Virus record (IMG/VR): IMGVR_UViG_2974794945_000001
Span: 229,273-293,272 of that record
Source of the DNA: a virus
Lineage: Duplodnaviria; Heunggongvirae; Uroviricota; Caudoviricetes
Direction: 5' to 3' (one strand)
DNA: 64,000 bases
In this document: positions 1-64,000 of the stretch, one piece after another
Numbering within the stretch: position 1 is the stretch's first letter
How the letters are laid out: every line of letters begins with the position of its first letter
Program-made: the position numbers and the translations under genes
Notes under the pieces: generated by a model
What the model was told of the DNA's origin: nothing
The model's database searches: none
Seen by the model: only the letters and a program-made list of their open reading frames with translations

Positions 1-1
1 T

Positions 2-1840
<1,839 letters not shown>

Positions 1841-1844
1841 GTAA

Positions 1845-2111
1845 ATGGAAATACCGATAGTAAGCGGAATCTTTAAATGGTTCCGTAAACGAAAAGAAAT
1901 AAGTCGGTTATTGCGACGACGTTACAACGTGGTTCACGAAGCAGTTTGTATGGGCGTTCATTTTGAACCCAGTACAGAGCGGTTTCAATGTCCATGTTGT
2001 GGTAATCGAATTTGTGGTAAGAAAAAGAATGGTTACATGGTACCTATTATCTTAGTGCACCAAGCAGACTACGATAATTATACCAATCAGATTAAAGCAC
2101 TGCAGTCTTAA
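1845..2111 (+). CDS. small Cys-rich zinc-ribbon protein (C-x-C...CPCCGNRIC)
   Basis: 88-aa ORF directly after ligA stop. Paired CxxC motifs. Followed by terminator. Confidence 0.5.
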   Translation: MEIPIVSGIFKWFRKRKEISRLLRRRYNVVHEAVCMGVHFEPSTERFQCPCCGNRICGKKKNGYMVPIILVHQADYDNYTNQIKALQS

Positions 2112-2115
2112 GGCA

Positions 2116-2152
2116 TAAGCTCTCCCTTCGGGGAGAGCACTATATTTTTTTT
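2116..2152 (+). terminator. rho-independent terminator
   Basis: Hairpin gctctccc-ttcg-gggagagc followed by T8 run. Confidence 0.7.
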
Positions 2153-2163
2153 GATTACATCAA

Positions 2164-2188
2164 ATCTGAAATCTATATTACTAACATG
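2164..2188 (+). promoter_or_regulatory. conserved promoter-like box atctgaaatCTATATTACt
   Basis: Member of recurring CTATATTAC motif family, 29 nt upstream of ATG at 2217. Confidence 0.45.
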
Positions 2189-2216
2189 TATCTACTACAC
2201 TTAAATAGGATTTGTA

Positions 2217-3140
2217 ATGGGCATTAAAAGACGGCTTCTGGAAAACCATAAAGAATGGTTATTCCGCGTAATGAATCTACATGATGTTGATTTTGCCATT
2301 GCTACCGATGAGAATGGTAAAAAGTGGGTAGCTTTTATTGAAGCCCATAACACTTATTCGGTTAGTCTACATTCAATCGATGATGGTCCACAAATTGGGC
2401 GTTGTATATTTACTGAAAATAGTGATGTCAAAAAGCACAGTTGGGAGTTTTGCACGCGAAATCCTAAACCGTCATTGAATGGGTTGTCGTTCAAACCAGA
2501 TCTAAACAGTGTAGTGGAAGATGTTATTTCATACACTGATGCAGCGCAAGATCTTGATGATAATCAAGGCATTCACATTTACACTTCACCTAATGGAACC
2601 GAATGGTATTTAACTAACGATTCTATTGAACGCGATCGTTTGAAATTGTTTCAATACATACCACATGCACGAATGTTTGGATGTGGGTATTGGTTTGATA
2701 TCAGTTTGCTGGACCAATATAACGGCATTTGGAACACCCCGGTAACAACCCCCGTCTTTGAAATTCCTCCCGCTCCTGAATCTGAAAGGCCTTACATTAC
2801 AAAAGTATCCGACAAGCCAAGTGCTTTGTTGGTACTTACAAACAAAGGCGATGGGATCAGAAAAATTAAACATCTTAACTTGACTTTAAATCTAAAGAAA
2901 GAGTTAGAGCCTGATGAAATCATGGACATTTACCCTGCGTTAAGAAGCGCGTTGCAGCGTGAATTCCCCCAAAACAAAATTGTGATTGACCTAGACCAAG
3001 TTGTCTTTGTAATACACGGTACCCGTATTACTGGTCGTAACATGCGGGCTGCACATGGCTCACGCTACTATTGTGATATACCTAAAGATCAATCGCAATT
3101 TCAATTCCAACCTAACCATTTTCCTGCTCGTTACTGCTGA
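2217..3140 (+). CDS. hypothetical protein (307 aa)
   Basis: Long ORF, same strand, downstream of promoter box. Confidence 0.6.
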   Translation: MGIKRRLLENHKEWLFRVMNLHDVDFAIATDENGKKWVAFIEAHNTYSVSLHSIDDGPQIGRCIFTENSDVKKHSWEFCTRNPKPSLNGLSFKPDLNSVVEDVISYTDAAQDLDDNQGIHIYTSPNGTEWYLTNDSIERDRLKLFQYIPHARMFGCGYWFDISLLDQYNGIWNTPVTTPVFEIPPAPESERPYITKVSDKPSALLVLTNKGDGIRKIKHLNLTLNLKKELEPDEIMDIYPALRSALQREFPQNKIVIDLDQVVFVIHGTRITGRNMRAAHGSRYYCDIPKDQSQFQFQPNHFPARYC

Positions 3141-3148
3141 GGTTTTAT

Positions 3149-4060
3149 ATGTTCAAGGCTTTACGTAATCGTTACCGTTTGACGCGTTTGTTTGAAATGG
3201 ATGCCATCAAAAACAACATCTGTTGTTTCCGTACAGATGAAGATGAATACGTTCATCTGTTTTTGGATGACAAAGGACAACGCCATGCATACAGCTCTGT
3301 AACTTTGCAACCAATTGATATAGCAACCGTTACTATTCCAGATAAAGATTGTTTCCGTTGGACCTCTTGGGATCGTAAACCATTTTCTAGTTATTACGAG
3401 CGCGGTATCAGTGCAATTAAAGTACTGAAAGCTCGGCATGCCGAAACATGGCAGGGTGTTCCATTTATCAAAGTAAATGGAAAGGTGTTGTACATTAGCC
3501 GAGGTAGCGATGGCGGCGAGTGGTTTGAACTAACCGATATTAATGGAAATGAATTTATTTTTCCTACGGTTATGTTGAACGTGCTTAATTCAAGCAATTA
3601 TATTGATCTGGATATGTACACTGCAAAAGTGGTTAACCTTTACGGCGAAGGTAATCCTGTTGAAGATTGGAAACCTATCATTGCCTGGGGTAATGAACCA
3701 ACCTCTAATCAACCAGCGTATTCTGAGTTGATTGAAATGGATGGGTTTCCAGGTATGTTAGAACTACATACCAAAGACATTGTTATTAACATCAGTGAAA
3801 TTGATAACAGCGCTACACCAATTGTAGATTTGCATCCATTTGTTAAAATCATCAAATGGAATTTGTTGGATCACAATGCACGCTGGACACTCGATGTAAG
3901 TAACATTCTTTTGCAAGTGGGTAAAAATCCAATCCTGATTCGTGTTGGTGATTTACCTACGGAAGTGCCAGGACATCGTTTCATTATGTCCAATATGGTA
4001 GATGGCAACGAAAGTCAACATATCAACTACAATGTTGACCTGCCATCAACGTATCCATGA
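3149..4060 (+). CDS. hypothetical protein (303 aa)
   Basis: Long ORF, 9-nt spacing from previous gene. Confidence 0.6.
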   Translation: MFKALRNRYRLTRLFEMDAIKNNICCFRTDEDEYVHLFLDDKGQRHAYSSVTLQPIDIATVTIPDKDCFRWTSWDRKPFSSYYERGISAIKVLKARHAETWQGVPFIKVNGKVLYISRGSDGGEWFELTDINGNEFIFPTVMLNVLNSSNYIDLDMYTAKVVNLYGEGNPVEDWKPIIAWGNEPTSNQPAYSELIEMDGFPGMLELHTKDIVINISEIDNSATPIVDLHPFVKIIKWNLLDHNARWTLDVSNILLQVGKNPILIRVGDLPTEVPGHRFIMSNMVDGNESQHINYNVDLPSTYP

Positions 4061-4076
4061 TGGATTTAAAACATTT

Positions 4077-4098
4077 AAAAGGCTATATTACAATAGTG
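4077..4098 (+). promoter_or_regulatory. promoter-like box aaaggCTATATTACaat
   Basis: CTATATTAC motif. Here it precedes a hairpin (4116-4133) rather than following one. Confidence 0.35.
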
Positions 4099-4115
4099 AT
4101 CTAGCTACCTATTTA

Positions 4116-4140
4116 GCCTCTCTTCGGAGAGGCTTTATGC
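4116..4140 (+). terminator. hairpin gcctctc-ttcg-gagaggc + tttatgcc (terminator or 5' stabilising hairpin)
   Basis: Perfect 7-bp stem with ttcg loop. Same hairpin sequence recurs at 32824 and 49178. Confidence 0.5.
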
Positions 4141-4162
4141 CCTTTAACTACAGGTATATCAA

Positions 4163-4450
4163 ATGGCTCTTCCAGCTCGCTGGACTACGTCTGTGAAAGC
4201 TACTGCTACCCTCTACTTAAATGGAGGTAAACCAGAAGTTGTTCGCAGTATTGTAAAAGACTTAAACGTTTTGTACAATACACATCTCGCTACTGATAAA
4301 GAAGCTGGACGTGCCGTAGCCGTACTAGAGAAACTCACCGACTGTGTTGGTGGGCGCTTTGATCACCACCGTAATACCAATAACCTAACTGCTGCTAAAC
4401 GCATGCAGATAGTGGAAGCACAGCTGCATAAAGCCAGGCCTCCCTACTAA
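4163..4450 (+). CDS. hypothetical protein (95 aa)
   Basis: ORF. Confidence 0.5.
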   Translation: MALPARWTTSVKATATLYLNGGKPEVVRSIVKDLNVLYNTHLATDKEAGRAVAVLEKLTDCVGGRFDHHRNTNNLTAAKRMQIVEAQLHKARPPY

Positions 4451-4495
4451 CCGTATTGGGACCTGGTAATAACTAATCATACCAGGAGGTTCCCA

Positions 4496-4858
4496 GTGGG
4501 TCCAGTATATTTCCAACTAACAAACAACACCATTACTTTTGAAGATCTGATCCCAGTTGGTCAGAACGCAGAAGGCCTTAAGTTCACGCTAGTCGATCGT
4601 TACAGTCGTAAGCCGATAGATCATCCAATGTCGATTAAAGCCATCGACAAACGCCATGAGGGCGTTGCTGTGTCATCTGTCGTTATGCAAGGCGACACAG
4701 AAAGTACCATGCAAGCACTTAAAGCTTGGTGGAACAAATGTGAGATCCATGAAATTGAACTTGAGTGGTATCACATTGACAGTGCAAAGGTAGACATTCG
4801 TGTCAAAGGTAATCCTAAGCACATTATGAATTATGCACTAAAAGTAGAAACAGCATAG
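4496..4858 (+). CDS. hypothetical protein (120 aa)
   Basis: ORF; aggagg RBS at 4484-4489. Confidence 0.55.
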   Translation: MGPVYFQLTNNTITFEDLIPVGQNAEGLKFTLVDRYSRKPIDHPMSIKAIDKRHEGVAVSSVVMQGDTESTMQALKAWWNKCEIHEIELEWYHIDSAKVDIRVKGNPKHIMNYALKVETA

Positions 4859-4875
4859 TTCATCCTATTCGGAAT

Positions 4876-4929
4876 GGACTCCTCTGGCCTTCGGGTTAGG
4901 GGAGTCCATACTAATGGTTTTTTCTTTTT
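4876..4929 (+). terminator. rho-independent terminator
   Basis: Hairpin ggactcc...ggagtcc, then ggttttttcttttt. Confidence 0.65.
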
Positions 4930-5052
4930 ATACTGACCACCCTCTTAGTATAAGTAAAGAGCGCTACTAAAGAGCAATGAGGGAGGCTTTTATTTTGTAA
5001 CATGGTTGCATAGCAACATCCTTATTCTAAAAATACAATCGGAGCTACGCCA

Positions 5053-5445
5053 TTGAAACAAGTTGTACTTATTCCGGTTTTAGATACCGGTACTAACGAG
5101 CAACGCAAATTGTTCACTGATGGTACGCAAATTGATGCGGTTCACAACTGTGAGTTGCTGAATGCGTATCTGGAACGTTTTACTGATTACTTTGTTGTAT
5201 GTGATGCCATTATTCCTGGTGTCTATCAACGGACAATCTATTTTAAAGGTCCAACCGCTTCTATTCAAATCGGTTCGCTGATGGTCGATCTTAAGACGGG
5301 GCTTTATACTTTGAAGCTCAGTGATCCCATGGCACGTCCAGCTGGTTTGGATATTCATCTCACTGTTAACACTATCCCCAAGGAAAGCGAATGTCGATCC
5401 AAGTATCCCTCCGAGCAATGCCACTCGATGAAAGCAGTGGCGTAA
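5053..5445 (+). CDS. hypothetical protein (130 aa; TTG start per ORF track)
   Basis: ORF; ggag RBS 10 nt upstream. Confidence 0.5.
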   Translation: MKQVVLIPVLDTGTNEQRKLFTDGTQIDAVHNCELLNAYLERFTDYFVVCDAIIPGVYQRTIYFKGPTASIQIGSLMVDLKTGLYTLKLSDPMARPAGLDIHLTVNTIPKESECRSKYPSEQCHSMKAVA

Positions 5446-5855
5446 AAGAACTCATTGTACAAGTACCTATTGTTGATTCAGAGTGTTACCAGCTACCTGA
5501 TATTTTAAAAGTAGACAGTAACCGAATTAGTTGGGTTTCCCCTGTACAAATCTGTGTACAATACACGGATGTTCCTGCTCCAGGTTTTACATTTACCCTA
5601 GGTCCTAATCCAGATGGAAAGGGCCAATGGTTATACGTGTGGTATAAATTGCATCGAGTAGCTATAGTTGCTATTGGTGGACCACATGGGCGAATTGTAG
5701 TCGGATCAAATTTGGTTGATGAAACTACACCAGCTGATTTAGCTGAAGTTATAAACCAAGTAACCATTGCTTTCCTTGTACACATCAAGGAAACTCATGA
5801 AGACGACACTAACACTGGACTTCTCCAACAGGGGAGTTGTATCGGGACGGTCTAG
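5391..5855 (+). CDS. hypothetical protein (start uncertain; overlaps neighbours)
   Basis: ORF; overlaps 5053..5445 by 55 nt, so true start is probably internal. Confidence 0.4.
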   Translation: MSIQVSLRAMPLDESSGVKELIVQVPIVDSECYQLPDILKVDSNRISWVSPVQICVQYTDVPAPGFTFTLGPNPDGKGQWLYVWYKLHRVAIVAIGGPHGRIVVGSNLVDETTPADLAEVINQVTIAFLVHIKETHEDDTNTGLLQQGSCIGTV

Positions 5856-6174
5856 CTCATTAGTACACGTAGGTTCTAAAGACCACACGTTTATTGATGT
5901 TGATGTATTGTCAATAACACAAGGGCCACAAAACTATGAATCTGAATTGGGTGTCTATAAGGAACCACAAATTGAATTCCCTAATCGGGTAATCTTTACG
6001 TTCTTTGACAAAATCCAAAACCAGATGATTGCTGAACTAGAAATAGAACTGCAGTTAAAAAGGTTACGTTGGATTAAACCTGTTAGTATGCGCCGCATGA
6101 CACCATTTCAGACGACTATCGAATTGTCTCAAGATCCGGCTATCTTGGTGCACTTACCGAGTATAGCTGTATGA
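5767..6174 (+). CDS. hypothetical protein (start uncertain, possibly ATG 5797)
   Basis: ORF overlapping previous. Confidence 0.4.
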   Translation: MLSLYTSRKLMKTTLTLDFSNRGVVSGRSSSLVHVGSKDHTFIDVDVLSITQGPQNYESELGVYKEPQIEFPNRVIFTFFDKIQNQMIAELEIELQLKRLRWIKPVSMRRMTPFQTTIELSQDPAILVHLPSIAV

Positions 6175-6587
6175 TCGAAGTTACTATAGCGCTGTATGAC
6201 AAACGCCAAGGAGATCTTGGTGACTTTGTTAGAGGGACAGAAGACAAGACCTTAGGGAACCCTTATTGGATTACCCCAGGCCTAACTTTTGAAACGGATG
6301 GTCAAGCGGTACATGCTTTTAAAACAGTACCCACGTTGCATTCTTATGAAGGAATTAAACAATTCCAGATTTGGGACAAGCGCAGTCAGTCCGTTAGGAA
6401 ATTAGTAGCCACTATTACAATGGATACTAATACTAACACCTACACGGTAGCATTAGAACCTTACTACCAACGGCGTCGGTTGAACACTACTTTCCATGTA
6501 CATGGGAATTATAATCGACCACCAGCGCCTGTGGCATTCCATAACAAAACTCATCACGGCGATTGGGTTTTCGACAACACGATTTGA
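6171..6587 (+). CDS. hypothetical protein (138 aa)
   Basis: ORF; ATGA overlap with previous stop. Confidence 0.55.
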   Translation: MIEVTIALYDKRQGDLGDFVRGTEDKTLGNPYWITPGLTFETDGQAVHAFKTVPTLHSYEGIKQFQIWDKRSQSVRKLVATITMDTNTNTYTVALEPYYQRRRLNTTFHVHGNYNRPPAPVAFHNKTHHGDWVFDNTI

Positions 6588-6589
6588 CT

Positions 6590-6796
6590 ATGAGCAAAGA
6601 ATCTCGCATTTTGGACTTAGAAGAACAACTGGCTAATTATGTCAGCAATCTACAAACGTTTACCCGAAAGCTCAGTGACCTAAACAAAGAAATTCAGAAA
6701 GCCAACGATGTTAATGAATTGTTGACTAAACGTGTTGAACGTTTAGAAGCCCACATTGTTTGTGTTTCAGGTAAATCCCTTCCAGATTTAGATTGA
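6590..6796 (+). CDS. small coiled-coil protein (MSKESRILDLEEQLANY...)
   Basis: ORF; internal ATG at 6590 directly after upstream stop; heptad-like pattern. Confidence 0.5.
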   Translation: MSKESRILDLEEQLANYVSNLQTFTRKLSDLNKEIQKANDVNELLTKRVERLEAHIVCVSGKSLPDLD

Positions 6797-6803
6797 GGTT
6801 AAC

Positions 6804-7274
6804 ATGCTTCATCCAGTAATTTCCAGAGAACATTTTGCTAAACTGAATCTACCTATTGACAACTTTACCTATTTCCCAGAAAATACTGTGGATGCGGTTT
6901 TGGTTGAAAAACTCTTGCTGCGTGAAGCCCGTTGGTTATCCCGTAATAAAGCAGGGGTACTGGTAGGTTACAATCCAGAAGAAGATATTCAAATTGGTAT
7001 TCGTTTGGCATTGAACCAAGATCAGAAAGTTTTGGACAGTGATATTTTCTGGACTAATCTGACCGGGAAAGGTAAAGACGATCATCTGGATATTTTGTTC
7101 TCAGACGCTATGACGGACATCATCAACATCACTCGTGCAACACATAGTTACCACATGCATTCAACAGCACCACGTGGTTGGGCTGCTTGCTTTGGTCCTA
7201 ATGGGGAAGTAGAAGCGATTGGTCGAAACTATGTGATTGGTGCCACCAACATTGAAAGAAGGTTTGCTGAATAA
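6804..7274 (+). CDS. hypothetical protein (156 aa)
   Basis: ORF. Confidence 0.55.
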   Translation: MLHPVISREHFAKLNLPIDNFTYFPENTVDAVLVEKLLLREARWLSRNKAGVLVGYNPEEDIQIGIRLALNQDQKVLDSDIFWTNLTGKGKDDHLDILFSDAMTDIINITRATHSYHMHSTAPRGWAACFGPNGEVEAIGRNYVIGATNIERRFAE

Positions 7275-7276
7275 CA

Positions 7277-7720
7277 ATGTCAACTATTTTATACGCTTTG
7301 GATAATCGTTTTCTAGAAACAATTAAAACCATGCTGGCTAAGCCAATGGATAAAGAATATTGGACTGGGCCATTAGTTAAAAATTCAGCTTTGGTTCGAT
7401 TGGTCCAGAAAGCCGAACGTATTGTTACTGAACAAGATTTGCTTACCCCTAATATTGAAGTACCTAAAGGCAAATTCATTTTGGGGATTGGTGCCGAATG
7501 GAACGATGTTAATGGGGTAATGCATCGAAAGAACAGCGATCTGTTCTTTGATCATGAGTTGTTTGATAACCCCATGGCTACATTGGTAAAACAATTGCAC
7601 GGCTTTGGGGATGCCATAATCCCAGTGGAATGTGTACCTGATCAAACCACAGCTTATGCCTGGACCTTGAGTAGCTATGAAGGCTACACTGTTCTTCGTA
7701 TCTGCGGACAATTTAAATAA
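7277..7720 (+). CDS. hypothetical protein (147 aa)
   Basis: ORF, 3-nt spacing. Confidence 0.55.
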   Translation: MSTILYALDNRFLETIKTMLAKPMDKEYWTGPLVKNSALVRLVQKAERIVTEQDLLTPNIEVPKGKFILGIGAEWNDVNGVMHRKNSDLFFDHELFDNPMATLVKQLHGFGDAIIPVECVPDQTTAYAWTLSSYEGYTVLRICGQFK

Positions 7721-7947
7721 TGCATGACTCTCCTATGGAGGGTCTTATGCCCCTGTGAGATAGACCGTGTTAATAGACAACCCACCTGTAAATTGGTTAC
7801 ATGCAGTAGGTACCCTGTTGTTGGCACTCAGTTATTTGTTATGCCACGGCACTTTTGGTAAGAACAAAGCATTAGTTAACTTAGGGATTCTAGTATTCAT
7901 GCTAGGGGTTGCCTCTATTACCGCAGCTGAACTTAAGTAACTTAATA

Positions 7948-7974
7948 AATCTCAGATCTATATTACTATCTTGA
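7948..7974 (+). promoter_or_regulatory. promoter-like box aatctcagatCTATATTACtatcttga
   Basis: 27-nt sequence identical to 27719..27745; 29 nt upstream of ATG 8003. Confidence 0.5.
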
Positions 7975-8002
7975 ATTCAAGACCATTCCTTAGGAGTATT
8001 AC

Positions 8003-8749
8003 ATGCAACAAGTTCAAACAGATACCAACATGTGCCGCGTTATGATGAATGCAATGATCCAATGGATGATTGATACCAACATGGCTCAACGTATTCACGT
8101 AGTAACTGACGCAACCATGTTTGACGTGGGTATCTTGAAAAACAATGTAAACGGTTTGTATCAAATCGTACTGAACATTGCCGCATCGGCTGTTCGTAAT
8201 TTCTCATACAACGAACATACCTTCAGTTTTAACTGCTCCAATAATGGTGTTGACGTTCCTCTGAATGTCCCATATGAAGCAGTGTTGGGTTTCCTGATTC
8301 CTACCGCTGAAGGTTACACTTCTTTCTTCCCTATTCCAAACATGGAACGGGAATTGCTTGCTCTTCAAAAGACGCAAAACATGTTGCAAGAACTGGATCA
8401 ATTGGATCTGGGTGATGATGCTCCGTCAATGGCGCAGTTGAATGAACTCATGCGTGGTGTAGGGGTTAATGAACCGGCCAAACCAGTTGAGTCTTCCCCA
8501 TACGCGGTACATGGTCTTAACACAAATAGCGGTGAAGACGACACTAACACCCACGCTAATTCTTTGCCCACCAATGTTGAACTCATGCGTCGTAAACCAT
8601 TCACTGAACGTCCGGTGGCAAAAGTTGAAAAAGAAGCCCCACGACCATTGTTGGATTTTGGTCCAGTTGGCGGTGTAGTGTTTCAATCTAAACGTCCACG
8701 TCGTAAAGACGGTCCGAACCTGACCCTTATCCAAGGCGGAAAGAAATGA
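8003..8749 (+). CDS. hypothetical protein (248 aa)
   Basis: ORF after promoter box. Confidence 0.6.
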   Translation: MQQVQTDTNMCRVMMNAMIQWMIDTNMAQRIHVVTDATMFDVGILKNNVNGLYQIVLNIAASAVRNFSYNEHTFSFNCSNNGVDVPLNVPYEAVLGFLIPTAEGYTSFFPIPNMERELLALQKTQNMLQELDQLDLGDDAPSMAQLNELMRGVGVNEPAKPVESSPYAVHGLNTNSGEDDTNTHANSLPTNVELMRRKPFTERPVAKVEKEAPRPLLDFGPVGGVVFQSKRPRRKDGPNLTLIQGGKK

Positions 8750-9468
8750 ATTTGTGCGAACTACGTGCACACGTCATGCGGCGTGATTCTACACGCATGG
8801 CGGCAATCTTCAATGAACTAAAAGAAGATTCACAGTTTAAACAATTTGATATTTACGAGATGAATGACTTTTTGTTTCGTGAACTGGTATGGGCACCCGA
8901 AGAAGTGTCGGTTGATTCCAGAGAACTATATCAAATCAACATCCGAACTATCCCCATGGTTCGTTACGGCAATGGTAATCTGTGTATCCTTCCTGAAGAT
9001 GCACAAACATTCTGGCCAAGTCTGAATGACATTACTAACCCCCATACACCTATTCATGACATGGTTCATGCTGCATTGGTCAACCATGTTACAGGTTGGG
9101 ACCTGCGCATCGATGCGCCAGCCATGCGAATGCCGGTTCCTTTCACCTACGATCAACTGCGTCAGAATTTTGATGGCATTGTTGTAGGTGCGGAAAAAGT
9201 CATGTATTTGGATACCGAACTGAAAGTAGCCAAACTGACCAAGCACTTAACTATTACTGTGGTTTTGTTGATTACACCAAACGTGCTGTACGCATTGGGA
9301 AATCAGAAATACGGCGGAGAACGTACTGGTTTCTATACTTGCGACAATTCACTAAAAACAGAAGTGGAAGATAGCGAACTACCATTCGATCAGAATGAAA
9401 GTTTCTATGCGCACCTTACCAAAAACAGTTTTGATGCAACTGTAATGTTGCTACCGGGGCTTGAGTAA
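8746..9468 (+). CDS. hypothetical protein (240 aa)
   Basis: ORF; ATGA overlap. Confidence 0.6.
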   Translation: MNLCELRAHVMRRDSTRMAAIFNELKEDSQFKQFDIYEMNDFLFRELVWAPEEVSVDSRELYQINIRTIPMVRYGNGNLCILPEDAQTFWPSLNDITNPHTPIHDMVHAALVNHVTGWDLRIDAPAMRMPVPFTYDQLRQNFDGIVVGAEKVMYLDTELKVAKLTKHLTITVVLLITPNVLYALGNQKYGGERTGFYTCDNSLKTEVEDSELPFDQNESFYAHLTKNSFDATVMLLPGLE

Positions 9469-9471
9469 AAC

Positions 9472-10836
9472 ATGACTTTTCAAGATGTGTTGGGCTTTTA
9501 TCATGAAACGCTTAACTTGTTGTCTCATGGGGATTCAACCGTAAAAGGTTTCCTTGTGTTAGGTATCATGGGTGCACTGGGCTGGATTGGTCGTACATGG
9601 CCAGCTATGTTCATTGCATTCATTCGACGTAACATCATTGCGTCTATGACATTCACTCGTGCTGGGTCCTATTCAATGGACCTACAAAACTACGCAGAAT
9701 TCATGCGTTGGTTCAGTGAATCTAAATGGGCAAAGTATGATCGCAATCGTCGAGTAACATTTGACCGCGATAATCCTTATTTTGGACCAGGAGCAGGTTT
9801 TCACTGGTTCATCCATAATGGCCGCTACTTCTGGTTTCATGTGGTGCGTTTGAATTCCTCGGGTACAGATATCGAGAAAGAAGAATTCACCCTTTATACC
9901 TTCGGTCGTGATACTGCTCCGCTGGAAGCAATTGTAGAAGAGTTCCGTATTAAACCATGCAAAAGTTCTATACGTATCTTTGCACCTAATGATGGTGATT
10001 GGAAACGTCAAGGCAAATTGCGTTTGGATGCGGATGAAACTCTCATCATTGACCCGGACGTGGAACAAGAGTTCTTTGGTTCACTGGACTGGTACATTAA
10101 CAATGAGGCATGGTATCGTAAACGTGGTCGTGCTTACAAACACACGGTCATCCTGCACGGCCCACCTGGTACCGGTAAAACGTCTCTGATCAAGCGTGCA
10201 GCGCGTAAGTATAAACGTGACTTGCATTTCTTGAATTTGTCAACACACGGTCGTTCTCTGGCAGAACTGGTAGCTAAATTGCAACCGGGTGACATTCTCT
10301 GCATTGAAGACTTTGATGATGTGCGTTCTTTGCATCGTCGAGTAGAAACCAAAACGGTTGGTGTAACCGATGGTGATGATAGCAAAAGCCCTGGTGCTTT
10401 GCTGATGGATTGTGACATTGCACTGAGCACGTTCTTGAACGTATTGCAAGGTGTTGTGGAACTTGATGACATCATCATTATCATGACTACTAACCACCTG
10501 GAAAAGATTGACCCAGCTGTTTACCGTCGTTCTCGCGTAGACAAATTGATCGAAGTCCTGCCTCTTAAAGATGCAGAGATTAAACGCTACATCGATCAGA
10601 TGTATGATAATCCTACTTACGATCGTAATGTAATGTATCCAGATGTACCGGCTTCTACTTTGTCCGGTATATTCCAGGAACACCCAGACGATCATCTGGC
10701 TTTTATTAATAAGCTAGATTCCTTGGATGATGCGTACATCGCTAACAACTACGCATTACAACCAGAACCTAAACGGCCACCAGTGATTAAAAAGGAACCT
10801 GCTCCTGCATTGGAGGCTGTTGCTCTATCGGAATAG
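9472..10836 (+). CDS. membrane-anchored AAA+ ATPase, Bcs1-like
   Basis: N-terminal TM segment GFLVLGIMGALGWIG. Walker A HGPPGTGKTS. Bcs1-type Walker B ILCIEDFDD (E-D order). Sensor-1 IIMTTN. Arg finger region PAVYRRSRVD. Confidence 0.8.
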   Translation: MTFQDVLGFYHETLNLLSHGDSTVKGFLVLGIMGALGWIGRTWPAMFIAFIRRNIIASMTFTRAGSYSMDLQNYAEFMRWFSESKWAKYDRNRRVTFDRDNPYFGPGAGFHWFIHNGRYFWFHVVRLNSSGTDIEKEEFTLYTFGRDTAPLEAIVEEFRIKPCKSSIRIFAPNDGDWKRQGKLRLDADETLIIDPDVEQEFFGSLDWYINNEAWYRKRGRAYKHTVILHGPPGTGKTSLIKRAARKYKRDLHFLNLSTHGRSLAELVAKLQPGDILCIEDFDDVRSLHRRVETKTVGVTDGDDSKSPGALLMDCDIALSTFLNVLQGVVELDDIIIIMTTNHLEKIDPAVYRRSRVDKLIEVLPLKDAEIKRYIDQMYDNPTYDRNVMYPDVPASTLSGIFQEHPDDHLAFINKLDSLDDAYIANNYALQPEPKRPPVIKKEPAPALEAVALSE

Positions 10837-10841
10837 AATAC

Positions 10842-11183
10842 ATGGAACAGCTCAAACAAAAAGAATTCGACGTCTACCCAGATGAGATGACCTATCACAA
10901 AGATCGATTCCTGCACCCTAGCCGGAAATGTGAACTGGTCCGTTTTGTTGGTGCATTCCATTCGGATCATGTGCTTACAACCGAAGTCGAAGTTATTTGT
11001 CGTGGGAATGAACCGGGCAAGGTAGCACGGTTCTTGGTTCGTTACGGTGATCAAGAAGCTGATTTGATCATGGATTTGGAAACTTGCCGTTACTCTGCAT
11101 CTGTTAACATCAAAACTAAACTAGTCGATGTGATCCTTGTATTCCGCGCAGAATATCGGGAGGCACCAAAGGAAGCAGTATGA
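10842..11183 (+). CDS. hypothetical protein (113 aa)
   Basis: ORF. Confidence 0.5.
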   Translation: MEQLKQKEFDVYPDEMTYHKDRFLHPSRKCELVRFVGAFHSDHVLTTEVEVICRGNEPGKVARFLVRYGDQEADLIMDLETCRYSASVNIKTKLVDVILVFRAEYREAPKEAV

Positions 11184-12124
11184 TTAAAATCGAAGCTACA
11201 ATACCAACAGGTTATGGCAGTACATCAACTCGTTCGGAAGTAAAGATGGGTAAGATGCCTGGTGGTGAACTTCACCCCACAATCCCACCACACCTTGCCT
11301 GCTATCCCGATTACAAACTAATCGCAGATACACGTAGTGCTGAAGACATCATGGCGATCTTGTTGACTGTTGATGCCCTGCGGCGACAATGTGCTACCAA
11401 GAATCCCAGAGTCTCGTTGGAAATTGGTTACGTTCCTTACGCCCGGCAGGATCGGGTTTGTAATCCAGGGGAATCATTGAGCATTGCTGTTTTTGCTGGA
11501 TTGATTAACTCGTTGAATCTTGACGAAGTAATCATTGTTGATCCACACAGTGATGTTACACCTGCATTGATTAACAACGTTACAATTGTTACTCAGACCG
11601 ATGTGTTGAAACAAACACTGATCCGTGAGCATTGTGCTATTTATTATCGGGATGTAGCCATTGATCCAAAAGAATGGATTCTGGTTGCTCCTGATGCGGG
11701 TGCGGTTAAAAAGACCGAAGCTCTGGTAAAAGAGTTTGGTTTTAAAGGGATTGTTTATGCAAGTAAATTGCGTGAACTTTCTACGGGCAAAATTGTTAAG
11801 ACCTCGTTGGACCGTGTTGTCTACGATGGCACCACTCAACCACATGAATCATTGGCTGACCAGAAAGTGTTGATTGTTGATGACATTTGTGATGGTGGTC
11901 GTACATTCCTGGAATTGGCTAAAGTCATCCAGCCTTACGAACCCAAGCAACTGGATCTCTTTGTCACCCACGGGATTTTCTCTCAGGGTCAAAAAGAACT
12001 TTGTAAACATTTCAACCGCGTAATGTCGTCAAACACATATCGCATGGACGCCATCACTGATTTTGATAATCTTGAAATCAATGATCTCCTGGCACTTACC
12101 GAAATTCGTTTTCCCTACCTGTAA
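11180..12124 (+). CDS. ribose-phosphate pyrophosphokinase family protein (Prs-like; candidate ADP-ribose pyrophosphokinase, Adps)
   Basis: DALRRQCATK..IGYVPYARQDR matches Prs N-domain. PRPP-binding loop VLIVDDICDGGRT. 314 aa. Confidence 0.8.
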   Translation: MIKIEATIPTGYGSTSTRSEVKMGKMPGGELHPTIPPHLACYPDYKLIADTRSAEDIMAILLTVDALRRQCATKNPRVSLEIGYVPYARQDRVCNPGESLSIAVFAGLINSLNLDEVIIVDPHSDVTPALINNVTIVTQTDVLKQTLIREHCAIYYRDVAIDPKEWILVAPDAGAVKKTEALVKEFGFKGIVYASKLRELSTGKIVKTSLDRVVYDGTTQPHESLADQKVLIVDDICDGGRTFLELAKVIQPYEPKQLDLFVTHGIFSQGQKELCKHFNRVMSSNTYRMDAITDFDNLEINDLLALTEIRFPYL

Positions 12125-12136
12125 ATAGGAGCTTCA

Positions 12137-13966
12137 ATGAACGCACTCAATGCAGCAACAGCAACCGATTTTTACAAACCTGGTCACGGTCCATTGTACC
12201 CAGCGGGTACTACCCGTAAGTACTCGAACTTCACCCCACGTTCGGCAAAGAACTTTATTCGTTCTAAAAGCTGCTCATCGTTCTACGACAACAAAGTCGT
12301 AAACTTTGGTCTGTACGGCAGCTGGCAAGAACTGGTTGCTTTGTGGGATCGCACGTTCTTCCAGGTTTCCAAAGAGAAAGCCGTCAAAGCCATCAAGCGT
12401 CGTTTTGATAATGCTTGCGGCCCAGACGTTATCTCGGTTGCCCAAATTGCTGCGCTGCATGATGTAGGCTTCCTGCCTGTCACCGTGCTGTCCATCGAAG
12501 AAGGTAATCGTGTTAATGTTGGTATCCCACTGTGGGTTATCTATAACTCGGAAGAATACCCAGAGCACTACTGGCTGGTTAACTACCTGGAAACCGTAAC
12601 CAGTTCTTACAACTGGCAATCCATCACCAATGCCACCATTGCTTACGAATATCGTCGAGTAATGGAACACTGGGCTGAAAAGACTTGCGATAACAATCTG
12701 CACGTCAAGATCCAGGGTCATGATTTCTCGTTCCGTGGGATGCCTGGTCCAGAAGCTGCCGCTCGTTCAAACTCTGGTCACTTGGTTTCGTTCATTGGTA
12801 CTGACACTATCCCAGCAATCGACTACGTGGAAGAATATTACCACGCTGATAGCGATAAAGAAATTCTGGGTGTATCGGTTACTGCAACAGAGCACGCCGT
12901 GGCAACCGCCAACATCCTGACCATGTTCAAGCACCGCTTCGATGCTGTATGGGATGCTAACCACGGGGACATGGACATTGTTGGTCCATTGCTGGATAAA
13001 CTCAAGCTTGAGTGTGAGCGTGATTACATCCGTCAAATCATCACCGAAAAAGTAAACAAGGGCATTATCTCCCTGGTTTGCGATTCGTTCGATTTCTGGG
13101 GCGTCATTGCAGAAGTACTTCCATCACTGCGTACTGAAATTGAAGCTCGGATCAAGAATGAAATTGGTCTGGCTAAAGTTGTAGTGCGTCCTGATTCCGG
13201 TGATCCTGTTAAAGTCATCACTGGTTTTAAACTGGTTGAGTACAACACTGCAAAAGAATTCGATGATGCATTGTATAACCTCGGTTGGGAAGCAGTCAAC
13301 GGCGAAGCTGTCCGGGTAGGTGACAAGTATTACGAACTGCGTAACCACGATGCTCCAAATGCATTCCAGGCTCAGTCAACTTACGAAGACTTCCTGGGTC
13401 GTGAAATGTCTCGCGCAGAAGCTATCGGTGCCATTGATAGCCTCTACGAATCGTTTGGTGGACATGTAAACGGAAAGGGCTACAAAGTCCTGAATGAATA
13501 CATTGGCTTGATCTACGGTGATTCTATTACTGTAGAACGTGCTGAACAAATCTTTGAGCGCCTGGAAGAAAAAGGTTACGCTTCTTCTAACGTTGTTCTG
13601 GGTATTGGTTCGTTCACTTATCAATTCAACACTCGTGATACTTTTGGCATGGCTATGAAAGCCACCGCGTGTGAAGTTAACGCCGAACTGATTGAACTGT
13701 ACAAAGATCCAAAAACTGCTGCTTCCAAGAAATCTGCTAAAGGTTTCCTGCGCGTAGTGCGTGATGCTGCTGGTAACTATACACTGGAACAAGAAGTAGA
13801 AATGGACTGGAAAGATCTGTTCTACGGTTCGGGTGAATTGAAACCACTGTGGCACAACGGTAAGTTCCAGCGCGCTGAGTTCTTCCGTGATGCCCGTGAT
13901 CGTTTGGACCGTACATTTCTGCCTGCAGATACTGCTGCGGTAAATGATGGTTTTGAAGTAGCCTAA
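12137..13966 (+). CDS. nadV: nicotinamide phosphoribosyltransferase family protein (NadV/NAMPT-like; candidate Namat), with about 100-aa extra length
   Basis: NAMPT-family length and motifs (GTDTIPAIDY, GIGSFTYQ). Immediately downstream of the Prs-like gene. Confidence 0.75.
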   Translation: MNALNAATATDFYKPGHGPLYPAGTTRKYSNFTPRSAKNFIRSKSCSSFYDNKVVNFGLYGSWQELVALWDRTFFQVSKEKAVKAIKRRFDNACGPDVISVAQIAALHDVGFLPVTVLSIEEGNRVNVGIPLWVIYNSEEYPEHYWLVNYLETVTSSYNWQSITNATIAYEYRRVMEHWAEKTCDNNLHVKIQGHDFSFRGMPGPEAAARSNSGHLVSFIGTDTIPAIDYVEEYYHADSDKEILGVSVTATEHAVATANILTMFKHRFDAVWDANHGDMDIVGPLLDKLKLECERDYIRQIITEKVNKGIISLVCDSFDFWGVIAEVLPSLRTEIEARIKNEIGLAKVVVRPDSGDPVKVITGFKLVEYNTAKEFDDALYNLGWEAVNGEAVRVGDKYYELRNHDAPNAFQAQSTYEDFLGREMSRAEAIGAIDSLYESFGGHVNGKGYKVLNEYIGLIYGDSITVERAEQIFERLEEKGYASSNVVLGIGSFTYQFNTRDTFGMAMKATACEVNAELIELYKDPKTAASKKSAKGFLRVVRDAAGNYTLEQEVEMDWKDLFYGSGELKPLWHNGKFQRAEFFRDARDRLDRTFLPADTAAVNDGFEVA

Positions 13967-13972
13967 TTGGTT

Positions 13973-14008
13973 GGGTCCCTTCGGGGACCCTTCCTATTTT
14001 CTTTTTTG
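13973..14008 (+). terminator. rho-independent terminator
   Basis: gggtccc-ttcg-gggaccc followed by T-rich run. Confidence 0.65.
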
Positions 14009-14024
14009 TTGTGAGGTATAGTAA

Positions 14025-14609
14025 ATGAGTTGCTGCAATGATTGTAAAAAAGATGAAGGTGAACGAGTGGAGTTTGACGTAGGTATTAACTTCAATACCA
14101 ATAACTCGTATCATCCAGATTTGATTGGAAAAAAGATCAACTTCGTCAGCGGCTTTCTAGTAACAGCTGAAGGGGCAATGCCTAAGGGTGGGTTTCAAAT
14201 ACAGTTCCACAGTTATGGTGCCCGTAAACACATCAACATTTATCGGAACCGCTTACCGTTTGATGAACTGATGGCTACTATTCAGTTTAATGAAACCACA
14301 GGTCATTTTGTGGTACAGCAATTGACTCGGATAGAGTTTGAAAAAGTTCAATTGATTTTTACCAAAGAGCATGTTGAAGAAGTACAGTATCAAGAACTGG
14401 CTCTAGGTGTATACCGTGTACCTAACTTGGATGCAGGTATTCAACTTAGTGGACACTTGGATATCGATGATTACACTTTAACACAACTTCAAATTGGTCT
14501 GCGTAGAATTAATAGCTGGCCAGCGCTGGTATTGCACCATAGTCAAGAACTCTGTGTATTGTTTACTCCCGAACACCCTACTTGGAAAAATGACGCGTTG
14601 TGGCAATAG
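14025..14609 (+). CDS. hypothetical protein (194 aa), N-terminal CC..C cluster
   Basis: ORF. Confidence 0.55.
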   Translation: MSCCNDCKKDEGERVEFDVGINFNTNNSYHPDLIGKKINFVSGFLVTAEGAMPKGGFQIQFHSYGARKHINIYRNRLPFDELMATIQFNETTGHFVVQQLTRIEFEKVQLIFTKEHVEEVQYQELALGVYRVPNLDAGIQLSGHLDIDDYTLTQLQIGLRRINSWPALVLHHSQELCVLFTPEHPTWKNDALWQ

Positions 14610-14632
14610 TGTGTAATTAACGGGAGCATTCA

Positions 14633-16054
14633 ATGAAACAATATTTGGCAATGCAAAGGGACATTTTGACCCTGGGTACAGAAAAACAAGATCGCACTAA
14701 AACAGGTACGATCTCTTATCCGGGGATGATGGCACGTTACGACATTAGTGATAATCGTCTAGCTGTAACATCAACCAAAAAACTTCATCTGAAAACAGGA
14801 CAAGTTGAAGAAGACTGGATGTTCTCAGGTGATACACGACTAAAGTTTCTGAAAGATAACAACTGTAACATTTGGGATGAATGGGTATTACCTGGTACGG
14901 GTACCTATCGTCTACGTACATTAAAAGAAATGCGTCGTGTATATGTGCGTAACCATTTTGGCTGGGATGAACCAGGCTTCTTTAATGCACCTTTATCAGA
15001 AGAACAAAAGGGCTACTGCAATCTAGTTCATACCGAAATTGATTTTGACATTTACGAAGTGGTACCCACCACATTGTCTAAACCTCGGCACATGGTACTA
15101 GATAAATCAGATCCAAATAAAAATTGGCTTAACTGGATTAATCCTGACGATCCAATGTGGGTTAAGTTCTACACTGGTTTGAATATCTCCGATCAAGAAG
15201 TTGTTGATGGTGAATTGGGTAAAGTGTACGGTGCTATGTTTCGTAGCATTGAAGATACACGCATTGTAAAAGATGCGTCAGCCAAAGAAACATTGGCCAT
15301 GAAAAAACGTGGGTTTACCTTTGAAGGTGAACTGGCAGGCAAGCGTTCTGTGTTTACTCGGAACATTGACCAGCTGGCAAATCTACTGCATGATCTTGAA
15401 CATAACCCAGATTCACGTCGTTTGATTCTTTGCCCATGGAATCCAGCGTATGTGGATGAGCAAGCCTTACCACCTTGCCATTCATTTATTCAATTCTGGA
15501 CACGTGAAATTCCTGCGGAAGAACGTTACAACATTTACGTGAAACGTTTTGAGCGGGAAAAAGCTGAACTGTTTGACGATATTGCTCGCCGGGGGCGGGC
15601 AGATATCTACACAGTCCATGTACCGTATCCACTAAGTTCTTTCATGCATGTTGAAAACGATGCATTGGTTCGTGATGAATATAAACTACATGCCTATTTG
15701 GATGAGCTTAATGTTCCTCGTCGTGGTTTGACCTGTATCTTCTACATGCGCTCCAACGATAACTTTTTGGGTGCTCCGTATAACCTGACGTTTTATTCGT
15801 CGTTGACGCACAAACTTGCTCACCAGTTTAATATGTATGGTGAAGAGCTAGTGCACATGGTCGGTGATGCACACATTTACCTGAACCATTTGGATCAAGT
15901 AAAAGAACAGCAACTGCGTACTCCGGATGAAGATATGCCACGACTAAAGATCAAATGTCCTGTAGGTACTTCCATTCTGGATATGACCTTTAATGATCTT
16001 GAAGTTGTTGGCTACAATCCACAACCGGCTATTCCTGCGCCCGTAGCAGTTTAA
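14633..16054 (+). CDS. thyA: thymidylate synthase (ThyA family) with two large insertions (473 aa)
   Basis: N-terminus MKQYLAMQRDILTLGTEKQDRTKTGT and NIWDEW match ThyA. Active-site region DSRRLILCPWNP...LPPCHSFIQFW. TCIFYMRSNDNFLGAPYNLTFYSSL matches ThyA SCQLYQRSxDxFLGxPFNIASYALL. GDAHIY-NH and C-terminal GYNPQPAIPAPVAV. Confidence 0.85.
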   Translation: MKQYLAMQRDILTLGTEKQDRTKTGTISYPGMMARYDISDNRLAVTSTKKLHLKTGQVEEDWMFSGDTRLKFLKDNNCNIWDEWVLPGTGTYRLRTLKEMRRVYVRNHFGWDEPGFFNAPLSEEQKGYCNLVHTEIDFDIYEVVPTTLSKPRHMVLDKSDPNKNWLNWINPDDPMWVKFYTGLNISDQEVVDGELGKVYGAMFRSIEDTRIVKDASAKETLAMKKRGFTFEGELAGKRSVFTRNIDQLANLLHDLEHNPDSRRLILCPWNPAYVDEQALPPCHSFIQFWTREIPAEERYNIYVKRFEREKAELFDDIARRGRADIYTVHVPYPLSSFMHVENDALVRDEYKLHAYLDELNVPRRGLTCIFYMRSNDNFLGAPYNLTFYSSLTHKLAHQFNMYGEELVHMVGDAHIYLNHLDQVKEQQLRTPDEDMPRLKIKCPVGTSILDMTFNDLEVVGYNPQPAIPAPVAV

Positions 16055-16061
16055 CGTCATA

Positions 16062-16090
16062 AAGCCTCCCTGCTAGGGAGGCTTTTATAT
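16062..16090 (+). terminator. terminator hairpin agcctccctgctagggaggct + ttttatatt
   Basis: 8-bp stem; weak T run. Confidence 0.45.
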
Positions 16091-16099
16091 TGGAAGATT

Positions 16100-16303
16100 A
16101 TGATCACATTAGTTGTTGGATGCATTTTACTAGCAATGGGTATCATTGGTGGTGGATTCCTATTATGGGCGTGCATTACCAATTACATCGAGAAAGATGA
16201 TCAGCTCAATTATTGTTTCGGTGCACTGATTAGTTACCTAGTGCTACTTATGGTAATGGTTGCTATTGCCATGGCTGAAAAACAATACCTGATGAACAAC
16301 TGA
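16100..16303 (+). CDS. small hydrophobic membrane protein (67 aa, two TM)
   Basis: ORF dominated by hydrophobic stretches. Confidence 0.5.
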   Translation: MITLVVGCILLAMGIIGGGFLLWACITNYIEKDDQLNYCFGALISYLVLLMVMVAIAMAEKQYLMNN

Positions 16304-16310
16304 GGTTAAC

Positions 16311-16616
16311 ATGCAAAGTAATCTAATTGTAGCAACTGTCTACCCAATCACTGGTTGTGATAGTGTTGGGTATGTTCGTGAAATCAAACAAGACGAAAAT
16401 GGTAAGTATTCTTTTGTCCGTACAAACTCCGTTGAACGTGCACAGTTGTTCGGCGCGGAAGTTAATGCGGTAATTGATTGGATGCGTAAGGAATGCCATT
16501 ACGATGGCCTGGACACAATCTATTCATTTAGCCCATTTCCAGTTAACAACCTAACCCGTATGGTGGAAGTTAGTACTCTTTCAGAACAAGCCGAGGCAAA
16601 TGATGTTCAGGCGTGA
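16311..16616 (+). CDS. hypothetical protein (101 aa)
   Basis: ORF. Confidence 0.5.
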   Translation: MQSNLIVATVYPITGCDSVGYVREIKQDENGKYSFVRTNSVERAQLFGAEVNAVIDWMRKECHYDGLDTIYSFSPFPVNNLTRMVEVSTLSEQAEANDVQA

Positions 16617-17127
16617 ATTAACCATTAGTGAACGTTGCAGTTTGATTAACCTGCGCAACGATACACGCATGACCGGGCGGCGTTCCAACGAAGAATTTAT
16701 CACTCCGGAATCACTGTGTAAGTTTCATGATCGCACTGTGGCTGAAATGACTACTTTGTTGGATACCAAGAAAGCCCCTACGCATACGACTAATCCATAC
16801 CCATTGGTTGAAGTAGTTGAGTGGCTGGCTAACCAAAACAAATCGTTAGATGCTGCCATTGTTACTGACGATTTGAATTTTAGTTCTACTACACATGGGT
16901 ATCTGGAATTTTTTCTAGACAAAGCTTTGCAGGGGGAAATACAACGAGTTAAAAATACCACCATTCGTTTAGATTTTCCAAAACAAGATGCCCCGACTAC
17001 GACCATGCATCTTTATGAAAACGATATGTTGATCCGTCGTCCAAAAGACGCTACGACGTATGTATACTTCTGTGCCATACAACCAGTAATTGACAAAGAG
17101 ACTGTACACGATGCAGATTCAGATTGA
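16600..17127 (+). CDS. hypothetical protein (175 aa)
   Basis: ORF. Confidence 0.5.
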   Translation: MMFRRELTISERCSLINLRNDTRMTGRRSNEEFITPESLCKFHDRTVAEMTTLLDTKKAPTHTTNPYPLVEVVEWLANQNKSLDAAIVTDDLNFSSTTHGYLEFFLDKALQGEIQRVKNTTIRLDFPKQDAPTTTMHLYENDMLIRRPKDATTYVYFCAIQPVIDKETVHDADSD

Positions 17128-17545
17128 TTTAGCTACTAAACGTCCAGGTTATAAAGAAGCATTGGACGCGTTCATAGAACGAAATAAAGTTCATGGTACT
17201 TTGGTAGAGTGGGGCAATCCACCTATGGGTGCCTACAACACACCTGACCGTAAACTGTGGCGCATGAGTCAAGTAAACCCCGGACAAGTCTGTGCTGAAC
17301 TTGTAGAGCCTGAGTTTGATGCATCTACCGGTATATTTACCTTTCAAGTAGCACCTTACGGTCCGCGTCGGGATATGTTTGAAAAGTATGTTAAGGAACA
17401 AAAAGATTTGGCCCTTAATAGTCGTATGACTGTAGATGGAATGAACGAAGTTGTAGAGCTTCTACAATACAGTCTTGTTCCTATTGCTGAACAAGATGAC
17501 ATGGTCCTACAATCCACACGTAAAGTTAAAAAGAGTAGCAAATGA
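17090..17545 (+). CDS. hypothetical protein (151 aa)
   Basis: ORF. Confidence 0.5.
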   Translation: MTKRLYTMQIQIDLATKRPGYKEALDAFIERNKVHGTLVEWGNPPMGAYNTPDRKLWRMSQVNPGQVCAELVEPEFDASTGIFTFQVAPYGPRRDMFEKYVKEQKDLALNSRMTVDGMNEVVELLQYSLVPIAEQDDMVLQSTRKVKKSSK

Positions 17546-17835
17546 AAAAGAAAGATTGGATTGCTGAACTGGGTAAAAACGTAATCATTGGGGCCTGTTT
17601 TGTTTGGTGGTTTATTATTCGTTGGTTTGAACCACGTGAAAACTACAAAACTTTTGCGTTGTATCTGACTGCACGCCCTAACATGGGTTATGCTACACGG
17701 AAACTGTTAGAACAATTTAAAGCAACATTAAAACCTGATGATGTAGTACGTGTTATTCAATCGCCAGGTTGGTATCCAGATAGTACCACATGGACTTTTT
17801 CTTATAAAGACGTAACTTGGAAAATAACAGAGTAA
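17542..17835 (+). CDS. small membrane protein (97 aa)
   Basis: ORF; TM segment VIIGACFVWWFIIRWF; ATGA overlap. Confidence 0.5.
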   Translation: MKKKDWIAELGKNVIIGACFVWWFIIRWFEPRENYKTFALYLTARPNMGYATRKLLEQFKATLKPDDVVRVIQSPGWYPDSTTWTFSYKDVTWKITE

Positions 17836-17855
17836 GATAATACTCGTATGGTTTA

Positions 17856-19244
17856 TTGATTGCGGTGAGATTGCCGCTTTCAATATCCTACGAGGTCGTT
17901 ACAATGTCTGAAGCAGAAGTTGTACAAAAAGAAATCAAAGCAGGTTTTGGTGTAGTAGAAAAAGATCGTAAACTTGCGCGCATCGTTATCATTGACGATG
18001 TTGTTCCACACCCTAATGCTGAACGCTTGGAACTTGCTGTAATTGGTGGTTGGCAACTCTGTGTCAAATTGGGCGAATACAAGAAAGGTGATCGTGCCGT
18101 TTATTGCGAGATCGATTCCCTGCTACCATTGTCCAACGTAGAACTCTTTGGTTTCCTGGAAGAACGCCGTTCTGATAACCGTCGGGTTGATGGTGTTAAC
18201 TTTCACCGGCTGAAGACTATCAAACTGCGTAAAGAAATTTCACAAGGTCTGTTGGTTCCAGTGCCAGCTAAGTTTAAAGATTCTCCGGTTGATACTAACC
18301 TGACTCTAGAACTGGGTATCTTGAAATACGAACCACGTGCACCAATGGAGCCATCGAACAAAGAAGCTCGCGGTTCTGACTGGTACTCTCGTTTGATTCG
18401 TAAGATCATTGGTAACCTGGATGGTTCACTGATTCCTTGGCCAGCTCAACTGACTAAGTCTGATCAGGACCGAGTACAGAACAAAACTGTTGCCTTCACC
18501 CTGGCTAAAGAAGCCGGTGAAGTATTTGAAGTTACCTACAAGCTTGATGGTAGCTCGATGACTGTGTTCTGCATCAACGATAAAGGTGTCCGTACTGGTG
18601 TGTGTTCTCGTAATTACGAGCTAGGTCTGGGTGAAGGTAATTGGTCGTTCTCTGAACAGCTGCGTCATTGGGTTGGTGCTTTCCTCATCCGTAACCGTAA
18701 AGTAGTTAGCTTGAAGAAAGTTCCTTTGGAAGAAGGTGGTTTCAAACGTAAACTACATTGGACTGGTATTCACATTCCACAGTGGTTGAAAGGTAGCATT
18801 GCTACTGAGAACAACTTCACTCGTTATGTGAAAGAACATGAAGTTACCAAGGCGCTGCGTGAATACCAAGCGCGTACTGGTGAATTCATTACTGTTCAAG
18901 GTGAATTGATTGGTCCGGACATTCAGTCTAACTTTGAAGGTGTAGACAAACACGAATACCACGTGTTCTCTGTGTACCGTAATGGTAACGAAGAAGTCTT
19001 GCCTGAAGAAGCTGAAAAGATTGTTAAAGAACTGGGTCTTACTTACGTTCCAATCTTTGATCGTGCGTTTGTAATCAAACCAGAACAAGGTGTTAAAGAA
19101 ATCCTGGAATTGGCTGAAGGTCAACGTGCTTTCAATCCAAAGAAAGGTACTTACCGTGAAGGTCTGGTATTCAAGTCAAAATCTCGACTGATGTCCTTCA
19201 AAGCCATCAGCAATAGCTACCTTATCAAAAAAGCAGACGAATAA
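17856..19244 (+). CDS. ATP-dependent RNA ligase (covalent nucleotidyltransferase; Rnl-type with N-terminal OB-like domain)
   Basis: Motif I TYKLDGSSMTV (KxDG), motif IV REGLVFK (EGxV), motif V KAISNSYLIKK. N-terminal roughly 110 aa looks like an OB/beta-barrel module as in Rnl5/NgrRnl-type ligases. Confidence 0.6.
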   Translation: MIAVRLPLSISYEVVTMSEAEVVQKEIKAGFGVVEKDRKLARIVIIDDVVPHPNAERLELAVIGGWQLCVKLGEYKKGDRAVYCEIDSLLPLSNVELFGFLEERRSDNRRVDGVNFHRLKTIKLRKEISQGLLVPVPAKFKDSPVDTNLTLELGILKYEPRAPMEPSNKEARGSDWYSRLIRKIIGNLDGSLIPWPAQLTKSDQDRVQNKTVAFTLAKEAGEVFEVTYKLDGSSMTVFCINDKGVRTGVCSRNYELGLGEGNWSFSEQLRHWVGAFLIRNRKVVSLKKVPLEEGGFKRKLHWTGIHIPQWLKGSIATENNFTRYVKEHEVTKALREYQARTGEFITVQGELIGPDIQSNFEGVDKHEYHVFSVYRNGNEEVLPEEAEKIVKELGLTYVPIFDRAFVIKPEQGVKEILELAEGQRAFNPKKGTYREGLVFKSKSRLMSFKAISNSYLIKKADE

Positions 19245-19249
19245 CATGG

Positions 19250-19274
19250 GTAGGCCTTCGGGCCTGCTTTTTGT
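19250..19274 (+). terminator. rho-independent terminator
   Basis: gtaggcc-ttcg-ggcctgc + tttttgt; identical hairpin at 43885. Confidence 0.7.
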
Positions 19275-19296
19275 CAACTAAACCAAGAAGTGAAAT

Positions 19297-19611
19297 ATGC
19301 ACGATTCAAGCGTCATTCATCCATTTTTCAAAAATAAACCCAAACAAAAGAAAAAGAAATACGCCGTGAGTAGCGTTTATATCCGTGGTGCGACATCGTA
19401 TTTAATCGATGCTATCCGTTGTTTGCCGCCAGAAGTATACCCACGCACTGCTGAAATTATTGCTATACTGCAAGAACCTAGATCGGGTAGTAGTATCGTA
19501 AGAATTGACCATAAAAAGACATGGTTTCTTCGGCGTCCTTATGAAACTATTTTGGTCACCGATTACCTACACACAACCATTTATGAAGTGAAACATTTTC
19601 TAGATAAATAA
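19297..19611 (+). CDS. hypothetical protein (104 aa), Lys-rich N-terminus
   Basis: ORF. Confidence 0.5.
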   Translation: MHDSSVIHPFFKNKPKQKKKKYAVSSVYIRGATSYLIDAIRCLPPEVYPRTAEIIAILQEPRSGSSIVRIDHKKTWFLRRPYETILVTDYLHTTIYEVKHFLDK

Positions 19612-19624
19612 AAAGAGTTATTAC

Positions 19625-19717
19625 CGTGAAAAAACTGATGACCATGTGTGTAGCACTATTAATGGGTCTGGTATTAGCTGGTGCCACTATGGCAGCTATG
19701 CAAGTGACCGTAGTTAA
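19625..19717 (+). CDS. candidate micro-lipoprotein (about 26-30 aa; ..MTMCVALLMGLVLAGC|HYGSYASDRS)
   Basis: Small ORF below the 60-aa cutoff, GTG 19625 or ATG 19637. Signal peptide ending in lipobox LAGC. Confidence 0.3.
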   Translation, partial: REKTDDHVCSTINGSGISWCHYGSYASDRS

Positions 19718-19738
19718 AACACATAACCTGGAATCCAA

Positions 19739-20350
19739 ATGACTTACGAAGAACAACGTAAATCTGATATTGTACATATCACTGATCTGCAACAGAATCT
19801 GTTGCGTAAACCACAAATGTGGAAAGATACATCAATGATTGAAAGCAAGTGGATACGTTTGCTGGCCGGTGAAGAACCAATTGATGATTTCATATACGCT
19901 ATTAACTATCTGTTGAAGCACTGGCTTAGTCAAGAGAACATTACTTGTTCGGCAGGTATGCATCTCTTTGCTTACTTTCAAGTCTGGGCTTGTTTTCCAC
20001 AACATATCCGTGACCAACATACGTCTACACTGGAAGCTATTCAAGAATTCCTAAGACGTCCTGAATGTACACTGATGGTTTTTCTTGATGTACTGGATGG
20101 CCCACATGACGTTAGTGAATGGGTAGACATCTGGTGGGATCGGGATGTACTAGAAACTTACGTCCGGGGCAAAAAAGAAGAACTTGAAAATCCACCGTTT
20201 AACTTTGATCTGGATAGAATGAAAGCGTCCATTGAATCAGGCACTATTTCAATTCCTCCTGGACTTGCAGGTAAAGGTGAATTGCGTGCTTATTTGAAAA
20301 ATCGGTTAATTGAACTGGATAAAGATAATGGCCAAATCGGTAAGGTATAA
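19739..20350 (+). CDS. hypothetical protein (203 aa)
   Basis: ORF. Confidence 0.55.
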   Translation: MTYEEQRKSDIVHITDLQQNLLRKPQMWKDTSMIESKWIRLLAGEEPIDDFIYAINYLLKHWLSQENITCSAGMHLFAYFQVWACFPQHIRDQHTSTLEAIQEFLRRPECTLMVFLDVLDGPHDVSEWVDIWWDRDVLETYVRGKKEELENPPFNFDLDRMKASIESGTISIPPGLAGKGELRAYLKNRLIELDKDNGQIGKV

Positions 20351-20366
20351 AGACGGCACTCGGATC

Positions 20367-20609
20367 ATGGAAGGATCGGAAGCGTGGGAACTTTATCATA
20401 ACCCACCTAAGATTCTAAAAGTCCCTAATGCTCCAAAAAGTCTTGATAAACACATGGAAGACTTGGATAAGACCTTTCGTAAAATAGAAGGTCGGAAACC
20501 ACGCAACGAATTAACAGAACGTGAAAAAATAATGGAAGGAATCATTCCTTTTAACGTACAACGCATTAAACAAATTGATGCGGAACAAGCTGCGCTACAA
20601 TTAATTTAA
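20367..20609 (+). CDS. hypothetical protein (ORF track start 20310; ATG 20367 avoids overlap)
   Basis: ORF. Confidence 0.45.
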   Translation: MEGSEAWELYHNPPKILKVPNAPKSLDKHMEDLDKTFRKIEGRKPRNELTEREKIMEGIIPFNVQRIKQIDAEQAALQLI

Positions 20610-20619
20610 GGAGTAACAA

Positions 20620-20973
20620 ATGTTATTAAAATTGTGGAAAGCTTTTTTAAGCTTATTTGTACCTGAAGTTAAAGACCGTCATTATTGGTTTCAAGATTTG
20701 AATGACGACCGTGATGTTCGGCGTGCATTTCTATGGGACGGTAAAAAGGTATCCCGTCAGTACTTGCAAGAATTTGTAGGTAATTTAGATGTTAAGTTTT
20801 ACCCTGATGGTAATTGTATTGTAGACGGCCCTAATCCCATTCAGCTATTCCCATATACTTTTATTTGGGAAGATTCGGATGGATATGATAGCAGCAGGTT
20901 GTATGGAGTTATCCAACGATTTGCTATGTATCGAAATCCAGACCTTCGACCAGGTACACCAAAAGCATCATGA
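20620..20973 (+). CDS. hypothetical protein (117 aa)
   Basis: ORF; ggag RBS. Confidence 0.55.
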   Translation: MLLKLWKAFLSLFVPEVKDRHYWFQDLNDDRDVRRAFLWDGKKVSRQYLQEFVGNLDVKFYPDGNCIVDGPNPIQLFPYTFIWEDSDGYDSSRLYGVIQRFAMYRNPDLRPGTPKAS

Positions 20974-21254
20974 TGAAATATATCGTTGCGCTATTGTGTG
21001 CACTATTAATAACCGCGTGTAAACCACAATCGGAATACACCACTAAAGGTTTATTGATCGGCGCTAGTTGTGGTAAAGAAACCATGGGTCGTTTTGGTGT
21101 TACTTACGATAGTGGTTGCGTTGCTGCAGTTAAAGATGAAAAAGGAGTAGCTACTTTTTCTATTGAATCCGACAGTGGTGCGTTAGTGGGGTCTCAGGTA
21201 GTAATCATTAAAACGGGTGATTACATGTACCGGGTTATAAAGTCAATTGAATAA
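20970..21254 (+). CDS. putative lipoprotein (94 aa)
   Basis: Signal peptide MMKYIVALLCALLITAC with lipobox ITAC. Confidence 0.55.
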   Translation: MMKYIVALLCALLITACKPQSEYTTKGLLIGASCGKETMGRFGVTYDSGCVAAVKDEKGVATFSIESDSGALVGSQVVIIKTGDYMYRVIKSIE

Positions 21255-21326
21255 GGAGCAAGCTTATGTGTAGTTTAAGCATACGGTAGCCCGTCTCATG
21301 TCGAGGCGGGCACCGCAGTGTGAGAA

Positions 21327-21659
21327 TTGCAAATGTCAGCCGACAAACAAACTAAAGCATTGAATCGTTCCCATGATCGTCGTACTATTAAAAACCAATT
21401 GGTTATTTGGCGTCTGTACAATCCGAATGACCAATGGCTGGTACAACAGAAACCTTCAGGGTGGCGTAAACAACGCGCCATGAACTGCAGCTGCAAGACG
21501 TGTCGTGGTTGGGCGGTTAATGCTAAACGTTTTCGTTATAACCTTCAGTTGGAGAAACAAGGTATGTGTGATAAGTTCCACACCGCTAAATCTTTTGCCC
21601 AAGTAAAGATGAAAAAAATCGATTGGGATCTTTTTGTCAAAGAAGAAGATTGGATCTAA
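21327..21659 (+). CDS. hypothetical basic protein (110 aa), CxC..C..C cluster
   Basis: ORF. Confidence 0.5.
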   Translation: MQMSADKQTKALNRSHDRRTIKNQLVIWRLYNPNDQWLVQQKPSGWRKQRAMNCSCKTCRGWAVNAKRFRYNLQLEKQGMCDKFHTAKSFAQVKMKKIDWDLFVKEEDWI

Positions 21660-21668
21660 GGATATAAT

Positions 21669-21710
21669 GGCTACCCTTCGGGGTAGCCTTATGTTTATTT
21701 CTTTTTTATT
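21669..21710 (+). terminator. rho-independent terminator
   Basis: ggctaccc-ttcg-gggtagcc + T-rich run; same hairpin at 52743. Confidence 0.7.
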
Positions 21711-21723
21711 TAAAACGATTTCA

Positions 21724-21745
21724 AAGCTATATTACATTTAGGATA
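21724..21745 (+). promoter_or_regulatory. promoter-like box aaagCTATATTACattt
   Basis: CTATATTAC motif 35 nt upstream of ATG 21770. Confidence 0.45.
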
Positions 21746-21769
21746 TCAACTACATTAAGGAATACAGCC

Positions 21770-22027
21770 ATGTCTAAACAAAAGCAAACCCGTAAAGTTC
21801 TTGGTGAATTGCGCCTTTTACAACACCGCTTCTGCACTGTCAATCCACAACGGACACGCCGTGAACTGATTGATAGTCTGCAAACGTTTGTCAGTACCGA
21901 TGGCATTGACATCATCGATGCCACAACGCGGCAAAAGATCGATCGCGTAACTTTCGACCAGAAGGTAGTGCCTGAGCATTACTATCCGGTCATCGCACAC
22001 ATTGCGGCGATTACTGCTCCGCAATAA
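21770..22027 (+). CDS. hypothetical protein (85 aa)
   Basis: ORF. Confidence 0.5.
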   Translation: MSKQKQTRKVLGELRLLQHRFCTVNPQRTRRELIDSLQTFVSTDGIDIIDATTRQKIDRVTFDQKVVPEHYYPVIAHIAAITAPQ

Positions 22028-22034
22028 ATCCCGT

Positions 22035-22062
22035 GGCCCTCCGTAATAGGAGGGCATTATAA
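22035..22062 (+). terminator. possible terminator hairpin gccctcc-gtaata-ggagggc
   Basis: 7-bp stem; weak A/T tail. Confidence 0.3.
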
Positions 22063-22074
22063 AAGGAAGTAGAC

Positions 22075-22323
22075 ATGTCACTTGCAGTTGTGTTTTTCTC
22101 CACCGTGATTGGTTTGTCTGAAGGCGTCAGCATTCCACCAGAGCCCAATCAAGAAAAGATTGAGTTTCGTGGAAGTAACGCCATGCAAGCTTGCCGTTCT
22201 TTTGAGAACGCTTTTCATACTAAACAACCAACCACGTACGGCATGCGTAAGGTTTCTATTGATACCTACGGCGTCGGGCAAGTACAACGTGAAAGCTATT
22301 GTGTAACAACTGAACAGGGTTAA
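22075..22323 (+). CDS. small secreted protein (82 aa)
   Basis: N-terminal signal-like MSLAVVFFSTVIGLSEG. Confidence 0.5.
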   Translation: MSLAVVFFSTVIGLSEGVSIPPEPNQEKIEFRGSNAMQACRSFENAFHTKQPTTYGMRKVSIDTYGVGQVQRESYCVTTEQG

Positions 22324-22328
22324 TAATA

Positions 22329-22730
22329 ATGCGTACACAAGTAGAAATCTGGGAAGATGAACGTCGTAGTTTGGAAATAGCTCTGATCAGAGCAACGCTC
22401 CAGCAGCTGTGGAATCAAGACTACGAACCAGGTCTGCTAACAATGAATGGCGTGGTTCATCTGGTAGAGCATAAAGTGGACACCAGTATGGGCAGAAATC
22501 AGACAACTGGCCATAAGGAATTCACGCTGGATGTTCTTGAATCTACAAAGTTTAAACTGGATGCACCTCTTTGGACGATCGTATTTGACGTCGAGGACAA
22601 CAAGGTTTCGGAATTGGTTATTGATACCATACTCTGCAAACGTAAAACCATCATCCATGAACTGGGTGAATATGTGTTGCATATCCTCAGCACATATCAT
22701 CCCGATGGCCGGAAACTGTTTGAAAATTAA
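22329..22730 (+). CDS. hypothetical protein (133 aa)
   Basis: ORF. Confidence 0.55.
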   Translation: MRTQVEIWEDERRSLEIALIRATLQQLWNQDYEPGLLTMNGVVHLVEHKVDTSMGRNQTTGHKEFTLDVLESTKFKLDAPLWTIVFDVEDNKVSELVIDTILCKRKTIIHELGEYVLHILSTYHPDGRKLFEN

Positions 22731-22732
22731 GT

Positions 22733-22761
22733 GTTGACACAAGGAGAGACTACGGGTAAAC
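22733..22761 (+). promoter_or_regulatory. sigma70-type promoter TTGACA-N17-TAAACT
   Basis: Perfect -35 TTGACA at 22733-22738, 17-nt spacer, -10 TAAACT at 22756-22761; 33 nt upstream of ATG 22794. Confidence 0.5.
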
Positions 22762-22793
22762 TATAGTCTCAATCAAAACGGAAGGGAAACATA

Positions 22794-23000
22794 ATGAAGT
22801 ACGAAGATCTACTGCATCTGTCATCGCAAGTTCGGGTGTCTTATCTGGTAGCTGTCCTCAAAGCAGTTTGTGTCGAGGCGAAGGAATCGCCAAAGCCCCT
22901 AGCAACAGTTATAAATGCAACATTGGCAGTGTTTAGCTTGACTGCCACCGAACACGATGCGTTGAAACAAGAAGCATTAGAACGCCTACAAGACGAATAA
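22794..23000 (+). CDS. hypothetical protein (68 aa)
   Basis: ORF with ggaagggaaa RBS. Confidence 0.5.
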   Translation: MKYEDLLHLSSQVRVSYLVAVLKAVCVEAKESPKPLATVINATLAVFSLTATEHDALKQEALERLQDE

Positions 23001-23044
23001 TTGGACTGAGCCTCGCAAGGGGCTCAACTCTCAAGGAAAACAAA

Positions 23045-23314
23045 ATGATTGAAGCACTATTGAACTTTCCATGGAAAATCCAATTGGGTTTAATATGGAT
23101 TGTGTTGACTCTATTGGGTGTGTGGCTGGCTAACAACATGCTCAATGATGCATGGCGTAATAAAACCTGGTGTATGTTTATTGGGTGTTTTAACATCTTT
23201 GCCTTGTTGTTGAATCTGTTGTCTGCAACCGTAATGATTGTGGATTATAGCCAAGAACAATATCAAGATGAACTGTTTACTCAGGAATTGCAACGTGAGA
23301 GTATTCCGTATTGA
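23045..23314 (+). CDS. small membrane protein (89 aa, two TM)
   Basis: Hydrophobic segments. Confidence 0.5.
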   Translation: MIEALLNFPWKIQLGLIWIVLTLLGVWLANNMLNDAWRNKTWCMFIGCFNIFALLLNLLSATVMIVDYSQEQYQDELFTQELQRESIPY

Positions 23315-23669
23315 AGATGTTTACGGGAATGGTATCTACGCTGTTGAAATGGGATATGAAATGTCATTGGCTGCTGGCCTAGACGAATACTTTCCTTTTG
23401 AAGGTCATTCTAATCAACCCGTTCCAAGTGAAGATGGTCTTACCCGTGGTGATGAAGCATGGGGGAAATACTACGGGTTTGCTGGTATCCCGCAACTGTT
23501 AAATTGGATTAACGGTTGTCCTGTAGAAAGGCTGTATGAAAAAGGTGGGCTTGTAATCCAACTCGATGTTAAAAAAGCAGAGTTTGGTTATAACCAATGT
23601 CGGTTTGCTGAAACCGATATCATTTCGCGTAAACCATTGAAGTTGTACGATCTACAGAGGATTCTATAA
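23238..23669 (+). CDS. hypothetical protein (start uncertain)
   Basis: ORF overlapping the previous gene in another frame. Confidence 0.4.
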   Translation: MWIIAKNNIKMNCLLRNCNVRVFRIEDVYGNGIYAVEMGYEMSLAAGLDEYFPFEGHSNQPVPSEDGLTRGDEAWGKYYGFAGIPQLLNWINGCPVERLYEKGGLVIQLDVKKAEFGYNQCRFAETDIISRKPLKLYDLQRIL

Positions 23670-24317
23670 ATGGCGATGTATTCTGGTCTACGGTTGGACC
23701 TTAAGTTGAAATCTGAAACCCCACCACAAATCATCGTGTGGTTGTCTAAGCATGCAATGCATGAAGGTAACATTCCAGAGATCAATAGTTTCTTTTCTTA
23801 CGGGGTTACTTACTTTCCAGATTGGAAAGGTGGTTCACTAAAACGTATTGACGAAGGTGATGGTTATTGGCACCTGAAATCGAATGGTGTAAGTTCTGGT
23901 TACGATGACACTAAAATTGCTTTCTTCCTGCATGAAATCCAACCGTGGTTGATTTTAGAAGAAGGACAAATTCTGGCGTCTATTATCTACGAAGAACGTG
24001 AAGCAGTTGAACGTATCTTCTGGATTGACCCCAAAGACACTTTGGTGCGCCGCCGTCGAGCTACAGTGTATTGTTACGAAGATGATCATCCTCGTGATTG
24101 GAATGCATTAGAACTAGCTGAACCACTGGGTTTTGAATCTGCAGCAAACCGACCTAATTGGTTGGATGAAGAAATATTCAACTTTGCATGCAATGCGGTG
24201 GTAAGTCCAGCACAAGAAGAAAAACGTATCCTGGCTAAACAGCATAATGAAAAATATGCAGCAGGCAGCGTAGAAGCAATTCAAGAAGAACTTAAAGCAT
24301 TGGAAGGGAAGCAATGA
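23670..24317 (+). CDS. hypothetical protein (215 aa)
   Basis: ORF. Confidence 0.55.
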   Translation: MAMYSGLRLDLKLKSETPPQIIVWLSKHAMHEGNIPEINSFFSYGVTYFPDWKGGSLKRIDEGDGYWHLKSNGVSSGYDDTKIAFFLHEIQPWLILEEGQILASIIYEEREAVERIFWIDPKDTLVRRRRATVYCYEDDHPRDWNALELAEPLGFESAANRPNWLDEEIFNFACNAVVSPAQEEKRILAKQHNEKYAAGSVEAIQEELKALEGKQ

Positions 24318-24733
24318 ATATTCATTCGTGGCGTGATGGGCGTTTTATTCTGGCAAAGGATTCACTGCTGGCGATGGCTGCTCGATTAGGTTTTATGTCT
24401 ATTGATCAGATCAATGAACTGCCCATTGCCAGTGACGTGGGGTTGCACGATGGCTGGTGTGTTGATATCCACGCTAGTAAAGGTATTGGTGGACGTATTC
24501 GCCATACACTTGACATCAACATTTGGAATGACATTGAAGATTGTCAATGGAAGTTTACCATTGACGTGTTGGGTCAGAATCAATGTAAAAACTGTTACTT
24601 TCCAGAAATTGGAAACTTCGGTAAAGATGTAGATACATTGTCAGAAAATGATTTCAATGACATTTGTTATTTGCCGGAAGTCTTTGCAGATTTTGTAGCT
24701 ACTCTCTTGCTCGAACATCACAGGCCAAAGTAG
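24314..24733 (+). CDS. hypothetical protein (139 aa)
   Basis: ORF; ATGA overlap. Confidence 0.55.
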   Translation: MNIHSWRDGRFILAKDSLLAMAARLGFMSIDQINELPIASDVGLHDGWCVDIHASKGIGGRIRHTLDINIWNDIEDCQWKFTIDVLGQNQCKNCYFPEIGNFGKDVDTLSENDFNDICYLPEVFADFVATLLLEHHRPK

Positions 24734-24734
24734 C

Positions 24735-25160
24735 ATGCAGACGGAAAGAAATAAAGAATTAACCAAGCACATGATCAGTGCGGTCATTGATAAGTATCTG
24801 GAATATGGTTACTTAACTTGGTCACTGACAAAGGCTCGCACAAATGATCCGTTATACACCATGCACCATCATGGTTATGTAGAGTATCTACGAGTCGAAG
24901 CAAAAGAAGAGGGGTTTACTTTCCATCGAACTGGGGTAGGGCACCCAGATAAAAATTACACGGTGGTAGTTAAACTTAATCCACAGTTTGAAGTTGTTGA
25001 GGTGGAAATAGAAACCTCATACTTCACCCACTTAGAAATTGCAATTGATCTACATCATGTTATTTCTGAAGTAATGGACCAATATCACGCAGATGGTTCC
25101 CTTCGTGAACCACAAGCAAAAAACATTTCTGATTGCATTTGCAATCGACAGGGGAAGTAA
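24735..25160 (+). CDS. hypothetical protein (141 aa)
   Basis: ORF. Confidence 0.55.
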   Translation: MQTERNKELTKHMISAVIDKYLEYGYLTWSLTKARTNDPLYTMHHHGYVEYLRVEAKEEGFTFHRTGVGHPDKNYTVVVKLNPQFEVVEVEIETSYFTHLEIAIDLHHVISEVMDQYHADGSLREPQAKNISDCICNRQGK

Positions 25161-25163
25161 GTA

Positions 25164-25649
25164 ATGAATGCAGTTGGCGTAGCTAAACGTTTGGGTATGG
25201 GCATGTTGGAAGTGCTAGTAAAAGACTTCATTGCCAGCGGATACATTGCACTGTTTAATGACGGTTGCACCAGTCGCTCTTTCCGTTATTCCACTACCGG
25301 TCGTATTTATATCAAATACGCTGTGGAAGGGAAGACTGAAAAAGTACACTTCACCGTACAGAACCTTACGTCATTGCGTGAGGAAACTGTGGTATACACA
25401 CTGCCGAAGCGCAGTGATGGTACTGTTGAAGTATTGCATGATATTACCAAACCGTACACGTTGGATTTTGTTTGGCTCACTACCGAACTGGCTAAAGCCA
25501 TGATTGTATTGCACAATCAAATCACCATTACTGGTGAACGCCAAGAACGTATCGAAGGGGGTAAAGGTTATTCGGTTATTGCTGCCGATAACGTTGCCGA
25601 ACAATTTACACGTATGCGCAACAATGGTACACCTGGAGTAGCTAACTAA
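25164..25649 (+). CDS. hypothetical protein (161 aa)
   Basis: ORF. Confidence 0.55.
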   Translation: MNAVGVAKRLGMGMLEVLVKDFIASGYIALFNDGCTSRSFRYSTTGRIYIKYAVEGKTEKVHFTVQNLTSLREETVVYTLPKRSDGTVEVLHDITKPYTLDFVWLTTELAKAMIVLHNQITITGERQERIEGGKGYSVIAADNVAEQFTRMRNNGTPGVAN

Positions 25650-25927
25650 TGTGGGCTTACATTTCACCCATGATTGGTTATTTGATTCCTCTACTCATCT
25701 CGGCGGTTTGGTTAACATACCGTACTTTTGTAGTGGGTATGGATTCAGTCCGTTACTCACGCAATTATAACCCACGTATTCATAAAAGAGAATATGTTCA
25801 GAAGTGTCAGGAAAAATTCCAATACTTCAGTTTTCTTTGTATGGGTGCGGTACTTATGTGGATAGCGTTTATTACTATCCTGTTCGTTTCTGTATTTGGG
25901 ATAGCGCATGGAACATCTGGAATCTAG
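25649..25927 (+). CDS. membrane protein (92 aa, two TM)
   Basis: Hydrophobic. Confidence 0.5.
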   Translation: MWAYISPMIGYLIPLLISAVWLTYRTFVVGMDSVRYSRNYNPRIHKREYVQKCQEKFQYFSFLCMGAVLMWIAFITILFVSVFGIAHGTSGI

Positions 25928-26369
25928 TTGCATTAAAATGCTGAATGACGTAATGACCGGCCACCAGCTGGTGCGTTACAAAATGATCACTGAGCTTACG
26001 GCAGCCTGGCGATTAAACACACAGTGGCGAATGGATCATGCTGAAGGTGCGTCATCTTCAGCAATTGATAAATTCATCTGGAAGAACCATCTCTGTTATT
26101 ACCCGAACAAAAAGACTGATCGCACCATTCGTGGCTACTCGATTCGTGATACAGAAAACGGATGGATTATGTTTACGGATTCCGATCCAGATAAACCTAT
26201 GCCCTTGAAAGACCACTTGCGTCAACTGGGGTTGCCTGCTGGAGCCATTCCGGATATTATCCGTTTGCCTTTAGAGCCGGATGGTTTTGTAACCCCCAAA
26301 GGTCGCACTTTTCAAGCAGATGCTTTTTATGTCTGGTTGTATGATCCAAAGAATTACTTTTGGAGTTAA
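25908..26369 (+). CDS. hypothetical protein (153 aa)
   Basis: ORF. Confidence 0.5.
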   Translation: MEHLESSCIKMLNDVMTGHQLVRYKMITELTAAWRLNTQWRMDHAEGASSSAIDKFIWKNHLCYYPNKKTDRTIRGYSIRDTENGWIMFTDSDPDKPMPLKDHLRQLGLPAGAIPDIIRLPLEPDGFVTPKGRTFQADAFYVWLYDPKNYFWS

Positions 26370-26749
26370 TCATGAAGCTTTTAAAGCTCATGTTGGCAGC
26401 GGGTATTGCCGTAGGTATGACCATGTGTCATCCGGTTATGGCGGTACCCAAACCAACCAATGTAATTGTAGTAGAGAACAAAACTTGTCAAACCGGGGAT
26501 CGCTTCTTAGCTGAGGTTATTCGGTTAATACAAGAAGGTAGAGCAAACATTGAAATTGTTTCTTACCTGGATAAACTTACACCCAATCGCGAAAAGGACC
26601 CACAAGGTTATTTAGGTATTACGATAGTGAAATTAAACATCACCAATGTTCGTACATCTCTAAATAAAGCGTTCAGGGAGAACGCTATTCGCAAAACCCA
26701 AATGGCTAACTGCACGGAAACAGTTGGTAAAAGTTTTACTTTATATTGA
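26360..26749 (+). CDS. secreted protein (129 aa)
   Basis: Signal peptide MKLLKLMLAAGIAVGMTMCHPVMA. Confidence 0.55.
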   Translation: MELIMKLLKLMLAAGIAVGMTMCHPVMAVPKPTNVIVVENKTCQTGDRFLAEVIRLIQEGRANIEIVSYLDKLTPNREKDPQGYLGITIVKLNITNVRTSLNKAFRENAIRKTQMANCTETVGKSFTLY

Positions 26750-26758
26750 GGCACTGAT

Positions 26759-27217
26759 ATGGACCTGCAACTTATTCGCGAACTACGTGACACCTTTAAA
26801 GATCGTTACGTATCGGCTAACGATCTTTTTGTTAAGTCGTTGAACACAGTCGCAACTCCAGTCATGGGTAGTCCAAAAGCAGTTTTGTGGATTATTGTTG
26901 ATAATGCTCGTGGTGAAGACATTGTTCGTCGTCATTACGAAGCAATGCTCAAGGAAGATGAAAAGATTACAGGCAAGGAACAATTGATTGATCCTTACGG
27001 TGGTCCTTCTCAACTGGCTACCCGTCTGCGTCAACAAGGGTACCATATGGAGTTGACTGTACTGCCAGAGGACTTTGATAAAAAGACCAAGTACATCCAA
27101 CTGAAGCACGCAGAAATGCTGGCAAAGCATTACGATGTTCAAGCCGTTTGTTATAACCTGGATAATCGAGTTATGCCAGATGAAGAGACTTTGAAGATTG
27201 ACGGGATCAATGAATGA
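26759..27217 (+). CDS. hypothetical protein (152 aa)
   Basis: ORF. Confidence 0.55.
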   Translation: MDLQLIRELRDTFKDRYVSANDLFVKSLNTVATPVMGSPKAVLWIIVDNARGEDIVRRHYEAMLKEDEKITGKEQLIDPYGGPSQLATRLRQQGYHMELTVLPEDFDKKTKYIQLKHAEMLAKHYDVQAVCYNLDNRVMPDEETLKIDGINE

Positions 27218-27666
27218 AAAAGTTTGTTGCTGTGTTGCTGATGATGTTTTCAGTAATGACGTGGGCTAATAAAAAACCCGATGTCATCATTGATTACAAA
27301 AACAAAGAAAAGATCGCAATCACCCCACATGTGTGTGAAGTGGTTGAAGGGCTGGTAGATGAAGTAGTTGTAAAGATGGAGAAAGGTGCTAGTGATGACA
27401 CCCTTGTCCAACTGTTGGCAAATCTTTCTATTAAGGAAGTAGCTGACACATCAACTTATTTATCAGCTTACATGGTCGGTAGTGCAGTTCCTTATATCCG
27501 TACAATGTTGGATAACCCAACGGTATTGGTATTCATGCATAACCATCCGGATCGAACCAAAGCGGAATCAGTTGCGGCTACAATGCGATTGAAATGCGAT
27601 GTACAACACGGCACGCAATATGAAGCACCCCGTCGACTCTATCTGATTAAAGATAAGTCTATTTAA
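27214..27666 (+). CDS. secreted protein (150 aa)
   Basis: Signal peptide MKKFVAVLLMMFSVMTWA. Confidence 0.55.
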   Translation: MKKFVAVLLMMFSVMTWANKKPDVIIDYKNKEKIAITPHVCEVVEGLVDEVVVKMEKGASDDTLVQLLANLSIKEVADTSTYLSAYMVGSAVPYIRTMLDNPTVLVFMHNHPDRTKAESVAATMRLKCDVQHGTQYEAPRRLYLIKDKSI

Positions 27667-27670
27667 AGAT

Positions 27671-27708
27671 GGCCTCCCTTCGGGGAGGCTTCCCTTATTT
27701 CTTTTTTA
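27671..27708 (+). terminator. rho-independent terminator
   Basis: ggcctccc-ttcg-gggaggct + T-rich tail. Confidence 0.7.
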
Positions 27709-27718
27709 TGTTCCAAAT

Positions 27719-27745
27719 AATCTCAGATCTATATTACTATCTTGA
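27719..27745 (+). promoter_or_regulatory. promoter-like box (27-nt exact copy of 7948..7974)
   Basis: aatctcagatCTATATTACtatcttga. Confidence 0.5.
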
Positions 27746-27800
27746 TGTAGTCACCAAAAAGAATAATAACTCAGGAGTATCTGTTATAGGAGCAAAAGCA

Positions 27801-28277
27801 ATGGCTTTTACCAAATTAGCTATTGTTAGTGGAGAATGGCAACTTGATCCAGATCAGGTTTTTCGTCTCTATGTGCGCCCGACGCTTACAATTTTAAATC
27901 GTGCCGGAGTTACGCACTATGTATCTGCATTCGCAACAACCGCAAGAAGAACAACTGATTCACTCGACACAACGTCGCACTCTTTCGTTTGCTCCGCCTC
28001 CGCTCCCAGTAGCGCGTTTGGGGGAACGAGCGGGTCAGACTACTCCGCGTCAAACAGCCAGTGGTTGGAACCGATAGTTCAATCACATAACTTTCACATG
28101 CTTGGGGAATTGTCTCACGACAGTTCTCCGATTATGGCCGGTTTGCTGATACGCGATACTGTTACCTGGAAAGCATTAGACATGCAATCTGGGTTGATCT
28201 GTATTGACGACACGGAAGCTACTAACCAATTCGATGAACAGCTCATCGAAATTCTTAAACGTTTTAAGGTGGGTTGA
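27801..28277 (+). CDS. hypothetical protein (158 aa), Ser-rich low-complexity middle
   Basis: ORF track start 27669 lies inside the terminator. ATG 27801 has RBS taggag and follows the promoter box. Confidence 0.5.
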   Translation: MAFTKLAIVSGEWQLDPDQVFRLYVRPTLTILNRAGVTHYVSAFATTARRTTDSLDTTSHSFVCSASAPSSAFGGTSGSDYSASNSQWLEPIVQSHNFHMLGELSHDSSPIMAGLLIRDTVTWKALDMQSGLICIDDTEATNQFDEQLIEILKRFKVG

Positions 28278-28612
28278 TGTGTACTGATATTGCAATTACC
28301 CTGAGTCAAATCCCAACGCGGGATGACCTTTTCAAAGTGGGTATAGGTAAAACGGTTAACGAAATATTGGAGTACATTGTTAAAGAATTCTCGGGTCCCA
28401 CAGGTGAACCGGATTACTTTGCAAAAGCGCAAAACAATATGGATTATTGGAAATGGTACGTTGAACTACCTTTCTCAGTAAGTGAGTATGCACAGCATGC
28501 CGTGCGAGATGCATTAACAGAAAAAGCTTTTGATCTGGTACATTTCAACGACTACGAATCTTTTGACTCCGGGTTTACCCGCATGTCAATTACCGTAAAC
28601 AAAAAGGGCTAA
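28274..28612 (+). CDS. hypothetical protein (112 aa)
   Basis: ORF. Confidence 0.5.
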   Translation: MMCTDIAITLSQIPTRDDLFKVGIGKTVNEILEYIVKEFSGPTGEPDYFAKAQNNMDYWKWYVELPFSVSEYAQHAVRDALTEKAFDLVHFNDYESFDSGFTRMSITVNKKG

Positions 28613-28617
28613 ACTAC

Positions 28618-28974
28618 ATGTGTCATAGGTACGCTGATCCTGATGCTTACATTGCTGCTGAAACTGACCGAGTGGTTAACAGCGTAATGAAAGAAGTCAT
28701 GGTAAGACATGTTTTACCACTAAATGCCAAACCGGATCGTTTTCATCGTGATGGTGTTGTTTTTATAATGGATGTTACAGACGACATTCATTCCAATTCC
28801 GAAGCAGGAAAACGCATCACCAAAGAACTTATGAGTCTTGGTTTTATTCATGCGCGTTTCTACGATAACAAGAAAGAGCATTATCGCACTATCTTGGAAT
28901 ACACATTGGCACCTCTGGCTTTGTTTGAAGAAGAACGCGCCAGTTATGAAAGAGAGATGGCCACTAGTGTTTGA
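28618..28974 (+). CDS. hypothetical protein (118 aa)
   Basis: ORF. Confidence 0.5.
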   Translation: MCHRYADPDAYIAAETDRVVNSVMKEVMVRHVLPLNAKPDRFHRDGVVFIMDVTDDIHSNSEAGKRITKELMSLGFIHARFYDNKKEHYRTILEYTLAPLALFEEERASYEREMATSV

Positions 28975-29239
28975 TTTAGCTAAGTGCGATACATTTCACG
29001 AAGGCGATATCATTGTTTCTTTTAAGAAAGACGACAATGAAACTAAAGCTAAAATCATCGGTACGTTGAATGCTTTAGGGTTTCATCAATGGGCTTATTC
29101 TCTACGTGGTGATTACGAACAGTATCTGTTTGTAGCTGATTACGAAAAGCGCAAACAAGACCATTTGAATAGTTGCATGAATTCACTTTCTCTTTTGCCG
29201 AGTGCTGTTAAGCAAAAGCTTTCGGAATTGGTAGTATGA
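28946..29239 (+). CDS. hypothetical protein (97 aa from internal ATG)
   Basis: ORF 28838..29239; ATG 28946 gives a 29-nt overlap only. Confidence 0.45.
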   Translation: MKERWPLVFDLAKCDTFHEGDIIVSFKKDDNETKAKIIGTLNALGFHQWAYSLRGDYEQYLFVADYEKRKQDHLNSCMNSLSLLPSAVKQKLSELVV

Positions 29240-29658
29240 ATCCATACATTTGCGACATGCTTGATACATTGATTAGAAAGCGTCGTGAAGAGTTTTGGTG
29301 GTTAGCTGGCCCAACCACACCCTTGCCTGACGAACACATTGTCAGTCAACCTCACGGGCGCTTCTATGAATCAAGTTCACCGTTAGCCACCGAACGGCGT
29401 GAGTTGTTACTCAGCAACAATAAAGAAAGTAACCTACTGAAGTTTGTATGGGACGATGTAGTAATTTTATACATTGGTTCCCTAACCGATGAAGAACAAA
29501 TTGTTTTCCATTGGATACGCGGAGACGCAGTAGATGAAGAAGAACCCCTATCCCGAGAGTCTCTCATTCGAAGAGATCCTAGCTTCAGTTGCTGGCGGGG
29601 CATTAGTCGTGACGACCAAGGAATTCGAAAAGAAATTTCCGGATTTGAAAACGACTGA
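29236..29658 (+). CDS. hypothetical protein (140 aa)
   Basis: ORF. Confidence 0.5.
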   Translation: MNPYICDMLDTLIRKRREEFWWLAGPTTPLPDEHIVSQPHGRFYESSSPLATERRELLLSNNKESNLLKFVWDDVVILYIGSLTDEEQIVFHWIRGDAVDEEEPLSRESLIRRDPSFSCWRGISRDDQGIRKEISGFEND

Positions 29659-29722
29659 TCCAAACAGCATTAAATTGGAACTTAAACCAGAACCCGAACA
29701 CAGCGTGGATGTACACGTATGA
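29534..29722 (+). CDS. possible small protein (62 aa), overlaps previous in another frame
   Basis: ORF. Confidence 0.3.
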   Translation: MKKNPYPESLSFEEILASVAGGALVVTTKEFEKKFPDLKTTDPNSIKLELKPEPEHSVDVHV

Positions 29723-30003
29723 GCAATGCAAATGCCAACATGTTGGCAATTCGTGGAAAGATGGTAGAAGATCTGGTTGAAATGAATCAGAACGTTCAAG
29801 AAGTCTTGGATAACAAAGACCTTGGGTTTACCATTGAGCAGTCGGTAGCAGTTAAAAAAGCAATAGAAGAAACGACCTATGAAACTTTGCGTGTAATTGA
29901 TGCAAGAGCGCAAATCTTTCCATCAGGTCATAACTTAGGTGAGATGCCATTCTTTGATGAAGGTGAACTTACCATTGCTTATATAAAAGCCATTAACACT
30001 TGA
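29719..30003 (+). CDS. INS/INT-tail family small protein, member A (ends ..AYIKAINT)
   Basis: ORF; conserved C-terminal aromatic-x3-I-N-T followed by stop. Confidence 0.55.
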   Translation: MSNANANMLAIRGKMVEDLVEMNQNVQEVLDNKDLGFTIEQSVAVKKAIEETTYETLRVIDARAQIFPSGHNLGEMPFFDEGELTIAYIKAINT

Positions 30004-30019
30004 CACTTAGGAAGCAGTA

Positions 30020-30304
30020 ATGGGGAATAGCGTAGTAGATAATAGTTTTACCCAAGAGCGCCTTGACGAAATGGCGCAATCGGTTACTGAAGCCAACGAA
30101 GCTAAGCAGATTGAAATTCTGGACAGTCTTGTAGGTATTCGCATTGAAGCGCAAGCAATGACATTGGAGCAAGGTGTCATTCATGCAATCACTGAAACTG
30201 CACGTGTTTATGAAAATGCGTTCTGTTTAGAAGTAACTGCTAATGGGTGCGCCACTGAATTTATGGGCGCTGCAGATCGTTTTGTGGAAGAAATCAACTC
30301 GTGA
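30020..30304 (+). CDS. INS/INT-tail family member B (ends ..RFVEEINS)
   Basis: ORF; C-terminal motif. Confidence 0.55.
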   Translation: MGNSVVDNSFTQERLDEMAQSVTEANEAKQIEILDSLVGIRIEAQAMTLEQGVIHAITETARVYENAFCLEVTANGCATEFMGAADRFVEEINS

Positions 30305-30534
30305 GAAATGACATCAGCGATGCCTCAGTAGATCTAGTCACAGACCACTTGATGGAATGGACTGGTAATTTGGACAAGAATAGTGTTGCAGCAGTAATCG
30401 TAGGAGTTGAGAAAACCCTCGATGCTCTTGCGCTAGCTATGATTATCCCGCTGAACTTCAAAGAACGTCTTACGAGTGCAATGTCACGTCGGAGCACCAA
30501 GCCTGCTCCAATTCTTAGTCTTACCCAAGACTAA
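30301..30534 (+). CDS. hypothetical protein (77 aa)
   Basis: ORF. Confidence 0.45.
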   Translation: MRNDISDASVDLVTDHLMEWTGNLDKNSVAAVIVGVEKTLDALALAMIIPLNFKERLTSAMSRRSTKPAPILSLTQD

Positions 30535-30607
30535 AGAAATACTCCACCATGCAATAACATACGTGACCAATCCGGTGCGTATTACTAATTCAAAAAGGAA
30601 CACAGCA

Positions 30608-30844
30608 ATGAACGAAGTAAACACAATCAGCGTAGATGAATCCCGCCTGCAACTGGTAAGCGTCATCAATGACGTCCGTGCCGATGCTGTTAAGCTGGAC
30701 ACTGCTGCTGCTGTTGACTACGCCATTCAAGGCACCCTGGCTGCTGCTGCAACTGCAATCACCGTTACTGGTGTTGATGCCCCAGTGCTGGAAGATTTCG
30801 CCAAACAAATCGCTGCTACCTGGGTTGAAACCGTCAACTCGTAA
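30608..30844 (+). CDS. INS/INT-tail family member C (ends ..TWVETVNS)
   Basis: Internal ATG 30608 with aaaggaa RBS; Ala-rich. Confidence 0.5.
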   Translation: MNEVNTISVDESRLQLVSVINDVRADAVKLDTAAAVDYAIQGTLAAAATAITVTGVDAPVLEDFAKQIAATWVETVNS

Positions 30845-30917
30845 TCCATTGCCGGTAACCATTGGTGGCTAAGACAAAATAAAAGCCACCAATGGCCTTG
30901 CTCAAAGGTTAGTATAA

Positions 30918-31193
30918 ATGTCTGTTAGCCTAAAAGAATCTGGACTTCTTGATCAATTGATTTTTGATCGGGATGAGATTGTTTGCTGCACATTGAAAGA
31001 TCTGGAAGATGACTACACCAAAGAAAAGGTGACGGCTGCTCTGGATGAAGTTTACAATCGCACAGTAGGTAATACTCTGGCGACGTTAAACAAGAATGGT
31101 TTTTATACAATCGCTGATGCCATTGCTGGTACTATTGGCGATGTGGTAAGCCAAGATTCCCATGACGAATGGATTAACGCAATTAACACGTAA
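30918..31193 (+). CDS. INS/INT-tail family member D (ends ..EWINAINT)
   Basis: ORF. Confidence 0.55.
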   Translation: MSVSLKESGLLDQLIFDRDEIVCCTLKDLEDDYTKEKVTAALDEVYNRTVGNTLATLNKNGFYTIADAIAGTIGDVVSQDSHDEWINAINT

Positions 31194-31202
31194 GGAAAGT
31201 AG

Positions 31203-31547
31203 ATGTTCCCTGTATATTGGCAAGGTAGTGTCATTGGTGCAATCATTGGTTTGATTGTGTTGGCGGTATTCGCTTATTGGTTGATCCGTACCAAAGCTGA
31301 ATCACTTGGTTTTCTTACCAAGCGCACCCGTTGGATCACAGTTGTTTTACTTCCCCTCATTTGGGTACTTTCGTTTGTTAACGTGGGTATTCATCAGACT
31401 CAAGGCGATCGTGTTCGTTTTGATCAGGCCGGTCAATTGACCGAGAAGTCTACACCTGTTGTACGCTCCAGTGCTTCCCCTGAATCAGCACGTCAAGCTG
31501 CCGCTGAAACGCGGAAAGAAATTGACGCTGGTAACCTGAACAAGTAA
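31203..31547 (+). CDS. membrane protein (114 aa, two TM)
   Basis: Hydrophobic N-terminal half. Confidence 0.5.
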   Translation: MFPVYWQGSVIGAIIGLIVLAVFAYWLIRTKAESLGFLTKRTRWITVVLLPLIWVLSFVNVGIHQTQGDRVRFDQAGQLTEKSTPVVRSSASPESARQAAAETRKEIDAGNLNK

Positions 31548-31592
31548 TTCACCGCTACACCAAACAGAATTGAATTCAATAAGGAAAGATGC

Positions 31593-32456
31593 ATGAAACT
31601 GTTGTCCATGATTAAAACTGCTGCACTTGCAATGGTTGCTGTAGTGGCTCTGCAAGGTTGCTCGTTTGAAGTTATTCCACCTGCCTTTAAAGGTAAGGTC
31701 CTGACTACTTCTGGTTACAATCCAGAAATCCTGGAGCCGGGTAAAGAAACCCTGTTTGGTCGTGACGAACTGGTTCTTCTGGAAACCGGTACCCGCACCG
31801 TAGCGGAAACCATTACCGTTAAAATGGAAGACAAACTGGACCTCACTTTTGATGTCCGCTTCCGTACTCGCATTGGCGGTAACGAGAAAGTCCTGAACGC
31901 AATGTTCAATGACATTCAAGTTCAAAACCGTATGGTTACTCTGCAACAAGTCTACGGCGTGTATGGCCTGGACGTAGTGCAATCAGTAGCTCGTTCCGTT
32001 GTAGGTAAGTACAAGACCGAAGACGTCGGTGCTAACTTTGATAACATCACCAAAGACCTGGCTGAACGTCTGACCAAAGCAATGGTGAATTCGCCCCTGG
32101 AAGTATCAAACGTTACCTTGGGTAATCTGAAATATCCTGATGTTATTACCATTGCAATTGAAAAGCAATCGGAACGTCGTCTGGCTATTGAAACAGAAAC
32201 CAACCAGCAGGCAATTGAAACCACCAAGCGTACCAACATGTTGGCTTTGGCACAATTGGATCGCGATATCGAACTGACTCGCGCTAAAACCCTGCGTGAC
32301 TCTAACGCTATCACTGCTGATGGCCTGAGCCCAATGCTGCTTGCTTACAAAGCACTGGACGTTCAGCAAGATATGGCTAAGAACAATGCCGCTGTATTCG
32401 TGCCTTACGAGGCTATGGGTAGCAGCGGTTTGTCGAACCGCATCTTTAACAAGTAA
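31593..32456 (+). CDS. SPFH/band-7 (prohibitin/HflK-like) domain lipoprotein
   Basis: Lipoprotein signal MKLLSMIKTAALAMVAVVALQGC (lipobox LQGC). SPFH core and coiled-coil tail (..QQAIETTKRTNMLALAQLDRDIELTRAKTLRD..AAVFVP). Confidence 0.6.
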   Translation: MKLLSMIKTAALAMVAVVALQGCSFEVIPPAFKGKVLTTSGYNPEILEPGKETLFGRDELVLLETGTRTVAETITVKMEDKLDLTFDVRFRTRIGGNEKVLNAMFNDIQVQNRMVTLQQVYGVYGLDVVQSVARSVVGKYKTEDVGANFDNITKDLAERLTKAMVNSPLEVSNVTLGNLKYPDVITIAIEKQSERRLAIETETNQQAIETTKRTNMLALAQLDRDIELTRAKTLRDSNAITADGLSPMLLAYKALDVQQDMAKNNAAVFVPYEAMGSSGLSNRIFNK

Positions 32457-32507
32457 TGCCTGATCTGATCGAGATGTCCGATAGCTTGAAAAAAAGCTAT
32501 CGGTATA

Positions 32508-32816
32508 TTGGCTGACCGTAGGCAGCAAGAAGAACATGACCGTGTAACTAATCGCAACCTTTTTATGGCGGTGGTGGTTGAAGGGTTAATTGAAAAAGGT
32601 AACACTGGTACTTTCTTTGAAGATAATCCGGAAGCAGCAACTGCTCACCGAGTAGGTCTGCGGGAAGGTGCAGCTGTAGTTATGAAAACAATTGATCGGT
32701 TAGACATGTCTGTCCATTCTACAGAAGACCATTGTATTAACCTTACCGTCGATGATGGTGATACTTATTGCAGTGTTAGTCTTGCAGAAGCCTTCGCGGC
32801 ATCGATTAACTCGTAA
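32508..32816 (+). CDS. INS/INT-tail family member E (ends ..AFAASINS); start may be ATG 32565
   Basis: ORF. Confidence 0.5.
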   Translation: MADRRQQEEHDRVTNRNLFMAVVVEGLIEKGNTGTFFEDNPEAATAHRVGLREGAAVVMKTIDRLDMSVHSTEDHCINLTVDDGDTYCSVSLAEAFAASINS

Positions 32817-32823
32817 ACAAACG

Positions 32824-32861
32824 GCCTCTCTTCGGAGAGGCTTTTTGATGTTTTCTTTTTT
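32824..32861 (+). terminator. rho-independent terminator
   Basis: gcctctc-ttcg-gagaggc + tttttgatgttttcttttttg. Confidence 0.7.
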
Positions 32862-32872
32862 GTGGGGTTGTA

Positions 32873-33106
32873 ATGGTTACAGATCCAGATAAATTTTTTG
32901 GTGGACTAGTTGAATACTTGGATGATAACTCAGCTGGTGAAGCGGGTACACTTACCCAGCTTATTGAAGGGTCACGATTGACCATTGGTTATTTTAGTCA
33001 CTTTGCTAAAACCGGTGAATCATTGACTATGGAAAAAGCAGACGACATAAAAGAAGATGTAATGTTAAAAGCTTTTGAAAAACATGTTGATTTGCATTAT
33101 GGTTGA
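32873..33106 (+). CDS. hypothetical protein (77 aa)
   Basis: ORF. Confidence 0.5.
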   Translation: MVTDPDKFFGGLVEYLDDNSAGEAGTLTQLIEGSRLTIGYFSHFAKTGESLTMEKADDIKEDVMLKAFEKHVDLHYG

Positions 33107-33395
33107 TTATCAAAGATTCTTTCATGATCTGATAATTGAACAATGTGGTCCGTCATATGCCCAAAACAATCCTACCGAGTTTCACCAAGGAATGGCATTT
33201 GGTATGGCTACAATTACTCCGACTGTCATTACACAAACATTACAAATAGCTAATGAACACGGCTTATTAAAAGAAGGCGTATATGAAGCTTGGCACGAGT
33301 ATTATTACAATACTGTTTCTGAAGAGAACCCTAGTCTGGAAGATTTCCGAAAAGAATTAATACGGCGTCGATCTGAAGAAGATCTTGATGCTTAA
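33099..33395 (+). CDS. hypothetical protein (98 aa from ATG 33099)
   Basis: ORF; 8-nt overlap with previous stop. Confidence 0.5.
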   Translation: MVDYQRFFHDLIIEQCGPSYAQNNPTEFHQGMAFGMATITPTVITQTLQIANEHGLLKEGVYEAWHEYYYNTVSEENPSLEDFRKELIRRRSEEDLDA

Positions 33396-33450
33396 CCGGT
33401 ATTAAAAAACGCTGCTGCATTCTGTATGTATCAATACCCGGAACACTGTC

Positions 33451-33558
33451 ATGAAACTCAAGCTTATAGAATTCATCTATGGTTACCGTGCCCCTTTGGG
33501 TATGGCTGTAATAGGTGGGTTTTACATTCTCTCTGTTAATATCGCTGGCCTTAACTAA
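33451..33558 (+). CDS. candidate small membrane peptide (35 aa)
   Basis: MKLKLIEFIYGYRAPLGMAVIGGFYILSVNIAGLN; below the ORF-track cutoff. Confidence 0.3.
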   Translation: MKLKLIEFIYGYRAPLGMAVIGGFYILSVNIAGLN

Positions 33559-33570
33559 CAAGGATTACCG

Positions 33571-34029
33571 ATGCATTCGTCCACCGCTTTGACTCTCGCT
33601 GCAATCGTTCTCGTTCTATTTCTAGCCTACCGCACATGGTCTAGTCTTATCCCGGCAGCAGCTGGTGGATTAAACGAATGGATCGATCAAGATTTTCCCG
33701 AAATCGTGCACACCCCTAAGCCTACATGGCTAACGGGGTTCCGTTACAAACGACATGGTATTGATGCTATTGCTAAACTAGATGTACCCATCTGTTTGGA
33801 ATATGAACAATCAGGTAATCTAGGTCGGTTTTCTATTGTTGATTCGTTTGCGCGAGCTACGGTTGCTACTGACGGGAACGATCGTTCTCATAAGAAAGAC
33901 CTAGTGGCTTACAATTGTGGTTTGGACCTGGTTCAATATACCGGTGGACAAATTGCAGTCAGTGTGGTTTACAACCGTATTTGCATTACGGAAGTTGAAC
34001 CAATTATTGAGGAATCTGCCTGTGAGTAG
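33571..34029 (+). CDS. membrane-anchored protein (152 aa)
   Basis: N-terminal TM LTLAAIVLVLFLAY. Confidence 0.5.
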   Translation: MHSSTALTLAAIVLVLFLAYRTWSSLIPAAAGGLNEWIDQDFPEIVHTPKPTWLTGFRYKRHGIDAIAKLDVPICLEYEQSGNLGRFSIVDSFARATVATDGNDRSHKKDLVAYNCGLDLVQYTGGQIAVSVVYNRICITEVEPIIEESACE

Positions 34030-34372
34030 AAAAGTACCCACCAAACAAGAACTTGAAGAAGCTTATGCTAAGGTAGCCGAAATTGAAGCTGAGTTAGTTC
34101 AAGAAGCAGCCGATGCTCGCATTCTGCTCTTTACCGAAATGCAATGTCAAGTTAATGATCGCGCTATTCCTACCTTTCGTAAAGGTGCAACCATGTCCCA
34201 AGCATTCCGTATGGGCATTGATGCCGGTATTGAAGTTGCTTTGGATAGCATGGATCGTCGAGGTATTACTTTGATTGATGGCGATGATCGTTTACTAAAC
34301 GTAGCTTTCGCACATGAAGGTCCTGATCTGTTGCCCATGAATGAATTGTGGGCATCTTACATTAATAGCTGA
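34022..34372 (+). CDS. INS/INT-tail family member F (ends ..ELWASYINS); GTG start
   Basis: GTG 34022 overlaps the upstream stop by 8 nt. Confidence 0.5.
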   Translation: MSRKVPTKQELEEAYAKVAEIEAELVQEAADARILLFTEMQCQVNDRAIPTFRKGATMSQAFRMGIDAGIEVALDSMDRRGITLIDGDDRLLNVAFAHEGPDLLPMNELWASYINS

Positions 34373-34379
34373 GGTAGTT

Positions 34380-34688
34380 ATGGGTCAAGGACTATCTGCA
34401 GCAAATGTAGTAACAGATGACATGTACTTAGCACAAGATGCTAAATGCAATCAGGAAAATTTCTTTGGTCTTTTAACGGATACATTGGCTGGCATTAAAG
34501 CCGTAGCTTCGGAGGATCAATTAGCTGGAATAATTTGTGGTGCACGGATGGTGTTAGGTGCCATTGAAGATTTGGACTTTGAGTTAATAAATCGCAAAGA
34601 TCAAACGCCATTGAATCCTAAACACGAATACATGGATTTTGATTTAGTAGTAGCTTGGGACAATTATGTTTCCGAGATAAACACCTGA
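34380..34688 (+). CDS. INS/INT-tail family member G (ends ..WDNYVSEINT)
   Basis: ATG 34380 with gagg RBS; clearly homologous to member H. Confidence 0.55.
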   Translation: MGQGLSAANVVTDDMYLAQDAKCNQENFFGLLTDTLAGIKAVASEDQLAGIICGARMVLGAIEDLDFELINRKDQTPLNPKHEYMDFDLVVAWDNYVSEINT

Positions 34689-34695
34689 GGCAATA

Positions 34696-35064
34696 ATGAA
34701 CGACCTAGCTGGCGCATTTGAAAGAAACAAACTTCGCAACTTCCAAGCTAGTTCTAAACTAGAAGGCATTGACTTGATAAAAGATATTGATCCAGCTGTC
34801 CTTCAGATTGCAGGTACTCAAATTTCTCAAGGTTTGTTTGTCCAACATATTGAAGATCGAATAAACAGCTTAGTTGAACTTGGCACTGGTGCAGGATCAA
34901 TTGAATGTGTTCGAACCGGTGTACGGCTTGTATTGGACACCATCGATGAATGCAATATGTTATTGTTAGATGAAGCCAACGAACCGATCAACCCACCTCA
35001 TGAAACAGTCGATTTTAGTTTAGTGGCCTATTGGGATATCCATTGCGCTGACATTAATAGTTAA
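34696..35064 (+). CDS. INS/INT-tail family member H (ends ..WDIHCADINS)
   Basis: ORF. Confidence 0.55.
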   Translation: MNDLAGAFERNKLRNFQASSKLEGIDLIKDIDPAVLQIAGTQISQGLFVQHIEDRINSLVELGTGAGSIECVRTGVRLVLDTIDECNMLLLDEANEPINPPHETVDFSLVAYWDIHCADINS

Positions 35065-35126
35065 GCCCTGTGTGATCTTATGTATCTACGTTTGTAGATT
35101 CTGTCTGATCATAAAGGAGCCTACTA

Positions 35127-35687
35127 ATGGCAATTCTGAATAAGCAAGATGCAATCGCTGCACGCGTTGCTACTGACATCTCCCCTGTGGAAGCCGCAAT
35201 CAATGATTACCTGACTTCTCAGCGTGTTATTGATTATCTCACCAACGTAGAAATTGCTAACCCATCTGTACGTGTAAACGTTGATGGTCAAGTACTGACT
35301 AAAGCTGCACTTGATGCAGTCAAAGCTTCGGTTGAAGCCGCTGGTTGGAAATCGGTTGAAGTCATCCAAGAAGCTAAGCGTGTAGTTGTTGCTTTCTCTG
35401 TTGAAGAGAAAATCGTTACTCCACCTGAGCCGGATGTATATGTTGCTACTGTAGCCCCTGGCTCAGCAAGCATCATTGTTGGTGCAACTGCAAAGTTCAC
35501 CGCAACTGTAACTAAAAATGGTCAAGCATACACTGCTACGCCTACCTTTAGTTCTGCTACCCCTGGCGTTGCCACTGTAGCTGCTGATGGCACCGTAACT
35601 GGTGTTGCTGCTGGTACTTCGGTTATCACCATTGCAGAAGCTGGTAAGTACAGCAAGACTGTTACCGTCACTGTTACTGCTGCTTAA
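35127..35687 (+). CDS. protein with C-terminal bacterial Ig-like (Big_2) repeats
   Basis: T/A/V-rich beta-strand repeats TATVTKNGQAYTATPTFSSATPGVATVAADGTVTGVAAGTSVITI. Confidence 0.55.
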   Translation: MAILNKQDAIAARVATDISPVEAAINDYLTSQRVIDYLTNVEIANPSVRVNVDGQVLTKAALDAVKASVEAAGWKSVEVIQEAKRVVVAFSVEEKIVTPPEPDVYVATVAPGSASIIVGATAKFTATVTKNGQAYTATPTFSSATPGVATVAADGTVTGVAAGTSVITIAEAGKYSKTVTVTVTAA

Positions 35688-35695
35688 GTCATATT

Positions 35696-35736
35696 GCCTC
35701 TCCCCTAAGGAGAGGCATTTATGCCTTTTCTTTTTA
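35696..35736 (+). terminator. rho-independent terminator
   Basis: gcctctcccc-taa-ggagaggc + tttatgccttttcttttt. Confidence 0.65.
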
Positions 35737-35752
35737 TACATTTAAACAATTT

Positions 35753-35775
35753 AAAAGCCTATATTACTTATTGGA
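35753..35775 (+). promoter_or_regulatory. promoter-like box aaagcCTATATTACttatt
   Basis: CTATATTAC motif. Confidence 0.4.
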
Positions 35776-36166
35776 ATATACTCAATTAGGTTGTAGTCCC
35801 ATGCCTAGAAAAGAACAGAAGTATTCTGCAAGTGCTGCTAACCTTAGCTGCTTTGCTAACTCGCTCTCAATCTCTGTTCGAGAGTTCCATGTTTTCTTTG
35901 GTAAGGATTCTCCCCTGGCTGAATTATTTGCCAGTCATCCTGACCGAGACATTGTAAAGGTTGCTCTAGAAAAGCGCGACCTAACCTGGGTGTATCGAGT
36001 GATTTGGATTGATGCTAGTGAGGACTCTAGTCCTTATGATGTTGATGACCCTATTCGTTTCTTTACCGCTCAGCGCTTCAACCAGCTCATCTTTGATACT
36101 TGTGAGATCAAGCATAACGCATCCATTAATTTCATGGGTGGTGTTGTGATTGATTACAAGCATTAA
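35771..36166 (+). CDS. hypothetical protein (start likely ATG 35801)
   Basis: ORF; the track start overlaps the promoter box. Confidence 0.45.
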   Translation: MEYTQLGCSPMPRKEQKYSASAANLSCFANSLSISVREFHVFFGKDSPLAELFASHPDRDIVKVALEKRDLTWVYRVIWIDASEDSSPYDVDDPIRFFTAQRFNQLIFDTCEIKHNASINFMGGVVIDYKH

Positions 36167-36530
36167 AAGATGGGTAAAAATCCAATTTATTTTTCTTTTG
36201 TGTAGAAGTGGAGTTTTAACCGTGACTGGATATGTTATTGAAATCATGCGTGGGGAAGACCGCGTATACCTCTGCCAGGATCTGAAAAAGAAACCTCTTG
36301 TAGATCCTAAAGAAAGGAATGCTCTTGTGTTCCATTCGTTTGCTGACGGTAAGACTGCATTGAATGCTTTCTTGGCACTCAAACCCAATTACGTTCGTCA
36401 CCTCATTAAAGTGGATGACAAATACAAACGTCCCCTGCATGTGTTCCTTCGTCGTACCGGTGAAAAAGAAGGATTGTTTACCAGTGCTTCCATTTCCAAG
36501 ATCTATGATTTTGTTGAGGTAGTTGCATGA
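36150..36530 (+). CDS. hypothetical protein (start uncertain)
   Basis: ORF. Confidence 0.45.
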   Translation: MITSIKRWVKIQFIFLLCRSGVLTVTGYVIEIMRGEDRVYLCQDLKKKPLVDPKERNALVFHSFADGKTALNAFLALKPNYVRHLIKVDDKYKRPLHVFLRRTGEKEGLFTSASISKIYDFVEVVA

Positions 36531-36667
36531 ACTGGGTTATTACCCGTTACAACGGAGAAGTATGGGAAGCCCCATACCAAATGCTACTCACTGAAGCACT
36601 GGTGCGCTTTATGAAAGACACCGGTTGCAGTGAGTGGGACATCAAACAAATCGTTAACACCCATTAA
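36527..36667 (+). CDS. candidate small protein (46 aa)
   Basis: ATGA overlap with upstream stop; MNWVITRYNGEVWEAPYQMLLTEALVRFMKDTGCSEWDIKQIVNTH; fills a gap before 36681. Confidence 0.4.
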   Translation: MNWVITRYNGEVWEAPYQMLLTEALVRFMKDTGCSEWDIKQIVNTH

Positions 36668-36680
36668 AAGGAAGTACGTT

Positions 36681-37364
36681 ATGATCGAAATTAAAGTTAA
36701 GCCTCAACATGGTAAAGGTCCAGGTATCAACATCCATGGCAAACACGTAACCGAATCTGTGCATCAGATCTTTTCGCGTGTAATGGCTGCAAACCATATT
36801 CATAGTCCTTTTTATAAAGCACGGACTAAATGTTCTGCTTTCTTTCAAGGTGGGTATGATGCCCCTAAAGATAACTGGGTGTTCATTGAATTCTGGGGTT
36901 CCGATTATATGGACTTTGTTCAGATAATTCGGAAATATATTAATTACCTGGATAACGCAGGTAACCCACTTCCTATCACGTATAGTTTTCCCATTGAGCG
37001 CCGTTCAGAAGCAGAAGATATTCACCACTATGTTTTGCGTGGTAAATACTGCCATAACGAAGATGGTACCATCACCCTGTATCCAGAAGATGGTGACGAT
37101 GTAATGGATTTGGTCGATTCTTTGGAGCGCAGCGGTTTTGTAATCAATTGCACCAAAATTGTAATTGACCCTTACGAATGGGAAGAAAAAGGTGCACTCG
37201 GTGTATTTGAAATGATCACCGAAGATACCTCAGTTCCATACATCTGGAAACTGGGGGACAAGTTGCGTTTCCTGCCGGTAAATGAAGAACAGAAAACAGC
37301 AGTAGCAGATCTGCTTGGCTTGTTCAAGATTGCATACGTGTTCCAGAAGTTTGCAGATGAATAA
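36681..37364 (+). CDS. hypothetical protein (227 aa)
   Basis: ATG 36681 with aaggaag RBS. Confidence 0.55.
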   Translation: MIEIKVKPQHGKGPGINIHGKHVTESVHQIFSRVMAANHIHSPFYKARTKCSAFFQGGYDAPKDNWVFIEFWGSDYMDFVQIIRKYINYLDNAGNPLPITYSFPIERRSEAEDIHHYVLRGKYCHNEDGTITLYPEDGDDVMDLVDSLERSGFVINCTKIVIDPYEWEEKGALGVFEMITEDTSVPYIWKLGDKLRFLPVNEEQKTAVADLLGLFKIAYVFQKFADE

Positions 37365-37659
37365 CGGATTAGCTTGGGAGCTGGAATGGATTGACCAGCA
37401 TCCTGAGCATTATGAAGGGCCATTACATAGAGAAGCAGTGAAAAGAAATATTACAGCTCGCTATCTAATGAATCGGTTGATCCAAGGCGAAGTGTTTTAT
37501 AAACCCGTTCCTGAAACACGTTACCAATACCTAGGGCTTTCTTTAGGTGCTGGATCACGACGGGAAGAACGATTGTTTGTCTACTGGAATGCAGAAACTA
37601 ATCAACTGCATCACAGAGATCGGGACGATTACAAAATGCGAATGGAGCGTTGTAAATGA
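37357..37659 (+). CDS. hypothetical protein (100 aa)
   Basis: ATG 37357 overlapping the upstream stop. Confidence 0.5.
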   Translation: MNNGLAWELEWIDQHPEHYEGPLHREAVKRNITARYLMNRLIQGEVFYKPVPETRYQYLGLSLGAGSRREERLFVYWNAETNQLHHRDRDDYKMRMERCK

Positions 37660-37883
37660 ACACTCTAGCAGACGGCGAGTATGACACTTGCCCAAAACAT
37701 GGTCCTAAGCTATATATGCCTACGCGCCGTGTATTGGTTACGGACAATGTGGTTAGCCTAATCCATGATGAAGCAAACCCACCGGAACCAAAACCTTTTG
37801 GCTGGCCTTACCGATTTTCGGTAAATTCCTTTTTTGCTGTTAACGTTATCTTTGATAAAGAAAAGAACAGGGTAGTACAATGA
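37656..37883 (+). CDS. hypothetical protein (75 aa)
   Basis: ORF; ATGA overlap. Confidence 0.5.
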   Translation: MNTLADGEYDTCPKHGPKLYMPTRRVLVTDNVVSLIHDEANPPEPKPFGWPYRFSVNSFFAVNVIFDKEKNRVVQ

Positions 37884-38608
37884 CTAAGTGTGTAATTCAT
37901 CTTGATGTTCCAATTCATGGCGAAGACATGAAGCGTACATATCTGCAAGAACATGATTCCTTGGGGTTTTCTGATCCCATATCTGCAACAGAAATGTATC
38001 CACGTTTGATTGGTACATTAGATTCCAGGGTTTTGATTTTCCCTAACCCTAAAGCAGCAGCGGACTTCGCCGAAGTGTTTAGCCGCTGCGACGGCATGGC
38101 TACACCAGGTATGGCAGTTGGTTACCATGGTATTACTGAAAACGGTAATGCCTGCCCCCCTTTCCGCATTGTGCATCGCAATCCAGTTGTCCCAGGTCCA
38201 GATGCTGTAGCTAAAATTATGTCTGGTTGGGAAAAGCGCATTGAGGCTAAACGCCAAATGTTTCTTCCTGAACTACTCACTATGGCTGATGTCACTGTTG
38301 GTCGTCAAGGGGAATTTAGCCATTCTGAAATGCTAGATGAGATTCGTTATCTTACCGACAACATGGTGGATGAAGAAATTGCTGCTGTGATGGATCGACT
38401 AAATCGTTTCAATCATGACAGCACGGTTATCACGGACATTGATACGTATCCTGAATCAGCAAACATTCATTACACCCGTACCACCGGTGATGGTTGGCAA
38501 CAACACTTCAGTCTTACTATCTGCGCATTTAACTTGTGGGATGAAGCAGGTATCCGTCAACTTAACAATTTGGCACGGCGGCGCAGACAGCATTATGGAA
38601 CAAGGTAA
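37880..38608 (+). CDS. hypothetical protein (242 aa)
   Basis: ORF. Confidence 0.55.
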   Translation: MTKCVIHLDVPIHGEDMKRTYLQEHDSLGFSDPISATEMYPRLIGTLDSRVLIFPNPKAAADFAEVFSRCDGMATPGMAVGYHGITENGNACPPFRIVHRNPVVPGPDAVAKIMSGWEKRIEAKRQMFLPELLTMADVTVGRQGEFSHSEMLDEIRYLTDNMVDEEIAAVMDRLNRFNHDSTVITDIDTYPESANIHYTRTTGDGWQQHFSLTICAFNLWDEAGIRQLNNLARRRRQHYGTR

Positions 38609-39023
38609 TCTACGTCAATACACGACTAGTCAAAAGTACCAGTTTTTTGAAATAGATAAGGATACCACAATAGACCATATCACGTTAGGTGAACGGTTTA
38701 GTTATGGTGACTTGTACATTGTACCCGAAACAGATTTGGAATGGCAAAATTGTCAGGATGCTGGTTTTGGGGGCTATGGCATATTTCAAGTACAGGTGTG
38801 TGTTAAAGAAGGATACTCATGGAAAAATGAATTTGTTTTTCGTGAAGCGCATGTGTTGATTGTGGGTGGTAGCATTCAATCCATTCAACATAAAGCATTG
38901 ACTTGGTTTGAAAATAACCGTGATTTGGTTAACAGTAAATACCCGCATCGGTACGGTCGTGAAATCACACCTATGTTGGTAACCCTTCGTTGTTTTGACC
39001 CTTACGTTCCTAAGGAAAAATAA
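38595..39023 (+). CDS. hypothetical protein (142 aa)
   Basis: ATG 38595, 14-nt overlap. Confidence 0.5.
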   Translation: MEQGNLRQYTTSQKYQFFEIDKDTTIDHITLGERFSYGDLYIVPETDLEWQNCQDAGFGGYGIFQVQVCVKEGYSWKNEFVFREAHVLIVGGSIQSIQHKALTWFENNRDLVNSKYPHRYGREITPMLVTLRCFDPYVPKEK

Positions 39024-39511
39024 TGCTCGACATTAAGAATTACAATTCTCTCAAGAACACTAACAGCGGTACTGTTGTGGGTATTCTTCGTGGGTTTGGT
39101 TTTGTTGTCAACGATAACAAAGTTCTTGCATTGCAGGAATACAAAAATCGCCTTGAGGTATTGGCGATGAGTGTGCGTTTGCGTACTGCTGGCAAAACCA
39201 GCAATGCTGAACTTAAAGCACATATTGCAGCGTTACAAGAAGTGATCGATACCTTAGTTGATAAAGAAGGTACGTCGTATGCATACGTTGTTAAAACGCT
39301 GCGTCGTAAAATCAATCACATCAACTATATCTTTACCGATCTTCAAGAACTGGATAGTTTGGTAAAAGACTTTCAGTTGGTAAATCCTATGGTGAGTCTG
39401 ACTGTAGCCGGTGCCAACGCTTTGCATCAAGAAATGCATGGCCTGGACGGTTACATTGAAGATGTCATTCAAGAACTTAATGATAGTGTACTTGCAGTTA
39501 GTCCTAGTTAG
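39023..39511 (+). CDS. hypothetical protein (162 aa)
   Basis: ORF. Confidence 0.55.
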   Translation: MLDIKNYNSLKNTNSGTVVGILRGFGFVVNDNKVLALQEYKNRLEVLAMSVRLRTAGKTSNAELKAHIAALQEVIDTLVDKEGTSYAYVVKTLRRKINHINYIFTDLQELDSLVKDFQLVNPMVSLTVAGANALHQEMHGLDGYIEDVIQELNDSVLAVSPS

Positions 39512-39528
39512 GGCTAAAGGATATCAAA

Positions 39529-39810
39529 ATGAGCGTTAAGCTAATCAAGCGTGGCAATGCATGGGTAACGGAATTCCTTGGCAAAGAGCGTCACTTTATT
39601 GTTGATTCAGACTTGGTCACTTGGCGCTCCCTTGGTGTTCTTACTGGGGCTGCTGTAGAGTTTAGTATTGACCTGGGTGGTTCATTGGAGCACGTGCGTA
39701 ATCTCTTGACGGGGGAAGAACTTTCAGAGTTGGAAATCCCATCAGGTCACACCGTAGCAAGAATGATAAAAGCAACTAAGCTGTATGTTAACGGGGATTC
39801 ACATGCCTGA
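39529..39810 (+). CDS. hypothetical protein (93 aa)
   Basis: ORF. Confidence 0.5.
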   Translation: MSVKLIKRGNAWVTEFLGKERHFIVDSDLVTWRSLGVLTGAAVEFSIDLGGSLEHVRNLLTGEELSELEIPSGHTVARMIKATKLYVNGDSHA

Positions 39811-40216
39811 TGTAAGTGTTGTACATTTGTTGATTTTGTTTGGGGTGCTGCTATTAGTAGCATGGGGATTCTTGACGTGGATCTGTAAGCCCGTCATGGT
39901 AATTACCTTTGACAATGTTGAAATCACTACGCATTATGGTGCAGACCGCATTGTGGAGCGAACTGAGCTTGATTCTCCTTGTGGGGGTAAAAGTCTCAGT
40001 GCTGGCATGAACGACTTCTACATTACCATTACAGAGGGCATTGTCCGATACCATACTCCTGGGGAAGCAGCACTGTTGACCCCAATCTTACGTAGCTCTG
40101 AAGATATTCTTTTCTTCCGACTGCAAATTCGAGTAGTAGGTAAACGCATCACTCGTTTTGAGCCAACCAATTTGTCCAAACCTTTGGCCCGGTTAGCTTG
40201 GAGTAAAGTAGCGTAG
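39803..40216 (+). CDS. membrane-anchored protein (137 aa)
   Basis: ATG 39803; TM VVHLLILFGVLLLVAWGFL. Confidence 0.5.
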   Translation: MPDVSVVHLLILFGVLLLVAWGFLTWICKPVMVITFDNVEITTHYGADRIVERTELDSPCGGKSLSAGMNDFYITITEGIVRYHTPGEAALLTPILRSSEDILFFRLQIRVVGKRITRFEPTNLSKPLARLAWSKVA

Positions 40217-40244
40217 TATCGTTAACGTTTCTAAGGAACGCAAC

Positions 40245-40706
40245 ATGTCAGAGAAATTGAATGCTGGGCAATTCCCGGTATTGCAACGTAACAATAACGC
40301 TAACCTGTTTGTGCAGCATCAGCAGTCCATGCCGCAACGCGTCACTCTACCTAACGGGGATCTGGCTGAAACGGGTTATGTAAAAGTAACAGGTTCCGAA
40401 TCTATTGATCTGTACGCGTTGTGTCAGAACAATGGTAACAGTAAGACTTTGTCAGTAAAAGCTATTGCCTATGTTGATGAAGGTGATAACTTGCAAGTTC
40501 ATCCTATCGCTCGGATGAAACCGTCAGAACTAAAAGATCCGGCATATACCGCTAAAGGTAAAACCCTTATTGAAATTGGACATGTGACTAAGTTGGTTGG
40601 ATTGCGTTGGGGCTTTAATCTCAAGCTTGATCCTAAAACTGGTTACTGCACAATCAGCGTAGATCGGGAATCCCCGATTGTCGGTTTGAAATTACAGTTT
40701 GATTAA
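40245..40706 (+). CDS. hypothetical protein (153 aa)
   Basis: ORF. Confidence 0.55.
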   Translation: MSEKLNAGQFPVLQRNNNANLFVQHQQSMPQRVTLPNGDLAETGYVKVTGSESIDLYALCQNNGNSKTLSVKAIAYVDEGDNLQVHPIARMKPSELKDPAYTAKGKTLIEIGHVTKLVGLRWGFNLKLDPKTGYCTISVDRESPIVGLKLQFD

Positions 40707-40709
40707 ACA

Positions 40710-40735
40710 GAGTCCCTTCGGGGACTCGTTTATGT
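40710..40735 (+). terminator. terminator hairpin gagtccc-ttcg-gggactc + gtttatgtt
   Basis: 7-bp stem. Confidence 0.55.
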
Positions 40736-40744
40736 TCCAAAAAA

Positions 40745-40768
40745 TCACAGCTCTATATCACTTAGAAG
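40745..40768 (+). promoter_or_regulatory. promoter-like box variant cacagCTCTATATCACtt
   Basis: Variant of CTATATTAC, 40 nt upstream of ATG 40808. Confidence 0.35.
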
Positions 40769-40807
40769 TATAGACTGCCTGCTATACACAACAAGGGGAT
40801 TTAAAAA

Positions 40808-41092
40808 ATGTTTAGTAAACTTATCGGTTTGGCTGTACATGGCATTGCTGCTTCTAAAGTAGAGCCAGGAATGATTCTTACAGCGGCACGCGATATTTTT
40901 CAGACTATCATTGATCGCAATGGTAATCATCACGAAATTGCTTATGCTAACGAAGGTGACCAAATCCGTGTTGAACACTCTGATGACGTACGTCCGGGTG
41001 AACTGTTTGTATGTACTAACATCGATAACTTTGAAGAAGTTGCTTCGGTAAACCCACATGACCTTGATGATGTTTTGAAGGAATACACTTAA
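40808..41092 (+). CDS. hypothetical protein (94 aa)
   Basis: ORF; gggga RBS. Confidence 0.5.
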   Translation: MFSKLIGLAVHGIAASKVEPGMILTAARDIFQTIIDRNGNHHEIAYANEGDQIRVEHSDDVRPGELFVCTNIDNFEEVASVNPHDLDDVLKEYT

Positions 41093-41442
41093 TGCTTGAT
41101 TTTGACAATCTAAAAGAATACATTGAACAAGTCTATCGTGTTCGCATGGATCAATCTTTCTTAGAAAAAGAAGCTCCTGCGTTAACGTATTTGAAGCTTG
41201 TTCGTGTATTGAGTTTTCTGCGCATTCAGCCAGTTGGCATGACAGCAGAAGAAATTTTTGCTGATGCTGTTCGTGAAGAACGCAATTGGGGTGGCAACAG
41301 TCCATCGCCAGAAACCCGCACGGTATTGCTTTATCAATTGGCTGATCTTCACGAGATCATTGAACTCCTCATTCGCAAATCGGAAGTAAAGAAAAATGAC
41401 TCTTTCAGCGCAGAGCTCTGGAGCAACGACATTAACAGCTAA
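41092..41442 (+). CDS. INS/INT-tail family member I (ends ..AELWSNDINS)
   Basis: ORF; same C-terminal motif as members A-H. Confidence 0.5.
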   Translation: MLDFDNLKEYIEQVYRVRMDQSFLEKEAPALTYLKLVRVLSFLRIQPVGMTAEEIFADAVREERNWGGNSPSPETRTVLLYQLADLHEIIELLIRKSEVKKNDSFSAELWSNDINS

Positions 41443-41455
41443 AGAAGATCTAATC

Positions 41456-41605
41456 ATGACTGGTCCTAACGATGAGCAAATGGTCATCGCTAAGAAAGGG
41501 GATGTATTAGAACTGGTTGTTGATGCCGGTGAAGTATATGAAGTTAAAACCAGCTCTGGTGTTTTCTTTTATACTCATCGCGATAAGGTTATACTGGCCT
41601 CTTAA
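41456..41605 (+). CDS. small protein (49 aa from ATG 41456)
   Basis: ORF 41396..41605 trimmed. Confidence 0.4.
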   Translation: MTGPNDEQMVIAKKGDVLELVVDAGEVYEVKTSSGVFFYTHRDKVILAS

Positions 41606-41629
41606 ATCCAATGTGATTATGGAGGCGGT

Positions 41630-41965
41630 ATGTTTAGAACTGAAGCAAAGTCATACTCGTGGTCTTCGACGGTACATGGTCGAGGTGCACGAAGTGTGTT
41701 GGTTACACAGGGGACTTATGTAATCGATCATATTTCCAGTGGTTGGTTTATTGTGGGTACATCTCGTACTGTCAGTGCTGACGTTGACAAGCAAATTGCT
41801 TTGTTGAAAGCAGGCCGACATCCTAATCGGAAGCTGCAACAACAATACGCTTGGGAGCCCGACGTTAAGTTAATTGAGTTCCCGTTAGATACAGCCAAAC
41901 AATCTAAAAAGGTTGAAGCTGAAATCCGTAGCACTAATGATACGGACTATTGTCTTTTAAACTGA
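41630..41965 (+). CDS. hypothetical protein (111 aa)
   Basis: ORF; ggagg RBS. Confidence 0.55.
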   Translation: MFRTEAKSYSWSSTVHGRGARSVLVTQGTYVIDHISSGWFIVGTSRTVSADVDKQIALLKAGRHPNRKLQQQYAWEPDVKLIEFPLDTAKQSKKVEAEIRSTNDTDYCLLN

Positions 41966-41974
41966 GGGTGAGTA

Positions 41975-42595
41975 ATGCTTTCGTATACAAACATGCATTC
42001 CAAAGATGGTATTGCTGAGTTGAAGTTGATTGCTGTTGAAACCATCCGAGATTCGCTGGGTGATTCCGAATGGGAATTCATTCGCACTGATCAGGATATG
42101 GATTTCCCTTCACTGCATGCCACCATTGGTTGTGTACGTAATGGCAATCCCGATATTGTCATGGGGTTCCAAGCAGCGCCTGTGTCGATGGGGACTATGC
42201 GCGAGCTGGTAAGTAACATGGTTGCATACCTGGCATGGAATAAAGAGTTTGTATCGGGTGATGTTGATTTAATTGATTACACCACTTTCCTTTTACAGCA
42301 TCGTGGTTATAAAGATGCTGCTCCATTAGAAGCAACTGATCGTATTCATTTTCGAGAGATCGATGCGCAACGTTGGTTTGCAGGTCAGGGTTGGCAACAT
42401 GCCACCTACTACACTGCAGATGAACGTAAGAATGCACGTTTCCTTCAGTTTGTAATGTCCGACCTAAACGGTCTTATTCCAGGCGAAGAAGGTTATTCGG
42501 GTATTAAACAAATCATGCTGTCGGCTGAACCATTTGGTAAAGCGGACAAAGTAACAACCCCAGTGAGTGCGGAACGTGCTCGCTATTTAAACTGA
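41975..42595 (+). CDS. hypothetical protein (206 aa)
   Basis: ORF. Confidence 0.55.
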   Translation: MLSYTNMHSKDGIAELKLIAVETIRDSLGDSEWEFIRTDQDMDFPSLHATIGCVRNGNPDIVMGFQAAPVSMGTMRELVSNMVAYLAWNKEFVSGDVDLIDYTTFLLQHRGYKDAAPLEATDRIHFREIDAQRWFAGQGWQHATYYTADERKNARFLQFVMSDLNGLIPGEEGYSGIKQIMLSAEPFGKADKVTTPVSAERARYLN

Positions 42596-42602
42596 GGTTC
42601 AG

Positions 42603-42857
42603 ATGTCAGATCGTGAATTTGAGGTTCGTGAGTTCGTCCGTTTGAATGTTGACGTGATGATTAACAAACCAGGTGCTGGCCAAGTACTTTACGCACCGGC
42701 TGGTACAATTGTGCAAGTCATGTCGTATGACCCAAGCTTGGATGCTAAGTATGGTGTACGCGCACCACGCGAGCCGTACCGTAATGCACCTGTCACCGAA
42801 GCAATGATGGCTAAGTTACCTGAGGGTTATGTCTATGCCGAGCCCGTGGGACTATAG
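42603..42857 (+). CDS. hypothetical protein (84 aa)
   Basis: ORF. Confidence 0.5.
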   Translation: MSDREFEVREFVRLNVDVMINKPGAGQVLYAPAGTIVQVMSYDPSLDAKYGVRAPREPYRNAPVTEAMMAKLPEGYVYAEPVGL

Positions 42858-43227
42858 AGACGACCAACGGCGAGGGGTTATTCCACCAAGACGGTATTAC
42901 ATTGTTTTGGTGGATGAAAACCTTACTCCAGTTTATACTTACTCACGTTTAGTGGGTAAGTTTTATTCTCGTGTGAAGTCAACTCGTAAAGCCCTCTTCA
43001 TAAAAACTGAAGAGCCTCATGAAAGAATCTATTTTGATCAGTACAACTATGCACGATATGCATTGATTGAAATAGGTAAGACTCCTGTTAGTTTAGATGT
43101 CCCAGTGGGACAGTACAACTTGCAAATTCGTGAAACCAATTCGGACGAACCCGTAGCGGTTCTTCCTTACTACGTAGTGAAGGAAGTAAAGTATGCCCCA
43201 GAGCGAACCAAAAGTGTTGGACATTAA
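42829..43227 (+). CDS. hypothetical protein (132 aa)
   Basis: ORF. Confidence 0.5.
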   Translation: MSMPSPWDYRDDQRRGVIPPRRYYIVLVDENLTPVYTYSRLVGKFYSRVKSTRKALFIKTEEPHERIYFDQYNYARYALIEIGKTPVSLDVPVGQYNLQIRETNSDEPVAVLPYYVVKEVKYAPERTKSVGH

Positions 43228-43591
43228 GTTGTTCAATCAATCAACCCATTACTACCGTTTGGTGGTTCAAGGTAAAGACGTATCCATTACCTCAAATGCC
43301 GAATCGCAAGACTTCAACGCCTATACCCGCCTGGCTGCTGATAATGGGCGTACCATTGAAGACGAATCCATTACTGGTATTGCCTGCCTGGGTAACCAAC
43401 ATCCGTCCGCAGTAGTGCGCGATATGTTGCGCGTGGTTAAGTGGGACAAACAAACCCTTAAAGAATACTCGATGTTTACCATTGGGGATTTCTTGATTAC
43501 CACCGACAAAGCAATTTACTTTGCTGTCAATGGCGATTTGGTTGAACGCGATCTGTGCTATGGTCTGGATCAAGTTCGAGGCTTGGGTTAA
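43193..43591 (+). CDS. hypothetical protein (132 aa)
   Basis: ORF. Confidence 0.5.
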   Translation: MPQSEPKVLDIKLFNQSTHYYRLVVQGKDVSITSNAESQDFNAYTRLAADNGRTIEDESITGIACLGNQHPSAVVRDMLRVVKWDKQTLKEYSMFTIGDFLITTDKAIYFAVNGDLVERDLCYGLDQVRGLG

Positions 43592-43887
43592 TGCACGTAG
43601 TCCGCGTATGCCGCGATCGGATGGGTGATGATCCCATTGGACAAGTCTGTGAGGCTTCTAAGGTTAAACGTCTGCTATGGTGTCCTAAGGGCACCAGCAA
43701 CACCATTGCTGACACTGCCGACTACCATGTAGGTATGATGATGGCAATGGGTTACGTTAATGAACCTGAAGAGCTTTCTAAGTTCTTGCGTAAGCTTAAG
43801 CAACCGGCAGGTGAATACTACGTCATGTTGTGGAATGTCACACGACGTAGCTCCGATGCAGTGTTTGAGTTTGATTTTAAGGGGTAG
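43591..43887 (+). CDS. hypothetical protein (98 aa)
   Basis: ATG 43591 overlapping the TAA. Confidence 0.5.
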   Translation: MHVVRVCRDRMGDDPIGQVCEASKVKRLLWCPKGTSNTIADTADYHVGMMMAMGYVNEPEELSKFLRKLKQPAGEYYVMLWNVTRRSSDAVFEFDFKG

Positions 43888-43910
43888 GCCTTCGGGCCTG
43901 CTTTATTTTG
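43885..43910 (+). terminator. rho-independent terminator
   Basis: gtaggcc-ttcg-ggcctgc + tttattttg; same as 19250. Confidence 0.65.
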
Positions 43911-43924
43911 TCTTAAGGAAAATT

Positions 43925-44464
43925 ATGAACAATTACGTCGCTTTAAAATGTTTTTTGTTACTGGTAATAACTTTCTTTATTCCCGATTTTTCCCGTATTG
44001 TTTTTCCTAGCTCTGCCGATTACTTTAGTCGGGGGGTTCTGTCATTTACAATACTGTTCATTATGGTAACTGCAGTTTTTACATATCCTGCATTCTTTGC
44101 CAAAAAGTATTATCGCAAATTTACGTTAGATGGCGTAACATTAGTTAACCGAGAATTGTTTTGCAGTTACACTGAACGGATGTCTGTTATTGCAAACGGT
44201 TCATTTGAATTTCCAATGGATGTAAAAGAATTCTGGATTGACCTAGAAGAAACCTCTGACGGAGAATATATCCAAGGGGGAACTGTATTTGAATTGGTTC
44301 CTAAGTTCCATTTGAATTTACATAAAGTTTCTTTTTATGACCAAACTGATCTGTTAAAAGTTACCATTGATAAAGATGGTTTTGTTAAGGTCGAATATAA
44401 AACTAACCAGCCCATGGTGGAAGGCTCTGCCCAATGGGAAATCTCCGAGGTTTATGCAAAATGA
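43925..44464 (+). CDS. multi-pass membrane protein (179 aa)
   Basis: ATG 43925 after the terminator; three or more hydrophobic helices. Confidence 0.5.
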   Translation: MNNYVALKCFLLLVITFFIPDFSRIVFPSSADYFSRGVLSFTILFIMVTAVFTYPAFFAKKYYRKFTLDGVTLVNRELFCSYTERMSVIANGSFEFPMDVKEFWIDLEETSDGEYIQGGTVFELVPKFHLNLHKVSFYDQTDLLKVTIDKDGFVKVEYKTNQPMVEGSAQWEISEVYAK

Positions 44465-44880
44465 ATACCCAACAGTTTTATGTTGTCGAAGTAACACGTA
44501 AAGTCGACAACATGATCTTTATGTTGATTGGCTACCATTCGCATGATCCCATGGATACCTGGCAATTCGAACCATTACGTCAGTACAACGAAATGTCACT
44601 GTGGTCTAAACTGCAAACCATGACTAAGTTGGGTGATCACCAAGATCACAATAAATGGCTGGTTGATTTTGTAATCCCGGCCATGCGTCAAGCAGCAGTG
44701 AGCCATCCAATTCATCCGGATGTTACTCCACAAGCTGTGCAATCACATCTGTTAACTATCTACAAAGTTGATTTGATGGCAAGTTTAAATCTACGTTTCA
44801 AACCAATGTTGTGCCAGACATTTCATTTGTCGGGTGAACCCTTTACTGGTGCAATAAAACAAGGATACTGTAATGAGTAA
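44461..44880 (+). CDS. hypothetical protein (139 aa)
   Basis: ATGA overlap. Confidence 0.5.
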   Translation: MNTQQFYVVEVTRKVDNMIFMLIGYHSHDPMDTWQFEPLRQYNEMSLWSKLQTMTKLGDHQDHNKWLVDFVIPAMRQAAVSHPIHPDVTPQAVQSHLLTIYKVDLMASLNLRFKPMLCQTFHLSGEPFTGAIKQGYCNE

Positions 44881-45235
44881 CAAAACAATCGTAGAAACCC
44901 GCGTTGAAACTAAAGATGCCAAACTTGCGCGACTGCGTAAAGAATACATCTTGGAACATTGGCCACGGTTTGTAGAACTCTTTCCGGGCATGCCTGGTTA
45001 TCGTGGTGATGGCCCATTTGAACAAAAAGCTTTGGAGATTCTGGAGCTAAGTAAAGAAGCACAAGTTTCTATTACTGGTCAGAATTGGGACCCTGAAGAT
45101 CTGGATACATTAAACAATCGTCCAGCTAAAGACTTTATTAAGCATATCCGTTCTAACTACAATCGCATTAACCTGGGTAACCAGTGGCGTGTAGTGCGTG
45201 ATCAGTATTTGCTGGATAGTCGAATTGCCGCATAA
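44873..45235 (+). CDS. hypothetical protein (120 aa)
   Basis: ORF. Confidence 0.55.
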   Translation: MSNKTIVETRVETKDAKLARLRKEYILEHWPRFVELFPGMPGYRGDGPFEQKALEILELSKEAQVSITGQNWDPEDLDTLNNRPAKDFIKHIRSNYNRINLGNQWRVVRDQYLLDSRIAA

Positions 45236-45236
45236 A

Positions 45237-45262
45237 GGGCTACCCTGCGGGGTAGCTTTATT
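45237..45262 (+). terminator. terminator hairpin gggctaccc-tgcg-gggtagc + tttatt
   Basis: Variant of the ggctaccc hairpin family. Confidence 0.55.
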
Positions 45263-45274
45263 ACGTTAAACGGA

Positions 45275-45691
45275 TTGCTAATGAATCATCAACATTACCT
45301 GACCCATGTGTATCCAATGTATCAAGCTTATTTTCCAGGAGGGATTTATTATCGTTATAAATCACCTATGGTTGAAAGGTTAGAAGCACTCTACCGGGCG
45401 GCTGAAGTTTTGATTAACCATGCAACTGATTTGGGATGTAGCCATTTAGGTTTACCCAATAGTGACGTGCGTTTTAATGCAGTTACTTTATTAGAGCGTG
45501 TGCTCAATCATCATTGTCCCTTGAATGACCGAAAGAAATGGTTGGCTATTTGTAAAGAACATAATGTTCAGCATTTGGTTAATACCTGGAGTCTTGGGAC
45601 TAGTAAACATGACGTAGCTAACTGGGCTGAATTCCGGGCTGCTTTAAAACAGTTTCTGAAGACCAAGCGAACGAATAGTTTAGAGGAATAA
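45275..45691 (+). CDS. hypothetical protein (138 aa)
   Basis: ORF. Confidence 0.55.
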   Translation: MLMNHQHYLTHVYPMYQAYFPGGIYYRYKSPMVERLEALYRAAEVLINHATDLGCSHLGLPNSDVRFNAVTLLERVLNHHCPLNDRKKWLAICKEHNVQHLVNTWSLGTSKHDVANWAEFRAALKQFLKTKRTNSLEE

Positions 45692-45700
45692 GATGTGGCA

Positions 45701-46054
45701 ATGACGTCTCAAGAAAAAACCCAAATGGCTAAGTTTCCTAGCCCATCTGGTCCCAAATACAAACCGTGGTACATGGCTAATGGAAACACACATGTTTCTA
45801 CTGTGGACATGTTTGACACTGACCGCAAACAAAATGCTTTCATTATTACGGTGTACAGCTATCTAAATAAGAAACAAGAACTGATTGAAGAAATCATTCG
45901 TGTAGTCCATCTTGGACCCATCACTAAAGACATCGTTGATGAGTACTTGAAAGAAAAAGGCATACCCATTTATTACCGGGAATTCAAACGTGAATGTATC
46001 AATCGAGAATCGGTTGAGTTAATCATAAAACGTTTAAAAGCTTTAGTTTCATAA
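45701..46054 (+). CDS. hypothetical protein (117 aa; track start GTG 45695)
   Basis: ORF; gagga RBS. Confidence 0.5.
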   Translation: MTSQEKTQMAKFPSPSGPKYKPWYMANGNTHVSTVDMFDTDRKQNAFIITVYSYLNKKQELIEEIIRVVHLGPITKDIVDEYLKEKGIPIYYREFKRECINRESVELIIKRLKALVS

Positions 46055-46085
46055 GTCATCAATTTGATAGGGTAGTAGATCTGTA

Positions 46086-46547
46086 ATGACGACAATTAAA
46101 GAACATGCTATTGCTAAGTTGCATGTAATGGCGGAAAACCCAGAATACATCGAATACCTTACTGTCAAGTTTCCTGAGTGGATGTCACATTCCCCAGGTG
46201 GCTTGAACTATCTACCAAATGTCTTTCCTAATCGACTAACCCGTGTACGTCGTTGGATGGATGCAACAATTGAAATCATTCGCGAATCTCAACGTCTGGG
46301 GATTGGTTTGAATGGTTACCCTGCACCAATGCCACCACCAGGTAGCATGGAAGAACCTGCTGTCTTTTATTCAGTAGCCGGTAAAATCCGTGATGCTCGT
46401 AAAGGCTGGAAAAATCACATGCGTCTGTTAGATTTCGTTCCTTGTGATGACCTGTGGCGTTGTGAAGATGCCCGCAGTGGTGCATGGGAAAAAGAATGGA
46501 AAGAGTTCCGTGAACTTGTCTATTCTGAATACGGAATAAAAAACTAG
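46086..46547 (+). CDS. hypothetical protein (153 aa)
   Basis: ORF. Confidence 0.55.
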   Translation: MTTIKEHAIAKLHVMAENPEYIEYLTVKFPEWMSHSPGGLNYLPNVFPNRLTRVRRWMDATIEIIRESQRLGIGLNGYPAPMPPPGSMEEPAVFYSVAGKIRDARKGWKNHMRLLDFVPCDDLWRCEDARSGAWEKEWKEFRELVYSEYGIKN

Positions 46548-46592
46548 AGTCATCCATTAAATGACCCTTTTAACTTAACCATAGGTAGAACA

Positions 46593-46802
46593 ATGTTACA
46601 GAAAAAGCAAGAAGTTATCCTTAAGCAAACTTTGGCAGTTAACGCACTTAAAGGGCGTTCTCGAATTGTTCTGGGTAATGAAGGTGACAAATTCTCAGTG
46701 GTAGCGCCACATGAGAACCTGGCTGGGTACTACTACATGCGTGGTACCAATCCAGAGTGTCCACCAATGTCAGTTCTACACTTCACTGAAGTTGTGGCAT
46801 AA
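46593..46802 (+). CDS. hypothetical protein (69 aa)
   Basis: ORF. Confidence 0.5.
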   Translation: MLQKKQEVILKQTLAVNALKGRSRIVLGNEGDKFSVVAPHENLAGYYYMRGTNPECPPMSVLHFTEVVA

Positions 46803-46804
46803 TT

Positions 46805-46833
46805 GCAGCCCTACGGGGCTGCTTTATTTTGTT
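46805..46833 (+). terminator. rho-independent terminator
   Basis: gcagccc-tac-ggggctgc + tttattttgttt. Confidence 0.65.
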
Positions 46834-46845
46834 TGGGGAATCTCA

Positions 46846-47124
46846 GTGAAAAGTAAGGCAACCTGTTTCTTTGCAGCTTGTTTTGTTATTGGCTTTACAG
46901 CATTAGCTATTAATGCTTGGAACACATACTACCCAGAATACGTTCCGGGTTTGCCACACGCAGAAGAAGAACATCAAGAAAAAGTAATTGCCATGATTCA
47001 AGGGCGCGTCAGTTATAAAGCATCCTGCATTATGGGCGAACGAGAACTTGATGTCATTTACGGTAAGATGGTGTATGATTGCGAAAAGATTGCTCAACAA
47101 GTCTACGCATATCCAGATGTTTGA
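46846..47124 (+). CDS. secreted/membrane-anchored protein (92 aa, GTG start)
   Basis: Hydrophobic N-terminus KATCFFAACFVIGFTALAINA; ORF track start 46711 lies inside the upstream gene and terminator. Confidence 0.45.
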   Translation: MKSKATCFFAACFVIGFTALAINAWNTYYPEYVPGLPHAEEEHQEKVIAMIQGRVSYKASCIMGERELDVIYGKMVYDCEKIAQQVYAYPDV

Positions 47125-47127
47125 ATA

Positions 47128-47154
47128 CATCTGAAATCTATATCATCTCTTTGA
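47128..47154 (+). promoter_or_regulatory. promoter-like box variant catctgaaatCTATATCATct
   Basis: Close copy of the 2164 box, 22 nt upstream of GTG 47176. Confidence 0.4.
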
Positions 47155-47175
47155 CACTTACATTAGGGGTAGAAA

Positions 47176-47844
47176 GTGGAACTAGTTAAAACCAATCGTG
47201 ATATCGCCCGTGGTATCCTACGTCGTTACATGGCCGATTTTTCGAATCAGCGCACACCACCTAAATCAGTAGAGGGTGGTTTTTATGCTATCCTGATGAC
47301 TGACACTGGTGAAGTGTGGTTGTCTGAATGTGGTAGCTTTAAAACAACAATTACCCGTTTCTACAGCAAGACTACAGTACAACCAGATTGCATTACAAAA
47401 GCACGTGCTCGTGGTGCACAACTGGAACTTTGGTTTTTGACTCAACCACAACGTTTCTCCGCTCAAGCATTAGAAAACGAATTGTTTGAAGCCGACCTAT
47501 TGGCTTCACGCAAACAAATCAATAAAGAGGGCTCTGGTTTTCTTTATGTTATTCGTCATCGCAGTACTTTGGATTATTTTGTTGTAACCGATCGACAAGG
47601 AATTGTGGAATCTACAATCCTTAGTAACTTCTACACCCGTTTGGCAAGTATGCGTGGGAACGTACACAATACCAAATTAAGTAAGTTTGTAACTGAACAA
47701 GCTTCCGACATCCTGAATCAACGCAACTTCGACATCGTACGTCTGGGAACATTCCTGGACAAAGAAGATGAATGGCTGAAACGTCAGCTGTATATCGATG
47801 GTTGCACGTCAGGTGAAAACTTGAACTTACGTTCGGTGGATTAA
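47176..47844 (+). CDS. hypothetical protein (222 aa, GTG start)
   Basis: ORF. Confidence 0.55.
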   Translation: MELVKTNRDIARGILRRYMADFSNQRTPPKSVEGGFYAILMTDTGEVWLSECGSFKTTITRFYSKTTVQPDCITKARARGAQLELWFLTQPQRFSAQALENELFEADLLASRKQINKEGSGFLYVIRHRSTLDYFVVTDRQGIVESTILSNFYTRLASMRGNVHNTKLSKFVTEQASDILNQRNFDIVRLGTFLDKEDEWLKRQLYIDGCTSGENLNLRSVD

Positions 47845-47920
47845 GTAATACTTGGCCTTATTATTTGGTGAGCGAATTGTCTCAACCAGAACTCTCAAAT
47901 AATCAAAAGGCCAAGTATTC

Positions 47921-48571
47921 ATGAGTGCACATATCGTCGAGGTTCATGACGTCATTAAGATCCTGCTAAAACGGATTGAAAATTACACCGTCAACAAACA
48001 GTACGGCGAGGGAAACATTCCTCACCTATGTATAAAAGTAAAGCATAACAATGGTTTTGCATGGTTTGGTGTTCACATTTTGGAAGCACCTGCCCAGAAC
48101 TGGTCAATTGAAATTCGTGATCAGATCGAAAAAGAAATTCAAGAAGGTCTTAATAAGATCTGCGACATCCAGGAACTAGTTACGGACATGCCTCGTTTGA
48201 TGGATTCAATATCAGACGTAGTATCATCACGCAAACGTCCCACCATCTTTGGTGGGATGGGTAATGATCTGCTACAACTTCACATGGAAGGCAATGTGCA
48301 GCTTGACGTGTATCGAAATGATCGTAATCCAGATACTCTGTCTTATGGTGGGTTTGAAGGTGAACTCATGTTGAATGGTCGTTGGTATACCTTCTTCCTG
48401 TATCATCGTGGTGTCATCCTTTATAACTACATCGACAGCGAAATTGCTGTTAACATGATCCGTCGTGCGCTTACTCGCCAGTTCCCTGAAATCTTTGATG
48501 AAGATGATCTGGACTTTGTGCAAGTTGATCGCTCGGTAGATCGTACGCGGAACAAACGTCGGGAGGCATAA
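47921..48571 (+). CDS. hypothetical protein (216 aa)
   Basis: ORF. Confidence 0.55.
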   Translation: MSAHIVEVHDVIKILLKRIENYTVNKQYGEGNIPHLCIKVKHNNGFAWFGVHILEAPAQNWSIEIRDQIEKEIQEGLNKICDIQELVTDMPRLMDSISDVVSSRKRPTIFGGMGNDLLQLHMEGNVQLDVYRNDRNPDTLSYGGFEGELMLNGRWYTFFLYHRGVILYNYIDSEIAVNMIRRALTRQFPEIFDEDDLDFVQVDRSVDRTRNKRREA

Positions 48572-49005
48572 TGTCCCAGCTAGTGGTTGTAGATATAGCA
48601 CCGATAGAGCAGCCATTAGATTTTCCTCGTTTGTCTGGGGAATCGTTGACCTGCTTAGAGTCCTACGCAGACAAGGTTACTGATCTATACACCATTCGTC
48701 AATACGGGTATCACCCTGAATACGGGGCGACTATCTTTGAGATCATCATTGATTGGGGAGTAAACTATGTTCCTCCAAAACCGCAGAGTGCGGAGATAGG
48801 GGAATCAGTTCCATTTGATGATCTAACAAAGGCTCTAATGAAACTGCAGAGACAGTACGAGATAATCTTAGAAGCAAACTGTCAGGTTGTGCGCCACGAG
48901 GGCCGGATTACTCGGTGTTCATTTAAGCCTAAAGGCGAATATCGAGAAGCCCCAACCAATTTAGACTGGTTGCTTGAAGATCCTCCATTACGAGATCCCG
49001 TTTGA
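48571..49005 (+). CDS. hypothetical protein (144 aa)
   Basis: ORF. Confidence 0.55.
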   Translation: MSQLVVVDIAPIEQPLDFPRLSGESLTCLESYADKVTDLYTIRQYGYHPEYGATIFEIIIDWGVNYVPPKPQSAEIGESVPFDDLTKALMKLQRQYEIILEANCQVVRHEGRITRCSFKPKGEYREAPTNLDWLLEDPPLRDPV

Positions 49006-49177
49006 TTTAAGAAAGTGTACAACTATATATGTGGTTATACTGCATGTGTTGTTTTCCTTTTCTTGAAGCTCTTTAACAACTTAGTGTTTAACGACTAGCA
49101 GGGTTAGATTCCCTTGCACCTCCTAGGCGTCTTTCATCGACTGATGCCGCACCTGGGTTGCCAGGCGCAATAATATT

Positions 49178-49203
49178 GCCTCTCCTTCGGGAGAGGCTTT
49201 ATG
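49178..49203 (+). terminator. terminator hairpin gcctctcc-ttcg-ggagaggc + tttatgc
   Basis: Third copy of the gcctctc hairpin family; lies in a 225-nt ORF-free spacer. Confidence 0.55.
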
Positions 49204-49230
49204 CTGTTATAAGACTAAATTAATTTAATT

Positions 49231-49698
49231 ATGGGGCGAGAGATGTATTACGAGTTCACGCATGACGAACTTCCTTTTCAATTTAACACCATGCTTCGTT
49301 TCTTTTGTAAAGCCACAGTCATACGAAAACAGTTTGAACCCAACGAACACGTTTCTTTTTCACCAGAAACTGTCGTAAGACTGGTAGTGCCAACCGCCAG
49401 TGAAGAAGACCTACAGCCATTCATTACGGCCAGTTGCCCGGTGCATGGTAGCAATTTACATATAAATATCAAAATGGTCCCAGAACGCAAGTTAGAGAAT
49501 CGTAACGATGCTATTGCATACGTTCGCCGTACTTTGTGTAAAGAAGCCATTATGGTAACAGAACGAGATATCCGTAACCTTGACAAACATGGTGCACGGA
49601 AACACTATAGCAAAGATTTCTTTGGCAAGTTGATCTCTAAGTGTCGTTATCGAATGGAAACATTTCATACGTATAACTTCTATCCATCTTACGACTAG
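49231..49698 (+). CDS. hypothetical protein (155 aa)
   Basis: ORF. Confidence 0.55.
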   Translation: MGREMYYEFTHDELPFQFNTMLRFFCKATVIRKQFEPNEHVSFSPETVVRLVVPTASEEDLQPFITASCPVHGSNLHINIKMVPERKLENRNDAIAYVRRTLCKEAIMVTERDIRNLDKHGARKHYSKDFFGKLISKCRYRMETFHTYNFYPSYD

Positions 49699-49706
49699 GT
49701 GAATTT

Positions 49707-49925
49707 GTGTTTAAAAAGATCCTGCTGCGTGAAACTAGAATTATTTTCTTTACGCTGCTGATGCTGACTTTAGGAATAATTACTTTAGTCGGATGCATGG
49801 CTGCTTTGATGGGTGTTGTAACACAATCGATGCCGCATTTTGTTTACGGTATTTTAATTGCAGTTATTGTTGGACGTGCATTTATTGTTAGCATAGCACC
49901 TACCAGCAAAGCTTGGAGACGTTAA
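49707..49925 (+). CDS. small membrane protein (72 aa, two TM; GTG start)
   Basis: Hydrophobic. Confidence 0.45.
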   Translation: MFKKILLRETRIIFFTLLMLTLGIITLVGCMAALMGVVTQSMPHFVYGILIAVIVGRAFIVSIAPTSKAWRR

Positions 49926-50207
49926 GTGGAAATCCCAACTCTAGATGACCGGATACAAAACAAGTACGCCGATCAGATTGAAGAATATAGCACTATCTTC
50001 AATAAAGAAATATTGAATGGCCATCAACACACCAGCGATAGTGGTTATCCATATTTTGAATGCGTCATCAATGACGGTGAATGGATACACAGTGAATTGT
50101 TTGACTATCTAGTTAAGCTTTATTACGAAGCTTTTTGGATTGTTGAACAATATGAAGAAAAAGAAGGTTATTGCATTCGTATCTTTCGACGTAAAGTTGA
50201 GAATTAA
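49926..50207 (+). CDS. hypothetical protein (93 aa, GTG start)
   Basis: ORF. Confidence 0.45.
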   Translation: MEIPTLDDRIQNKYADQIEEYSTIFNKEILNGHQHTSDSGYPYFECVINDGEWIHSELFDYLVKLYYEAFWIVEQYEEKEGYCIRIFRRKVEN

Positions 50208-50231
50208 ATACTTGATGTGTAATAGTATAAT

Positions 50232-50300
50232 GACGAACTGGAGTTCCGTGGAACATCTCCCAACTTAGTACCTACCCGTCGGTATGTTGGTGCCACGTGA
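50232..50300 (+). other. long imperfect hairpin (ctggagttccgtgg ... ccacgtgaactccacc)
   Basis: About 13-bp terminal arms pair across a 40-nt interior; sits in an intergenic spacer before the terminator at 50319. Confidence 0.35.
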
Positions 50301-50318
50301 ACTCCACCTATTTTTAGA

Positions 50319-50345
50319 GCCAGCCTTCGGGTTGGCTTTATGCCG
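50319..50345 (+). terminator. terminator hairpin agccagcc-ttcg-ggttggct + ttatgcc
   Basis: 8-bp stem with G-U pairs. Confidence 0.5.
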
Positions 50346-50528
50346 TTAGGACAAAATATGTCAATTAATCAATTCTGTTTAGTGGCCATTATTTACATGT
50401 TGGTTACTACTGGGCTTGAACTTCGTTACGATTTGCATTTCGATATGACCAGCTGGAAATACTGGGTTGGTAACTGTTTGCTCTGGGCAAGTATCTATCT
50501 CATTGATCGAGTAATCAAAACAAAATGA
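50340..50528 (+). CDS. small membrane protein (62 aa)
   Basis: Hydrophobic. Confidence 0.45.
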   Translation: MPLGQNMSINQFCLVAIIYMLVTTGLELRYDLHFDMTSWKYWVGNCLLWASIYLIDRVIKTK

Positions 50529-51256
50529 CTTACATTGTTTATGATGGGAAAACACTCATTGCCGACAAGTTAATGTCGCAAGGTGTTGGGTCATATGCCC
50601 TGGGGCGTAAACCTAGGACAGCCGGTGGGTTTGTCGTTAACCGGCCTGGTAAAAAAGTTGATGTTTATTACAACGATACTGAAAAAGTTATCTTCCTGCG
50701 TAAGGGTCTGTATGAAGGAAAAGAAATAAAGTGTTTAGCTATGGCTGGACAAATTGTTAACCTAGGTGAGCTTATAAGTTACCTAGAGCAAGGTCACGAT
50801 CTGGACCATTATTTGGATTGTGAAGCAGCGGTCTATCCGGTTAAAGAAAGACGTAATTTTGGCCCTGGTAACAGCATTACTGTTGTTATGAAAGATGGAG
50901 CTGGTTATAATTTCCATCATGTCAGTGATGGCATTGATCGAGTTATGTCGTCTAAGGGCTTGATCCATGGCGGGGCTGGTGTGAGTTGGGTGAATGGCAT
51001 TAACCCACATCTATCGACCCCCCTAACAGCCCTGGAAGCTTTTGTGATAGGTTCTCATTACTCTTCTGTAGTTAGTGAAGAGTTTGATTACTATTGCTCG
51101 GTTACCAATGAGTACAAAAAGAACCAGAAGCTTAGTATGCGTCAACGTGAATCCATACTGGCAAGAGTTCAATCCCGCTTTGCATTAAATGGGGAAGTTG
51201 CTAACGAAAATTACGTTAACCTTCCTTTTACTAACATTATCAAAAAGGCAGATTAA
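50525..51256 (+). CDS. hypothetical protein (243 aa)
   Basis: ORF; ATGA overlap. Confidence 0.55.
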   Translation: MTYIVYDGKTLIADKLMSQGVGSYALGRKPRTAGGFVVNRPGKKVDVYYNDTEKVIFLRKGLYEGKEIKCLAMAGQIVNLGELISYLEQGHDLDHYLDCEAAVYPVKERRNFGPGNSITVVMKDGAGYNFHHVSDGIDRVMSSKGLIHGGAGVSWVNGINPHLSTPLTALEAFVIGSHYSSVVSEEFDYYCSVTNEYKKNQKLSMRQRESILARVQSRFALNGEVANENYVNLPFTNIIKKAD

Positions 51257-51261
51257 GGCCT

Positions 51262-51402
51262 ATGAATAATCCTTTATTGGACAGGATGCATCGTCGACAG
51301 AAAGCACATCGGCTCGACACCCTACAACGGTTTGGAATGCTTGCTTTTATAGCAGCAGTTGTCGTTATAAGTATTATCGAATTGTTTAAGCCTGTACTCT
51401 AA
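51262..51402 (+). CDS. candidate small membrane protein (46 aa)
   Basis: MNNPLLDRMHRRQKAHRLDTLQRFGMLAFIAAVVVISIIELFKPVL; C-terminal TM; below the ORF-track cutoff. Confidence 0.35.
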   Translation: MNNPLLDRMHRRQKAHRLDTLQRFGMLAFIAAVVVISIIELFKPVL

Positions 51403-51407
51403 AAAAT

Positions 51408-51430
51408 TATAGGCCTATATTACAACCCTG
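51408..51430 (+). promoter_or_regulatory. promoter-like box ttataggCCTATATTACaacc
   Basis: CTATATTAC motif, 36 nt upstream of ATG 51466. Confidence 0.4.
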
Positions 51431-51465
51431 CAATACACACATCCTTTAAACTAAGAGGTAATACC

Positions 51466-51648
51466 ATGGAACTCGAAAACACCGAAATGTACACCCTGGA
51501 AATCAAAGACCTGGCGGCAGACGAGTCTGAAGTTCAGACCGTAACCAAAGCAGGTTGGGAACTGATGCAAGAATTCAACTTCCTGCAAATCGGTCAAGTT
51601 GTACGTGACTGGAAAATGTTCATTGTTACACCCCTAATCATGGGCTAA
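51466..51648 (+). CDS. small acidic protein (60 aa)
   Basis: ORF; gagg RBS. Confidence 0.5.
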   Translation: MELENTEMYTLEIKDLAADESEVQTVTKAGWELMQEFNFLQIGQVVRDWKMFIVTPLIMG

Positions 51649-51650
51649 CG

Positions 51651-52208
51651 ATGATTTGCGTTTATACTCTTTATCTCCCCTTTACTGGGGTTTACTACAT
51701 TGGTTATACGGATAATTTTAACCGTCGGCGCAGACAGCACATTAATACGCTGCGCCGCGGTGTTCATGACAATAGTTTTCTACAGTATGCTTTTAATGTA
51801 GACAACCAAGTTATTGTAATTCCGGAACCTGTAGAGACAATTGAAAAAGCAATTGCTTTAGAAAAACAAAAGATTCTTGACCATAAAGACAATCCATTGT
51901 TAGCTAATATTATTTACGCTAAAGCACGTAGTGCCGAATGGTGTGAGGCTATGTCACAAAGTCGTATTGGGACAAAAGCCAGTCAAGAAACAAAAGACAA
52001 AATGTCAGCGACTAGGACAGGAGTCAAACAATCAGCTGAATGGGTTGAGAATAGGGCAAAGCATAGACGCCTATCGGTAACAATTGCCGGTACAGTGTAT
52101 AAAAGTGTAACGGATGCTGTAAAAGCATTAGGTATACCGTGCAACACTTTACTGCGGCGAGTGAGAAATCCTAATCTCAAATTTAAAGACTATGTTTTCA
52201 CTTCGTAA
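51651..52208 (+). CDS. GIY-YIG homing endonuclease (free-standing, Seg-like)
   Basis: N-terminal ICVYTLYLPFTGVYYIGYTDNFNRRRRQH (GIY..YIG..R..H). C-terminal NUMOD-like repeats (SRIGTKASQETKDKMS, TRTGVKQSAEW) and HTH-like tail. Confidence 0.75.
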   Translation: MICVYTLYLPFTGVYYIGYTDNFNRRRRQHINTLRRGVHDNSFLQYAFNVDNQVIVIPEPVETIEKAIALEKQKILDHKDNPLLANIIYAKARSAEWCEAMSQSRIGTKASQETKDKMSATRTGVKQSAEWVENRAKHRRLSVTIAGTVYKSVTDAVKALGIPCNTLLRRVRNPNLKFKDYVFTS

Positions 52209-52728
52209 GGAACTCGGTATGTCTCATCTTCAAAAACTTGTTGCACTCTATGCAGAAGATAAAAAACTGGTGCCTGTAGCGTACTATGCCGTTACCGGTT
52301 TGCTGATATCTGGTAAAATCCAGAGCATTGACAATGGCACAGCGCTAGTCGCCTGGGAAGGTGAGACAATGCGAGTAAAGATCCAGGTCTCCGGTCTGGC
52401 TGGTCCAAGTTTTCCACAGGAATGGTGCTTGACCAAAGAAGGGCTGCAGAAGTATGCCGTGCTTGCTAATGAGGATTGCGATGCTCTCAAGCAACTACGG
52501 TTCACAACGATCTGTAACCTGTTTAATGACGTAAAGAATGTCAGTGATGACATGACGTACCACTACGTCGATAAATGGCCTGGTGTAGAAGCTGAGGACA
52601 TCATGGGCTTTGTGTCATTGAACATTCACACAGTCGGTTCTCCACTGAGTGGTTTCTTGGTTAACATGGAAGGACGAGCTCGTTTCATCCACCGCGTACC
52701 AGAAAACATTAAACTTCGACCGATGTAA
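52192..52728 (+). CDS. hypothetical protein (178 aa)
   Basis: Last plus-strand gene before the strand switch. Confidence 0.5.
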   Translation: MFSLRKELGMSHLQKLVALYAEDKKLVPVAYYAVTGLLISGKIQSIDNGTALVAWEGETMRVKIQVSGLAGPSFPQEWCLTKEGLQKYAVLANEDCDALKQLRFTTICNLFNDVKNVSDDMTYHYVDKWPGVEAEDIMGFVSLNIHTVGSPLSGFLVNMEGRARFIHRVPENIKLRPM

Positions 52729-52742
52729 TAAAACGACATAAT

Positions 52743-52781
52743 GGCTACCCTTTGGGGTAGCCTTATATCTTATTTTTTTTT
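52743..52781. terminator. bidirectional terminator at convergent junction
   Basis: ggctaccc-tttg-gggtagcc followed by T9 on plus; the minus-strand gene stop abuts at 52780. Confidence 0.65.
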
Positions 52782-54336
52782 ACTTTCCTACAGAACGCAA
52801 CCAACGATCAATCAATTCATTGGTCTTAGCTTTGTATTTCAGGTATTTCAAAAACAGTTCTTCAGCACGTGGGTGCTCACGAACAATCATGAAACCATGT
52901 GTTACACGCAGGTAATCTTCTGCACCAATAACAATGGATGGATCTTCCAGAGCAATAGCAATGTCTTCCAACCGATCAAGGTTTTGAAGAGCAGTCCATG
53001 CATCTTCCACATCAGCGTAGATTGTTTTTGGGATAGCGCTTTGGCTGATGTGGTACAGTGTAAAAGGACCTTCGTGTTTAGTAACTACAATTGCTTCACC
53101 GTCACCAAAACGATCCAACCAACGTTCGTTGTTAATAGCCAGGTCAGTGTAGTACTTAGCTACGGATGGCATGGTTTCTTCTAGCAACGCTTGTAGACCA
53201 TCATTAAGATGCTGAAAAATACGGAAACCATTACTAACAAATGATTCTGGATTAAATTCAGGATCGGTAGTGTCAACGTAAAGCAATGCCAGTTGCTTAC
53301 CTTCCGGCAGATCACGTTCAAATAGGTACGCATGCTTACGTGATTCAGGATCAGCCAGATTATGCTTAGCAATAGACATTGCCAGTTGTGGTGCTTGTTC
53401 CTGAATTGCTTCTCTGACGAGATCTACGGTAGTTTCCGGATCAGGATCGGCGGGATCAATTGTGAGTTCGACGTCTTTTGGAAAATCTTCCTGATATCGT
53501 TTTACAATATCCTCGGTCACTAGGTAATTAAGTTTAGCTTTAATTACAATATCCGCATCTGGATATTTTCTTTTGAAGTGATCTACAATCAGTTCTGGGT
53601 TAGTTTCGTCTTTATCCAGTTCTAGTTTCAGAGTCACTTTGCGAGGTGGAACATACAGTTCAGCAGTAGCAATACCTTCTTGCGAACCAACATCATCAAA
53701 TGGATCACAGTCAGGATCTTCACCGTATTCCGGTTCATCTCCACTGTCGTATTCTTGCTCATCAGTGTCCGTATCCACCGCTTCATCTGGATCACCCAGT
53801 GGGCGATGACGATCGGTGTGCCATCGAGATTCTACACCAGTGATAACAATCTTACTACCAGCTGGAGGTAATGACAATCCACGTTCTTCGTGGGTCAATG
53901 TAGTGTCGGCAATATTAAGTGCAGTATCGTAACCACCACCAACCAAAAACAAAGGCAAGCGACGCGCCAGTGCTTCAGCGCCAGAATTTGCCTGGAAACC
54001 AGTTACGGTAATATGCAAGGTGTTTTCTTCCACACCTACAATATCACCGGCTTTATCAACTACAAAATCAGCTGTAGTTTTTTCTTCTGGTTTAATTACA
54101 TCAGCATATTCGCTTTGCTTAGTAATGTCGTATTTGAACAGATGCGACATCAGTCGAGCAGCGGCAATGTTAGCTTGTTGACGTGTAATACCAGTAGCAT
54201 CCATGATAGGCATGGCCAGGTTACATTGCCAACCCCACGCGTAACCTTCATCATCACGAATCGCAGCTTTAAGGCGATCAAATGCTTCACCTGTGGTAAT
54301 AGTGTATTCTACAGCTTTTGTAATTTCGGTGCTCAT
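52780..54336 (-). CDS. hypothetical protein (518 aa) with strongly acidic D/E/T-rich central segment
   Basis: Long ORF; segment DEAVDTDTDEQEYDSGDEPEYGEDPDCDPFDD. Confidence 0.6.
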   Translation of the reverse strand: MSTEITKAVEYTITTGEAFDRLKAAIRDDEGYAWGWQCNLAMPIMDATGITRQQANIAAARLMSHLFKYDITKQSEYADVIKPEEKTTADFVVDKAGDIVGVEENTLHITVTGFQANSGAEALARRLPLFLVGGGYDTALNIADTTLTHEERGLSLPPAGSKIVITGVESRWHTDRHRPLGDPDEAVDTDTDEQEYDSGDEPEYGEDPDCDPFDDVGSQEGIATAELYVPPRKVTLKLELDKDETNPELIVDHFKRKYPDADIVIKAKLNYLVTEDIVKRYQEDFPKDVELTIDPADPDPETTVDLVREAIQEQAPQLAMSIAKHNLADPESRKHAYLFERDLPEGKQLALLYVDTTDPEFNPESFVSNGFRIFQHLNDGLQALLEETMPSVAKYYTDLAINNERWLDRFGDGEAIVVTKHEGPFTLYHISQSAIPKTIYADVEDAWTALQNLDRLEDIAIALEDPSIVIGAEDYLRVTHGFMIVREHPRAEELFLKYLKYKAKTNELIDRWLRSVGK

Positions 54337-55604
54337 GCAGTTACCTGTTCATTGGATTGATATTCACGAGAAGCACGAAGACGAACCTTGGCTTCAGTTG
54401 TAGTTTCAGTGACCCACACAGTCATGCAACCATTTTGATATTGGGCATTGACTGTAAATTTCAGTTCTGGAAATTTATCTACTAGTTGTTGTGTAATGTG
54501 TTCTGATACAACTGCATCGGCATTACCCAGGATAGCTTCCGTACCTAGGAAAACATCTTCCAGCGCTTTGGTTGCTACTGTAGTGATTTCAATAATCTTA
54601 CTGACATTACGTGAACGTTTCTTTTGTTCTTCCGTACGTACAGGGAAAAGATCATTGACCACATTGTCATTTGGCACTGGTGCACCTATAGTCATTTCGG
54701 TACGAGTAAAACCTAGATCATGAACAACTTCTTCATCACTGAGAGTATCCTCTACTACAATGGTGAATGTCCAATCCCGACCAATAGCAGCGGTTACGTT
54801 TACTTGGAAGTTTTCATTCTCGTAACGCTCAACCAAACGTTCTTTAATACGGATGTTAGCTGCGCAGATCATTTCATGGGTGTTCAGTTTAGAATCACCC
54901 AGTAGTTCATTAAATACTTCAGCAGCAATCTTCTTTACTTGTTTTGCAAAAACACTTTCTGTTTGGGACATTGTATCACCTTCAAAACGGGTAAGTGGTG
55001 CTTGTACCACTTCTACATAACAATGGTCAGGTGAGTTATAAATTGCACCCTGTACATTAAACATCAATGGCGCACCCAGTTCGTAGTCGGAATAATACAC
55101 CGAAACCGTAGTGTGATTTTCAGGGTAGACCATTTTTACTTGATCACGAATATCTTCTTCTACAAACAGACGAAGTTCTTCTGCCGTAGAGATAGCGTTG
55201 TTGCTAACATCAGCAACAACTTCTTTGGTAACGTTAATCAAGAACTCTTTGAAATCGGTAAACAACGGAATGAGTTCTTCCACTGGTAAAGTTTGTACCG
55301 ATTTGACAATCTGGAATTGATCAATATCACGATTAAGCTTTTCACAAACTTTAACCATGTACTGTTCTACATCAGAACCCTTAACCAAAGTAACGGTAAC
55401 GGTATGGTAATAGGTACCTAGCTCGTGGGTATCGGGAGTCCATTTGTAATCCGTTGCTAACTTGGCTTCTAACTTAGTAGCAAGTTCCAGGTTAATGCGA
55501 CCCACAATGTAAACATACTTCTGCGCATGGGTCAGATAAACTTGGCTGGTCACATCCTGCAAGTGCTTTAATACGGTTTCTTCTACTTGTTTGATTGTGT
55601 CCAT
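54333..55604 (-). CDS. hypothetical protein (423 aa)
   Basis: Long ORF; ATGA overlap with the downstream gene. Confidence 0.6.
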   Translation of the reverse strand: MDTIKQVEETVLKHLQDVTSQVYLTHAQKYVYIVGRINLELATKLEAKLATDYKWTPDTHELGTYYHTVTVTLVKGSDVEQYMVKVCEKLNRDIDQFQIVKSVQTLPVEELIPLFTDFKEFLINVTKEVVADVSNNAISTAEELRLFVEEDIRDQVKMVYPENHTTVSVYYSDYELGAPLMFNVQGAIYNSPDHCYVEVVQAPLTRFEGDTMSQTESVFAKQVKKIAAEVFNELLGDSKLNTHEMICAANIRIKERLVERYENENFQVNVTAAIGRDWTFTIVVEDTLSDEEVVHDLGFTRTEMTIGAPVPNDNVVNDLFPVRTEEQKKRSRNVSKIIEITTVATKALEDVFLGTEAILGNADAVVSEHITQQLVDKFPELKFTVNAQYQNGCMTVWVTETTTEAKVRLRASREYQSNEQVTA

Positions 55605-55605
55605 A

Positions 55606-56868
55606 TTAACCTTTCACACAGAGGAATTGTTTTAGGGTGTGCACGATTTCAACCAGTTCAGATTGTGCCGCCATTACGTCATCAATGTTCTTGTATGCCT
55701 TAGGGGTTTCATCCAGAACACTTGCATCTTTACGACATTCTACACCAGCTGTATCACGGATATGATCTTCCAGTGTAAAAGTCTTTTCTGCTTGTGTACG
55801 GGACATTACTCGACCTGCACCATGTGAACATGAACAGAACGATTCTCGGTTTCCTTTACCGCGGACAATGAATGACTTAGCACCCATAGAACCTGGAATG
55901 ATCCCCAGTGTTCCTTCACTTGCGTTGACTGCACCTTTACGTGTTACAATAACATTCTCACCAAAGTGGCGTTCTTGTGATACGTAGTTGTGGTGGCAGT
56001 TAATTGCCTCTAGATCCGAATCAATTGGCAGGCCCAGTGTTTTGTGGATGGCATCCAAAGCAGCGTGCATCATCACGGAACGATTTAGTGCAGCAAAGCG
56101 TTGTGCCCAAGATACGGCTTCAACGTAGTCATCGTAGTAACGTGAACCTTCCGGCAGATAAGAAAGATCTTTATCCGGAAGGTGGATAAAGAAACGCCCC
56201 ATTTCTTCTTTGGCTTTGCTAATGAAGTAAGTACCAATAGCGTTACCAATACCACGCGAACCCGAGTGTAGCATAATCCATACACGATCTGTTTCATCAA
56301 GACACAGTTCAATGAAGTGGTTACCCGTACCCAGTGTCCCTACATGGTTCCAAGCACGCTCGGATGCTTTCTTCAATTTAGGGTGGCGTTCAACAATGCT
56401 ATCCAATTGCTTCCGTAGTTTTGCAGCTTCTTCACGAACAGCTACGGTTGGGTGATTGAAGATATTAACGGTACCAAATGCACCACGATCATTCTTACCA
56501 CCATTGTCAGTACGACCATGTGGCACACATGCTTCAATGGCTGCACGAAGATGTCCCAGAGAGTCTGGAAGCGCGTCTGAAGAGAATCTCAGACGTTGTG
56601 CTGCCATTCCGCATCCAATATCAACACCTACCGCAGAAGGGATGATAGCGCCTTTGGTAGCAATAACAGAACCAATGGTTGCACCTTTACCCACATGAAC
56701 GTCTGGCATCACTGCTACGTGGGAATAAATGAATGGCAATGCTGCAATGTTTTTCAATTGCTTTACTGCATCGGGTTCTACTGGTACACCTACGGTCCAG
56801 CCTTTAATTGGCTTAGCTCCGTCAATAGGCTCACCACCTAGAATTTCAAATGTTTTACTCTGTTTCAT
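55606..56868 (-). CDS. rtcB: RtcB family RNA 3'-phosphate/2',3'-cyclic phosphate ligase
   Basis: RtcB motifs: LGTGNHFIEL, metal/GTP-binding residues, CSCSHGAGRVMSR; 420 aa. Confidence 0.85.
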   Translation of the reverse strand: MKQSKTFEILGGEPIDGAKPIKGWTVGVPVEPDAVKQLKNIAALPFIYSHVAVMPDVHVGKGATIGSVIATKGAIIPSAVGVDIGCGMAAQRLRFSSDALPDSLGHLRAAIEACVPHGRTDNGGKNDRGAFGTVNIFNHPTVAVREEAAKLRKQLDSIVERHPKLKKASERAWNHVGTLGTGNHFIELCLDETDRVWIMLHSGSRGIGNAIGTYFISKAKEEMGRFFIHLPDKDLSYLPEGSRYYDDYVEAVSWAQRFAALNRSVMMHAALDAIHKTLGLPIDSDLEAINCHHNYVSQERHFGENVIVTRKGAVNASEGTLGIIPGSMGAKSFIVRGKGNRESFCSCSHGAGRVMSRTQAEKTFTLEDHIRDTAGVECRKDASVLDETPKAYKNIDDVMAAQSELVEIVHTLKQFLCVKG

Positions 56869-56896
56869 ATAAATCTCTCACGGATGGAATTAGAGT

Positions 56897-57562
56897 TTAT
56901 TGATTAACGAATGTTTCACAATGCCCTTTTGGATCAAGCACAATATTACCTGTCCAAGTAAAACCTTTTTGTTCTTCTGTTTCAACGTTTGCTACTGCGC
57001 TGATTACAATTTGCCTTACTTCGCCATTTTTAATACTAGCAAAGTCTTTAGGAAACAAATGATCCCGAACTGCATTCAATACAACGTCGCCTTGAGTGGT
57101 TGTTGTAGGGACAGTAACAAATGCACTTAGTGCACGATCAACTTCGTTGTCTAGCAGACGCCACTGGACGTACGGGTGCAAGTGTCTGATGCTATCCCCG
57201 TCCATGTAATCCAAATGGGCTGAATGTTTATCGATCAAACGGTCTTGAAAAAGATCTGCTGTCTTGGTATACAGTTCAGGGTGGTCACGGAACAGCGAGT
57301 TTGTACAGTAAGTATTTTCTACAGTAGAAACGGGCTCAAGTTTTTCTAATGTTTCCCGGTAACACTCTTCCAACAGCATGAAGTAATTCTTACGCACAGG
57401 TCCCCAAATGTCCTCACGAATGATTTCGCGCAGGGCTGCAAATTCAGTAAGTTCCTTAAGGTTAACGCTACGGTTTGCACAGTGTAGTTCGTGCAAGCGT
57501 TCTTTAAATCCTTCTTGTAGCAAAGGAGCGAAGGGCTCCATAAATTTATCAAGTGCTGACAT
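56897..57562 (-). CDS. hypothetical protein (221 aa)
   Basis: ORF immediately upstream of rtcB. Confidence 0.55.
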   Translation of the reverse strand: MSALDKFMEPFAPLLQEGFKERLHELHCANRSVNLKELTEFAALREIIREDIWGPVRKNYFMLLEECYRETLEKLEPVSTVENTYCTNSLFRDHPELYTKTADLFQDRLIDKHSAHLDYMDGDSIRHLHPYVQWRLLDNEVDRALSAFVTVPTTTTQGDVVLNAVRDHLFPKDFASIKNGEVRQIVISAVANVETEEQKGFTWTGNIVLDPKGHCETFVNQ

Positions 57563-57949
57563 TGTAGATACCTATTGGGTTTGGTTATATAAACTGAAGC
57601 GGTAAGTATTATTAAACGGCATAAGAGCAGACCCGAAGGTCCACTCCTATTAAGGACTGTATAGTTATTAGCTGGCCAGCTTACCCCCGTAGTGTTCAGA
57701 GGTTAATAGCTATTACAGCACCGCGAGTCTTTTACATATCCAATGGTCCTACCACATGCAGCAAGAGGTGGCTTGGACGGACCTTGGATAAAAAGAAACT
57801 TACGATTCGGATCAGACGTAGTTGTCACACTAAGTAAGTCCATTCGGGTCGAAGCTTGACTGGCTTCGTTATGAGGTCTTCCCTCTATTTAAGAGCCGAA
57901 ACCGCGCAACCGGCAATGTTCTTCACATTATTACGTCTGTAGTATTTCT
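57563..57949 (-). other. ORF-free 0.39-kb spacer, possibly structured RNA or leader
   Basis: No ORF of 60 aa or more on either strand, between the radical SAM gene and the 221-aa gene; several local hairpins. Confidence 0.3.
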
Positions 57950-58831
57950 TTATTTTAAGAACGTACCACATGATGCTTTTACGTCTGTACCTACGCGAGG
58001 AATAACTTTGACTCGTGCCTTAGGCAAGCGTCTACGAATATAACCTGCCAGGTAATTAATCTGTCCTTCTAAGCTTTCTTGTGAGCTATGACCATCGGGT
58101 GGATTGTACCGAACAATGTTCCAATTGACATCCAGCTTATACGTATCAAGTTGATCACAGATCTTTGCTACGTCTGCAAGATCATCATTTTCATTACGAA
58201 TGAATGCATAATGAATCTTTGGTTTTTTACCGGTGGCTTGTTGCCAGGACATTAGCTTAGCAAACGCCGCACTCGGATTAAGTGCTTTAGGTATCCAGCG
58301 TTTACGAAACTCGGGTTTTAAGGAATACACCGAGTAATAAATTTCTGGATAAAGATCTGGATGTGTGAAGATTTCAGTTAATCCACGGTTCATCATTTCC
58401 TGTGGAAAAATGGTAGACACCAAAAACTTATATTCCAAACCGTAACGTGAAGCACGTTCCGCTAAACCATCCAAAATGATGTCGGCATTGTCTAGGAAGA
58501 TCTTGTTGGCTAAAGGTTCACCACGAGCCATGAAATTGAAATGTACTTTACGAGCCATTGTTTTAGTGGCGTAGTATTGTAGTACACGTTCAGCTTGATC
58601 CCAGTATTCTTCAATGGTTACATCACGTAGTTTGTTTTGTCCCGTAGCTGTTAAATGGCACATACGGCAGGCTTGATTACAGCCTGTCTGAGAAGACAAA
58701 TAAACAATGAAGTAATCATCGCTCCGACGTACATACCGTGCCTCTAACATCCCTGGGTGATCTTCAAAGCGGTGTTCAAAGTTAACGGACTGATCAAGTT
58801 GTGATATGTGTTGTTTAAAGATAAGTTCCAT
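57950..58831 (-). CDS. radical SAM enzyme, RlmN/Cfr-like (short form, 293 aa)
   Basis: YLSSQTGCNQACRMCHL matches RlmN/Cfr SSQVGCxxxCxFC (CX3CX2C). C-terminal conserved Cys in IPRVGTDVKASCGTF matches RlmN ..DIDAACGQL. Confidence 0.6.
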   Translation of the reverse strand: MELIFKQHISQLDQSVNFEHRFEDHPGMLEARYVRRSDDYFIVYLSSQTGCNQACRMCHLTATGQNKLRDVTIEEYWDQAERVLQYYATKTMARKVHFNFMARGEPLANKIFLDNADIILDGLAERASRYGLEYKFLVSTIFPQEMMNRGLTEIFTHPDLYPEIYYSVYSLKPEFRKRWIPKALNPSAAFAKLMSWQQATGKKPKIHYAFIRNENDDLADVAKICDQLDTYKLDVNWNIVRYNPPDGHSSQESLEGQINYLAGYIRRRLPKARVKVIPRVGTDVKASCGTFLK

Positions 58832-59088
58832 TAATCCACCTGTATTTCAATGAAGACTTCGGTACGACCAACCCATATTGAACCACGGGTGGCATATTGC
58901 GCATTGTAAGTCGCTTTGTTATCTACCCAAACTTGGTATACATCCTGACCACAATCTCGAATAAAATTCGAAACTTTATTAATAGCATAACGAACTTGCT
59001 TATCATTGAACCAGGGAAATGATAAGCGAATCTGTTTTTCCATGTTATCGTGGTACGACATTGTTATACTCCGCAATTTGGAAATCAC
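58831..59088 (-). CDS. hypothetical protein (85 aa)
   Basis: ORF. Confidence 0.5.
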   Translation of the reverse strand: MISKLRSITMSYHDNMEKQIRLSFPWFNDKQVRYAINKVSNFIRDCGQDVYQVWVDNKATYNAQYATRGSIWVGRTEVFIEIQVD

Positions 59089-59380
59089 CTAGGTTAACAA
59101 CAAACCCTCCAATTGTACTAATCACAACCGGTCTGTGTTTACGATAAAGCCCGTGTTGCTCACGCCAGTAATCTTGTAGATGTGCATCTACAAAAGCTTC
59201 TGTATGTCCTGGGGTAAATATTTCACCCCATTGCGGTTCTAACGCCTTCTCTATTTGGTATTGGTAACTCTTAATAACGTGGTGTGGTGGATCAGTCTCT
59301 GGACCAAAATAGGTCTCACGTTTATGTGCAATCTTTGCGTGGATCATGTCTTTAAATGCAGCATTAGTTCTTTCATTCAT
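59045..59380 (-). CDS. hypothetical protein (111 aa)
   Basis: ORF. Confidence 0.5.
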   Translation of the reverse strand: MNERTNAAFKDMIHAKIAHKRETYFGPETDPPHHVIKSYQYQIEKALEPQWGEIFTPGHTEAFVDAHLQDYWREQHGLYRKHRPVVISTIGGFVVNLGDFQIAEYNNVVPR

Positions 59381-59402
59381 TGTAAATTCCTATTTTTAGT
59401 AT

Positions 59403-59915
59403 TTAACCAATCCGAATAACTAGTACATCTTCAGCAAAGTTATTAGCAACCCATTGCATGAAGTTAGCATCAGTAACACCCATAAAGTTTAGAGTGTATG
59501 ATGCATCATCAATAAGAATGTATTTAATGCGTTCATACAATTCTTTTTCTGGTTCTGCTCCATGCTTAACTTTATCTCTTAACGTACATGTTGACAAATG
59601 GGGAACAATAGTGGTGGTGCTATTTTTCTTATTGTATTTGGCAGTAAGTGACCGTTGAGTAAAGTCATCTTTTACAATAAGCAAGCATTCACCAAGTTGT
59701 TTCTTACTGATGAAATCAATAATGGTTTCTGTTTTACCTGATTGACGTCCAACAAAGAAACCGACTGTCCTTAGTTCACGAATAGTAGAGGGTAAGCCCA
59801 AACGCAAACTATCTTTGTTTTTGTAGTAGACCTCATTGGTCTTTTCAATTAGTGCATCAAGCATTGCCTGATAATCAATTTGAATTGCCGGTGTTTTAAT
59901 GTATTCGTTTTTCAT
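59403..59915 (-). CDS. small P-loop NTPase-like protein (170 aa)
   Basis: Walker A-like VGRQSGKTE; possible Walker B ILIDDA. Confidence 0.5.
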   Translation of the reverse strand: MKNEYIKTPAIQIDYQAMLDALIEKTNEVYYKNKDSLRLGLPSTIRELRTVGFFVGRQSGKTETIIDFISKKQLGECLLIVKDDFTQRSLTAKYNKKNSTTTIVPHLSTCTLRDKVKHGAEPEKELYERIKYILIDDASYTLNFMGVTDANFMQWVANNFAEDVLVIRIG

Positions 59916-59984
59916 GGGTATTCCAATAGTAGAGGTACTGCAATCGTAAAGACCATTCTTTACTTATACATTGTCGCACTGAGT

Positions 59985-60019
59985 ATTTTATGGCATAAAG
60001 CTTTCCCCTAGGGGAAAGC
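59985..60019 (-). terminator. palindromic hairpin gctttcccc-ta-ggggaaagc + A/T tail (terminator after tRNA-Leu)
   Basis: Perfect 9-bp stem; on minus it is followed by tttatgcc. Confidence 0.5.
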
Positions 60020-60031
60020 ACTATACTTGTT

Positions 60032-60117
60032 TGGTGCGGACGAAGAGACTCGAACTCTCACGGGCTAAGCCCGCTGGAACCTAAATCCAGTGCGTCTACC
60101 AATTCCGCCACATCCGC
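60032..60117 (-). tRNA. tRNA-Leu (anticodon UAG), type II, CCA encoded
   Basis: Minus-strand sequence GCGGATGTGGCGGAATTGGTAGACGCACTGGATTTAGGTTCCAGCGGGCTTAGCCCGTGAGAGTTCGAGTCTCTTCGTCCGCACCA. 7-bp acceptor, anticodon stem CTGGA/TCCAG with loop TTTAGGT, long variable arm, T-loop TTCGAGT. Confidence 0.85.
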
Positions 60118-60154
60118 TTGTATATTATTACACTTGTGGTATTCTTTTACAGTA

Positions 60155-60877
60155 TTAGGTTATTTGAATTGACCACTCATTGTTTTCCCAACTGTCTTTT
60201 TGTTTTGTTATAAGAGCTTTATGAATTGTAGTGTAATTTATTTTGGTATATTTAGCAGCATCCATAAGTGTTTCAAATGTGTGAGCTTCGCCTGTAACTT
60301 TATTAGCCGCCATTGTAATAAACCATGTTCTCTTTTTACTAGATATCTTAGGCCATGGTTTTATTGACATGTGTCTGAAAGCGTAGTTGCAATAAGCGTA
60401 TTGTCCAGCCATGTTACCCCGTAAATGTTTGGCTAGGGTAGGTAATGGTACACCATATTTCTCTGCTGCTCGTCGAATAGATTTCTCTGTAAATATCTCA
60501 CCGCTATTAATGTTAAGAATTTGTATTTCTATTGGGATAGGGGTAAGCTTATTATCAACCGCATGAATAACATTACCTGATCCTGTTACCCATTCTAAGT
60601 TAGTTTTTGTATTGTTTGCTTTATTGCCGTCTTTATGATTAACTTCAAGTTGTTTAAATGGAATATGTTGTAAATGCATTGGTCGTTTAACATAGGTAAT
60701 TGCATATATGCGGTGTACTCGATACGCCCTATGTTTCATTCCAGGTGAGGTTAAAACAATATTCATGTATCCTGATTTTGTTTTATGTTGTTTAAGTATT
60801 TTGCATGTTCGGTAATTAAACAATACCCCTTCGGGACTTACTCCGATCCTATTGTCATTTGGAAATGGTTTATACAT
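60155..60877 (-). CDS. HNH homing endonuclease
   Basis: HNH core AYRVHRIYAITYV...LEVNHKDGNKANNTKTNLEWVT; sits between two tRNA genes, as is typical of phage tRNA islands. Confidence 0.75.
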   Translation of the reverse strand: MYKPFPNDNRIGVSPEGVLFNYRTCKILKQHKTKSGYMNIVLTSPGMKHRAYRVHRIYAITYVKRPMHLQHIPFKQLEVNHKDGNKANNTKTNLEWVTGSGNVIHAVDNKLTPIPIEIQILNINSGEIFTEKSIRRAAEKYGVPLPTLAKHLRGNMAGQYAYCNYAFRHMSIKPWPKISSKKRTWFITMAANKVTGEAHTFETLMDAAKYTKINYTTIHKALITKQKDSWENNEWSIQIT

Positions 60878-60946
60878 TTTAAGTCCTGTCTACTATTACA
60901 CTATACAATAGGACATAAAACCAACCCTAAGGTTGGCTATGTTTTT

Positions 60947-61032
60947 TGGTGCCTGAAGGGGGACTCGAACCCACCAATCCCGAAGGCGGGAGTGTTTAAG
61001 ACTCCTATCTATACCAATTCGATCATTCAGGC
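60947..61032 (-). tRNA. tRNA-Leu (anticodon UAA), type II, CCA encoded
   Basis: Minus-strand GCCTGAATGATCGAATTGGTATAGATAGGAGTCTTAAACACTCCCGCCTTCGGGATTGGTGGGTTCGAGTCCCCCTTCAGGCACCA. Anticodon stem GGAGT/ACTCC with loop CTTAAAC. Confidence 0.8.
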
Positions 61033-61039
61033 GTATACT

Positions 61040-61850
61040 TTCTAGAATGGTGTGTCTACCGATTTCACCATCCGGGCTAATTTGATCCAGCATCCAAAAC
61101 GTACAGGTTTGGTTAACAACAAACACAAGGTCGTTGGTAGATCGGTCGCTGGAAGAACCTTTTCATCCTAGTACATAGCCACAACGAACTGCGGTAAACC
61201 GCTAGAGTTGTAACCGGCGAGCTAGGTCTATCTACTTACTCGCCTACAGCGCTTCAGGACGATGGAGGGCAAGTAATTGAGAATCGAGGGTAACCAATTA
61301 GACGCTTTGCTAGCTCCGGCTTTCACGGAGTGCCGACTAACCCATTACCATGACCAGTAGGCAGACTGGGTAGCTGGGACACAAGGTCCAGTTCGGGAAT
61401 ATGGGGTTGCGTGTAAGAAATCAGCCAGGGATCTGAAACATGTTTTCTTACACCAACCAGTGACGGACATCTGATCCGTTGCAGCCGAGTCTGCCGCCTC
61501 TTCGGTATGCGCCTTAGTAACCGGGACTATCCAGTCTTTGGGGTATCATGGGTCGGGCTTTGAGCTTCCCTGTTAACTGACTATTCTAGTCTTTTGTCAG
61601 TCGTCGTAGGGGTTCATTAAAATCTCACACCATGCAGCTCGGTGCCCTAGTCTGAGGATTAATCAGGCATCAGTGTAAGACTTGCCTATCCCTTCCGGGC
61701 TAGGGCTTCACCGTTCCAATGGGCTCGGTGTATGAGATTGATAGTAACGATTTAACGCTCCTTGGCAGCTTTCCCAATTCACGCAACCTTTACCGAACGT
61801 TAGAGGAAACCTCCTTACCCAACATCCGAACTATCTATCTCATGCTCTTG
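61040..61850 (-). other. 0.8-kb ORF-free region (candidate structured RNA, intron-like element or long UTR)
   Basis: No ORF of 60 aa or more in six frames between tRNA-Leu(UAA) and the 224-aa gene. Contains a possible GACTA/TAGTC long-range pair (about 61340 and 61640). Confidence 0.3.
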
Positions 61851-61851
61851 A

Positions 61852-62526
61852 CTACTCGTGAGTAGTTTCTAAACTGTGTATTACGCAAACTGAACCATCG
61901 TCTAACGCGGTCTTGGCGTTGTAATCAATTTGATTATAGACACCACCATGAAATTGGAAGATTCGATCACGCCAAGTACTATCCAGCTTTAAAGCAGGAC
62001 AATCAGATTTACGACCTTCGCACAGAGCGTTGATTGTTACTGAACCTGCTTTAGTTACGTGGAGAGTAATCTTGAACGGCACACCTAGTGGTACGTTTTC
62101 CAAAACAGTAAAGTTATTGATTACTGGATCGGTAAAGCTACTACGGAAACCAGCCGTAAGTTTTCCTTTATTCCAGAAAACTTTCAATGGTGGAGTAGTA
62201 GCATTTTTAACGTGTACTTGAGCAACTACCACTTTCTTAGCTGAGTTAACTCGAACTAATGTCATCTCTTGTCGAGACCAGTGATGTGCGGCACTATCCA
62301 TAGGCCAGTAGTTTGCTTCTTTCCATTCACACCGCGTACGATGTGTACTTTTACTAGATGCACCTAATGTTGGTGCTGAGAGTTGTATCGAACCGTCTTC
62401 TAATTGACTGATCACATCCGCACACTTCACCAAGGCCTCTGAACCAATTAATTCCCAAGCAACAGGATTATTGATACTGACCGGTAAGGGAGTGGCTATT
62501 AAGTAATGATTAATGTCAACTAACAT
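61852..62526 (-). CDS. hypothetical protein (224 aa)
   Basis: ORF downstream of the tRNA cluster on the minus strand. Confidence 0.55.
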   Translation of the reverse strand: MLVDINHYLIATPLPVSINNPVAWELIGSEALVKCADVISQLEDGSIQLSAPTLGASSKSTHRTRCEWKEANYWPMDSAAHHWSRQEMTLVRVNSAKKVVVAQVHVKNATTPPLKVFWNKGKLTAGFRSSFTDPVINNFTVLENVPLGVPFKITLHVTKAGSVTINALCEGRKSDCPALKLDSTWRDRIFQFHGGVYNQIDYNAKTALDDGSVCVIHSLETTHE

Positions 62527-62547
62527 TTCTTTACTCTCTTTTAATAG

Positions 62548-62690
62548 GTGGAGCGTCCTAGTCTAACTAGACGACAGCTAATGCTGATTGGATTTGCACC
62601 AATGTACTCCGGGTACGAGAGTGTCCTTGGCCACTAGACGAACTACCCTAATGGATAGTAACGGGGTCGAACCGTTGTTTCTCTCTATCA
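62548..62690 (-). pseudogene. tRNA-like remnants (canonical T-arm AACGG-TTCGACC-CCGTT; internal about 20-nt direct repeat), no complete cloverleaf found by eye
   Basis: Minus strand directly 3' of tRNA-Ser carries a perfect T-arm plus ACTATCCA tail. CATTAG..TCGTCTAGT occurs twice, 72 nt apart. Confidence 0.3.
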
Positions 62691-62691
62691 C

Positions 62692-62783
62692 TGGAGGAAG
62701 AATAGGGATTTGAACCCTAGGGCAGTCCTTAGACCACCAGAGCTTTAGCAAAGCCCCTCGTTAAACCACTCCGACATTCTTCC
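62692..62783 (-). tRNA. tRNA-Ser (anticodon GCU), type II, CCA encoded
   Basis: Minus-strand GGAAGAATGTCGGAGTGGTTTAACGAGGGGCTTTGCTAAAGCTCTGGTGGTCTAAGGACTGCCCTAGGGTTCAAATCCCTATTCTTCCTCCA. Anticodon loop TTGCTAA. Confidence 0.8.
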
Positions 62784-62789
62784 TGTAAT

Positions 62790-62865
62790 TGGCGGGCTAT
62801 GATGGACTCGAACCACCAACACGCGGCTTTGGAGGCCGCTGTTCTGCCAATTGAACTAATAACCC
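62790..62865 (-). tRNA. tRNA-Trp (anticodon CCA), CCA end encoded
   Basis: Minus-strand GGGTTATTAGTTCAATTGGCAGAACAGCGGCCTCCAAAGCCGCGTGTTGGTGGTTCGAGTCCATCATAGCCCGCCA. Anticodon stem GCGGC/GCCGC with loop CTCCAAA. Confidence 0.8.
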
Positions 62866-63005
62866 TAAACCTGTACGGGTTTGATTTAACTGAGCTAACC
62901 GTGATCCTCAGTCCCTTCGCTAACCTTTGGGAAAAGTTAGCTTACGCTTGATTGGAGACTTAACGACAGTCTCTCGTATACTATTACACAACCAGTATTT
63001 TATTT

Positions 63006-63713
63006 TTAGAAAGGCACGTAAGTGTACGATCTAGAATACCTAGCAAAATCACTAATCCGAATTCGTCCATGGTAGCCGGTAACTGCCGGAGTAGAACTGG
63101 CTTCAAATCCTAAACGTAGTCGCGTTATATTAGCCAAGCTATCTTGCGGAGTAAATGATTGTAGATTATAAACCGTTGTTGTTCCACGAGCCAAAGATTG
63201 TTGTAGGCCATTACAGAATATTTTGATTTGGCCATCTTTACATACCAGAGCGTAATGATTCAATACGTTGGTAGCATTTGCTTTGGTAATAGCCGGAGCC
63301 CAAGTATTGTTAGCTACTCCAAATGAAGTACCAAAATGTAACCTGTTTTGGAATCCTTGATCACCATACCGTGATAACACACCTGTACCAGCCGTAGAAC
63401 TTAACAAACTAAATTCATGTGCATAACTAGCTGCTGCTGTGGTGTTTTTAGACGACCATTCCACAGTCCAGTTTTTGCCCTGCAGATTTAAAGGGATAGC
63501 AAATGTAATAAGTAGTCCAGCAGACGTACTAGGAAAAGACAAAGAACTACGTCCATCAATAGGGTTAGCTGCGTCAGCTACCGCTCCTCCCGATAAAACG
63601 ATTGTGGGGTTAGTACCCATCAACTCCGTATTGGTTACAGGGTCATATAAAAAGATAACGTTACCGGTGTCTTCCGGGGGCGATTCTAACAGCCCCAATA
63701 AAGATTCAAGCAT
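63006..63713 (-). CDS. hypothetical protein (235 aa), Ser/Thr/Gly/Asn-rich beta-type composition
   Basis: ORF; composition reminiscent of jelly-roll/lectin-like structural domains, but no motif recognised. Confidence 0.5.
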   Translation of the reverse strand: MLESLLGLLESPPEDTGNVIFLYDPVTNTELMGTNPTIVLSGGAVADAANPIDGRSSLSFPSTSAGLLITFAIPLNLQGKNWTVEWSSKNTTAAASYAHEFSLLSSTAGTGVLSRYGDQGFQNRLHFGTSFGVANNTWAPAITKANATNVLNHYALVCKDGQIKIFCNGLQQSLARGTTTVYNLQSFTPQDSLANITRLRLGFEASSTPAVTGYHGRIRISDFARYSRSYTYVPF

Positions 63714-63754
63714 GGGATAATTCCAAATAGTAAATACACACTATTGGGACATAA

Positions 63755-63774
63755 AGCCAACCCGCAGGCTGGCT
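63755..63774 (-). terminator. terminator hairpin (minus strand: agccagcc-tgcg-ggttggct + tttatgtc)
   Basis: Same hairpin family as 50319; directly downstream of the 63778..63978 gene. Confidence 0.5.
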
Positions 63775-63777
63775 ATG

Positions 63778-63978
63778 TTAGTCATGTCGAATTCCGTAAT
63801 CAATTACTTTATTCATTTGTTCTTGAGTGGGGATTCTGTTGCGGGCTCGTTCAGCACATTCGATATCAAATTGTTTAATTCTAGCCTGCCATTCTTTTAT
63901 TTGTTTTGGTGTCAGTTGGATTGGCTTTATGTTACCATTGGCTAAATCAATCAGTTTCTTTAGGCTCATATTGAACAA
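63778..63978 (-). CDS. hypothetical protein (66 aa)
   Basis: ORF near the window edge. Confidence 0.45.
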   Translation of the reverse strand: MFNMSLKKLIDLANGNIKPIQLTPKQIKEWQARIKQFDIECAERARNRIPTQEQMNKVIDYGIRHD

Positions 63979-64000
63979 GTCTTTGCTAACAATTCAGGGC

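What the first reader, a model, noticed from the sequence alone, without database searches (positions are those of the whole stretch)
2164..51430. Recurring CTATATTAC promoter-like box, usually placed right after a terminator hairpin
Canonical copies are at 2164, 4077, 7948, 21724, 27719, 35753 and 51408; variants CTATATCAC/CTATATCAT are at 40745 and 47128. Core consensus is (a)tCTATATTAC(t). Each lies 22-55 nt upstream of the first start codon of a gene cassette. In most cases it lies 10-35 nt downstream of a GC-rich ttcg hairpin plus T run. The flanks are also conserved (aatctcAGATCTATATTACTatcttga). There is no consistent sigma70 -35 at 17-bp spacing. The box is therefore more consistent with a phage-specific promoter class, recognised by a phage sigma-like factor, a modified RNAP or a phage RNAP, than with host housekeeping promoters. 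A single good TTGACA-N17-TAAACT promoter exists at 22733.
Basis: seen in the sequence. Interest (0 to 1): 0.55.

Follow-up and report, generated by a model that had tools for sequence, protein, structure and literature searches.

The report
phiKZ-type early promoters in jumbo phage Psa21
The repeated CTATATTAC box is real. It is the known early-gene promoter of phiKZ-like giant phages, which by analogy is read by an RNA polymerase carried in the virus particle, so this is a correct but ordinary finding in a phage where it had not been written up.

Summary
The window is Pseudomonas phage Psa21, a 305-kb phiKZ-like, nucleus-forming jumbo phage (genome positions 229273-293272).

- **The boxes are real.** All nine reported boxes exist. 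There are seven CTATATTAC (0.55 expected by chance), one CTATATCAC and one CTATATCAT, all on the + strand.
- **The box is the core of a larger element.** It spans about 37 nt: ATTnaAAanAATyTnAgatC-TATATTAC-tAnnnTG. A G lies exactly 7 nt after the box in 9 of 9 window sites and 32 of 35 genome sites.
- **Genome-wide pattern.** The genome has 35 such sites, all on the + strand and all upstream of + strand genes. The next-best match scores far lower.
- **It matches the published phiKZ promoter.** The core is letter-for-letter the published phiKZ promoter TATATTAC. A weight matrix built from Psa21 picks out 32 + strand sites in phiKZ, where the literature reports 28-32 early promoters.
- **The polymerase is present.** Psa21 encodes orthologues of all four phiKZ virion RNA polymerase subunits. 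The sites sit ahead of the nuclear shell gene and the non-virion polymerase operons in both phages.
- **Terminators.** A terminator hairpin lies 25-41 nt upstream at 5 of 9 window sites and 20 of 35 genome sites.

Verdict: these are early promoters, almost certainly read by the virion polymerase. They are new instances of a known kind. No transcript data for Psa21 were available.

The parts
2154..2190 (+). Early promoter 1, flank type A. Box CTATATTAC at 2173-2181. Predicted start-site G at 2188. A 29-nt leader runs to the gp287 ATG at 2217.
   Evidence: A syntenic box is present in phage D6.
2119..2138 (+). Terminator hairpin GCTCTCCCTTCGGGGAGAGC followed by a T run. It ends 34 nt before box 1 and closes the ligase (gp285-286) unit.
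4064..4100 (+). Early promoter 2, flank type B (GATTTAAAACATTTAAAAGGC-TATATTAC-AATAGTG). Box at 4083-4091. Predicted start site at 4098. A 65-nt leader runs to the gp289 ATG at 4163.
   Evidence: A syntenic type B box is present in D6.
4115..4134 (+). Terminator-type hairpin followed by TTATGCCC, lying inside the leader of promoter 2. It is a possible attenuator, or the source of a roughly 40-45 nt early RNA.
   Evidence: -18 kcal/mol, z = -2.7. Premature termination in 5'UTRs is reported for phiKZ and 201phi2-1.
7939..7975 (+). Early promoter 3, type A (AATCTCAGATC-TATATTAC-TATCTTG). Box at 7958-7966. Predicted start site at 7973. A 30-nt leader runs to the gp299 ATG at 8003. It heads a unit of about 13.7 kb that includes the FtsH-like, PRPP synthetase, NAMPT, thymidylate synthase and RNA ligase genes.
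   Evidence: A syntenic box is present in D6.
21669..21688 (+). Terminator hairpin GGCTACCCTTCGGGGTAGCC followed by TTATGTTTATTT. It ends 38 nt before box 4.
21708..21744 (+). Early promoter 4, type B. Box at 21727-21735. Predicted start site at 21742. A 28-nt leader runs to the gp320 ATG at 21770.
27671..27690 (+). Terminator hairpin GGCCTCCCTTCGGGGAGGCT. It ends 38 nt before box 5 and lies inside the mis-annotated 5' end of gp334.
27710..27746 (+). Early promoter 5, type A. Box at 27729-27737. Predicted start site at 27744. A 57-nt leader runs to the corrected gp334 start, ATG 27801.
   Evidence: The D6 orthologue has the same box and leader, and its homology to gp334 begins at residue M45.
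35695..35717 (+). Terminator hairpin TGCCTCTCCCCTAAGGAGAGGCA followed by TTTATGCC. It ends 41 nt before box 6.
35740..35776 (+). Early promoter 6, type B. Box at 35759-35767. Predicted start site at 35774. A 27-nt leader runs to the likely gp354 start, ATG 35801. The annotated TTG at 35771 lies upstream of the predicted start site.
40710..40727 (+). Terminator hairpin GAGTCCCTTCGGGGACTC followed by GTTTATGTTCC. It ends 25 nt before box 7.
40734..40770 (+). Early promoter 7, variant box CTATATCAC at 40753-40761. Predicted start site at 40768. A 40-nt leader runs to the gp366 ATG at 40808.
47119..47155 (+). Early promoter 8, variant box CTATATCAT at 47138-47146, type A flank. Predicted start site at 47153. 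A 23-nt leader runs to the gp383 GTG at 47176.
51396..51432 (+). Early promoter 9. Box at 51415-51423. Predicted start site at 51430. A 36-nt leader runs to the gp391 ATG at 51466. It is the last + strand unit before the convergent - strand block.

Best explanation
The boxes are the -10-like cores of phiKZ-type early promoters of jumbo phage Psa21.

The full element is about 37 nt: ATTnaAAanAATyTnAgatC-TATATTAC-tAnnnTG. On infection the virion's multisubunit RNA polymerase (Psa21 gp087, gp205, gp244 and gp245, orthologues of phiKZ gp80, gp149, gp178 and gp180) enters the cell with the DNA. It binds these elements without host sigma factor and starts transcription at the conserved G, 7 nt after the box.

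The nine window sites divide the + strand gene block gp287-gp393 into nine early units of 1.3-13.8 kb. The leaders are 23-65 nt long. Roughly half of the units are insulated from the previous one by a phiKZ-style intrinsic terminator 25-41 nt upstream. Elsewhere in the genome the same promoters drive the nuclear shell gene and the operons for the second (non-virion) polymerase, which then takes over middle and late transcription.

Shown here: the sequence anatomy, the genome-wide distribution, identity with the published phiKZ/201phi2-1 motif, conservation across phages, and the presence of the polymerase genes.

For: - **Source.** The window is 100% identical to Psa21, a phiKZ-like phage with nuclear shell and PhuZ genes.
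- **Enrichment and strand.** 7 exact boxes against 0.55 expected. Genome-wide, CTATATTAC occurs 30 times on the + strand and never on the - strand. 29 of the 30 lie in spacers upstream of + strand genes.
- **Sharp class boundary.** The extended motif has invariant positions and a G at N6+1 in 32 of 35 sites. Leave-one-out scores are 17.9-41.6 bits; the next best genome hit scores 5.5 bits.
- **Cross-phage detection.** The Psa21 matrix finds 32 sites in phiKZ, all on the + strand. The literature reports 28-32 phiKZ early promoters.
- **Published motif.** PMC7058600 Table 2 gives the phiKZ promoter as TATATTAC and the 201phi2-1 promoter as ...TTTRARR_BTATATTACDWHDGTG.
- **Start-site geometry.** The AR9 early promoter is AAATATATATTAT-N6-G(+1). 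In phiKZ and phiR1-37 the start site lies 6 nt downstream of the element.
- **Conserved positions.** Matching promoters precede the nuclear shell gene (Psa21 gp056 / PHIKZ054, which has an early-motif primary start site mapped by dRNA-seq) and the non-virion polymerase beta operon. Five of five boxes in the first 28 kb of the window recur at syntenic positions in phage D6, although the DNA barely aligns.
- **Polymerase genes.** Psa21 has all four virion and five non-virion polymerase subunit orthologues, at 55-67% identity.
- **Restricted distribution.** Both flank types retrieve almost only phiKZ-like jumbo phages out of 50,697 phage records.
Against: - No transcript data for Psa21 were available, so the start sites, the early timing and the identity of the polymerase all rest on homology.
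- No accessible paper reports in vitro promoter recognition by a phiKZ-type virion polymerase, and its specificity determinant is unknown.
- One exact CTATATTAC (genome position 27714, outside the window) lies inside a gene without the conserved flanks. The 9-mer alone is therefore not sufficient.
- In 201phi2-1 only 6 early promoters were detected experimentally, so not every motif instance need be active.
Confidence: 0.88

Rival explanations
1. These are host-type promoters. TATATT or TATTAC acts as a sigma-70 -10 hexamer, and the P. syringae polymerase starts transcription 7 nt downstream.
For: TATATT matches TATAAT at 5 of 6 positions. The spacing from the box to the conserved G fits -10-to-start geometry.
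Against: - There is no TTGACA-like element at 16-18 bp upstream; the conserved upstream positions read ATTnaAA...AATyT.
- With the G as +1, position -7 is C in 31 of 35 sites, where sigma-70 needs T.
- Conservation is far tighter than in sigma-70 promoters (35 sites at 17.9 bits or more, nothing between 5.5 and 17.9 bits).
- Sigma-70-like sites are not enriched (33 found, 44.1 expected).
- The same motif is the early promoter of phiKZ, whose infection is insensitive to rifampicin.
Confidence: 0.04
2. The boxes are promoters for the newly synthesised non-virion polymerase (middle or late class), not for the virion enzyme.
For: Psa21 also encodes the five non-virion polymerase subunits, and no timing data exist for Psa21.
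Against: - The published non-virion polymerase motifs differ. The late motif is TATG overlapping the start site. The middle motif is an A-rich/TACT element centred near -22 to -24.
- The boxes precede the non-virion polymerase operons themselves (gp070-071, gp075-076, gp171-173), so they cannot depend on that enzyme.
- None precedes the structural-gene operons or the - strand tRNA block.
Confidence: 0.05
3. The boxes are a non-transcriptional repeat, for example a recombination or homing target, or a mobile terminator-plus-box cassette spread by duplication.
For: Some terminator-promoter modules are almost identical over about 75 nt, for example genome positions 127687 and 207115. Many of the downstream genes are fast-evolving accessory genes; only 6 of 35 have phiKZ homologues.
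Against: - Orientation is strictly one way, and the distance to start codons is fixed, with leaders of 23-65 nt in the window.
- Conservation stops about 10 nt after the box and about 20 nt before it.
- The motif is retained at orthologous core genes across genera.
Confidence: 0.03

Closest known systems
phiKZ early promoters (28-32 sites, AT-rich element, core TATATTAC), attributed to the virion RNA polymerase gp80/gp149/gp178/gp180
   Same: - Identical 8-nt core.
- The same two flank flavours (...GAGATC-TATATTAC-TA and ...TTTAAACAG-TATATTAC-AA).
- The same TG about 6-7 nt downstream.
- A similar site count (35 against 32) and the same single-strand distribution.
- The same positions ahead of the nuclear shell gene and the non-virion polymerase operons.
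- Frequent terminator-then-promoter arrangement.
   Different: - Psa21 has an invariant C immediately before the core (35 of 35). In phiKZ this position is C, G, T or A.
- The type A flank reads AATCTCAGATC in Psa21 and AATTTGAGATC in phiKZ.
- The host and genus differ (Tepukevirus, P. syringae).
- The Psa21 sites have no experimental support.
201phi2-1 early promoter (TTAWTAVAA_HYWTTTRARR_BTATATTACDWHDGTG)
   Same: It is almost a degenerate description of the Psa21 type B element, including the B (non-A) base before TATATTAC and the downstream GTG. It is conserved in the -10, -20 and -30 regions.
   Different: Only six early promoters were detected by ONT-cappable-seq in 201phi2-1. Psa21 has 35 sequence-defined sites.
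Bacillus phage AR9 early promoters (AAATATATATTAT-N6-G+1), attributed to the virion polymerase
   Same: The TATATTAY core is followed by N6 and a start-site G. Expression is early and insensitive to chloramphenicol, and the phage has the same two-polymerase strategy.
   Different: AR9 is a distant phage with uracil-containing DNA. The last base of the core is T rather than C, and the upstream flank differs.
phiKZ/201phi2-1 conserved intrinsic terminator (BCCYCCCCHWWDGGGRRGGBYTTATKYYGT)
   Same: The Psa21 hairpins share the architecture: a GC stem of 7-9 bp, usually a tetraloop (TTCG is commonest), then (T)TTATGYC.
   Different: The stem sequences differ. Only one window site (49178) matches the phiKZ pattern within 3 mismatches.

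Membership tests
phiKZ-type virion-polymerase early promoter | A highly conserved AT-rich element of about 10 nt with core TATATTAC (or TATATTAT) | tested here: met
.
phiKZ-type virion-polymerase early promoter | Conserved start-site nucleotide about 6 nt downstream of the element (G in AR9) | tested here: met
   At the sequence level only. There is a G at N6+1 in 9 of 9 window sites and 32 of 35 genome sites. Actual 5' ends were not mapped.
phiKZ-type virion-polymerase early promoter | Additional conserved positions around -20 and -30 | tested here: met
   A at -14 in 35 of 35 sites, T at -17 in 32 of 35, A at -4 in 35 of 35, T at -8 in 32 of 35 (positions counted from the first T of the core). 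See for the published description.
phiKZ-type virion-polymerase early promoter | Located upstream of operons on the strand that carries the early genes, including the non-virion polymerase and nuclear shell genes | tested here: met
   35 of 35 sites are on the + strand, in spacers ahead of + strand genes. They precede gp056 (shell), gp070-071, gp075-076 and gp171-173.
phiKZ-type virion-polymerase early promoter | The phage encodes a multisubunit virion RNA polymerase | tested here: met
   Orthologues of phiKZ gp80, gp149, gp178 and gp180 at 58-63% identity. Their presence in Psa21 particles was not tested.
phiKZ-type virion-polymerase early promoter | A matrix built from these sites recognises the experimentally defined promoter set of the type phage | tested here: met
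   32 phiKZ hits, all on the + strand, against 2-3 in shuffled sequence. These include the site ahead of PHIKZ054, which has a mapped early primary start site.
phiKZ-type virion-polymerase early promoter | Transcripts appear immediately after infection and are resistant to rifampicin and chloramphenicol | not testable with these tools
   This needs infected-cell RNA. It is known for phiKZ and AR9 only.
Bacterial sigma-70 promoter | A -35 TTGACA-like hexamer 16-18 bp upstream of the -10 hexamer | tested here: not met
   There is no such consensus in the alignment. Sigma-70-like sites are below the shuffle expectation.
Bacterial sigma-70 promoter | Near-invariant T at -7 of the -10 hexamer | tested here: not met
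   With the G as +1, position -7 is C in 31 of 35 sites.
phiKZ-type intrinsic terminator | GC-rich stem-loop followed by a YTTATKYYGT tail | tested here: inconclusive
   The architecture and the TTATG tail are shared (43 + strand and 34 - strand hairpin+TTAT sites genome-wide). The exact phiKZ IUPAC motif matches only once in the window at 3 mismatches or fewer.

The most novel reading that the evidence does not exclude
The early promoters fall into two flank types that recur in Psa21, D6 and phiKZ.

- Type A: AAAAATCTCAGATC-TATATTAC-TA.
- Type B: ATTTAAAACATTTAAAAGGC-TATATTAC-AA.

In Psa21 the flank type co-varies with the base after the box (Fisher p = 5e-4). The weaker TATATCAT variant is retained at orthologous promoters in Psa21 and phiKZ. 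Type A heads the core take-over operons (nuclear shell and non-virion polymerase). Type B mostly heads small accessory genes.

These could be two functionally distinct early sub-classes, differing in strength, timing or an auxiliary injected factor, rather than drift around a single consensus. I found no description of such sub-classes in the papers I could read.
Probability: 0.2. Interest if true: 0.45.

Novelty: new member of a known kind. Interest (0 to 1): 0.2.

Why it matters
The result gives Psa21, a candidate biocontrol phage for kiwifruit canker, a sequence-level map of its early transcription units. There are 35 promoters genome-wide and 9 in this window. It also corrects two gene starts and adds one missed gene.

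It extends the phiKZ early-promoter motif to the genus Tepukevirus. The motif is much better conserved than the genes it drives, which fits co-evolution with a conserved virion polymerase. It does not reveal a new mechanism.

The promoters could be useful as phage-specific, host-independent expression signals.

Tried and rejected
- **Primary phiKZ paper.** Ceyssens et al. 2014 (PMC4178840) is not held, and the two phiKZ transcriptome papers have no supplements held. I therefore took the phiKZ motif from the phiKZ genome itself and from PMC7058600 Table 2.
- **phiKZ terminator pattern.** Searching the window with the exact IUPAC pattern gave one hit at 3 mismatches. Only the architecture is conserved, not the stem sequence.
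- **One-mismatch variants.** Variants of box-N6-G gave only chance-level extra hits (17 found, 12.5 expected). A low-threshold matrix scan found nothing between 5.5 and 17.9 bits.
- **Positional conservation through first-gene orthology.** Only 6 of 35 first genes have a phiKZ homologue, and 2 of those have a phiKZ promoter upstream. Synteny with the closer relative D6 was more informative.
- **Rfam.** At gathering threshold it found only the four tRNAs.
- **Rejected readings.** Sigma-70 promoter, non-virion polymerase promoter and non-transcriptional repeat; see the rival explanations.
- **T4-type late promoter.** TATAAATA was considered from memory and dropped without a test, because the sequence differs and the phage belongs to the phiKZ group.

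Full report

Yes. CTATATTAC occurs seven times in the 64-kb window. All copies are on the + strand, at 2173, 4083, 7958, 21727, 27729, 35759 and 51415. Dinucleotide-preserving shuffles give 0.55 on average, and none of 100 reach seven. Relaxing the pattern to CTATATYAY adds 40753 (CTATATCAC) and 47138 (CTATATCAT), again on the + strand only. One-mismatch variants add only chance-level hits. A weight-matrix scan finds no further site in the window.

**2. Where the window comes from**

The window is 100% identical to Pseudomonas phage Psa21 (MK552327 / NC_062581), genome positions 229273-293272. Psa21 is a 305,260-bp phiKZ-like jumbo phage of P. syringae pv. actinidiae, genus Tepukevirus. Its annotation includes a nuclear shell protein, PhuZ tubulin and several 'RNA polymerase beta' fragments.

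**3. Anatomy of the element**

Genome-wide, CTATATTAC occurs 30 times on the + strand and never on the - strand. Checked against the annotation tables, 29 of these lie in spacers just upstream of + strand genes. One, at genome position 27714, is inside a gene and lacks the conserved flanks. Adding the C/T variants that carry the same flanks gives 35 sites.

Their alignment shows an element of about 37 nt: ATTnaAAanAATyTnAgatC-TATATTAC-tAnnnTGnA. Counting the first T of the core as position 1:

- C at 0, T1, A2, T3, A4, T5 and A7 are invariant. T6 holds in 30 of 35 sites and C8 in 31 of 35.
- A at -4 and A at -14 are invariant.
- T at -8 and T at -17 hold in 32 of 35 sites.
- G at position 15, exactly six bases after the core, holds in 32 of 35 sites and in all nine window sites.

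Leave-one-out matrix scores are 17.9-41.6 bits. The next best position on either strand of the genome scores 5.5 bits. The class is therefore sharply bounded.

If the G is the start site, the window leaders are 23-65 nt long and each ends at a start codon preceded by a ribosome-binding-like sequence.

**4. Terminators**

A GC-rich hairpin ends 25-41 nt upstream of the box at 19 of 35 sites, and one more lies 60 nt upstream. That is 20 of 35 genome-wide and 5 of 9 in the window, against 6.5% of random positions. The hairpins have 7-9 bp stems, and the commonest loop is the tetraloop TTCG. Most are followed by (T)TTATGYC. This resembles the conserved phiKZ/201phi2-1 terminator tail YTTATKYYGT. 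The phiKZ stem sequence itself is not conserved.

So 'usually right after a terminator' holds for a little over half of the sites. At 4083 the hairpin (4115-4134) lies downstream of the box, inside the leader.

**5. What it is**

Several lines of evidence tie the box to the phiKZ early promoter.

- **Published motif.** The review of jumbo-phage polymerases states that every jumbo phage encoding its own polymerases has a conserved AT-rich motif of about 10 nt, centred near -10, upstream of early operons. Wherever tested, this motif is the early promoter attributed to the virion polymerase (PMC7598289). AR9 early promoters read AAATATATATTAT-N6-G(+1). In phiKZ and phiR1-37 the start site lies 6 nt downstream of the element (PMC5312081). 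PMC7058600 Table 2 prints the phiKZ promoter as TATATTAC and the 201phi2-1 promoter as TTAWTAVAA_HYWTTTRARR_BTATATTACDWHDGTG. The first is the box itself. The second is nearly a degenerate description of the Psa21 element.
- **phiKZ genome.** I fetched the phiKZ genome. The same core with the same flanks lies upstream of PHIKZ005, 006, 010, 031, 036, 053, 054 and others.
- **Cross-detection.** The Psa21-derived matrix picks out 32 phiKZ sites, all on the + strand, against 2-3 in shuffled sequence. The literature reports 28 to 32 phiKZ early promoters.
- **Conserved positions.** Matching promoters precede the nuclear shell gene (Psa21 gp056 / PHIKZ054) and the non-virion polymerase beta operon (gp075 / PHIKZ071). 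PHIKZ054 has a dRNA-seq primary start site associated with the early motif. By operon position, the gp068 and gp121-123 equivalents match too.
- **Closer relative D6.** All five boxes in the first 28 kb of the window recur at syntenic positions. Megablast could align only 2% of a 13-kb test stretch (window 7000-20000) between the two phages.
- **Restricted distribution.** Short queries carrying either flank type retrieve almost exclusively phiKZ-like jumbo phages out of 50,697 phage records.
- **Polymerase genes.** Psa21 has orthologues of all four phiKZ virion polymerase subunits (58-63% identity) and all five non-virion subunits (55-67% identity).

**6. Mechanism**

The best-supported reading runs as follows. 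The virion polymerase is injected with the DNA. It recognises these elements without host sigma factor and initiates at the conserved G. It transcribes the early units, which include the nuclear shell gene and the non-virion polymerase operons. The non-virion polymerase then transcribes the middle and late genes.

In the window, the nine promoters divide the + strand block gp287-gp393 into nine units. The largest runs from 7958 to 21688 and carries FtsH-like, PRPP synthetase, NAMPT, thymidylate synthase and RNA ligase genes.

The sequence anatomy, the distribution and the homology are shown here. The identity of the reading enzyme, the start site and the early timing are inferred from phiKZ, 201phi2-1 and AR9. 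How the virion polymerase recognises its promoter is still unknown.

**7. Rivals**

- **Host sigma-70 promoter.** It fails on four counts. There is no -35 element. The base at -7 is C rather than T. Conservation is too tight. Sigma-70-like sites are below chance (33 found, 44.1 expected). The TTGACA-N17-TAAACT site at 22734 exists but is one of nine equally good matches in that 20-kb stretch.
- **Non-virion polymerase promoter.** This is unlikely, because the published middle and late motifs differ and the boxes drive the non-virion polymerase genes themselves.
- **Non-transcriptional repeat.** This does not explain the fixed orientation and the fixed distance to start codons.

**8. Novelty and verdict**

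The element belongs to a class described for phiKZ and characterised by RNA-seq in several relatives. I found no paper describing it in Psa21, so these are new instances of a known kind. Interest is low (0.2).

The most novel reading not excluded is that the two flank types shared by Psa21, D6 and phiKZ are functionally distinct early sub-classes.

Noticed in passing
window 27669-27801: The annotated start of gp334 (ATG 27669) would put a terminator hairpin and promoter 5 inside the coding sequence. Homology to the phage D6 orthologue begins at residue M45, which is ATG 27801. The D6 gene is annotated downstream of its own box. The true start is probably 27801.
   Followed up: yes
window 35771-35801: The annotated start of gp354 (TTG 35771) lies 3 nt after box 6 and upstream of the predicted start site at 35774. 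ATG 35801 is the likely start.
   Followed up: partly
window 25649-25927 (+): An unannotated 92-aa ORF fills the annotation gap between gp329 and gp330. It has a 91-aa annotated homologue at the syntenic position in phage D6 (34% identity, E = 5e-17). It is a missed gene, probably encoding a small membrane protein.
   Followed up: yes
window 4098-4140 (+): Promoter 2 is followed after about 17 nt by a terminator-type hairpin (4115-4134, then TTATGCCC), which lies before the gp289 start at 4163. This could produce a short early RNA or act as an attenuator. Premature termination in 5'UTRs is reported for phiKZ and 201phi2-1.
   Followed up: partly
whole Psa21 genome; window sites 2173, 7958, 27729, 47138 (type A) and 4083, 21727, 35759 (type B): There are two discrete upstream flank types: A (AATCTCAGATC) and B (TTTAAAAGGC). 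Both also occur in phiKZ and D6. In Psa21 the type co-varies with the base after the box (Fisher p = 5e-4); in phiKZ it does not (p = 0.41). Type A heads the nuclear shell and non-virion polymerase operons.
   Followed up: partly
Psa21 genome 40046 and 58199; phiKZ 44922 and 63063 (outside the window): The off-consensus variant TATATCAT is kept at orthologous promoters in both phages: the gene upstream of the nuclear shell gene, and the non-virion polymerase beta operon. This suggests selection for tuned, weaker promoters.
   Followed up: no
window 52743-52762: A perfect GC hairpin (GGCTACCCTTTGGGGTAGCC) has TTAT-type tails on both strands. It sits exactly where the + strand early block meets the convergent - strand block, so it is a likely bidirectional terminator. 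Similar two-strand hairpins lie at 21669-21688 and 46805-46822.
   Followed up: no
window 52780-64000 (- strand): The - strand block has no early box on either strand. It carries an RtcB-type 'tRNA splicing ligase', four tRNAs (Leu-TAG, Leu-TAA, Ser-GCT, Trp-CCA), an HNH endonuclease between the two tRNA-Leu genes and a polysaccharide lyase. It presumably uses middle or late promoters, as reported for the tRNA regions of phiKZ and 201phi2-1. Spacers of 400-700 bp at 57563-57949 and 61127-61851 carry no annotation.
   Followed up: no
window 22734-22762: The sigma-70-like TTGACA-N17-TAAACT site between gp322 and gp323 is present. It is one of nine 10/12 matches in the 20-40 kb stretch, where such sites are fewer than in shuffled sequence.
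   Followed up: yes
window 9472-16054: The long early unit from promoter 3 carries an NAD+ salvage pair (PRPP synthetase and nicotinamide phosphoribosyltransferase), along with an FtsH-like protein and thymidylate synthase. The same arrangement is present in phage D6.
   Followed up: no

What the first reader, a model, noticed from the sequence alone, without database searches (positions are those of the whole stretch)
11180..13966. Adjacent Prs-like and NAMPT-like genes: candidate NARP1-type NAD+ reconstitution (anti-defense) module
A PRPP-synthetase-family gene (Prs fold, PRPP loop VLIVDDICDGGRT) lies 13 nt upstream of a NadV/NAMPT-family gene, co-oriented. This matches the two-gene NARP1 pathway described in phages, where an ADP-ribose pyrophosphokinase (Adps, Prs homolog) and a nicotinamide ADPR transferase (Namat, NAMPT homolog) rebuild NAD+ from ADPR and nicotinamide. 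That pathway defeats NAD-depleting defenses such as Thoeris, DSR and SIR2-HerA. The alternative is plain PRPP plus NAMPT salvage. No NMN adenylyltransferase/Nudix (NatV) gene was seen nearby, which favours NARP1. The NAMPT-like protein is about 100 aa longer than the typical roughly 490-aa NadV.
Basis: partly seen in the sequence, partly recalled or inferred. Interest (0 to 1): 0.75.

Follow-up and report, generated by a model that had tools for sequence, protein, structure and literature searches.

The report
Known phage NAD+-rebuilding gene pair (NARP1)

Summary
The window is Pseudomonas phage Psa21, a 305-kb nucleus-forming jumbo phage. The two ORFs exist as described (11180-12124, 314 aa; 12137-13966, 609 aa). 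They are co-oriented with a 12-nt gap, not 13. Every sequence-level NARP1 feature I could test is met.

- **gp304 (Namat):** it carries the published ADPR-PP clamp signature (GSFTYQFNTRD), and all NAD-contact residues of the SPbetaL1 Namat crystal structure are conserved or conservatively substituted.
- **gp303 (Adps):** it falls below all canonical Prs model cut-offs, exactly as biochemically proven Adps proteins do. It keeps the catalytic lysine and shares the DDICDGGRT loop with Bas63 Adps.
- **Gene linkage:** in 77 of 80 related viral loci an Adps gene lies close to the Namat gene, co-oriented.
- **NMNAT:** no homologue exists anywhere in the genome.
- **Extra length:** the ~100 extra residues are clade-typical, structured insertions. 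The validated Bas63 Namat is 593 aa.

Osterman et al. 2024 already list both Psa21 genes as Adps and Adps-associated Namat homologues, so this is already known, although it has not been tested experimentally in Psa21.

One caveat: a true bacterial Nampt (H. ducreyi NadV) nests inside the Namat clade. The call therefore rests on the clamp motif and Adps linkage, not on the tree.

The parts
11180..12124 (+). adps (Psa21 gp303, 314 aa): Prs-family ADP-ribose pyrophosphokinase, first enzyme of NARP1
   Evidence: ORF. It scores 105.5 bits on TIGR01251 (cut-off 113), like SPbetaL1 Adps at 106.0, versus 422.7 for E. coli Prs. It is 35% identical to Bas63 Adps with an identical DDICDGGRT loop. K196 aligns with catalytic K162 of SPbetaL1 Adps. 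It is listed in Osterman 2024 Table S1 with 'Namat within 10 genes: Yes'.
12137..13966 (+). namat (Psa21 gp304, 609 aa): Nampt-family nicotinamide ADP-ribose transferase, second enzyme of NARP1
   Evidence: ORF. It scores 350 bits to the SPbetaL1 Namat crystal chains 9w5x/9w5w versus ~159 to human/mouse Nampt. The clamp motif is GSFTYQFNTRD at residues 491-501. All NAD-contact residues are conserved. The AF2 model has pLDDT 94.3 and its best structural match is 9w5x at TM 0.94. It is listed as 'Adps-associated' in Osterman 2024 Table S2.
11171..11183 (+). Translational-coupling junction: GGAAG ribosome-binding site (11171-11175) and the ATGA overlap of the gp302 stop with the adps start (11180-11183)
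   Evidence: Read directly from the sequence and ORF coordinates.
12125..12136 (+). 12-nt adps-namat intergenic spacer containing an AGGAG ribosome-binding site (12127-12131)
   Evidence: Read directly from the sequence.
13973..14010 (+). Intrinsic-terminator-like hairpin GGGTCCC-TTCG-GGGACCC (13973-13990) followed by a T-rich tract, starting 7 nt after the namat stop codon. It probably marks the end of the transcription unit.
   Evidence: Terminator scan: 7 pairs, 6 of them G-C, tetraloop; sequence. Terminator-like sites are not enriched in the region overall (7 found versus 7.7 expected), so only the position and strength of this one are suggestive.

Best explanation
gp303 and gp304 form a two-gene NARP1 cassette. 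When an NAD-depleting defence (Thoeris, DSR1/2, SIR2-HerA and similar) cleaves NAD+ into ADP-ribose and nicotinamide, gp303 (Adps) uses ATP to pyrophosphorylate the free ribose of ADPR, giving ADPR-pyrophosphate. gp304 (Namat) then swaps that pyrophosphate for nicotinamide and regenerates NAD+ in one step, with no NMN intermediate and no NMNAT. The two genes are expressed together as the last two genes of a tightly packed co-directional string: an ATGA start/stop overlap upstream, a 12-nt spacer with a ribosome-binding site between them, and a strong hairpin plus T-tract after namat. What is shown here: the gene anatomy, family membership, the conserved catalytic and clamp residues, the linkage statistics and the absence of NMNAT. 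What is inferred from homologues: the enzymatic activities and the anti-defence role, demonstrated for Bas63, SPbetaL1, FADO and DyoEdafos but not for Psa21.
For: Namat side:
- Among 79 viral homologues with a readable motif (nearly all Adps-linked), position 3 is Y/F in 79 of 79. In the 118 KVP40-type Nampts with a readable motif, position 3 is G/A in 116 and position 5 is L in 116.
- F189, R192, D215, R306, D308, G360-D361, G390-S391, F392, Y396, T398, R399 and D400 of SPbetaL1 Namat are conserved or conservatively replaced in Psa21.
- gp304 scores 350 bits to Namat crystal chains versus ~159 to Nampt. The best structural match is also the Namat crystals.

Adps side:
- TIGR01251 gives 105.5 bits, below the 113 cut-off. 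SPbetaL1 Adps scores 106.0 and E. coli Prs 422.7.
- K196 aligns with K162 of SPbetaL1 Adps, and the Adps-specific consensus residues are all present.
- phrog_12872 matches gp303 and gp304 in successive, non-overlapping parts of its profile, which suggests a fused Adps-Namat family.

Context:
- 77 of 80 loci have a co-oriented Adps near the Namat gene.
- In phage BRkr the pair is kept adjacent while the flanking genes differ.
- No NMNAT is annotated in the genome, phmmer with NatV, NadD and NadR gives E >= 0.12, and there is no HxGH motif, with a working positive control.
- Osterman 2024 Tables S1 and S2 list both genes.
Against: - No experiment has been done on Psa21 itself.
- The variable clamp loop (SCL) deviates. 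Its third residue is K38, as in Bas63, but the next residue is N39, not an aromatic (Bas63 has W). F40 follows, and the loop is the longest in my sample at 21 aa. Which residue stacks on adenine is therefore unknown.
- Position 7 of the clamp helix is F instead of the usual Y. This is seen in 10 of 79 relatives.
- Phylogeny alone is not decisive. H. ducreyi NadV, a real Nampt, nests inside the Namat-type clade.
- Namat enzymes keep some PRPP-dependent NMN-forming activity in vitro (PMC12774641), so the two readings are not fully exclusive.
- My Adps-versus-Prs residue comparison used a single Prs sequence, from E. coli.
Confidence: 0.87

Rival explanations
1. Ordinary salvage: gp303 is a divergent PRPP synthetase and gp304 a true Nampt/NadV. 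Together they make NMN from ribose-5-phosphate and nicotinamide, and host enzymes (NMN deamidase with NadD/NadE, or a host NMNAT) finish NAD+ synthesis.
For: GenBank and RefSeq annotate the genes this way. NCBIfam NF006629 and Pfam PF04095 cannot tell Namat from Nampt. Namat retains PRPP-dependent NMN formation in vitro (PMC12774641). A genuine Nampt, H. ducreyi NadV, sits inside the same clade.
Against: The clamp residues lost in H. ducreyi NadV (GAQTYQRNTRD) and absent in KVP40 Nampt (GGGLLQQLDRD) are intact in Psa21. gp303 fails every canonical Prs model cut-off, just as proven Adps proteins do, and SPbetaL1 Adps gave no product in the PRPP-synthetase control assay. According to Osterman 2024, 94% of phages with a true Nampt also encode Nmnat, and Psa21 has none. 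gp304 lacks the PF18127 NAMPT_N hit that all 120 KVP40-type homologues carry.
Confidence: 0.06
2. Same NARP1 chemistry, but selected mainly as housekeeping NAD+ supply for the phage's own NAD-dependent enzymes (for example the NAD-dependent DNA ligase gp285, about 10 kb upstream) and not as counter-defence.
For: An NAD-dependent DNA ligase is encoded at the start of the window. A survey of gut jumbo phages reports that more than half of those with NAD-synthesis genes also encode an NAD-dependent ligase (PMC11662467).
Against: From established enzymology, NAD-dependent ligases release AMP and NMN, not ADPR and nicotinamide, so NARP1 cannot recycle ligase by-products. It needs the products of an NADase. 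In the discovery paper, ADPR-PP appeared only when a defence system was present. The ligase is not part of the cassette: it lies about 10 kb and 17 genes away.
Confidence: 0.07

Closest known systems
NARP1 of Escherichia phage Bas63 / JohannRWettstein (bas63_0079 Adps + bas63_0080 Namat), validated in vivo by Osterman et al. 2024
   Same: Same gene order and orientation. The Adps ribose-phosphate loop DDICDGGRT is identical. Both have a long-form Namat (593 versus 609 aa) with insertions at the same two sites, K at the third SCL position, S at the position of SPbetaL1 A362, and a GS-aromatic-T-Y-Q-aromatic-x-TRD clamp helix.
   Different: Identity is only 35% (Adps) and 39% (Namat). The Psa21 SCL is 5 aa longer and has N-F where Bas63 has W-F. 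The spacer is 12 nt versus 45 nt. The host phage is a 305-kb nucleus-forming jumbo phage, not an 87-kb Felixounavirus.
NARP1 of Bacillus phage SPbetaL1 (Adps WIT26982, Namat WIT26983; crystal structures 9W5X/9W5W)
   Same: This is the highest-scoring solved relative of gp304: 350 bits, 43% identity, TM 0.94. All NAD-contact residues are shared, and the clamp helix differs by one conservative residue (GSFTYQYNTRD versus GSFTYQFNTRD). Catalytic K162 of Adps is conserved.
   Different: The SPbetaL1 Namat is the short form (491 aa). Its SCL is 12 aa versus 21, Ins1 is 13 versus 44, and Ins2 is 17 versus 73. Its SCL stacking residue is R40, where Psa21 has K38. Its Adps loop is DDLSSFGGT, and Adps identity is only 30%.
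NARP2 of Vibrio phage KVP40 (NadV Nampt + NatV Nmnat/Nudix)
   Same: Same Nampt superfamily fold and catalytic core, and the same overall purpose of restoring NAD+ during infection.
   Different: KVP40 Nampt has GGGLLQQLDRD with no aromatic clamp, a 9-aa SCL equivalent, a 5-aa Ins2 equivalent, and a PF18127 hit. It prefers PRPP and needs NatV. Psa21 has no NatV, NadD or NadR homologue. The two groups split at 100/100 bootstrap.
NARP1-AP (Adps-Adpp-Namat, Vibrio phage Gary; Osterman et al. 2026 preprint)
   Same: Same two core enzymes. Psa21 does encode a Macro-domain protein (gp123) in the same PHROG (phrog_335) as the macro proteins embedded in NARP1 operons of other phages.
   Different: In Psa21 the macro gene is about 135 kb from the cassette and outside this window. 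Its best solved relatives are DarG antitoxin macrodomains. Its substrate is unknown.
Canonical Prs plus bacterial NadV (for example E. coli Prs; Haemophilus ducreyi NadV, PDB 9KE8)
   Same: Same two protein superfamilies. H. ducreyi NadV is even nested among Namat-type sequences in my tree.
   Different: Real Prs scores 423-533 bits on Prs models, versus 105 or less for gp303. H. ducreyi NadV has lost the aromatic clamp (GAQTYQRNTRD) that Psa21 keeps.

Membership tests
NARP1 (Adps + Namat) | [quoted passage not shown] | tested here: met
   Psa21 residues 491-501 read GSFTYQFNTRD: F at 3, T at 4, Y at 5, Q at 6, F at 7, N at 8, then TRD. KVP40 Nampt has GGGLLQQLDRD and H. ducreyi NadV has GAQTYQRNTRD.
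NARP1 (Adps + Namat) | Namat variable clamp loop (SCL): lengthened beta1-beta2 loop whose third residue is R/K/Y and which supplies a stacking residue | tested here: inconclusive
   The loop is lengthened (21 aa versus a median of 9 in the Nampt type) and the third residue is K38, as in Bas63. The fourth residue is N39, not aromatic (Bas63 has W), and F40 follows. The S-A-K-N-F stretch is conserved across the Psa21 clade. Which residue stacks would need a ligand-bound model.
NARP1 (Adps + Namat) | Intact Nampt-like catalytic core in Namat (SPbetaL1 F189, R192, D215, catalytic His, R306, D308) | tested here: met
   F197, R200, D223, H253, R351 and D353 are conserved in Psa21, and most are invariant across 75 homologues.
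NARP1 (Adps + Namat) | Adps: a Prs-family protein that falls outside canonical Prs yet keeps the catalytic flexible-loop lysine (SPbetaL1 K162) | tested here: met
   It is below the cut-off on all 11 NCBIfam Prs models (best 105.5 versus a cut-off of 113), like SPbetaL1 Adps at 106.0, while E. coli Prs scores 423-533. K196 and R198 align with K162 and R164. phmmer gives 118.9 bits to Bas63 Adps and 40.9 to E. coli Prs.
NARP1 (Adps + Namat) | adps and namat adjacent and co-oriented (97% of Adps-clade genes have Namat in the immediate vicinity, per Osterman 2024) | tested here: met
   The gap is 12 nt on the same strand. The same arrangement holds in 77 of 80 related viral loci and in phage BRkr.
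NARP1 (Adps + Namat) | Inclusion in the reference catalogue of the family | tested here: met
   MK552327_00303 is in Table S1 (Adps homologs; Namat within 10 genes: Yes). MK552327_00304 is in Table S2 with genomic environment 'Adps-associated'.
NARP1 (Adps + Namat) | Enzymatic activities (ADPR + ATP to ADPR-PP; ADPR-PP + nicotinamide to NAD+) and rescue of phage from NAD-depleting defences | not testable with these tools
   This needs protein biochemistry and plaque assays. It has been shown only for homologues (Bas63, SPbetaL1, FADO, DyoEdafos, P. foliorum).
NARP2 (Nampt + Nmnat) | An Nmnat (NatV, NadM, NadR or NadD type) encoded in the same phage genome | tested here: not met
   None is annotated among the 428 features. 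phmmer --max with KVP40 NatV, E. coli NadD and E. coli NadR against all 1,980 stop-to-stop ORFs gives a best E of 0.12, on an SbcC P-loop. There is no HxGH motif. The positive control on KVP40 works. The annotated 'nucleotidyltransferase' gp049 is an RlaP protein.
NARP2 (Nampt + Nmnat) | Nampt-type active-site entrance (GG[GA]LLQ...[ND]RD, short SCL equivalent) and a PF18127 NAMPT_N hit | tested here: not met
   The motif and loop lengths differ. gp304 hits only PF04095, while all 120 KVP40-type homologues carry PF04095 plus PF18127.
Canonical ribose-phosphate pyrophosphokinase (Prs) | Scores above the curated cut-off of a Prs family model | tested here: not met
   TIGR01251 gives 105.5 against a cut-off of 113, and every other Prs model is far below its cut-off. 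Pfam Pribosyltran_N gives only 28.9 bits over 57 residues.
NARP1-AP (NARP1 with associated phosphatase) | Macro-domain ADPR-1''-phosphate phosphatase (Adpp) encoded in the NARP1 operon | tested here: not met
   No Macro-domain gene lies in or next to the cassette; the neighbours gp302 and gp305 have no Pfam or PHROG hits. A Macro protein of the same PHROG exists about 135 kb away (gp123). Its role is unresolved.

The most novel reading that the evidence does not exclude
Psa21 may run an 'unlinked' extended pathway: the distal DarG/TARG1-class macrodomain gp123 could act as the ADPR-1''-phosphate phosphatase that feeds NARP1, giving a split NARP1-AP. In addition, the two structured insertions of the long-form Namat (a helical hairpin and a small alpha/beta subdomain), shared by many Gram-negative-phage Namats, might have a role of their own. 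That role could be regulation, partner binding, or localisation relative to the phage nucleus, whose NAD-dependent ligase must be supplied with NAD+.
Probability: 0.12. Interest if true: 0.45.

Novelty: already known. Interest (0 to 1): 0.2.

Why it matters
Confirming NARP1 in Psa21 corrects the database labels: both GenBank and RefSeq still call these genes Prs and NAMPT. It also predicts that this biocontrol candidate against kiwifruit canker can overcome NAD-depleting defences such as Thoeris, DSR and SIR2-HerA in Pseudomonas syringae, which is useful when choosing phages for cocktails. In a nucleus-forming phage the pairing makes sense: the protein shell protects the DNA from nucleases, but it cannot protect against metabolite depletion. 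None of this changes what is known about the pathway.

Tried and rejected
- **Fold comparison as a discriminator.** The AF2 model matches Namat crystals best (TM 0.94), but Nampts follow at 0.90, so fold comparison is too weak to decide.
- **Phylogeny as a discriminator.** KVP40-type Nampts separate at 100/100 bootstrap. Adding H. ducreyi NadV showed that a real Nampt nests inside the Namat-type clade, so I do not rest the call on the tree.
- **NCBIfam and Pfam.** Neither has Namat- or Adps-specific models. NF006629 scores Namat and Nampt alike.
- **A KVP40 NadV query on viral contigs.** It returned only 2 near-identical loci, so it gave no contrast set with genomic context.
- **The ~900-aa homologues as Adps-Namat fusions.** They are not. 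They carry a ~275-aa insert inside Namat.
- **gp302 and gp305 as extra pathway components.** Homologues exist only in the three closest phages (Psa21, D6, RVTF4) and in one metagenomic relative. They are absent from the ~2,000 other Namat-encoding phages.
- **Sigma-70 promoter scan.** It found fewer sites than shuffled controls (9 versus 16.7) and is uninformative for a phage with its own RNA polymerases.
- **My first two motif regular expressions.** Both were off by one and returned nothing. I corrected this.
Full report
**Identity of the window and check of the observation.** The region is 100% identical to Pseudomonas phage Psa21 (MK552327 / NC_062581). Psa21 is a 305,260-bp jumbo phage of P. 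syringae pv. actinidiae, and window position equals record position minus 229,272. Pfam gives Pribosyltran plus Pribosyltran_N for the first and NAPRTase for the second. PHROGs gives 'ribose-phosphate pyrophosphokinase' and 'nicotinamide phosphoribosyl transferase', which is also how RefSeq annotates them (gp303, gp304). The only error is the spacer, which is 12 nt and not 13.

**Anatomy.**
- The stop codon of the upstream ORF gp302 overlaps the gp303 start (ATGA at 11180-11183), with GGAAG four bases upstream.
- The 12-nt gp303-gp304 spacer carries AGGAG five bases before the ATG.
- Seven bases after the gp304 stop lies the strongest terminator-like element of the region, GGGTCCC-TTCG-GGGACCC followed by a T-rich tract (13973-14010).

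The pair therefore looks like the last two cistrons of a tightly packed co-directional string. The sigma-70 promoter scan was uninformative (9 sites versus 16.7 in shuffles), as expected for a phage with its own RNA polymerases.

**What defines the known pathway.** Osterman et al. (bioRxiv 10.1101/2024.02.11.579819) showed that a Prs homologue (Adps) pyrophosphorylates ADPR to ADPR-PP. A Nampt homologue (Namat) then joins ADPR-PP to nicotinamide to give NAD+. In their data 97% of Adps-clade genes have Namat in the immediate vicinity, and the alternative pathway NARP2 pairs a true Nampt with an Nmnat. Lan et al. (PMC12774641) solved the SPbetaL1 Namat structure. They defined a 'selectivity clamp' made of a conserved helix with the signature GS-X-Phi1-X-Phi2-X-Phi3-TRD (aromatics at positions 3 and 7) and a variable, lengthened beta1-beta2 loop (SCL) whose third residue is R/K/Y.

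**Namat test.**
- Aligned with the validated Namats and with KVP40 Nampt, Psa21 reads GSFTYQFNTRD. SPbetaL1 reads GSFTYQYNTRD, Bas63 GSYTYQYMTRD and KVP40 Nampt GGGLLQQLDRD.
- All listed NAD-contact residues of the SPbetaL1 structure are identical or conservatively replaced: D11, Y13, F197, S198, R200, D223, A250, R351, D353, G461, D462, S463, G491, S492, F493, F497, T499, R500 and D501. R40 is K38, as in Bas63.
- Against solved structures by sequence, gp304 scores 350 bits to the Namat crystals 9W5X/9W5W and about 159 to mammalian Nampt.
- I fetched 80 viral loci encoding relatives. Of these, 77 carry a co-oriented Adps homologue nearby, and the other three are truncated contigs.
- Among the 79 with a readable motif, position 3 is Y/F in all, position 5 is aromatic in 77, and position 7 is Y/F in 64.
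- Of 120 homologues of KVP40 Nampt, the 118 with a readable motif have G/A at position 3 in 116 and L at position 5 in 116. All 120 carry a PF18127 hit that gp304 and its relatives lack.

**Phylogeny and its limit.** A neighbour-joining tree of 169 sequences separates the 58 KVP40-type Nampts from 111 Namat-type sequences (including Psa21, Bas63 and SPbetaL1) in 100 of 100 bootstraps. The fold search then revealed that PDB 9KE8 is Haemophilus ducreyi NadV, a genuine Nampt. When I added its sequence it nested inside the Namat-type clade next to SPbetaL1. Its nearest viral neighbours keep the aromatic clamp, while NadV itself reads GAQTYQRNTRD. Clade position alone is therefore not proof of ADPR-PP specificity. 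The clamp residues and the Adps linkage carry the argument, and Psa21 has both.

**Adps test.**
- gp303 is 35% identical to Bas63 Adps, 30% to SPbetaL1 Adps and 22% to E. coli Prs. Its DDICDGGRT loop is identical to that of Bas63.
- On NCBIfam it falls below the cut-off of all 11 Prs models. TIGR01251 gives 105.5 bits against a cut-off of 113. SPbetaL1 Adps scores 106.0, Bas63 Adps 138.5 and E. coli Prs 422.7.
- K196 and R198 align with SPbetaL1 K162 (K162A is inactive) and R164.
- The residues conserved at 85% or more among 78 Adps-type sequences but different in E. coli Prs are all present in gp303. This last comparison uses a single Prs sequence and is the weakest part of the case.
- phrog_12872 matches gp303 and gp304 in successive parts of its profile, consistent with fused Adps-Namat proteins such as the one in Shigella phage Ag3 in Table S1.

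I assembled the whole genome from six further fetches. No NMNAT is annotated among the 428 features. A phmmer --max search with KVP40 NatV, E. coli NadD and E. coli NadR against all 1,980 stop-to-stop ORFs gave nothing better than E = 0.12, on an SbcC P-loop. There is no HxGH signature, and NadD and NadR did cross-detect NatV in the control. The annotated 'nucleotidyltransferase' gp049 is an RlaP RNA-repair protein, and the 'phosphohydrolase' gp147 is an HD-domain protein.

**The extra ~100 residues.** They come from a longer SCL (21 versus 12 aa in SPbetaL1), Ins1 after the catalytic histidine (44 versus 13), Ins2 after the RPDSGDPV strand (73 versus 17), and a short C-terminal tail.
- The validated Bas63 Namat is 593 aa and has insertions at the same sites.
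- Ins2 is 5 aa in all 58 Nampt-type sequences, but has a median of 62 aa (range 17-147) in the Namat-type set. That set is biased toward relatives of Psa21.
- An AlphaFold2 model (pLDDT 94.3, pTM 0.92) predicts both insertions to be ordered: a helical hairpin (253-305) and a small alpha/beta subdomain (366-424).

The length is therefore a clade trait and not an anomaly. What the insertions do is unknown.

**Neighbours.** gp302 and gp305 have no family hits. Their homologues occur only in Psa21, D6, RVTF4 and one metagenomic relative. Phage BRkr keeps the pair adjacent but with different flanking genes. I therefore treat the cassette as two genes.

**Prior knowledge and verdict.** Both genes are already listed in the discovery paper. 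MK552327_00303 is in Table S1 ('Adps homologs', Namat within 10 genes: Yes). MK552327_00304 is in Table S2 ('Adps-associated'). The 2019 Psa21 genome announcement does not mention them.

Noticed in passing
outside the window: NC_062581 105304-105780 (+), L090:5304-5780 (Psa21 gp123): A 158-aa Macro-domain protein. Its best solved relatives are DarG antitoxin macrodomains (5m3i, 85 bits). It belongs to the same PHROG (phrog_335) as macro proteins that sit inside or right after NARP1 operons in other phages (L038:9483-9950, L032:11750-12247, L011:11874-12353). It could be an unlinked ADPR-1''-phosphatase (Adpp) or an anti-DarT enzyme.
   Followed up: partly
not in the window: PDB 9KE8 (Haemophilus ducreyi NadV) versus loci L030, L059 and L003:46130-47605: A bona fide bacterial Nampt nests within the phage Namat-type clade next to SPbetaL1 Namat. 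It has lost the aromatic clamp (GAQTYQRNTRD), while its nearest viral neighbours keep it. This suggests that this bacterial NadV derives from a phage Namat-like ancestor.
   Followed up: partly
proteins P0016, P0054, P0089 (about 900 aa; metagenomic homologues of gp304): These are not Adps-Namat fusions. Each carries an insert of about 275 aa inside Namat, near the conserved RPDSG strand and Ins2 site. It may be an intein or another mobile insertion. Table S2 of Osterman 2024 also shows Namat genes split into two ORFs in several phages.
   Followed up: partly
window 1-1840 (+), 5' end cut by the window edge (Psa21 gp285): An NAD-dependent DNA ligase (LigA-type) is encoded about 10 kb upstream of the NARP1 pair. 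It is a direct phage consumer of NAD+ in a nucleus-forming phage (chimallin gp056 and PhuZ gp027 are elsewhere in the genome).
   Followed up: no
window 14633-16054 (+) (gp306): This thymidylate synthase is 473 aa, far longer than the ~266-position Pfam model. The Pfam match is split in two, with residues 2-290 covering only profile positions 1-154, so the protein contains large insertions.
   Followed up: no
window 9472-10836 (+) (gp301): Annotated 'cell division protein FtsH', but Pfam shows BCS1_N plus an AAA domain, so it is a BCS1-like AAA+ ATPase. Homologues form phrog_7485, of unknown function.
   Followed up: no
window 17904-19244 (+), 55606-56868 (-), 60032-62865 (-): RNA-repair-type genes (RNA ligase gp312; RtcB-type 'tRNA splicing ligase' gp396) and a tRNA cluster interrupted by an HNH endonuclease gene. 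An RlaP protein (gp049) lies elsewhere in the genome. Together they hint at counter-measures against tRNA-cleaving defences.
   Followed up: no
window 10842-11183 (+) and 14025-14609 (+) (gp302, gp305): Two ORFs of unknown function flank the cassette. gp302 overlaps the adps start by ATGA, and gp305 begins with a Cys-rich MSCCNDC. Both are conserved only in the closest jumbo relatives (D6, RVTF4 and one IMG/VR contig).
   Followed up: yes

What the first reader, a model, noticed from the sequence alone, without database searches (positions are those of the whole stretch)
14633..16054. Thymidylate synthase family enzyme of 473 aa with two large in-frame insertions
N- and C-termini and the catalytic Cys region (LPPCHSFIQFW) align convincingly with ThyA, for example MKQYL..DRTGTGT, NIWDEW, GDAHIY-NH and the GY-P-P-I-APVA tail. 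The protein is about 200 aa longer than normal. One insertion of about 130 aa follows NIWDEW. A second of about 70 aa lies between the catalytic Cys and the LSCQLYQRS-equivalent. The inserts lack intein hallmarks. Phage ThyA homologs with altered architecture include dUMP/dCMP hydroxymethylases that feed DNA hypermodification pathways. This could therefore mark non-canonical pyrimidine chemistry or a regulatory/protein-interaction add-on.
Basis: partly seen in the sequence, partly recalled or inferred. Interest (0 to 1): 0.6.

Follow-up and report, generated by a model that had tools for sequence, protein, structure and literature searches.

The report
Oversized thymidylate synthase in jumbo phage
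This is the thymidylate synthase gene of the jumbo Pseudomonas phage Psa21: a normal-looking dTMP-making enzyme that carries about 210 extra residues in three surface insertions shared by phiKZ-like phages, with no sign of altered pyrimidine chemistry.

Summary
The ORF at 14633-16054 (+) is real. It is PSA21_306 of Pseudomonas phage Psa21, a phiKZ-like, nucleus-forming jumbo phage, and GenBank already annotates it as thymidylate synthase (TS).

There are three insertions, not two:
- ins1a: residues 86-192.
- ins1b: residues 208-242.
- ins2: residues 291-365.

Three-insert ThyAs form one clade that includes phiKZ gp235 and PhiPA3 gp274. A 345-359 aa phage class carries ins1b plus an insert at the ins2 site, homologous only at its start. 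ins1a diverges beyond recognition between subclades.

The phage also encodes DHFR and ribonucleotide reductase, and has only one TS-family gene. The hydroxymethylase/hypermodification reading is therefore not supported.

The inserts are most likely surface add-ons with a structural or interaction role, which is untested. Interest is modest.

The parts
14622..14626 (+). Shine-Dalgarno-like GGGAG, 6 nt upstream of the ATG
   Evidence: Read directly from the sequence.
14633..14887 (+). TS core block 1 (aa 1-85). Contains Arg21, Glu59 (Ec E58) and the folate-site motif I80-W81-D-E-W84.
   Evidence: Aligns to E. coli ThyA 1-84. These residues are invariant in homologues.
14888..15208 (+). ins1a (aa 86-192, 107 aa). 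A fast-evolving alpha/beta insertion at the same loop as the 50-aa small-domain insert of Lactobacillus casei-type TS.
   Evidence: - Delimited by MAFFT alignment.
- pLDDT 92-96, with strands and helices.
- Identity to homologues falls to about 8% while the core stays at about 50%.
- Only the first 27 residues are detectably related between the Psa21 and phiKZ subclades.
- No Pfam or PDB sequence match.
15209..15253 (+). Conserved core segment GELGKVYGAMFRSIE (aa 193-207), containing catalytic Tyr199 (Ec Y94). It separates ins1a from ins1b.
   Evidence: Fifteen residues are present in every homologue, including E. coli. L195, Y199, G200 and R204 are invariant.
15254..15358 (+). ins1b (aa 208-242, 35 aa). 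A strand-helix-strand-strand unit with a conserved RGF motif, at the site of eukaryotic TS insert 1 and of the Burkholderia-type insert.
   Evidence: - Delimited and modelled.
- Homologous across the Psa21, phiKZ and 345-359 aa classes (hhalign 97.5-97.9%).
- 3V8H and NCBIfam NF010393 align contiguously across this site, but ins1b alone gives no PDB sequence hit.
15359..15502 (+). TS core block 2 (aa 243-290). Contains Arg262/Arg263 (Ec R126/R127) and the catalytic Cys282-His283 (codon for Cys282 at 15476-15478).
   Evidence: Aligns to E. coli ThyA 107-154. These residues are invariant.
15503..15727 (+). ins2 (aa 291-365, 75 aa). Inserted in the beta-hairpin turn Ec 155-158. It consists of a 26-residue helix, a loop, a small hairpin and a helix.
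   Evidence: - Delimited and modelled.
- Homologous over 68 columns between the Psa21 and phiKZ subclades (hhalign 97.8%).
- Only the first 26 columns are related to the 345-359 aa class (82.7%).
- No Pfam or PDB sequence match.
15728..16054 (+). TS core block 3 (aa 366-473) plus the stop codon. Contains Met372 (Ec Q165), Arg373, Ser374, Asn375 (Ec C168), Asp376, Asn384 (Ec N177), His414, Tyr416 and the C-terminal APVAV.
   Evidence: Aligns to E. coli ThyA 159-264. The paired 165/168 swap is.

Best explanation
PSA21_306 is a catalytically ordinary ThyA-type thymidylate synthase. It should convert dUMP plus 5,10-methylene-tetrahydrofolate into dTMP plus dihydrofolate.

Inferred pathway:
- It most likely acts as the usual homodimer. 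The pair of arginines that reach into the partner's active site is conserved.
- The phage's own dihydrofolate reductase (PSA21_4) would recycle the folate.
- The phage ribonucleotide reductase (PSA21_427/428) would feed the deoxynucleotide pool.
- Together these raise the dTTP supply for a 305-kb, 43% G+C genome. The host genome is far more GC-rich (my own knowledge).

About 210 extra residues sit at three loops. Two of them (the ins1a and ins1b sites) are known length-variable loops of the TS fold.
- ins1a and ins1b enlarge the small domain that borders the folate entrance.
- ins2 grows out of the hairpin at the far end of the central sheet.

The inserts are folded protein. They are specific to a clade of phage TSs and evolve much faster than the core. 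They are therefore best read as surface accessory modules with a structural, stability or protein-contact role, not as a change of chemistry.

Shown here: family membership, catalytic residues, insert boundaries, their distribution and their divergence. Inferred: enzyme activity, the dimer, and the role of the inserts.
For: TS identity:
- Pfam PF00303 at 244.9 bits against a cutoff of 24.3.
- TIGR03284 equivalog at 226 bits against 108.

Active site:
- R21, E58, W80, W83, Y94, R126, R127, C146, H147, R166, S167, D169, N177, H207 and Y209 (E. coli numbering) are invariant in 43 long and 11 mid-length homologues.
- The C-terminal APVAV tail is kept.
- The one deviation, Q165M, is always paired with C168N. 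Of 114 sequences, 18 are M+N, 1 is A+Q, and 95 are Q plus a non-amide residue. This points to a compensated relocation of the amide.

Pathway context:
- DHFR is present (Pfam DHFR_1, 2e-33).
- Both RNR subunits are annotated.
- tblastn finds a single TS-family place in the Psa21 record.

The inserts are protein:
- AF2 gives pLDDT 94.1 and pTM 0.90, with regular secondary structure throughout.
- Rfam finds no intron in the Psa21 gene, yet finds a group I intron in the thyA of a relative (69 bits).
- G+C of the inserts is 40-44%, against 42% for the gene and the window.

Distribution:
- 116 phage records contain a place covering at least 80% of the query. All 60 listed records are Pseudomonas phiKZ-like phages.
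- On the core alone, the three-insert TSs are monophyletic in 197 of 200 bootstraps.

The inserts are orphans:
- 7 hits in 1.84 billion representatives, all long ThyAs.

Fast evolution: ins1a identity is about 8% where the core is about 50%.

Literature:
- TS-GFP is excluded from the phage nucleus in PhiPA3 infection (PMC9067925).
- Knockdown of phiKZ gp235 gives only a weak defect (PMC12571901).
- phiKZ virion DNA is cut by standard restriction enzymes (bioRxiv 10.1101/370791).
Against: - No activity, product or oligomeric state was measured.
The position of the inserts relative to the active site and the dimer interface is inferred from where they enter the known TS fold, not observed.
- The retention of about 210 well-folded residues across a whole clade argues for some function, which this account leaves vague.
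- Q165M sits next to the specificity-determining Asn177, and its effect is untested.
- The restriction-digest evidence is for phiKZ, not Psa21. It was designed against hydroxymethyl-cytosine, and 5-hydroxymethyl-uracil would not block most of those enzymes.
- The Psa21 genome was not scanned systematically for hmdUMP kinase or thymidine-hypermodifying enzymes. Only product names were read, for about 72% of the record.
Confidence: 0.8

Rival explanations
1. The inserts are a dedicated protein-protein interaction platform. They might tether TS to phage DHFR, RNR or other enzymes in a T4-like dNTP-synthesising complex, or to the outside of the phage-nucleus shell. The hypervariable ins1a would be tracking a co-evolving partner or a host factor.
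For: - The inserts are well folded and retained throughout a clade, yet have no catalytic-looking conserved motif.
- ins1a diverges far faster than the core, as interface or arms-race surfaces often do.
- TS works in the cytoplasm while replication is inside the phage nucleus.
- From memory, not checked here: surface differences in T4 TS were proposed to mediate contacts in the dNTP synthetase complex.
Against: - No partner is identified.
- The gene neighbourhood is not conserved between Psa21 and phiKZ.
- The architecture is not universal among large phages. The Erwinia phage RisingSun TS is 286 aa, and a Salmonella jumbo-phage TS is 345 aa without ins1a.
- Fast divergence is equally what relaxed constraint would give.
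Confidence: 0.2
2. It is a dUMP (or dCMP) hydroxymethylase that feeds 5-hmdU or hypermodified thymidine into phage DNA.
For: - There is an unusual substitution, Q165M, next to the base-specificity residue Asn177.
- Most Psa21 genes are unannotated, so downstream enzymes could be hidden.
Against: - All residues needed for hydride transfer and dUMP specificity are invariant, and the C-terminal tail is present.
- Similarity to true TSs is much higher than to hydroxymethylases.
- Q165M is compensated by C168N.
- A phage DHFR is present.
- This is the only TS-family gene in the genome, so the phage would otherwise make no dTMP of its own.
- phiKZ DNA is digested normally.
- Psa21 was sequenced by a standard Illumina library without comment.
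Confidence: 0.04
3. The Q165M/C168N pair in the Psa21 subclade relaxes pyrimidine discrimination, for example allowing some dCMP methylation, while the rest of the enzyme stays a TS.
For: - The Met replaces the Gln that, from my recollection of the L. casei TS literature (Gln217-Asn229), helps orient the specificity Asn.
- The change is fixed in 15 of the 25 sequences of the Psa21-like subclade.
Against: - The strict pairing with an Asn or Gln at position 168, including an independent A165+Q168 case and M+N pairs outside the subclade, looks like preservation of the hydrogen-bond network, not its loss.
- Asn177 itself is invariant.
Confidence: 0.05
4. The extra segments are not part of the mature protein. 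They would be introns, inteins, an assembly or annotation artefact, or a second enzymatic domain fused in.
For: - thyA is a classic home for group I introns, and several phiKZ relatives do carry one with a homing endonuclease.
Against: - Rfam finds no intron in Psa21 thyA at E <= 1, yet it detects the control intron at 69 bits.
- The frame stays open, and the same architecture is found in more than 100 phage genomes.
- pLDDT is above 90 in the inserts.
- There is no Hint/intein Pfam hit and no splice-junction residues.
- The GNAT matches cover only about 50 residues at 4-5 A rmsd, and the inserts have no acetyl-CoA motif in the right topology.
- ins1a is not even conserved between subclades, which argues against a second catalytic domain.
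Confidence: 0.01

Closest known systems
E. coli ThyA (264 aa; e.g. PDB 2TSC, 1AOB)
   Same: All three core blocks align end to end. The core is 44-49% identical to canonical 264-290-aa bacterial ThyAs. The catalytic residues and the C-terminal tail are the same.
   Different: Psa21 has an extra 107 + 35 + 75 residues at Ec positions ~84/88, ~101/106 and 155/158. Q165 and C168 are replaced by M and N.
phiKZ gp235, PhiPA3 gp274 and 201phi2-1 thymidylate synthases (457-488 aa)
   Same: They have the same three insertion sites. They form one clade with Psa21 on the core alone (197/200). ins1b and ins2 are homologous. The 201phi2-1 model matches beyond the core (TMq 0.73 against about 0.51 for core-only TSs).
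   Different: Overall identity is only 33-38%. Beyond its first ~27 residues, ins1a is not detectably related and is 111-131 aa long in that subclade. They keep Q165.
A 345-359 aa phage TS class (e.g. Salmonella phage MET_P1_082_240, and a phage-like region in Halomonas sp. BMC6)
   Same: They carry ins1b (hhalign 97.5-97.9%) and an insert at the ins2 site. The Halomonas copy sits among RNR, MazG-like, DHFR and phage genes.
   Different: They have no ins1a. Their ins2 is shorter (49-63 aa), and only its first ~26 columns are related.
Lactobacillus casei-type (Gram-positive) ThyA with the 50-residue small-domain insert (e.g. PDB 1LCA; also 3UWL, 4DQ1)
   Same: The insertion lies at the same loop, between IWDEW and GDLGxVYG. 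This is my own knowledge of the L. casei sequence, and the position matches.
   Different: ins1a is twice as long. No sequence similarity to that insert was detected. These TSs have no ins1b or ins2.
Burkholderia thailandensis ThyA (PDB 3V8H) and the NCBIfam NF010393 323-aa TS type
   Different: Psa21 scores 134 bits against a family cutoff of 576, so it is not a member. ins1b alone has no significant sequence match to 3V8H. This type has no ins1a and no full ins2.
T4 gp42 dCMP hydroxymethylase and MilA CMP hydroxymethylase
   Different: Identity is only 20-24%. Psa21 keeps Asn, not Asp, at the specificity position and keeps the C-terminal tail. It also co-occurs with DHFR.

Membership tests
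ThyA thymidylate synthase (EC 2.1.1.45; Pfam PF00303, TIGR03284) | Profile score above the curated cutoff | tested here: met
   PF00303 at 244.9 bits against 24.3. TIGR03284 equivalog at 226.2 bits against 108.35. The narrower NF0024xx sub-models are below their cutoffs.
ThyA thymidylate synthase (EC 2.1.1.45; Pfam PF00303, TIGR03284) | Catalytic nucleophile Cys in the P-C-H motif, plus general acid/base residues E58, H147 and Y94 | tested here: met
   Cys282-His283, Glu59 and Tyr199 are present. They are invariant in 54 insert-bearing homologues.
ThyA thymidylate synthase (EC 2.1.1.45; Pfam PF00303, TIGR03284) | Four-arginine dUMP phosphate site (R21, R166, and R126'/R127' from the partner subunit) | tested here: met
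   R21, R373 and R262/R263 are present and invariant. Dimerisation itself was not tested.
ThyA thymidylate synthase (EC 2.1.1.45; Pfam PF00303, TIGR03284) | Asn (not Asp) at the pyrimidine-specificity position Ec 177 | tested here: met
   Asn384. It is Asn in 43/43 long and 11/11 mid-length homologues.
ThyA thymidylate synthase (EC 2.1.1.45; Pfam PF00303, TIGR03284) | Folate-site residues (I79, W80, W83, D169, L172, G173) and a full-length C-terminal tail ending in a hydrophobic residue | tested here: met
   All are conserved. The C-terminus APVAV aligns to E. coli APVAI.
ThyA thymidylate synthase (EC 2.1.1.45; Pfam PF00303, TIGR03284) | TS fold | tested here: met
ThyA thymidylate synthase (EC 2.1.1.45; Pfam PF00303, TIGR03284) | Reductive methylation of dUMP with dihydrofolate as co-product | not testable with these tools
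   This needs an enzyme assay. It is supported indirectly by the co-encoded DHFR.
Pyrimidine nucleotide hydroxymethylases (T4 gp42, SPO1 gp29 type, MilA) | Closer in sequence and structure to hydroxymethylases than to TSs | tested here: not met
Pyrimidine nucleotide hydroxymethylases (T4 gp42, SPO1 gp29 type, MilA) | Active-site changes: Asp at the Ec 177 position for cytosine substrates, and loss of the C-terminal closing tail | tested here: not met
   Asn384 and the APVAV tail are present. What distinguishes dUMP hydroxymethylases specifically is not well defined, to my knowledge.
Pyrimidine nucleotide hydroxymethylases (T4 gp42, SPO1 gp29 type, MilA) | Genomic partners: an hm-dNMP kinase and downstream modifying enzymes, with no need for DHFR | tested here: inconclusive
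   DHFR is present. No such partners appear among the product names read for about 223 of 305 kb. Most genes are 'hypothetical', and no genome-wide HMM scan was possible.
Pyrimidine nucleotide hydroxymethylases (T4 gp42, SPO1 gp29 type, MilA) | Modified pyrimidine in virion DNA | not testable with these tools
   There is only indirect evidence. phiKZ gDNA is cut by HindIII, EcoRI, KpnI and NcoI, and Psa21 was sequenced by a standard Illumina library.
Inteins | Hint domain, an N-terminal Cys/Ser, and a C-terminal His-Asn followed by Cys/Ser/Thr | tested here: not met
   No Pfam hit for any insert at E <= 10. The junctions are W|VLPG...VVD|G, D|TRIV...FT|R and W|TREI...RRG|L.
Group I intron in thyA (T4 td type) | Match to the Rfam RF00028 covariance model, and interruption of the reading frame | tested here: not met
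   No match in window 14000-16600 at E <= 1. The same search finds RF00028 at 69.4 bits in the thyA of phage KEN51. The Psa21 frame is uninterrupted.
NCBIfam NF010393 (323-aa Burkholderia-type ThyA) | Score above the family cutoff | tested here: not met
   134.3 bits against a cutoff of 576. It shares only the position of ins1b.

The most novel reading that the evidence does not exclude
The three inserts together form a clade-specific, rapidly evolving surface on a cytoplasmic metabolic enzyme of nucleus-forming phages. That surface would have a function of its own. It could dock TS into a phage dNTP factory or onto the phage-nucleus shell, so that thymidylate is channelled to the enclosed replication machinery. 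It could also act as a decoy or shield against a host factor that targets TS. In either case the hypervariability of ins1a would record a molecular arms race.
Probability: 0.15. Interest if true: 0.6.

Novelty: new variant of a known kind. Interest (0 to 1): 0.3.

Why it matters
Thymidylate synthase is one of the most conserved enzymes known, so a monofunctional ThyA nearly twice the normal size is a structural curiosity.

Here the extra mass is folded and has no recognisable donor. It is confined to a clade of phage enzymes and evolves several times faster than the catalytic core.

If the inserts mediate contacts, they would give a handle on how nucleus-forming jumbo phages organise nucleotide supply outside their protein-bounded replication compartment.

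If they are neutral decorations, they show how tolerant three loops of the TS fold are (two of them already known to vary in length). That is useful for engineering.

In practical terms, the result removes Psa21 and phiKZ-type phages from the list of candidates for thymidine hypermodification on the basis of this gene.

Tried and rejected
- **Introns.** An Rfam E-value scan of 14000-16600 found nothing relevant. The positive control in KEN51 thyA worked.
- **Inteins or known domains in the inserts.** Pfam at E <= 10 found nothing. PDB phmmer found nothing significant.
- **A free-standing donor for ins1a/ins1b.** An exhaustive phmmer of residues 86-245 against 1.84 billion representatives returned only 7 long ThyAs.
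- **A known fold for the inserts.**
- **A cellular origin for the mid-length class.** The Halomonas 'chromosomal' copy sits in a phage-like gene cluster.
- **Foreign composition of the inserts.** There is none.
- **Monophyly by length class.** This failed because oversized ThyAs are heterogeneous. With architecture-defined sets the phiKZ-type clade is well supported, but its link to the mid-length class is not (52/200).
- **BLAST with ins2 alone against phages.** It finds only Psa21 and D6. The wider homology of ins2 needed profile comparison.
- **Literature.** Searches for a description of phiKZ gp235 architecture found none.
  - Coordinates of the models could not be read.
  - A dimer could not be modelled.
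  - As a result, the distances from the inserts to the active site and the dimer interface were not measured.
  - The stretch 150-231 kb of the Psa21 record was not read.
Full report
**What is there**

The window is part of Pseudomonas phage Psa21 (MK552327, 305,260 bp, genus Tepukevirus). Psa21 is a phiKZ-like jumbo phage of P. syringae pv. actinidiae, and the match is 100% identical over the whole query.

The ORF at 14633-16054 (+) is PSA21_306, which GenBank already annotates as 'thymidylate synthase'. It runs from ATG to stop and encodes 473 aa. A GGGAG motif lies 6 nt upstream of the ATG. A strong terminator-like hairpin at 13973-13990 follows the preceding NAMPT-like gene. thyA may therefore be transcribed together with the 194-aa ORF just upstream of it.

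The phage also encodes a PhuZ tubulin. Its genome announcement notes a homologue of the nuclear-shell protein gp105 as well. So Psa21 belongs to the nucleus-forming group.

**Checking the observation**

The protein is unambiguously a ThyA:
- Pfam PF00303, E = 1.1e-72.
- PHROG 160, E = 2.4e-80.
- TIGR03284 equivalog, 226 bits against a cutoff of 108.
- E. coli ThyA crystal-structure sequences, E = 2e-51.

The PDB alignment falls into three blocks: query 1-85 = Ec 1-84, query 243-290 = Ec 107-154, and query 366-473 = Ec 159-264.

A multiple alignment with 67 homologues shows that the first gap is really two insertions. They flank a conserved 15-residue core segment, GELGKVYGAMFRSIE, which carries catalytic Tyr94 (E. 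coli numbering). That gives three sites:
- ins1a: residues 86-192 (107 aa).
- ins1b: residues 208-242 (35 aa).
- ins2: residues 291-365 (75 aa).

**Are the inserts really protein?**

Yes. Five lines of evidence agree:
- The frame is open, and 116 phage records contain a place covering at least 80% of the query. The listed records are all phiKZ-like Pseudomonas phages, including phiKZ gp235 (488 aa) and PhiPA3 gp274.
- An Rfam E-value scan finds no intron in or around the gene. The same method finds a group I intron at 69.4 bits in the thyA of the phiKZ relative KEN51, where the gene is split around a homing endonuclease.
- None of the inserts matches any Pfam model at E <= 10, and none has intein-type junction residues.
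- AlphaFold2 with a 66-sequence alignment gives mean pLDDT 94.1 and pTM 0.90. Confidence is as high inside the inserts as in the core.
- The G+C and GC3 of the inserts equal those of the core and the window, so nothing points to a recent foreign acquisition.

In the model, ins1a is a mixed alpha/beta unit with strands 91-94, 129-134, 138-143, 152-157 and 188-192, and helices 97-107, 123-126, 165-169 and 175-182. ins1b is strand-helix-strand-strand. ins2 is a 26-residue helix (295-320), a loop, a short hairpin (338-347) and a helix (349-358).

**Is the chemistry altered?**

I find no sign of it.
- In E. coli numbering, R21, K48, E58, I79, W80, W83, Y94, R126, R127, L143, C146, H147, R166, S167, D169, G173, N177, H207 and Y209 are conserved in Psa21. 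Almost all are invariant in 43 three-insert and 11 two-insert homologues.
- Asn177 is the residue that selects uracil over cytosine, and it is invariant.
- The C-terminal tail (APVAV against E. coli APVAI) is kept. By established TS enzymology this tail closes the site for hydride transfer, and T4 dCMP hydroxymethylase lacks it.

The one deviation is Gln165 to Met in Psa21 and 14 relatives. It is strictly paired with Cys/Ala168 to Asn:
- All 19 sequences without Gln165 have Asn or Gln at position 168 (18 M+N and one A+Q, in at least four separate lineages).
- None of the 95 sequences with Gln165 does.

I read this as relocation of the amide that, as I recall from the L. casei literature, hydrogen-bonds the specificity Asn. 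That recollection was not checked here.

Structure and context point the same way:
- Psa21 encodes a verified DHFR (PSA21_4; Pfam DHFR_1, 2e-33). DHFR is needed only if the TS reaction oxidises the folate.
- Both RNR subunits are annotated.
- tblastn finds a single TS-family place in the genome.
- For phiKZ, which has the same architecture, virion DNA was cut by every restriction enzyme with a site in the genome. This is weak evidence, because the panel was aimed at hydroxymethyl-cytosine.

**Where do the inserts come from, and how do they evolve?**

Two of the three sites (those of ins1a and ins1b) are known length-variable loops of the TS fold:
- ins1a lies where L. casei-type TSs carry their 50-residue small-domain insert (my own knowledge of that sequence).
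- ins1b lies where eukaryotic TSs have a 12-residue insert, and where the Burkholderia-type enzyme has a longer one.
- ins2 sits in the hairpin turn at Ec 155-158. I know of no described insert at that site, although other oversized phage ThyAs in this data set also carry extra residues there.

Evidence on the Burkholderia-type insert at the ins1b site:
- 3V8H and NCBIfam NF010393 align contiguously through this site.
- ins1b on its own has no significant PDB sequence hit.

Evidence on homology between classes:
- Profile-profile comparison shows ins1b is homologous across the Psa21 subclade, the phiKZ subclade and a 345-359 aa class (97.5-97.9%).
- ins2 is homologous over its whole length between the two three-insert subclades (97.8%). 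Only its first 26 columns are related to the mid-length class.
- ins1a is related only over its first 27 residues (37% probability).

Evidence on rates and descent:
- Against Psa21, core identity runs from 86% down to 46%. ins1a identity falls from 56% to about 8% over the same set.
- On core columns alone, the Psa21-like and phiKZ-like subclades are each monophyletic (199/200 and 200/200). Together they form a clade in 197/200 bootstraps. Their link to the mid-length class is unresolved (52/200).
- The mid-length class is also viral. Its one 'bacterial' member (Halomonas sp. BMC6) sits among RNR, MazG-like, DHFR and phage-specific genes.

No donor was found for the inserts:
- An exhaustive HMMER scan of 1.84 billion representative proteins with residues 86-245 returned seven hits, all long ThyAs of the Psa21 subclade.

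pTM drops from 0.90 in the full protein to 0.65 for the isolated fragment, and confidence is low in the excised core helix. This suggests that ins1a and ins1b pack onto the TS core rather than forming one autonomous domain. That is an inference.

Oversized ThyAs are common in large phages generally. BFVD lists phage TS models of 366-610 aa. Several metagenomic ThyAs of 390-565 aa carry other orphan insertions with no additional Pfam domain.

**How it most likely works**

The best-supported account is a conventional homodimeric TS. It makes dTMP and dihydrofolate in the cytoplasm of the infected cell, coupled to the phage DHFR and RNR.
- A TS-GFP fusion is excluded from the phage nucleus in PhiPA3 infection (PMC9067925). 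The passages I read do not say whether that TS was phage- or host-encoded.
- Antisense knockdown of phiKZ gp235 reduced plaques and ChmA only weakly, and the gene is listed outside the core genome (PMC12571901). This fits an auxiliary enzyme that tops up dTTP for an AT-richer genome (43.1% G+C).

The inserts enlarge the small domain beside the folate entrance and add a helical arm at the distal end of the central sheet. They are retained across the clade, well folded, lack conserved polar motifs and evolve fast. This fits accessory surface modules with a structural or contact role. It does not establish what they contact.

**What remains open**

- I could not read model coordinates or model the dimer. 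The geometry of the inserts relative to the active site and the dimer interface is not established.
- No systematic search of the Psa21 proteome for thymidine-hypermodification enzymes was possible. I read product names for about 72% of the record and saw none, but most genes are annotated 'hypothetical'.
- I found no paper that describes the insert architecture of phiKZ-type TSs. However, the library excludes most subscription journals.

**Verdict**

This is a real, reproducible architectural variant of a very well known enzyme, already annotated as such. The exciting reading, non-canonical pyrimidine chemistry, is not supported. The function of the inserts is an open but modest question.

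Noticed in passing
L006:1562-1799 (Pseudomonas phage vB_Pae10145-KEN51, PP456879); also PA02, SL2, OMKO1, T2P, U5 and others: In several phiKZ relatives thyA is split into two annotated CDSs around a homing-endonuclease gene. Rfam finds a group I intron (RF00028, 69.4 bits) starting where exon 1 ends, just upstream of the conserved YQRS coding region. Psa21 lacks it.
   Followed up: partly
window 11180-13966 (+): Upstream of thyA, beyond the intervening 194-aa ORF, lie a PRPP-synthetase-like gene and a 609-aa NAMPT/NAPRTase-family gene, i.e. NAD-salvage-type genes. The NAMPT-like protein is also oversized: 349 residues align to 221 positions of PF04095.
   Followed up: no
window 9472-10836 (+): The gene annotated 'cell division protein FtsH' matches BCS1_N plus an AAA domain and no FtsH protease domain. 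The annotation looks imprecise.
   Followed up: no
window 13973-13990 (+): A strong intrinsic-terminator-like hairpin (7 pairs, 6 of them G-C, followed by a T-run) lies directly after the NAMPT-like gene. It suggests a transcript boundary before the 194-aa ORF and thyA.
   Followed up: no
window 15728-15760 (aa 366-376); homologues P0043, P0059, P0061, P0064: There is strict covariation of TS positions 165 and 168 (E. coli numbering). The pairs seen are Q plus a non-amide residue (95 sequences), M+N (18) and A+Q (1), and the non-Q pairs recur in separate lineages. This may be a general compensatory pair in the TS active-site shell.
   Followed up: partly
L004:8001-9074 (Halomonas sp. BMC6 assembly GCA_964204995.1, contig of 3.9 Mb): A 357-aa two-insert ThyA lies in a bacterial assembly, surrounded by SbcC-like, RNR, MazG-like, DHFR, RNase H and Phage_phiTE_072 genes. 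It is probably a large prophage or phage-derived island.
   Followed up: partly
proteins P0051 (565 aa), P0106 (470 aa), P0044 (390 aa), P0063 (455 aa): These are other metagenomic ThyAs with large orphan insertions at different sites. One has about 200 extra residues inside the GxLGxVYG segment, and another has about 190 after profile position 60. Pfam sees only the TS domain in all of them.
   Followed up: partly
window approx. 55600-64000 (- strand; record 284878-293272): The annotation shows an RtcB ligase, a radical-SAM RlmN-like methyltransferase and a tRNA cluster interspersed with HNH endonucleases. With the RNA ligase at window 17856-19244, these suggest an RNA-repair toolkit.
   Followed up: no
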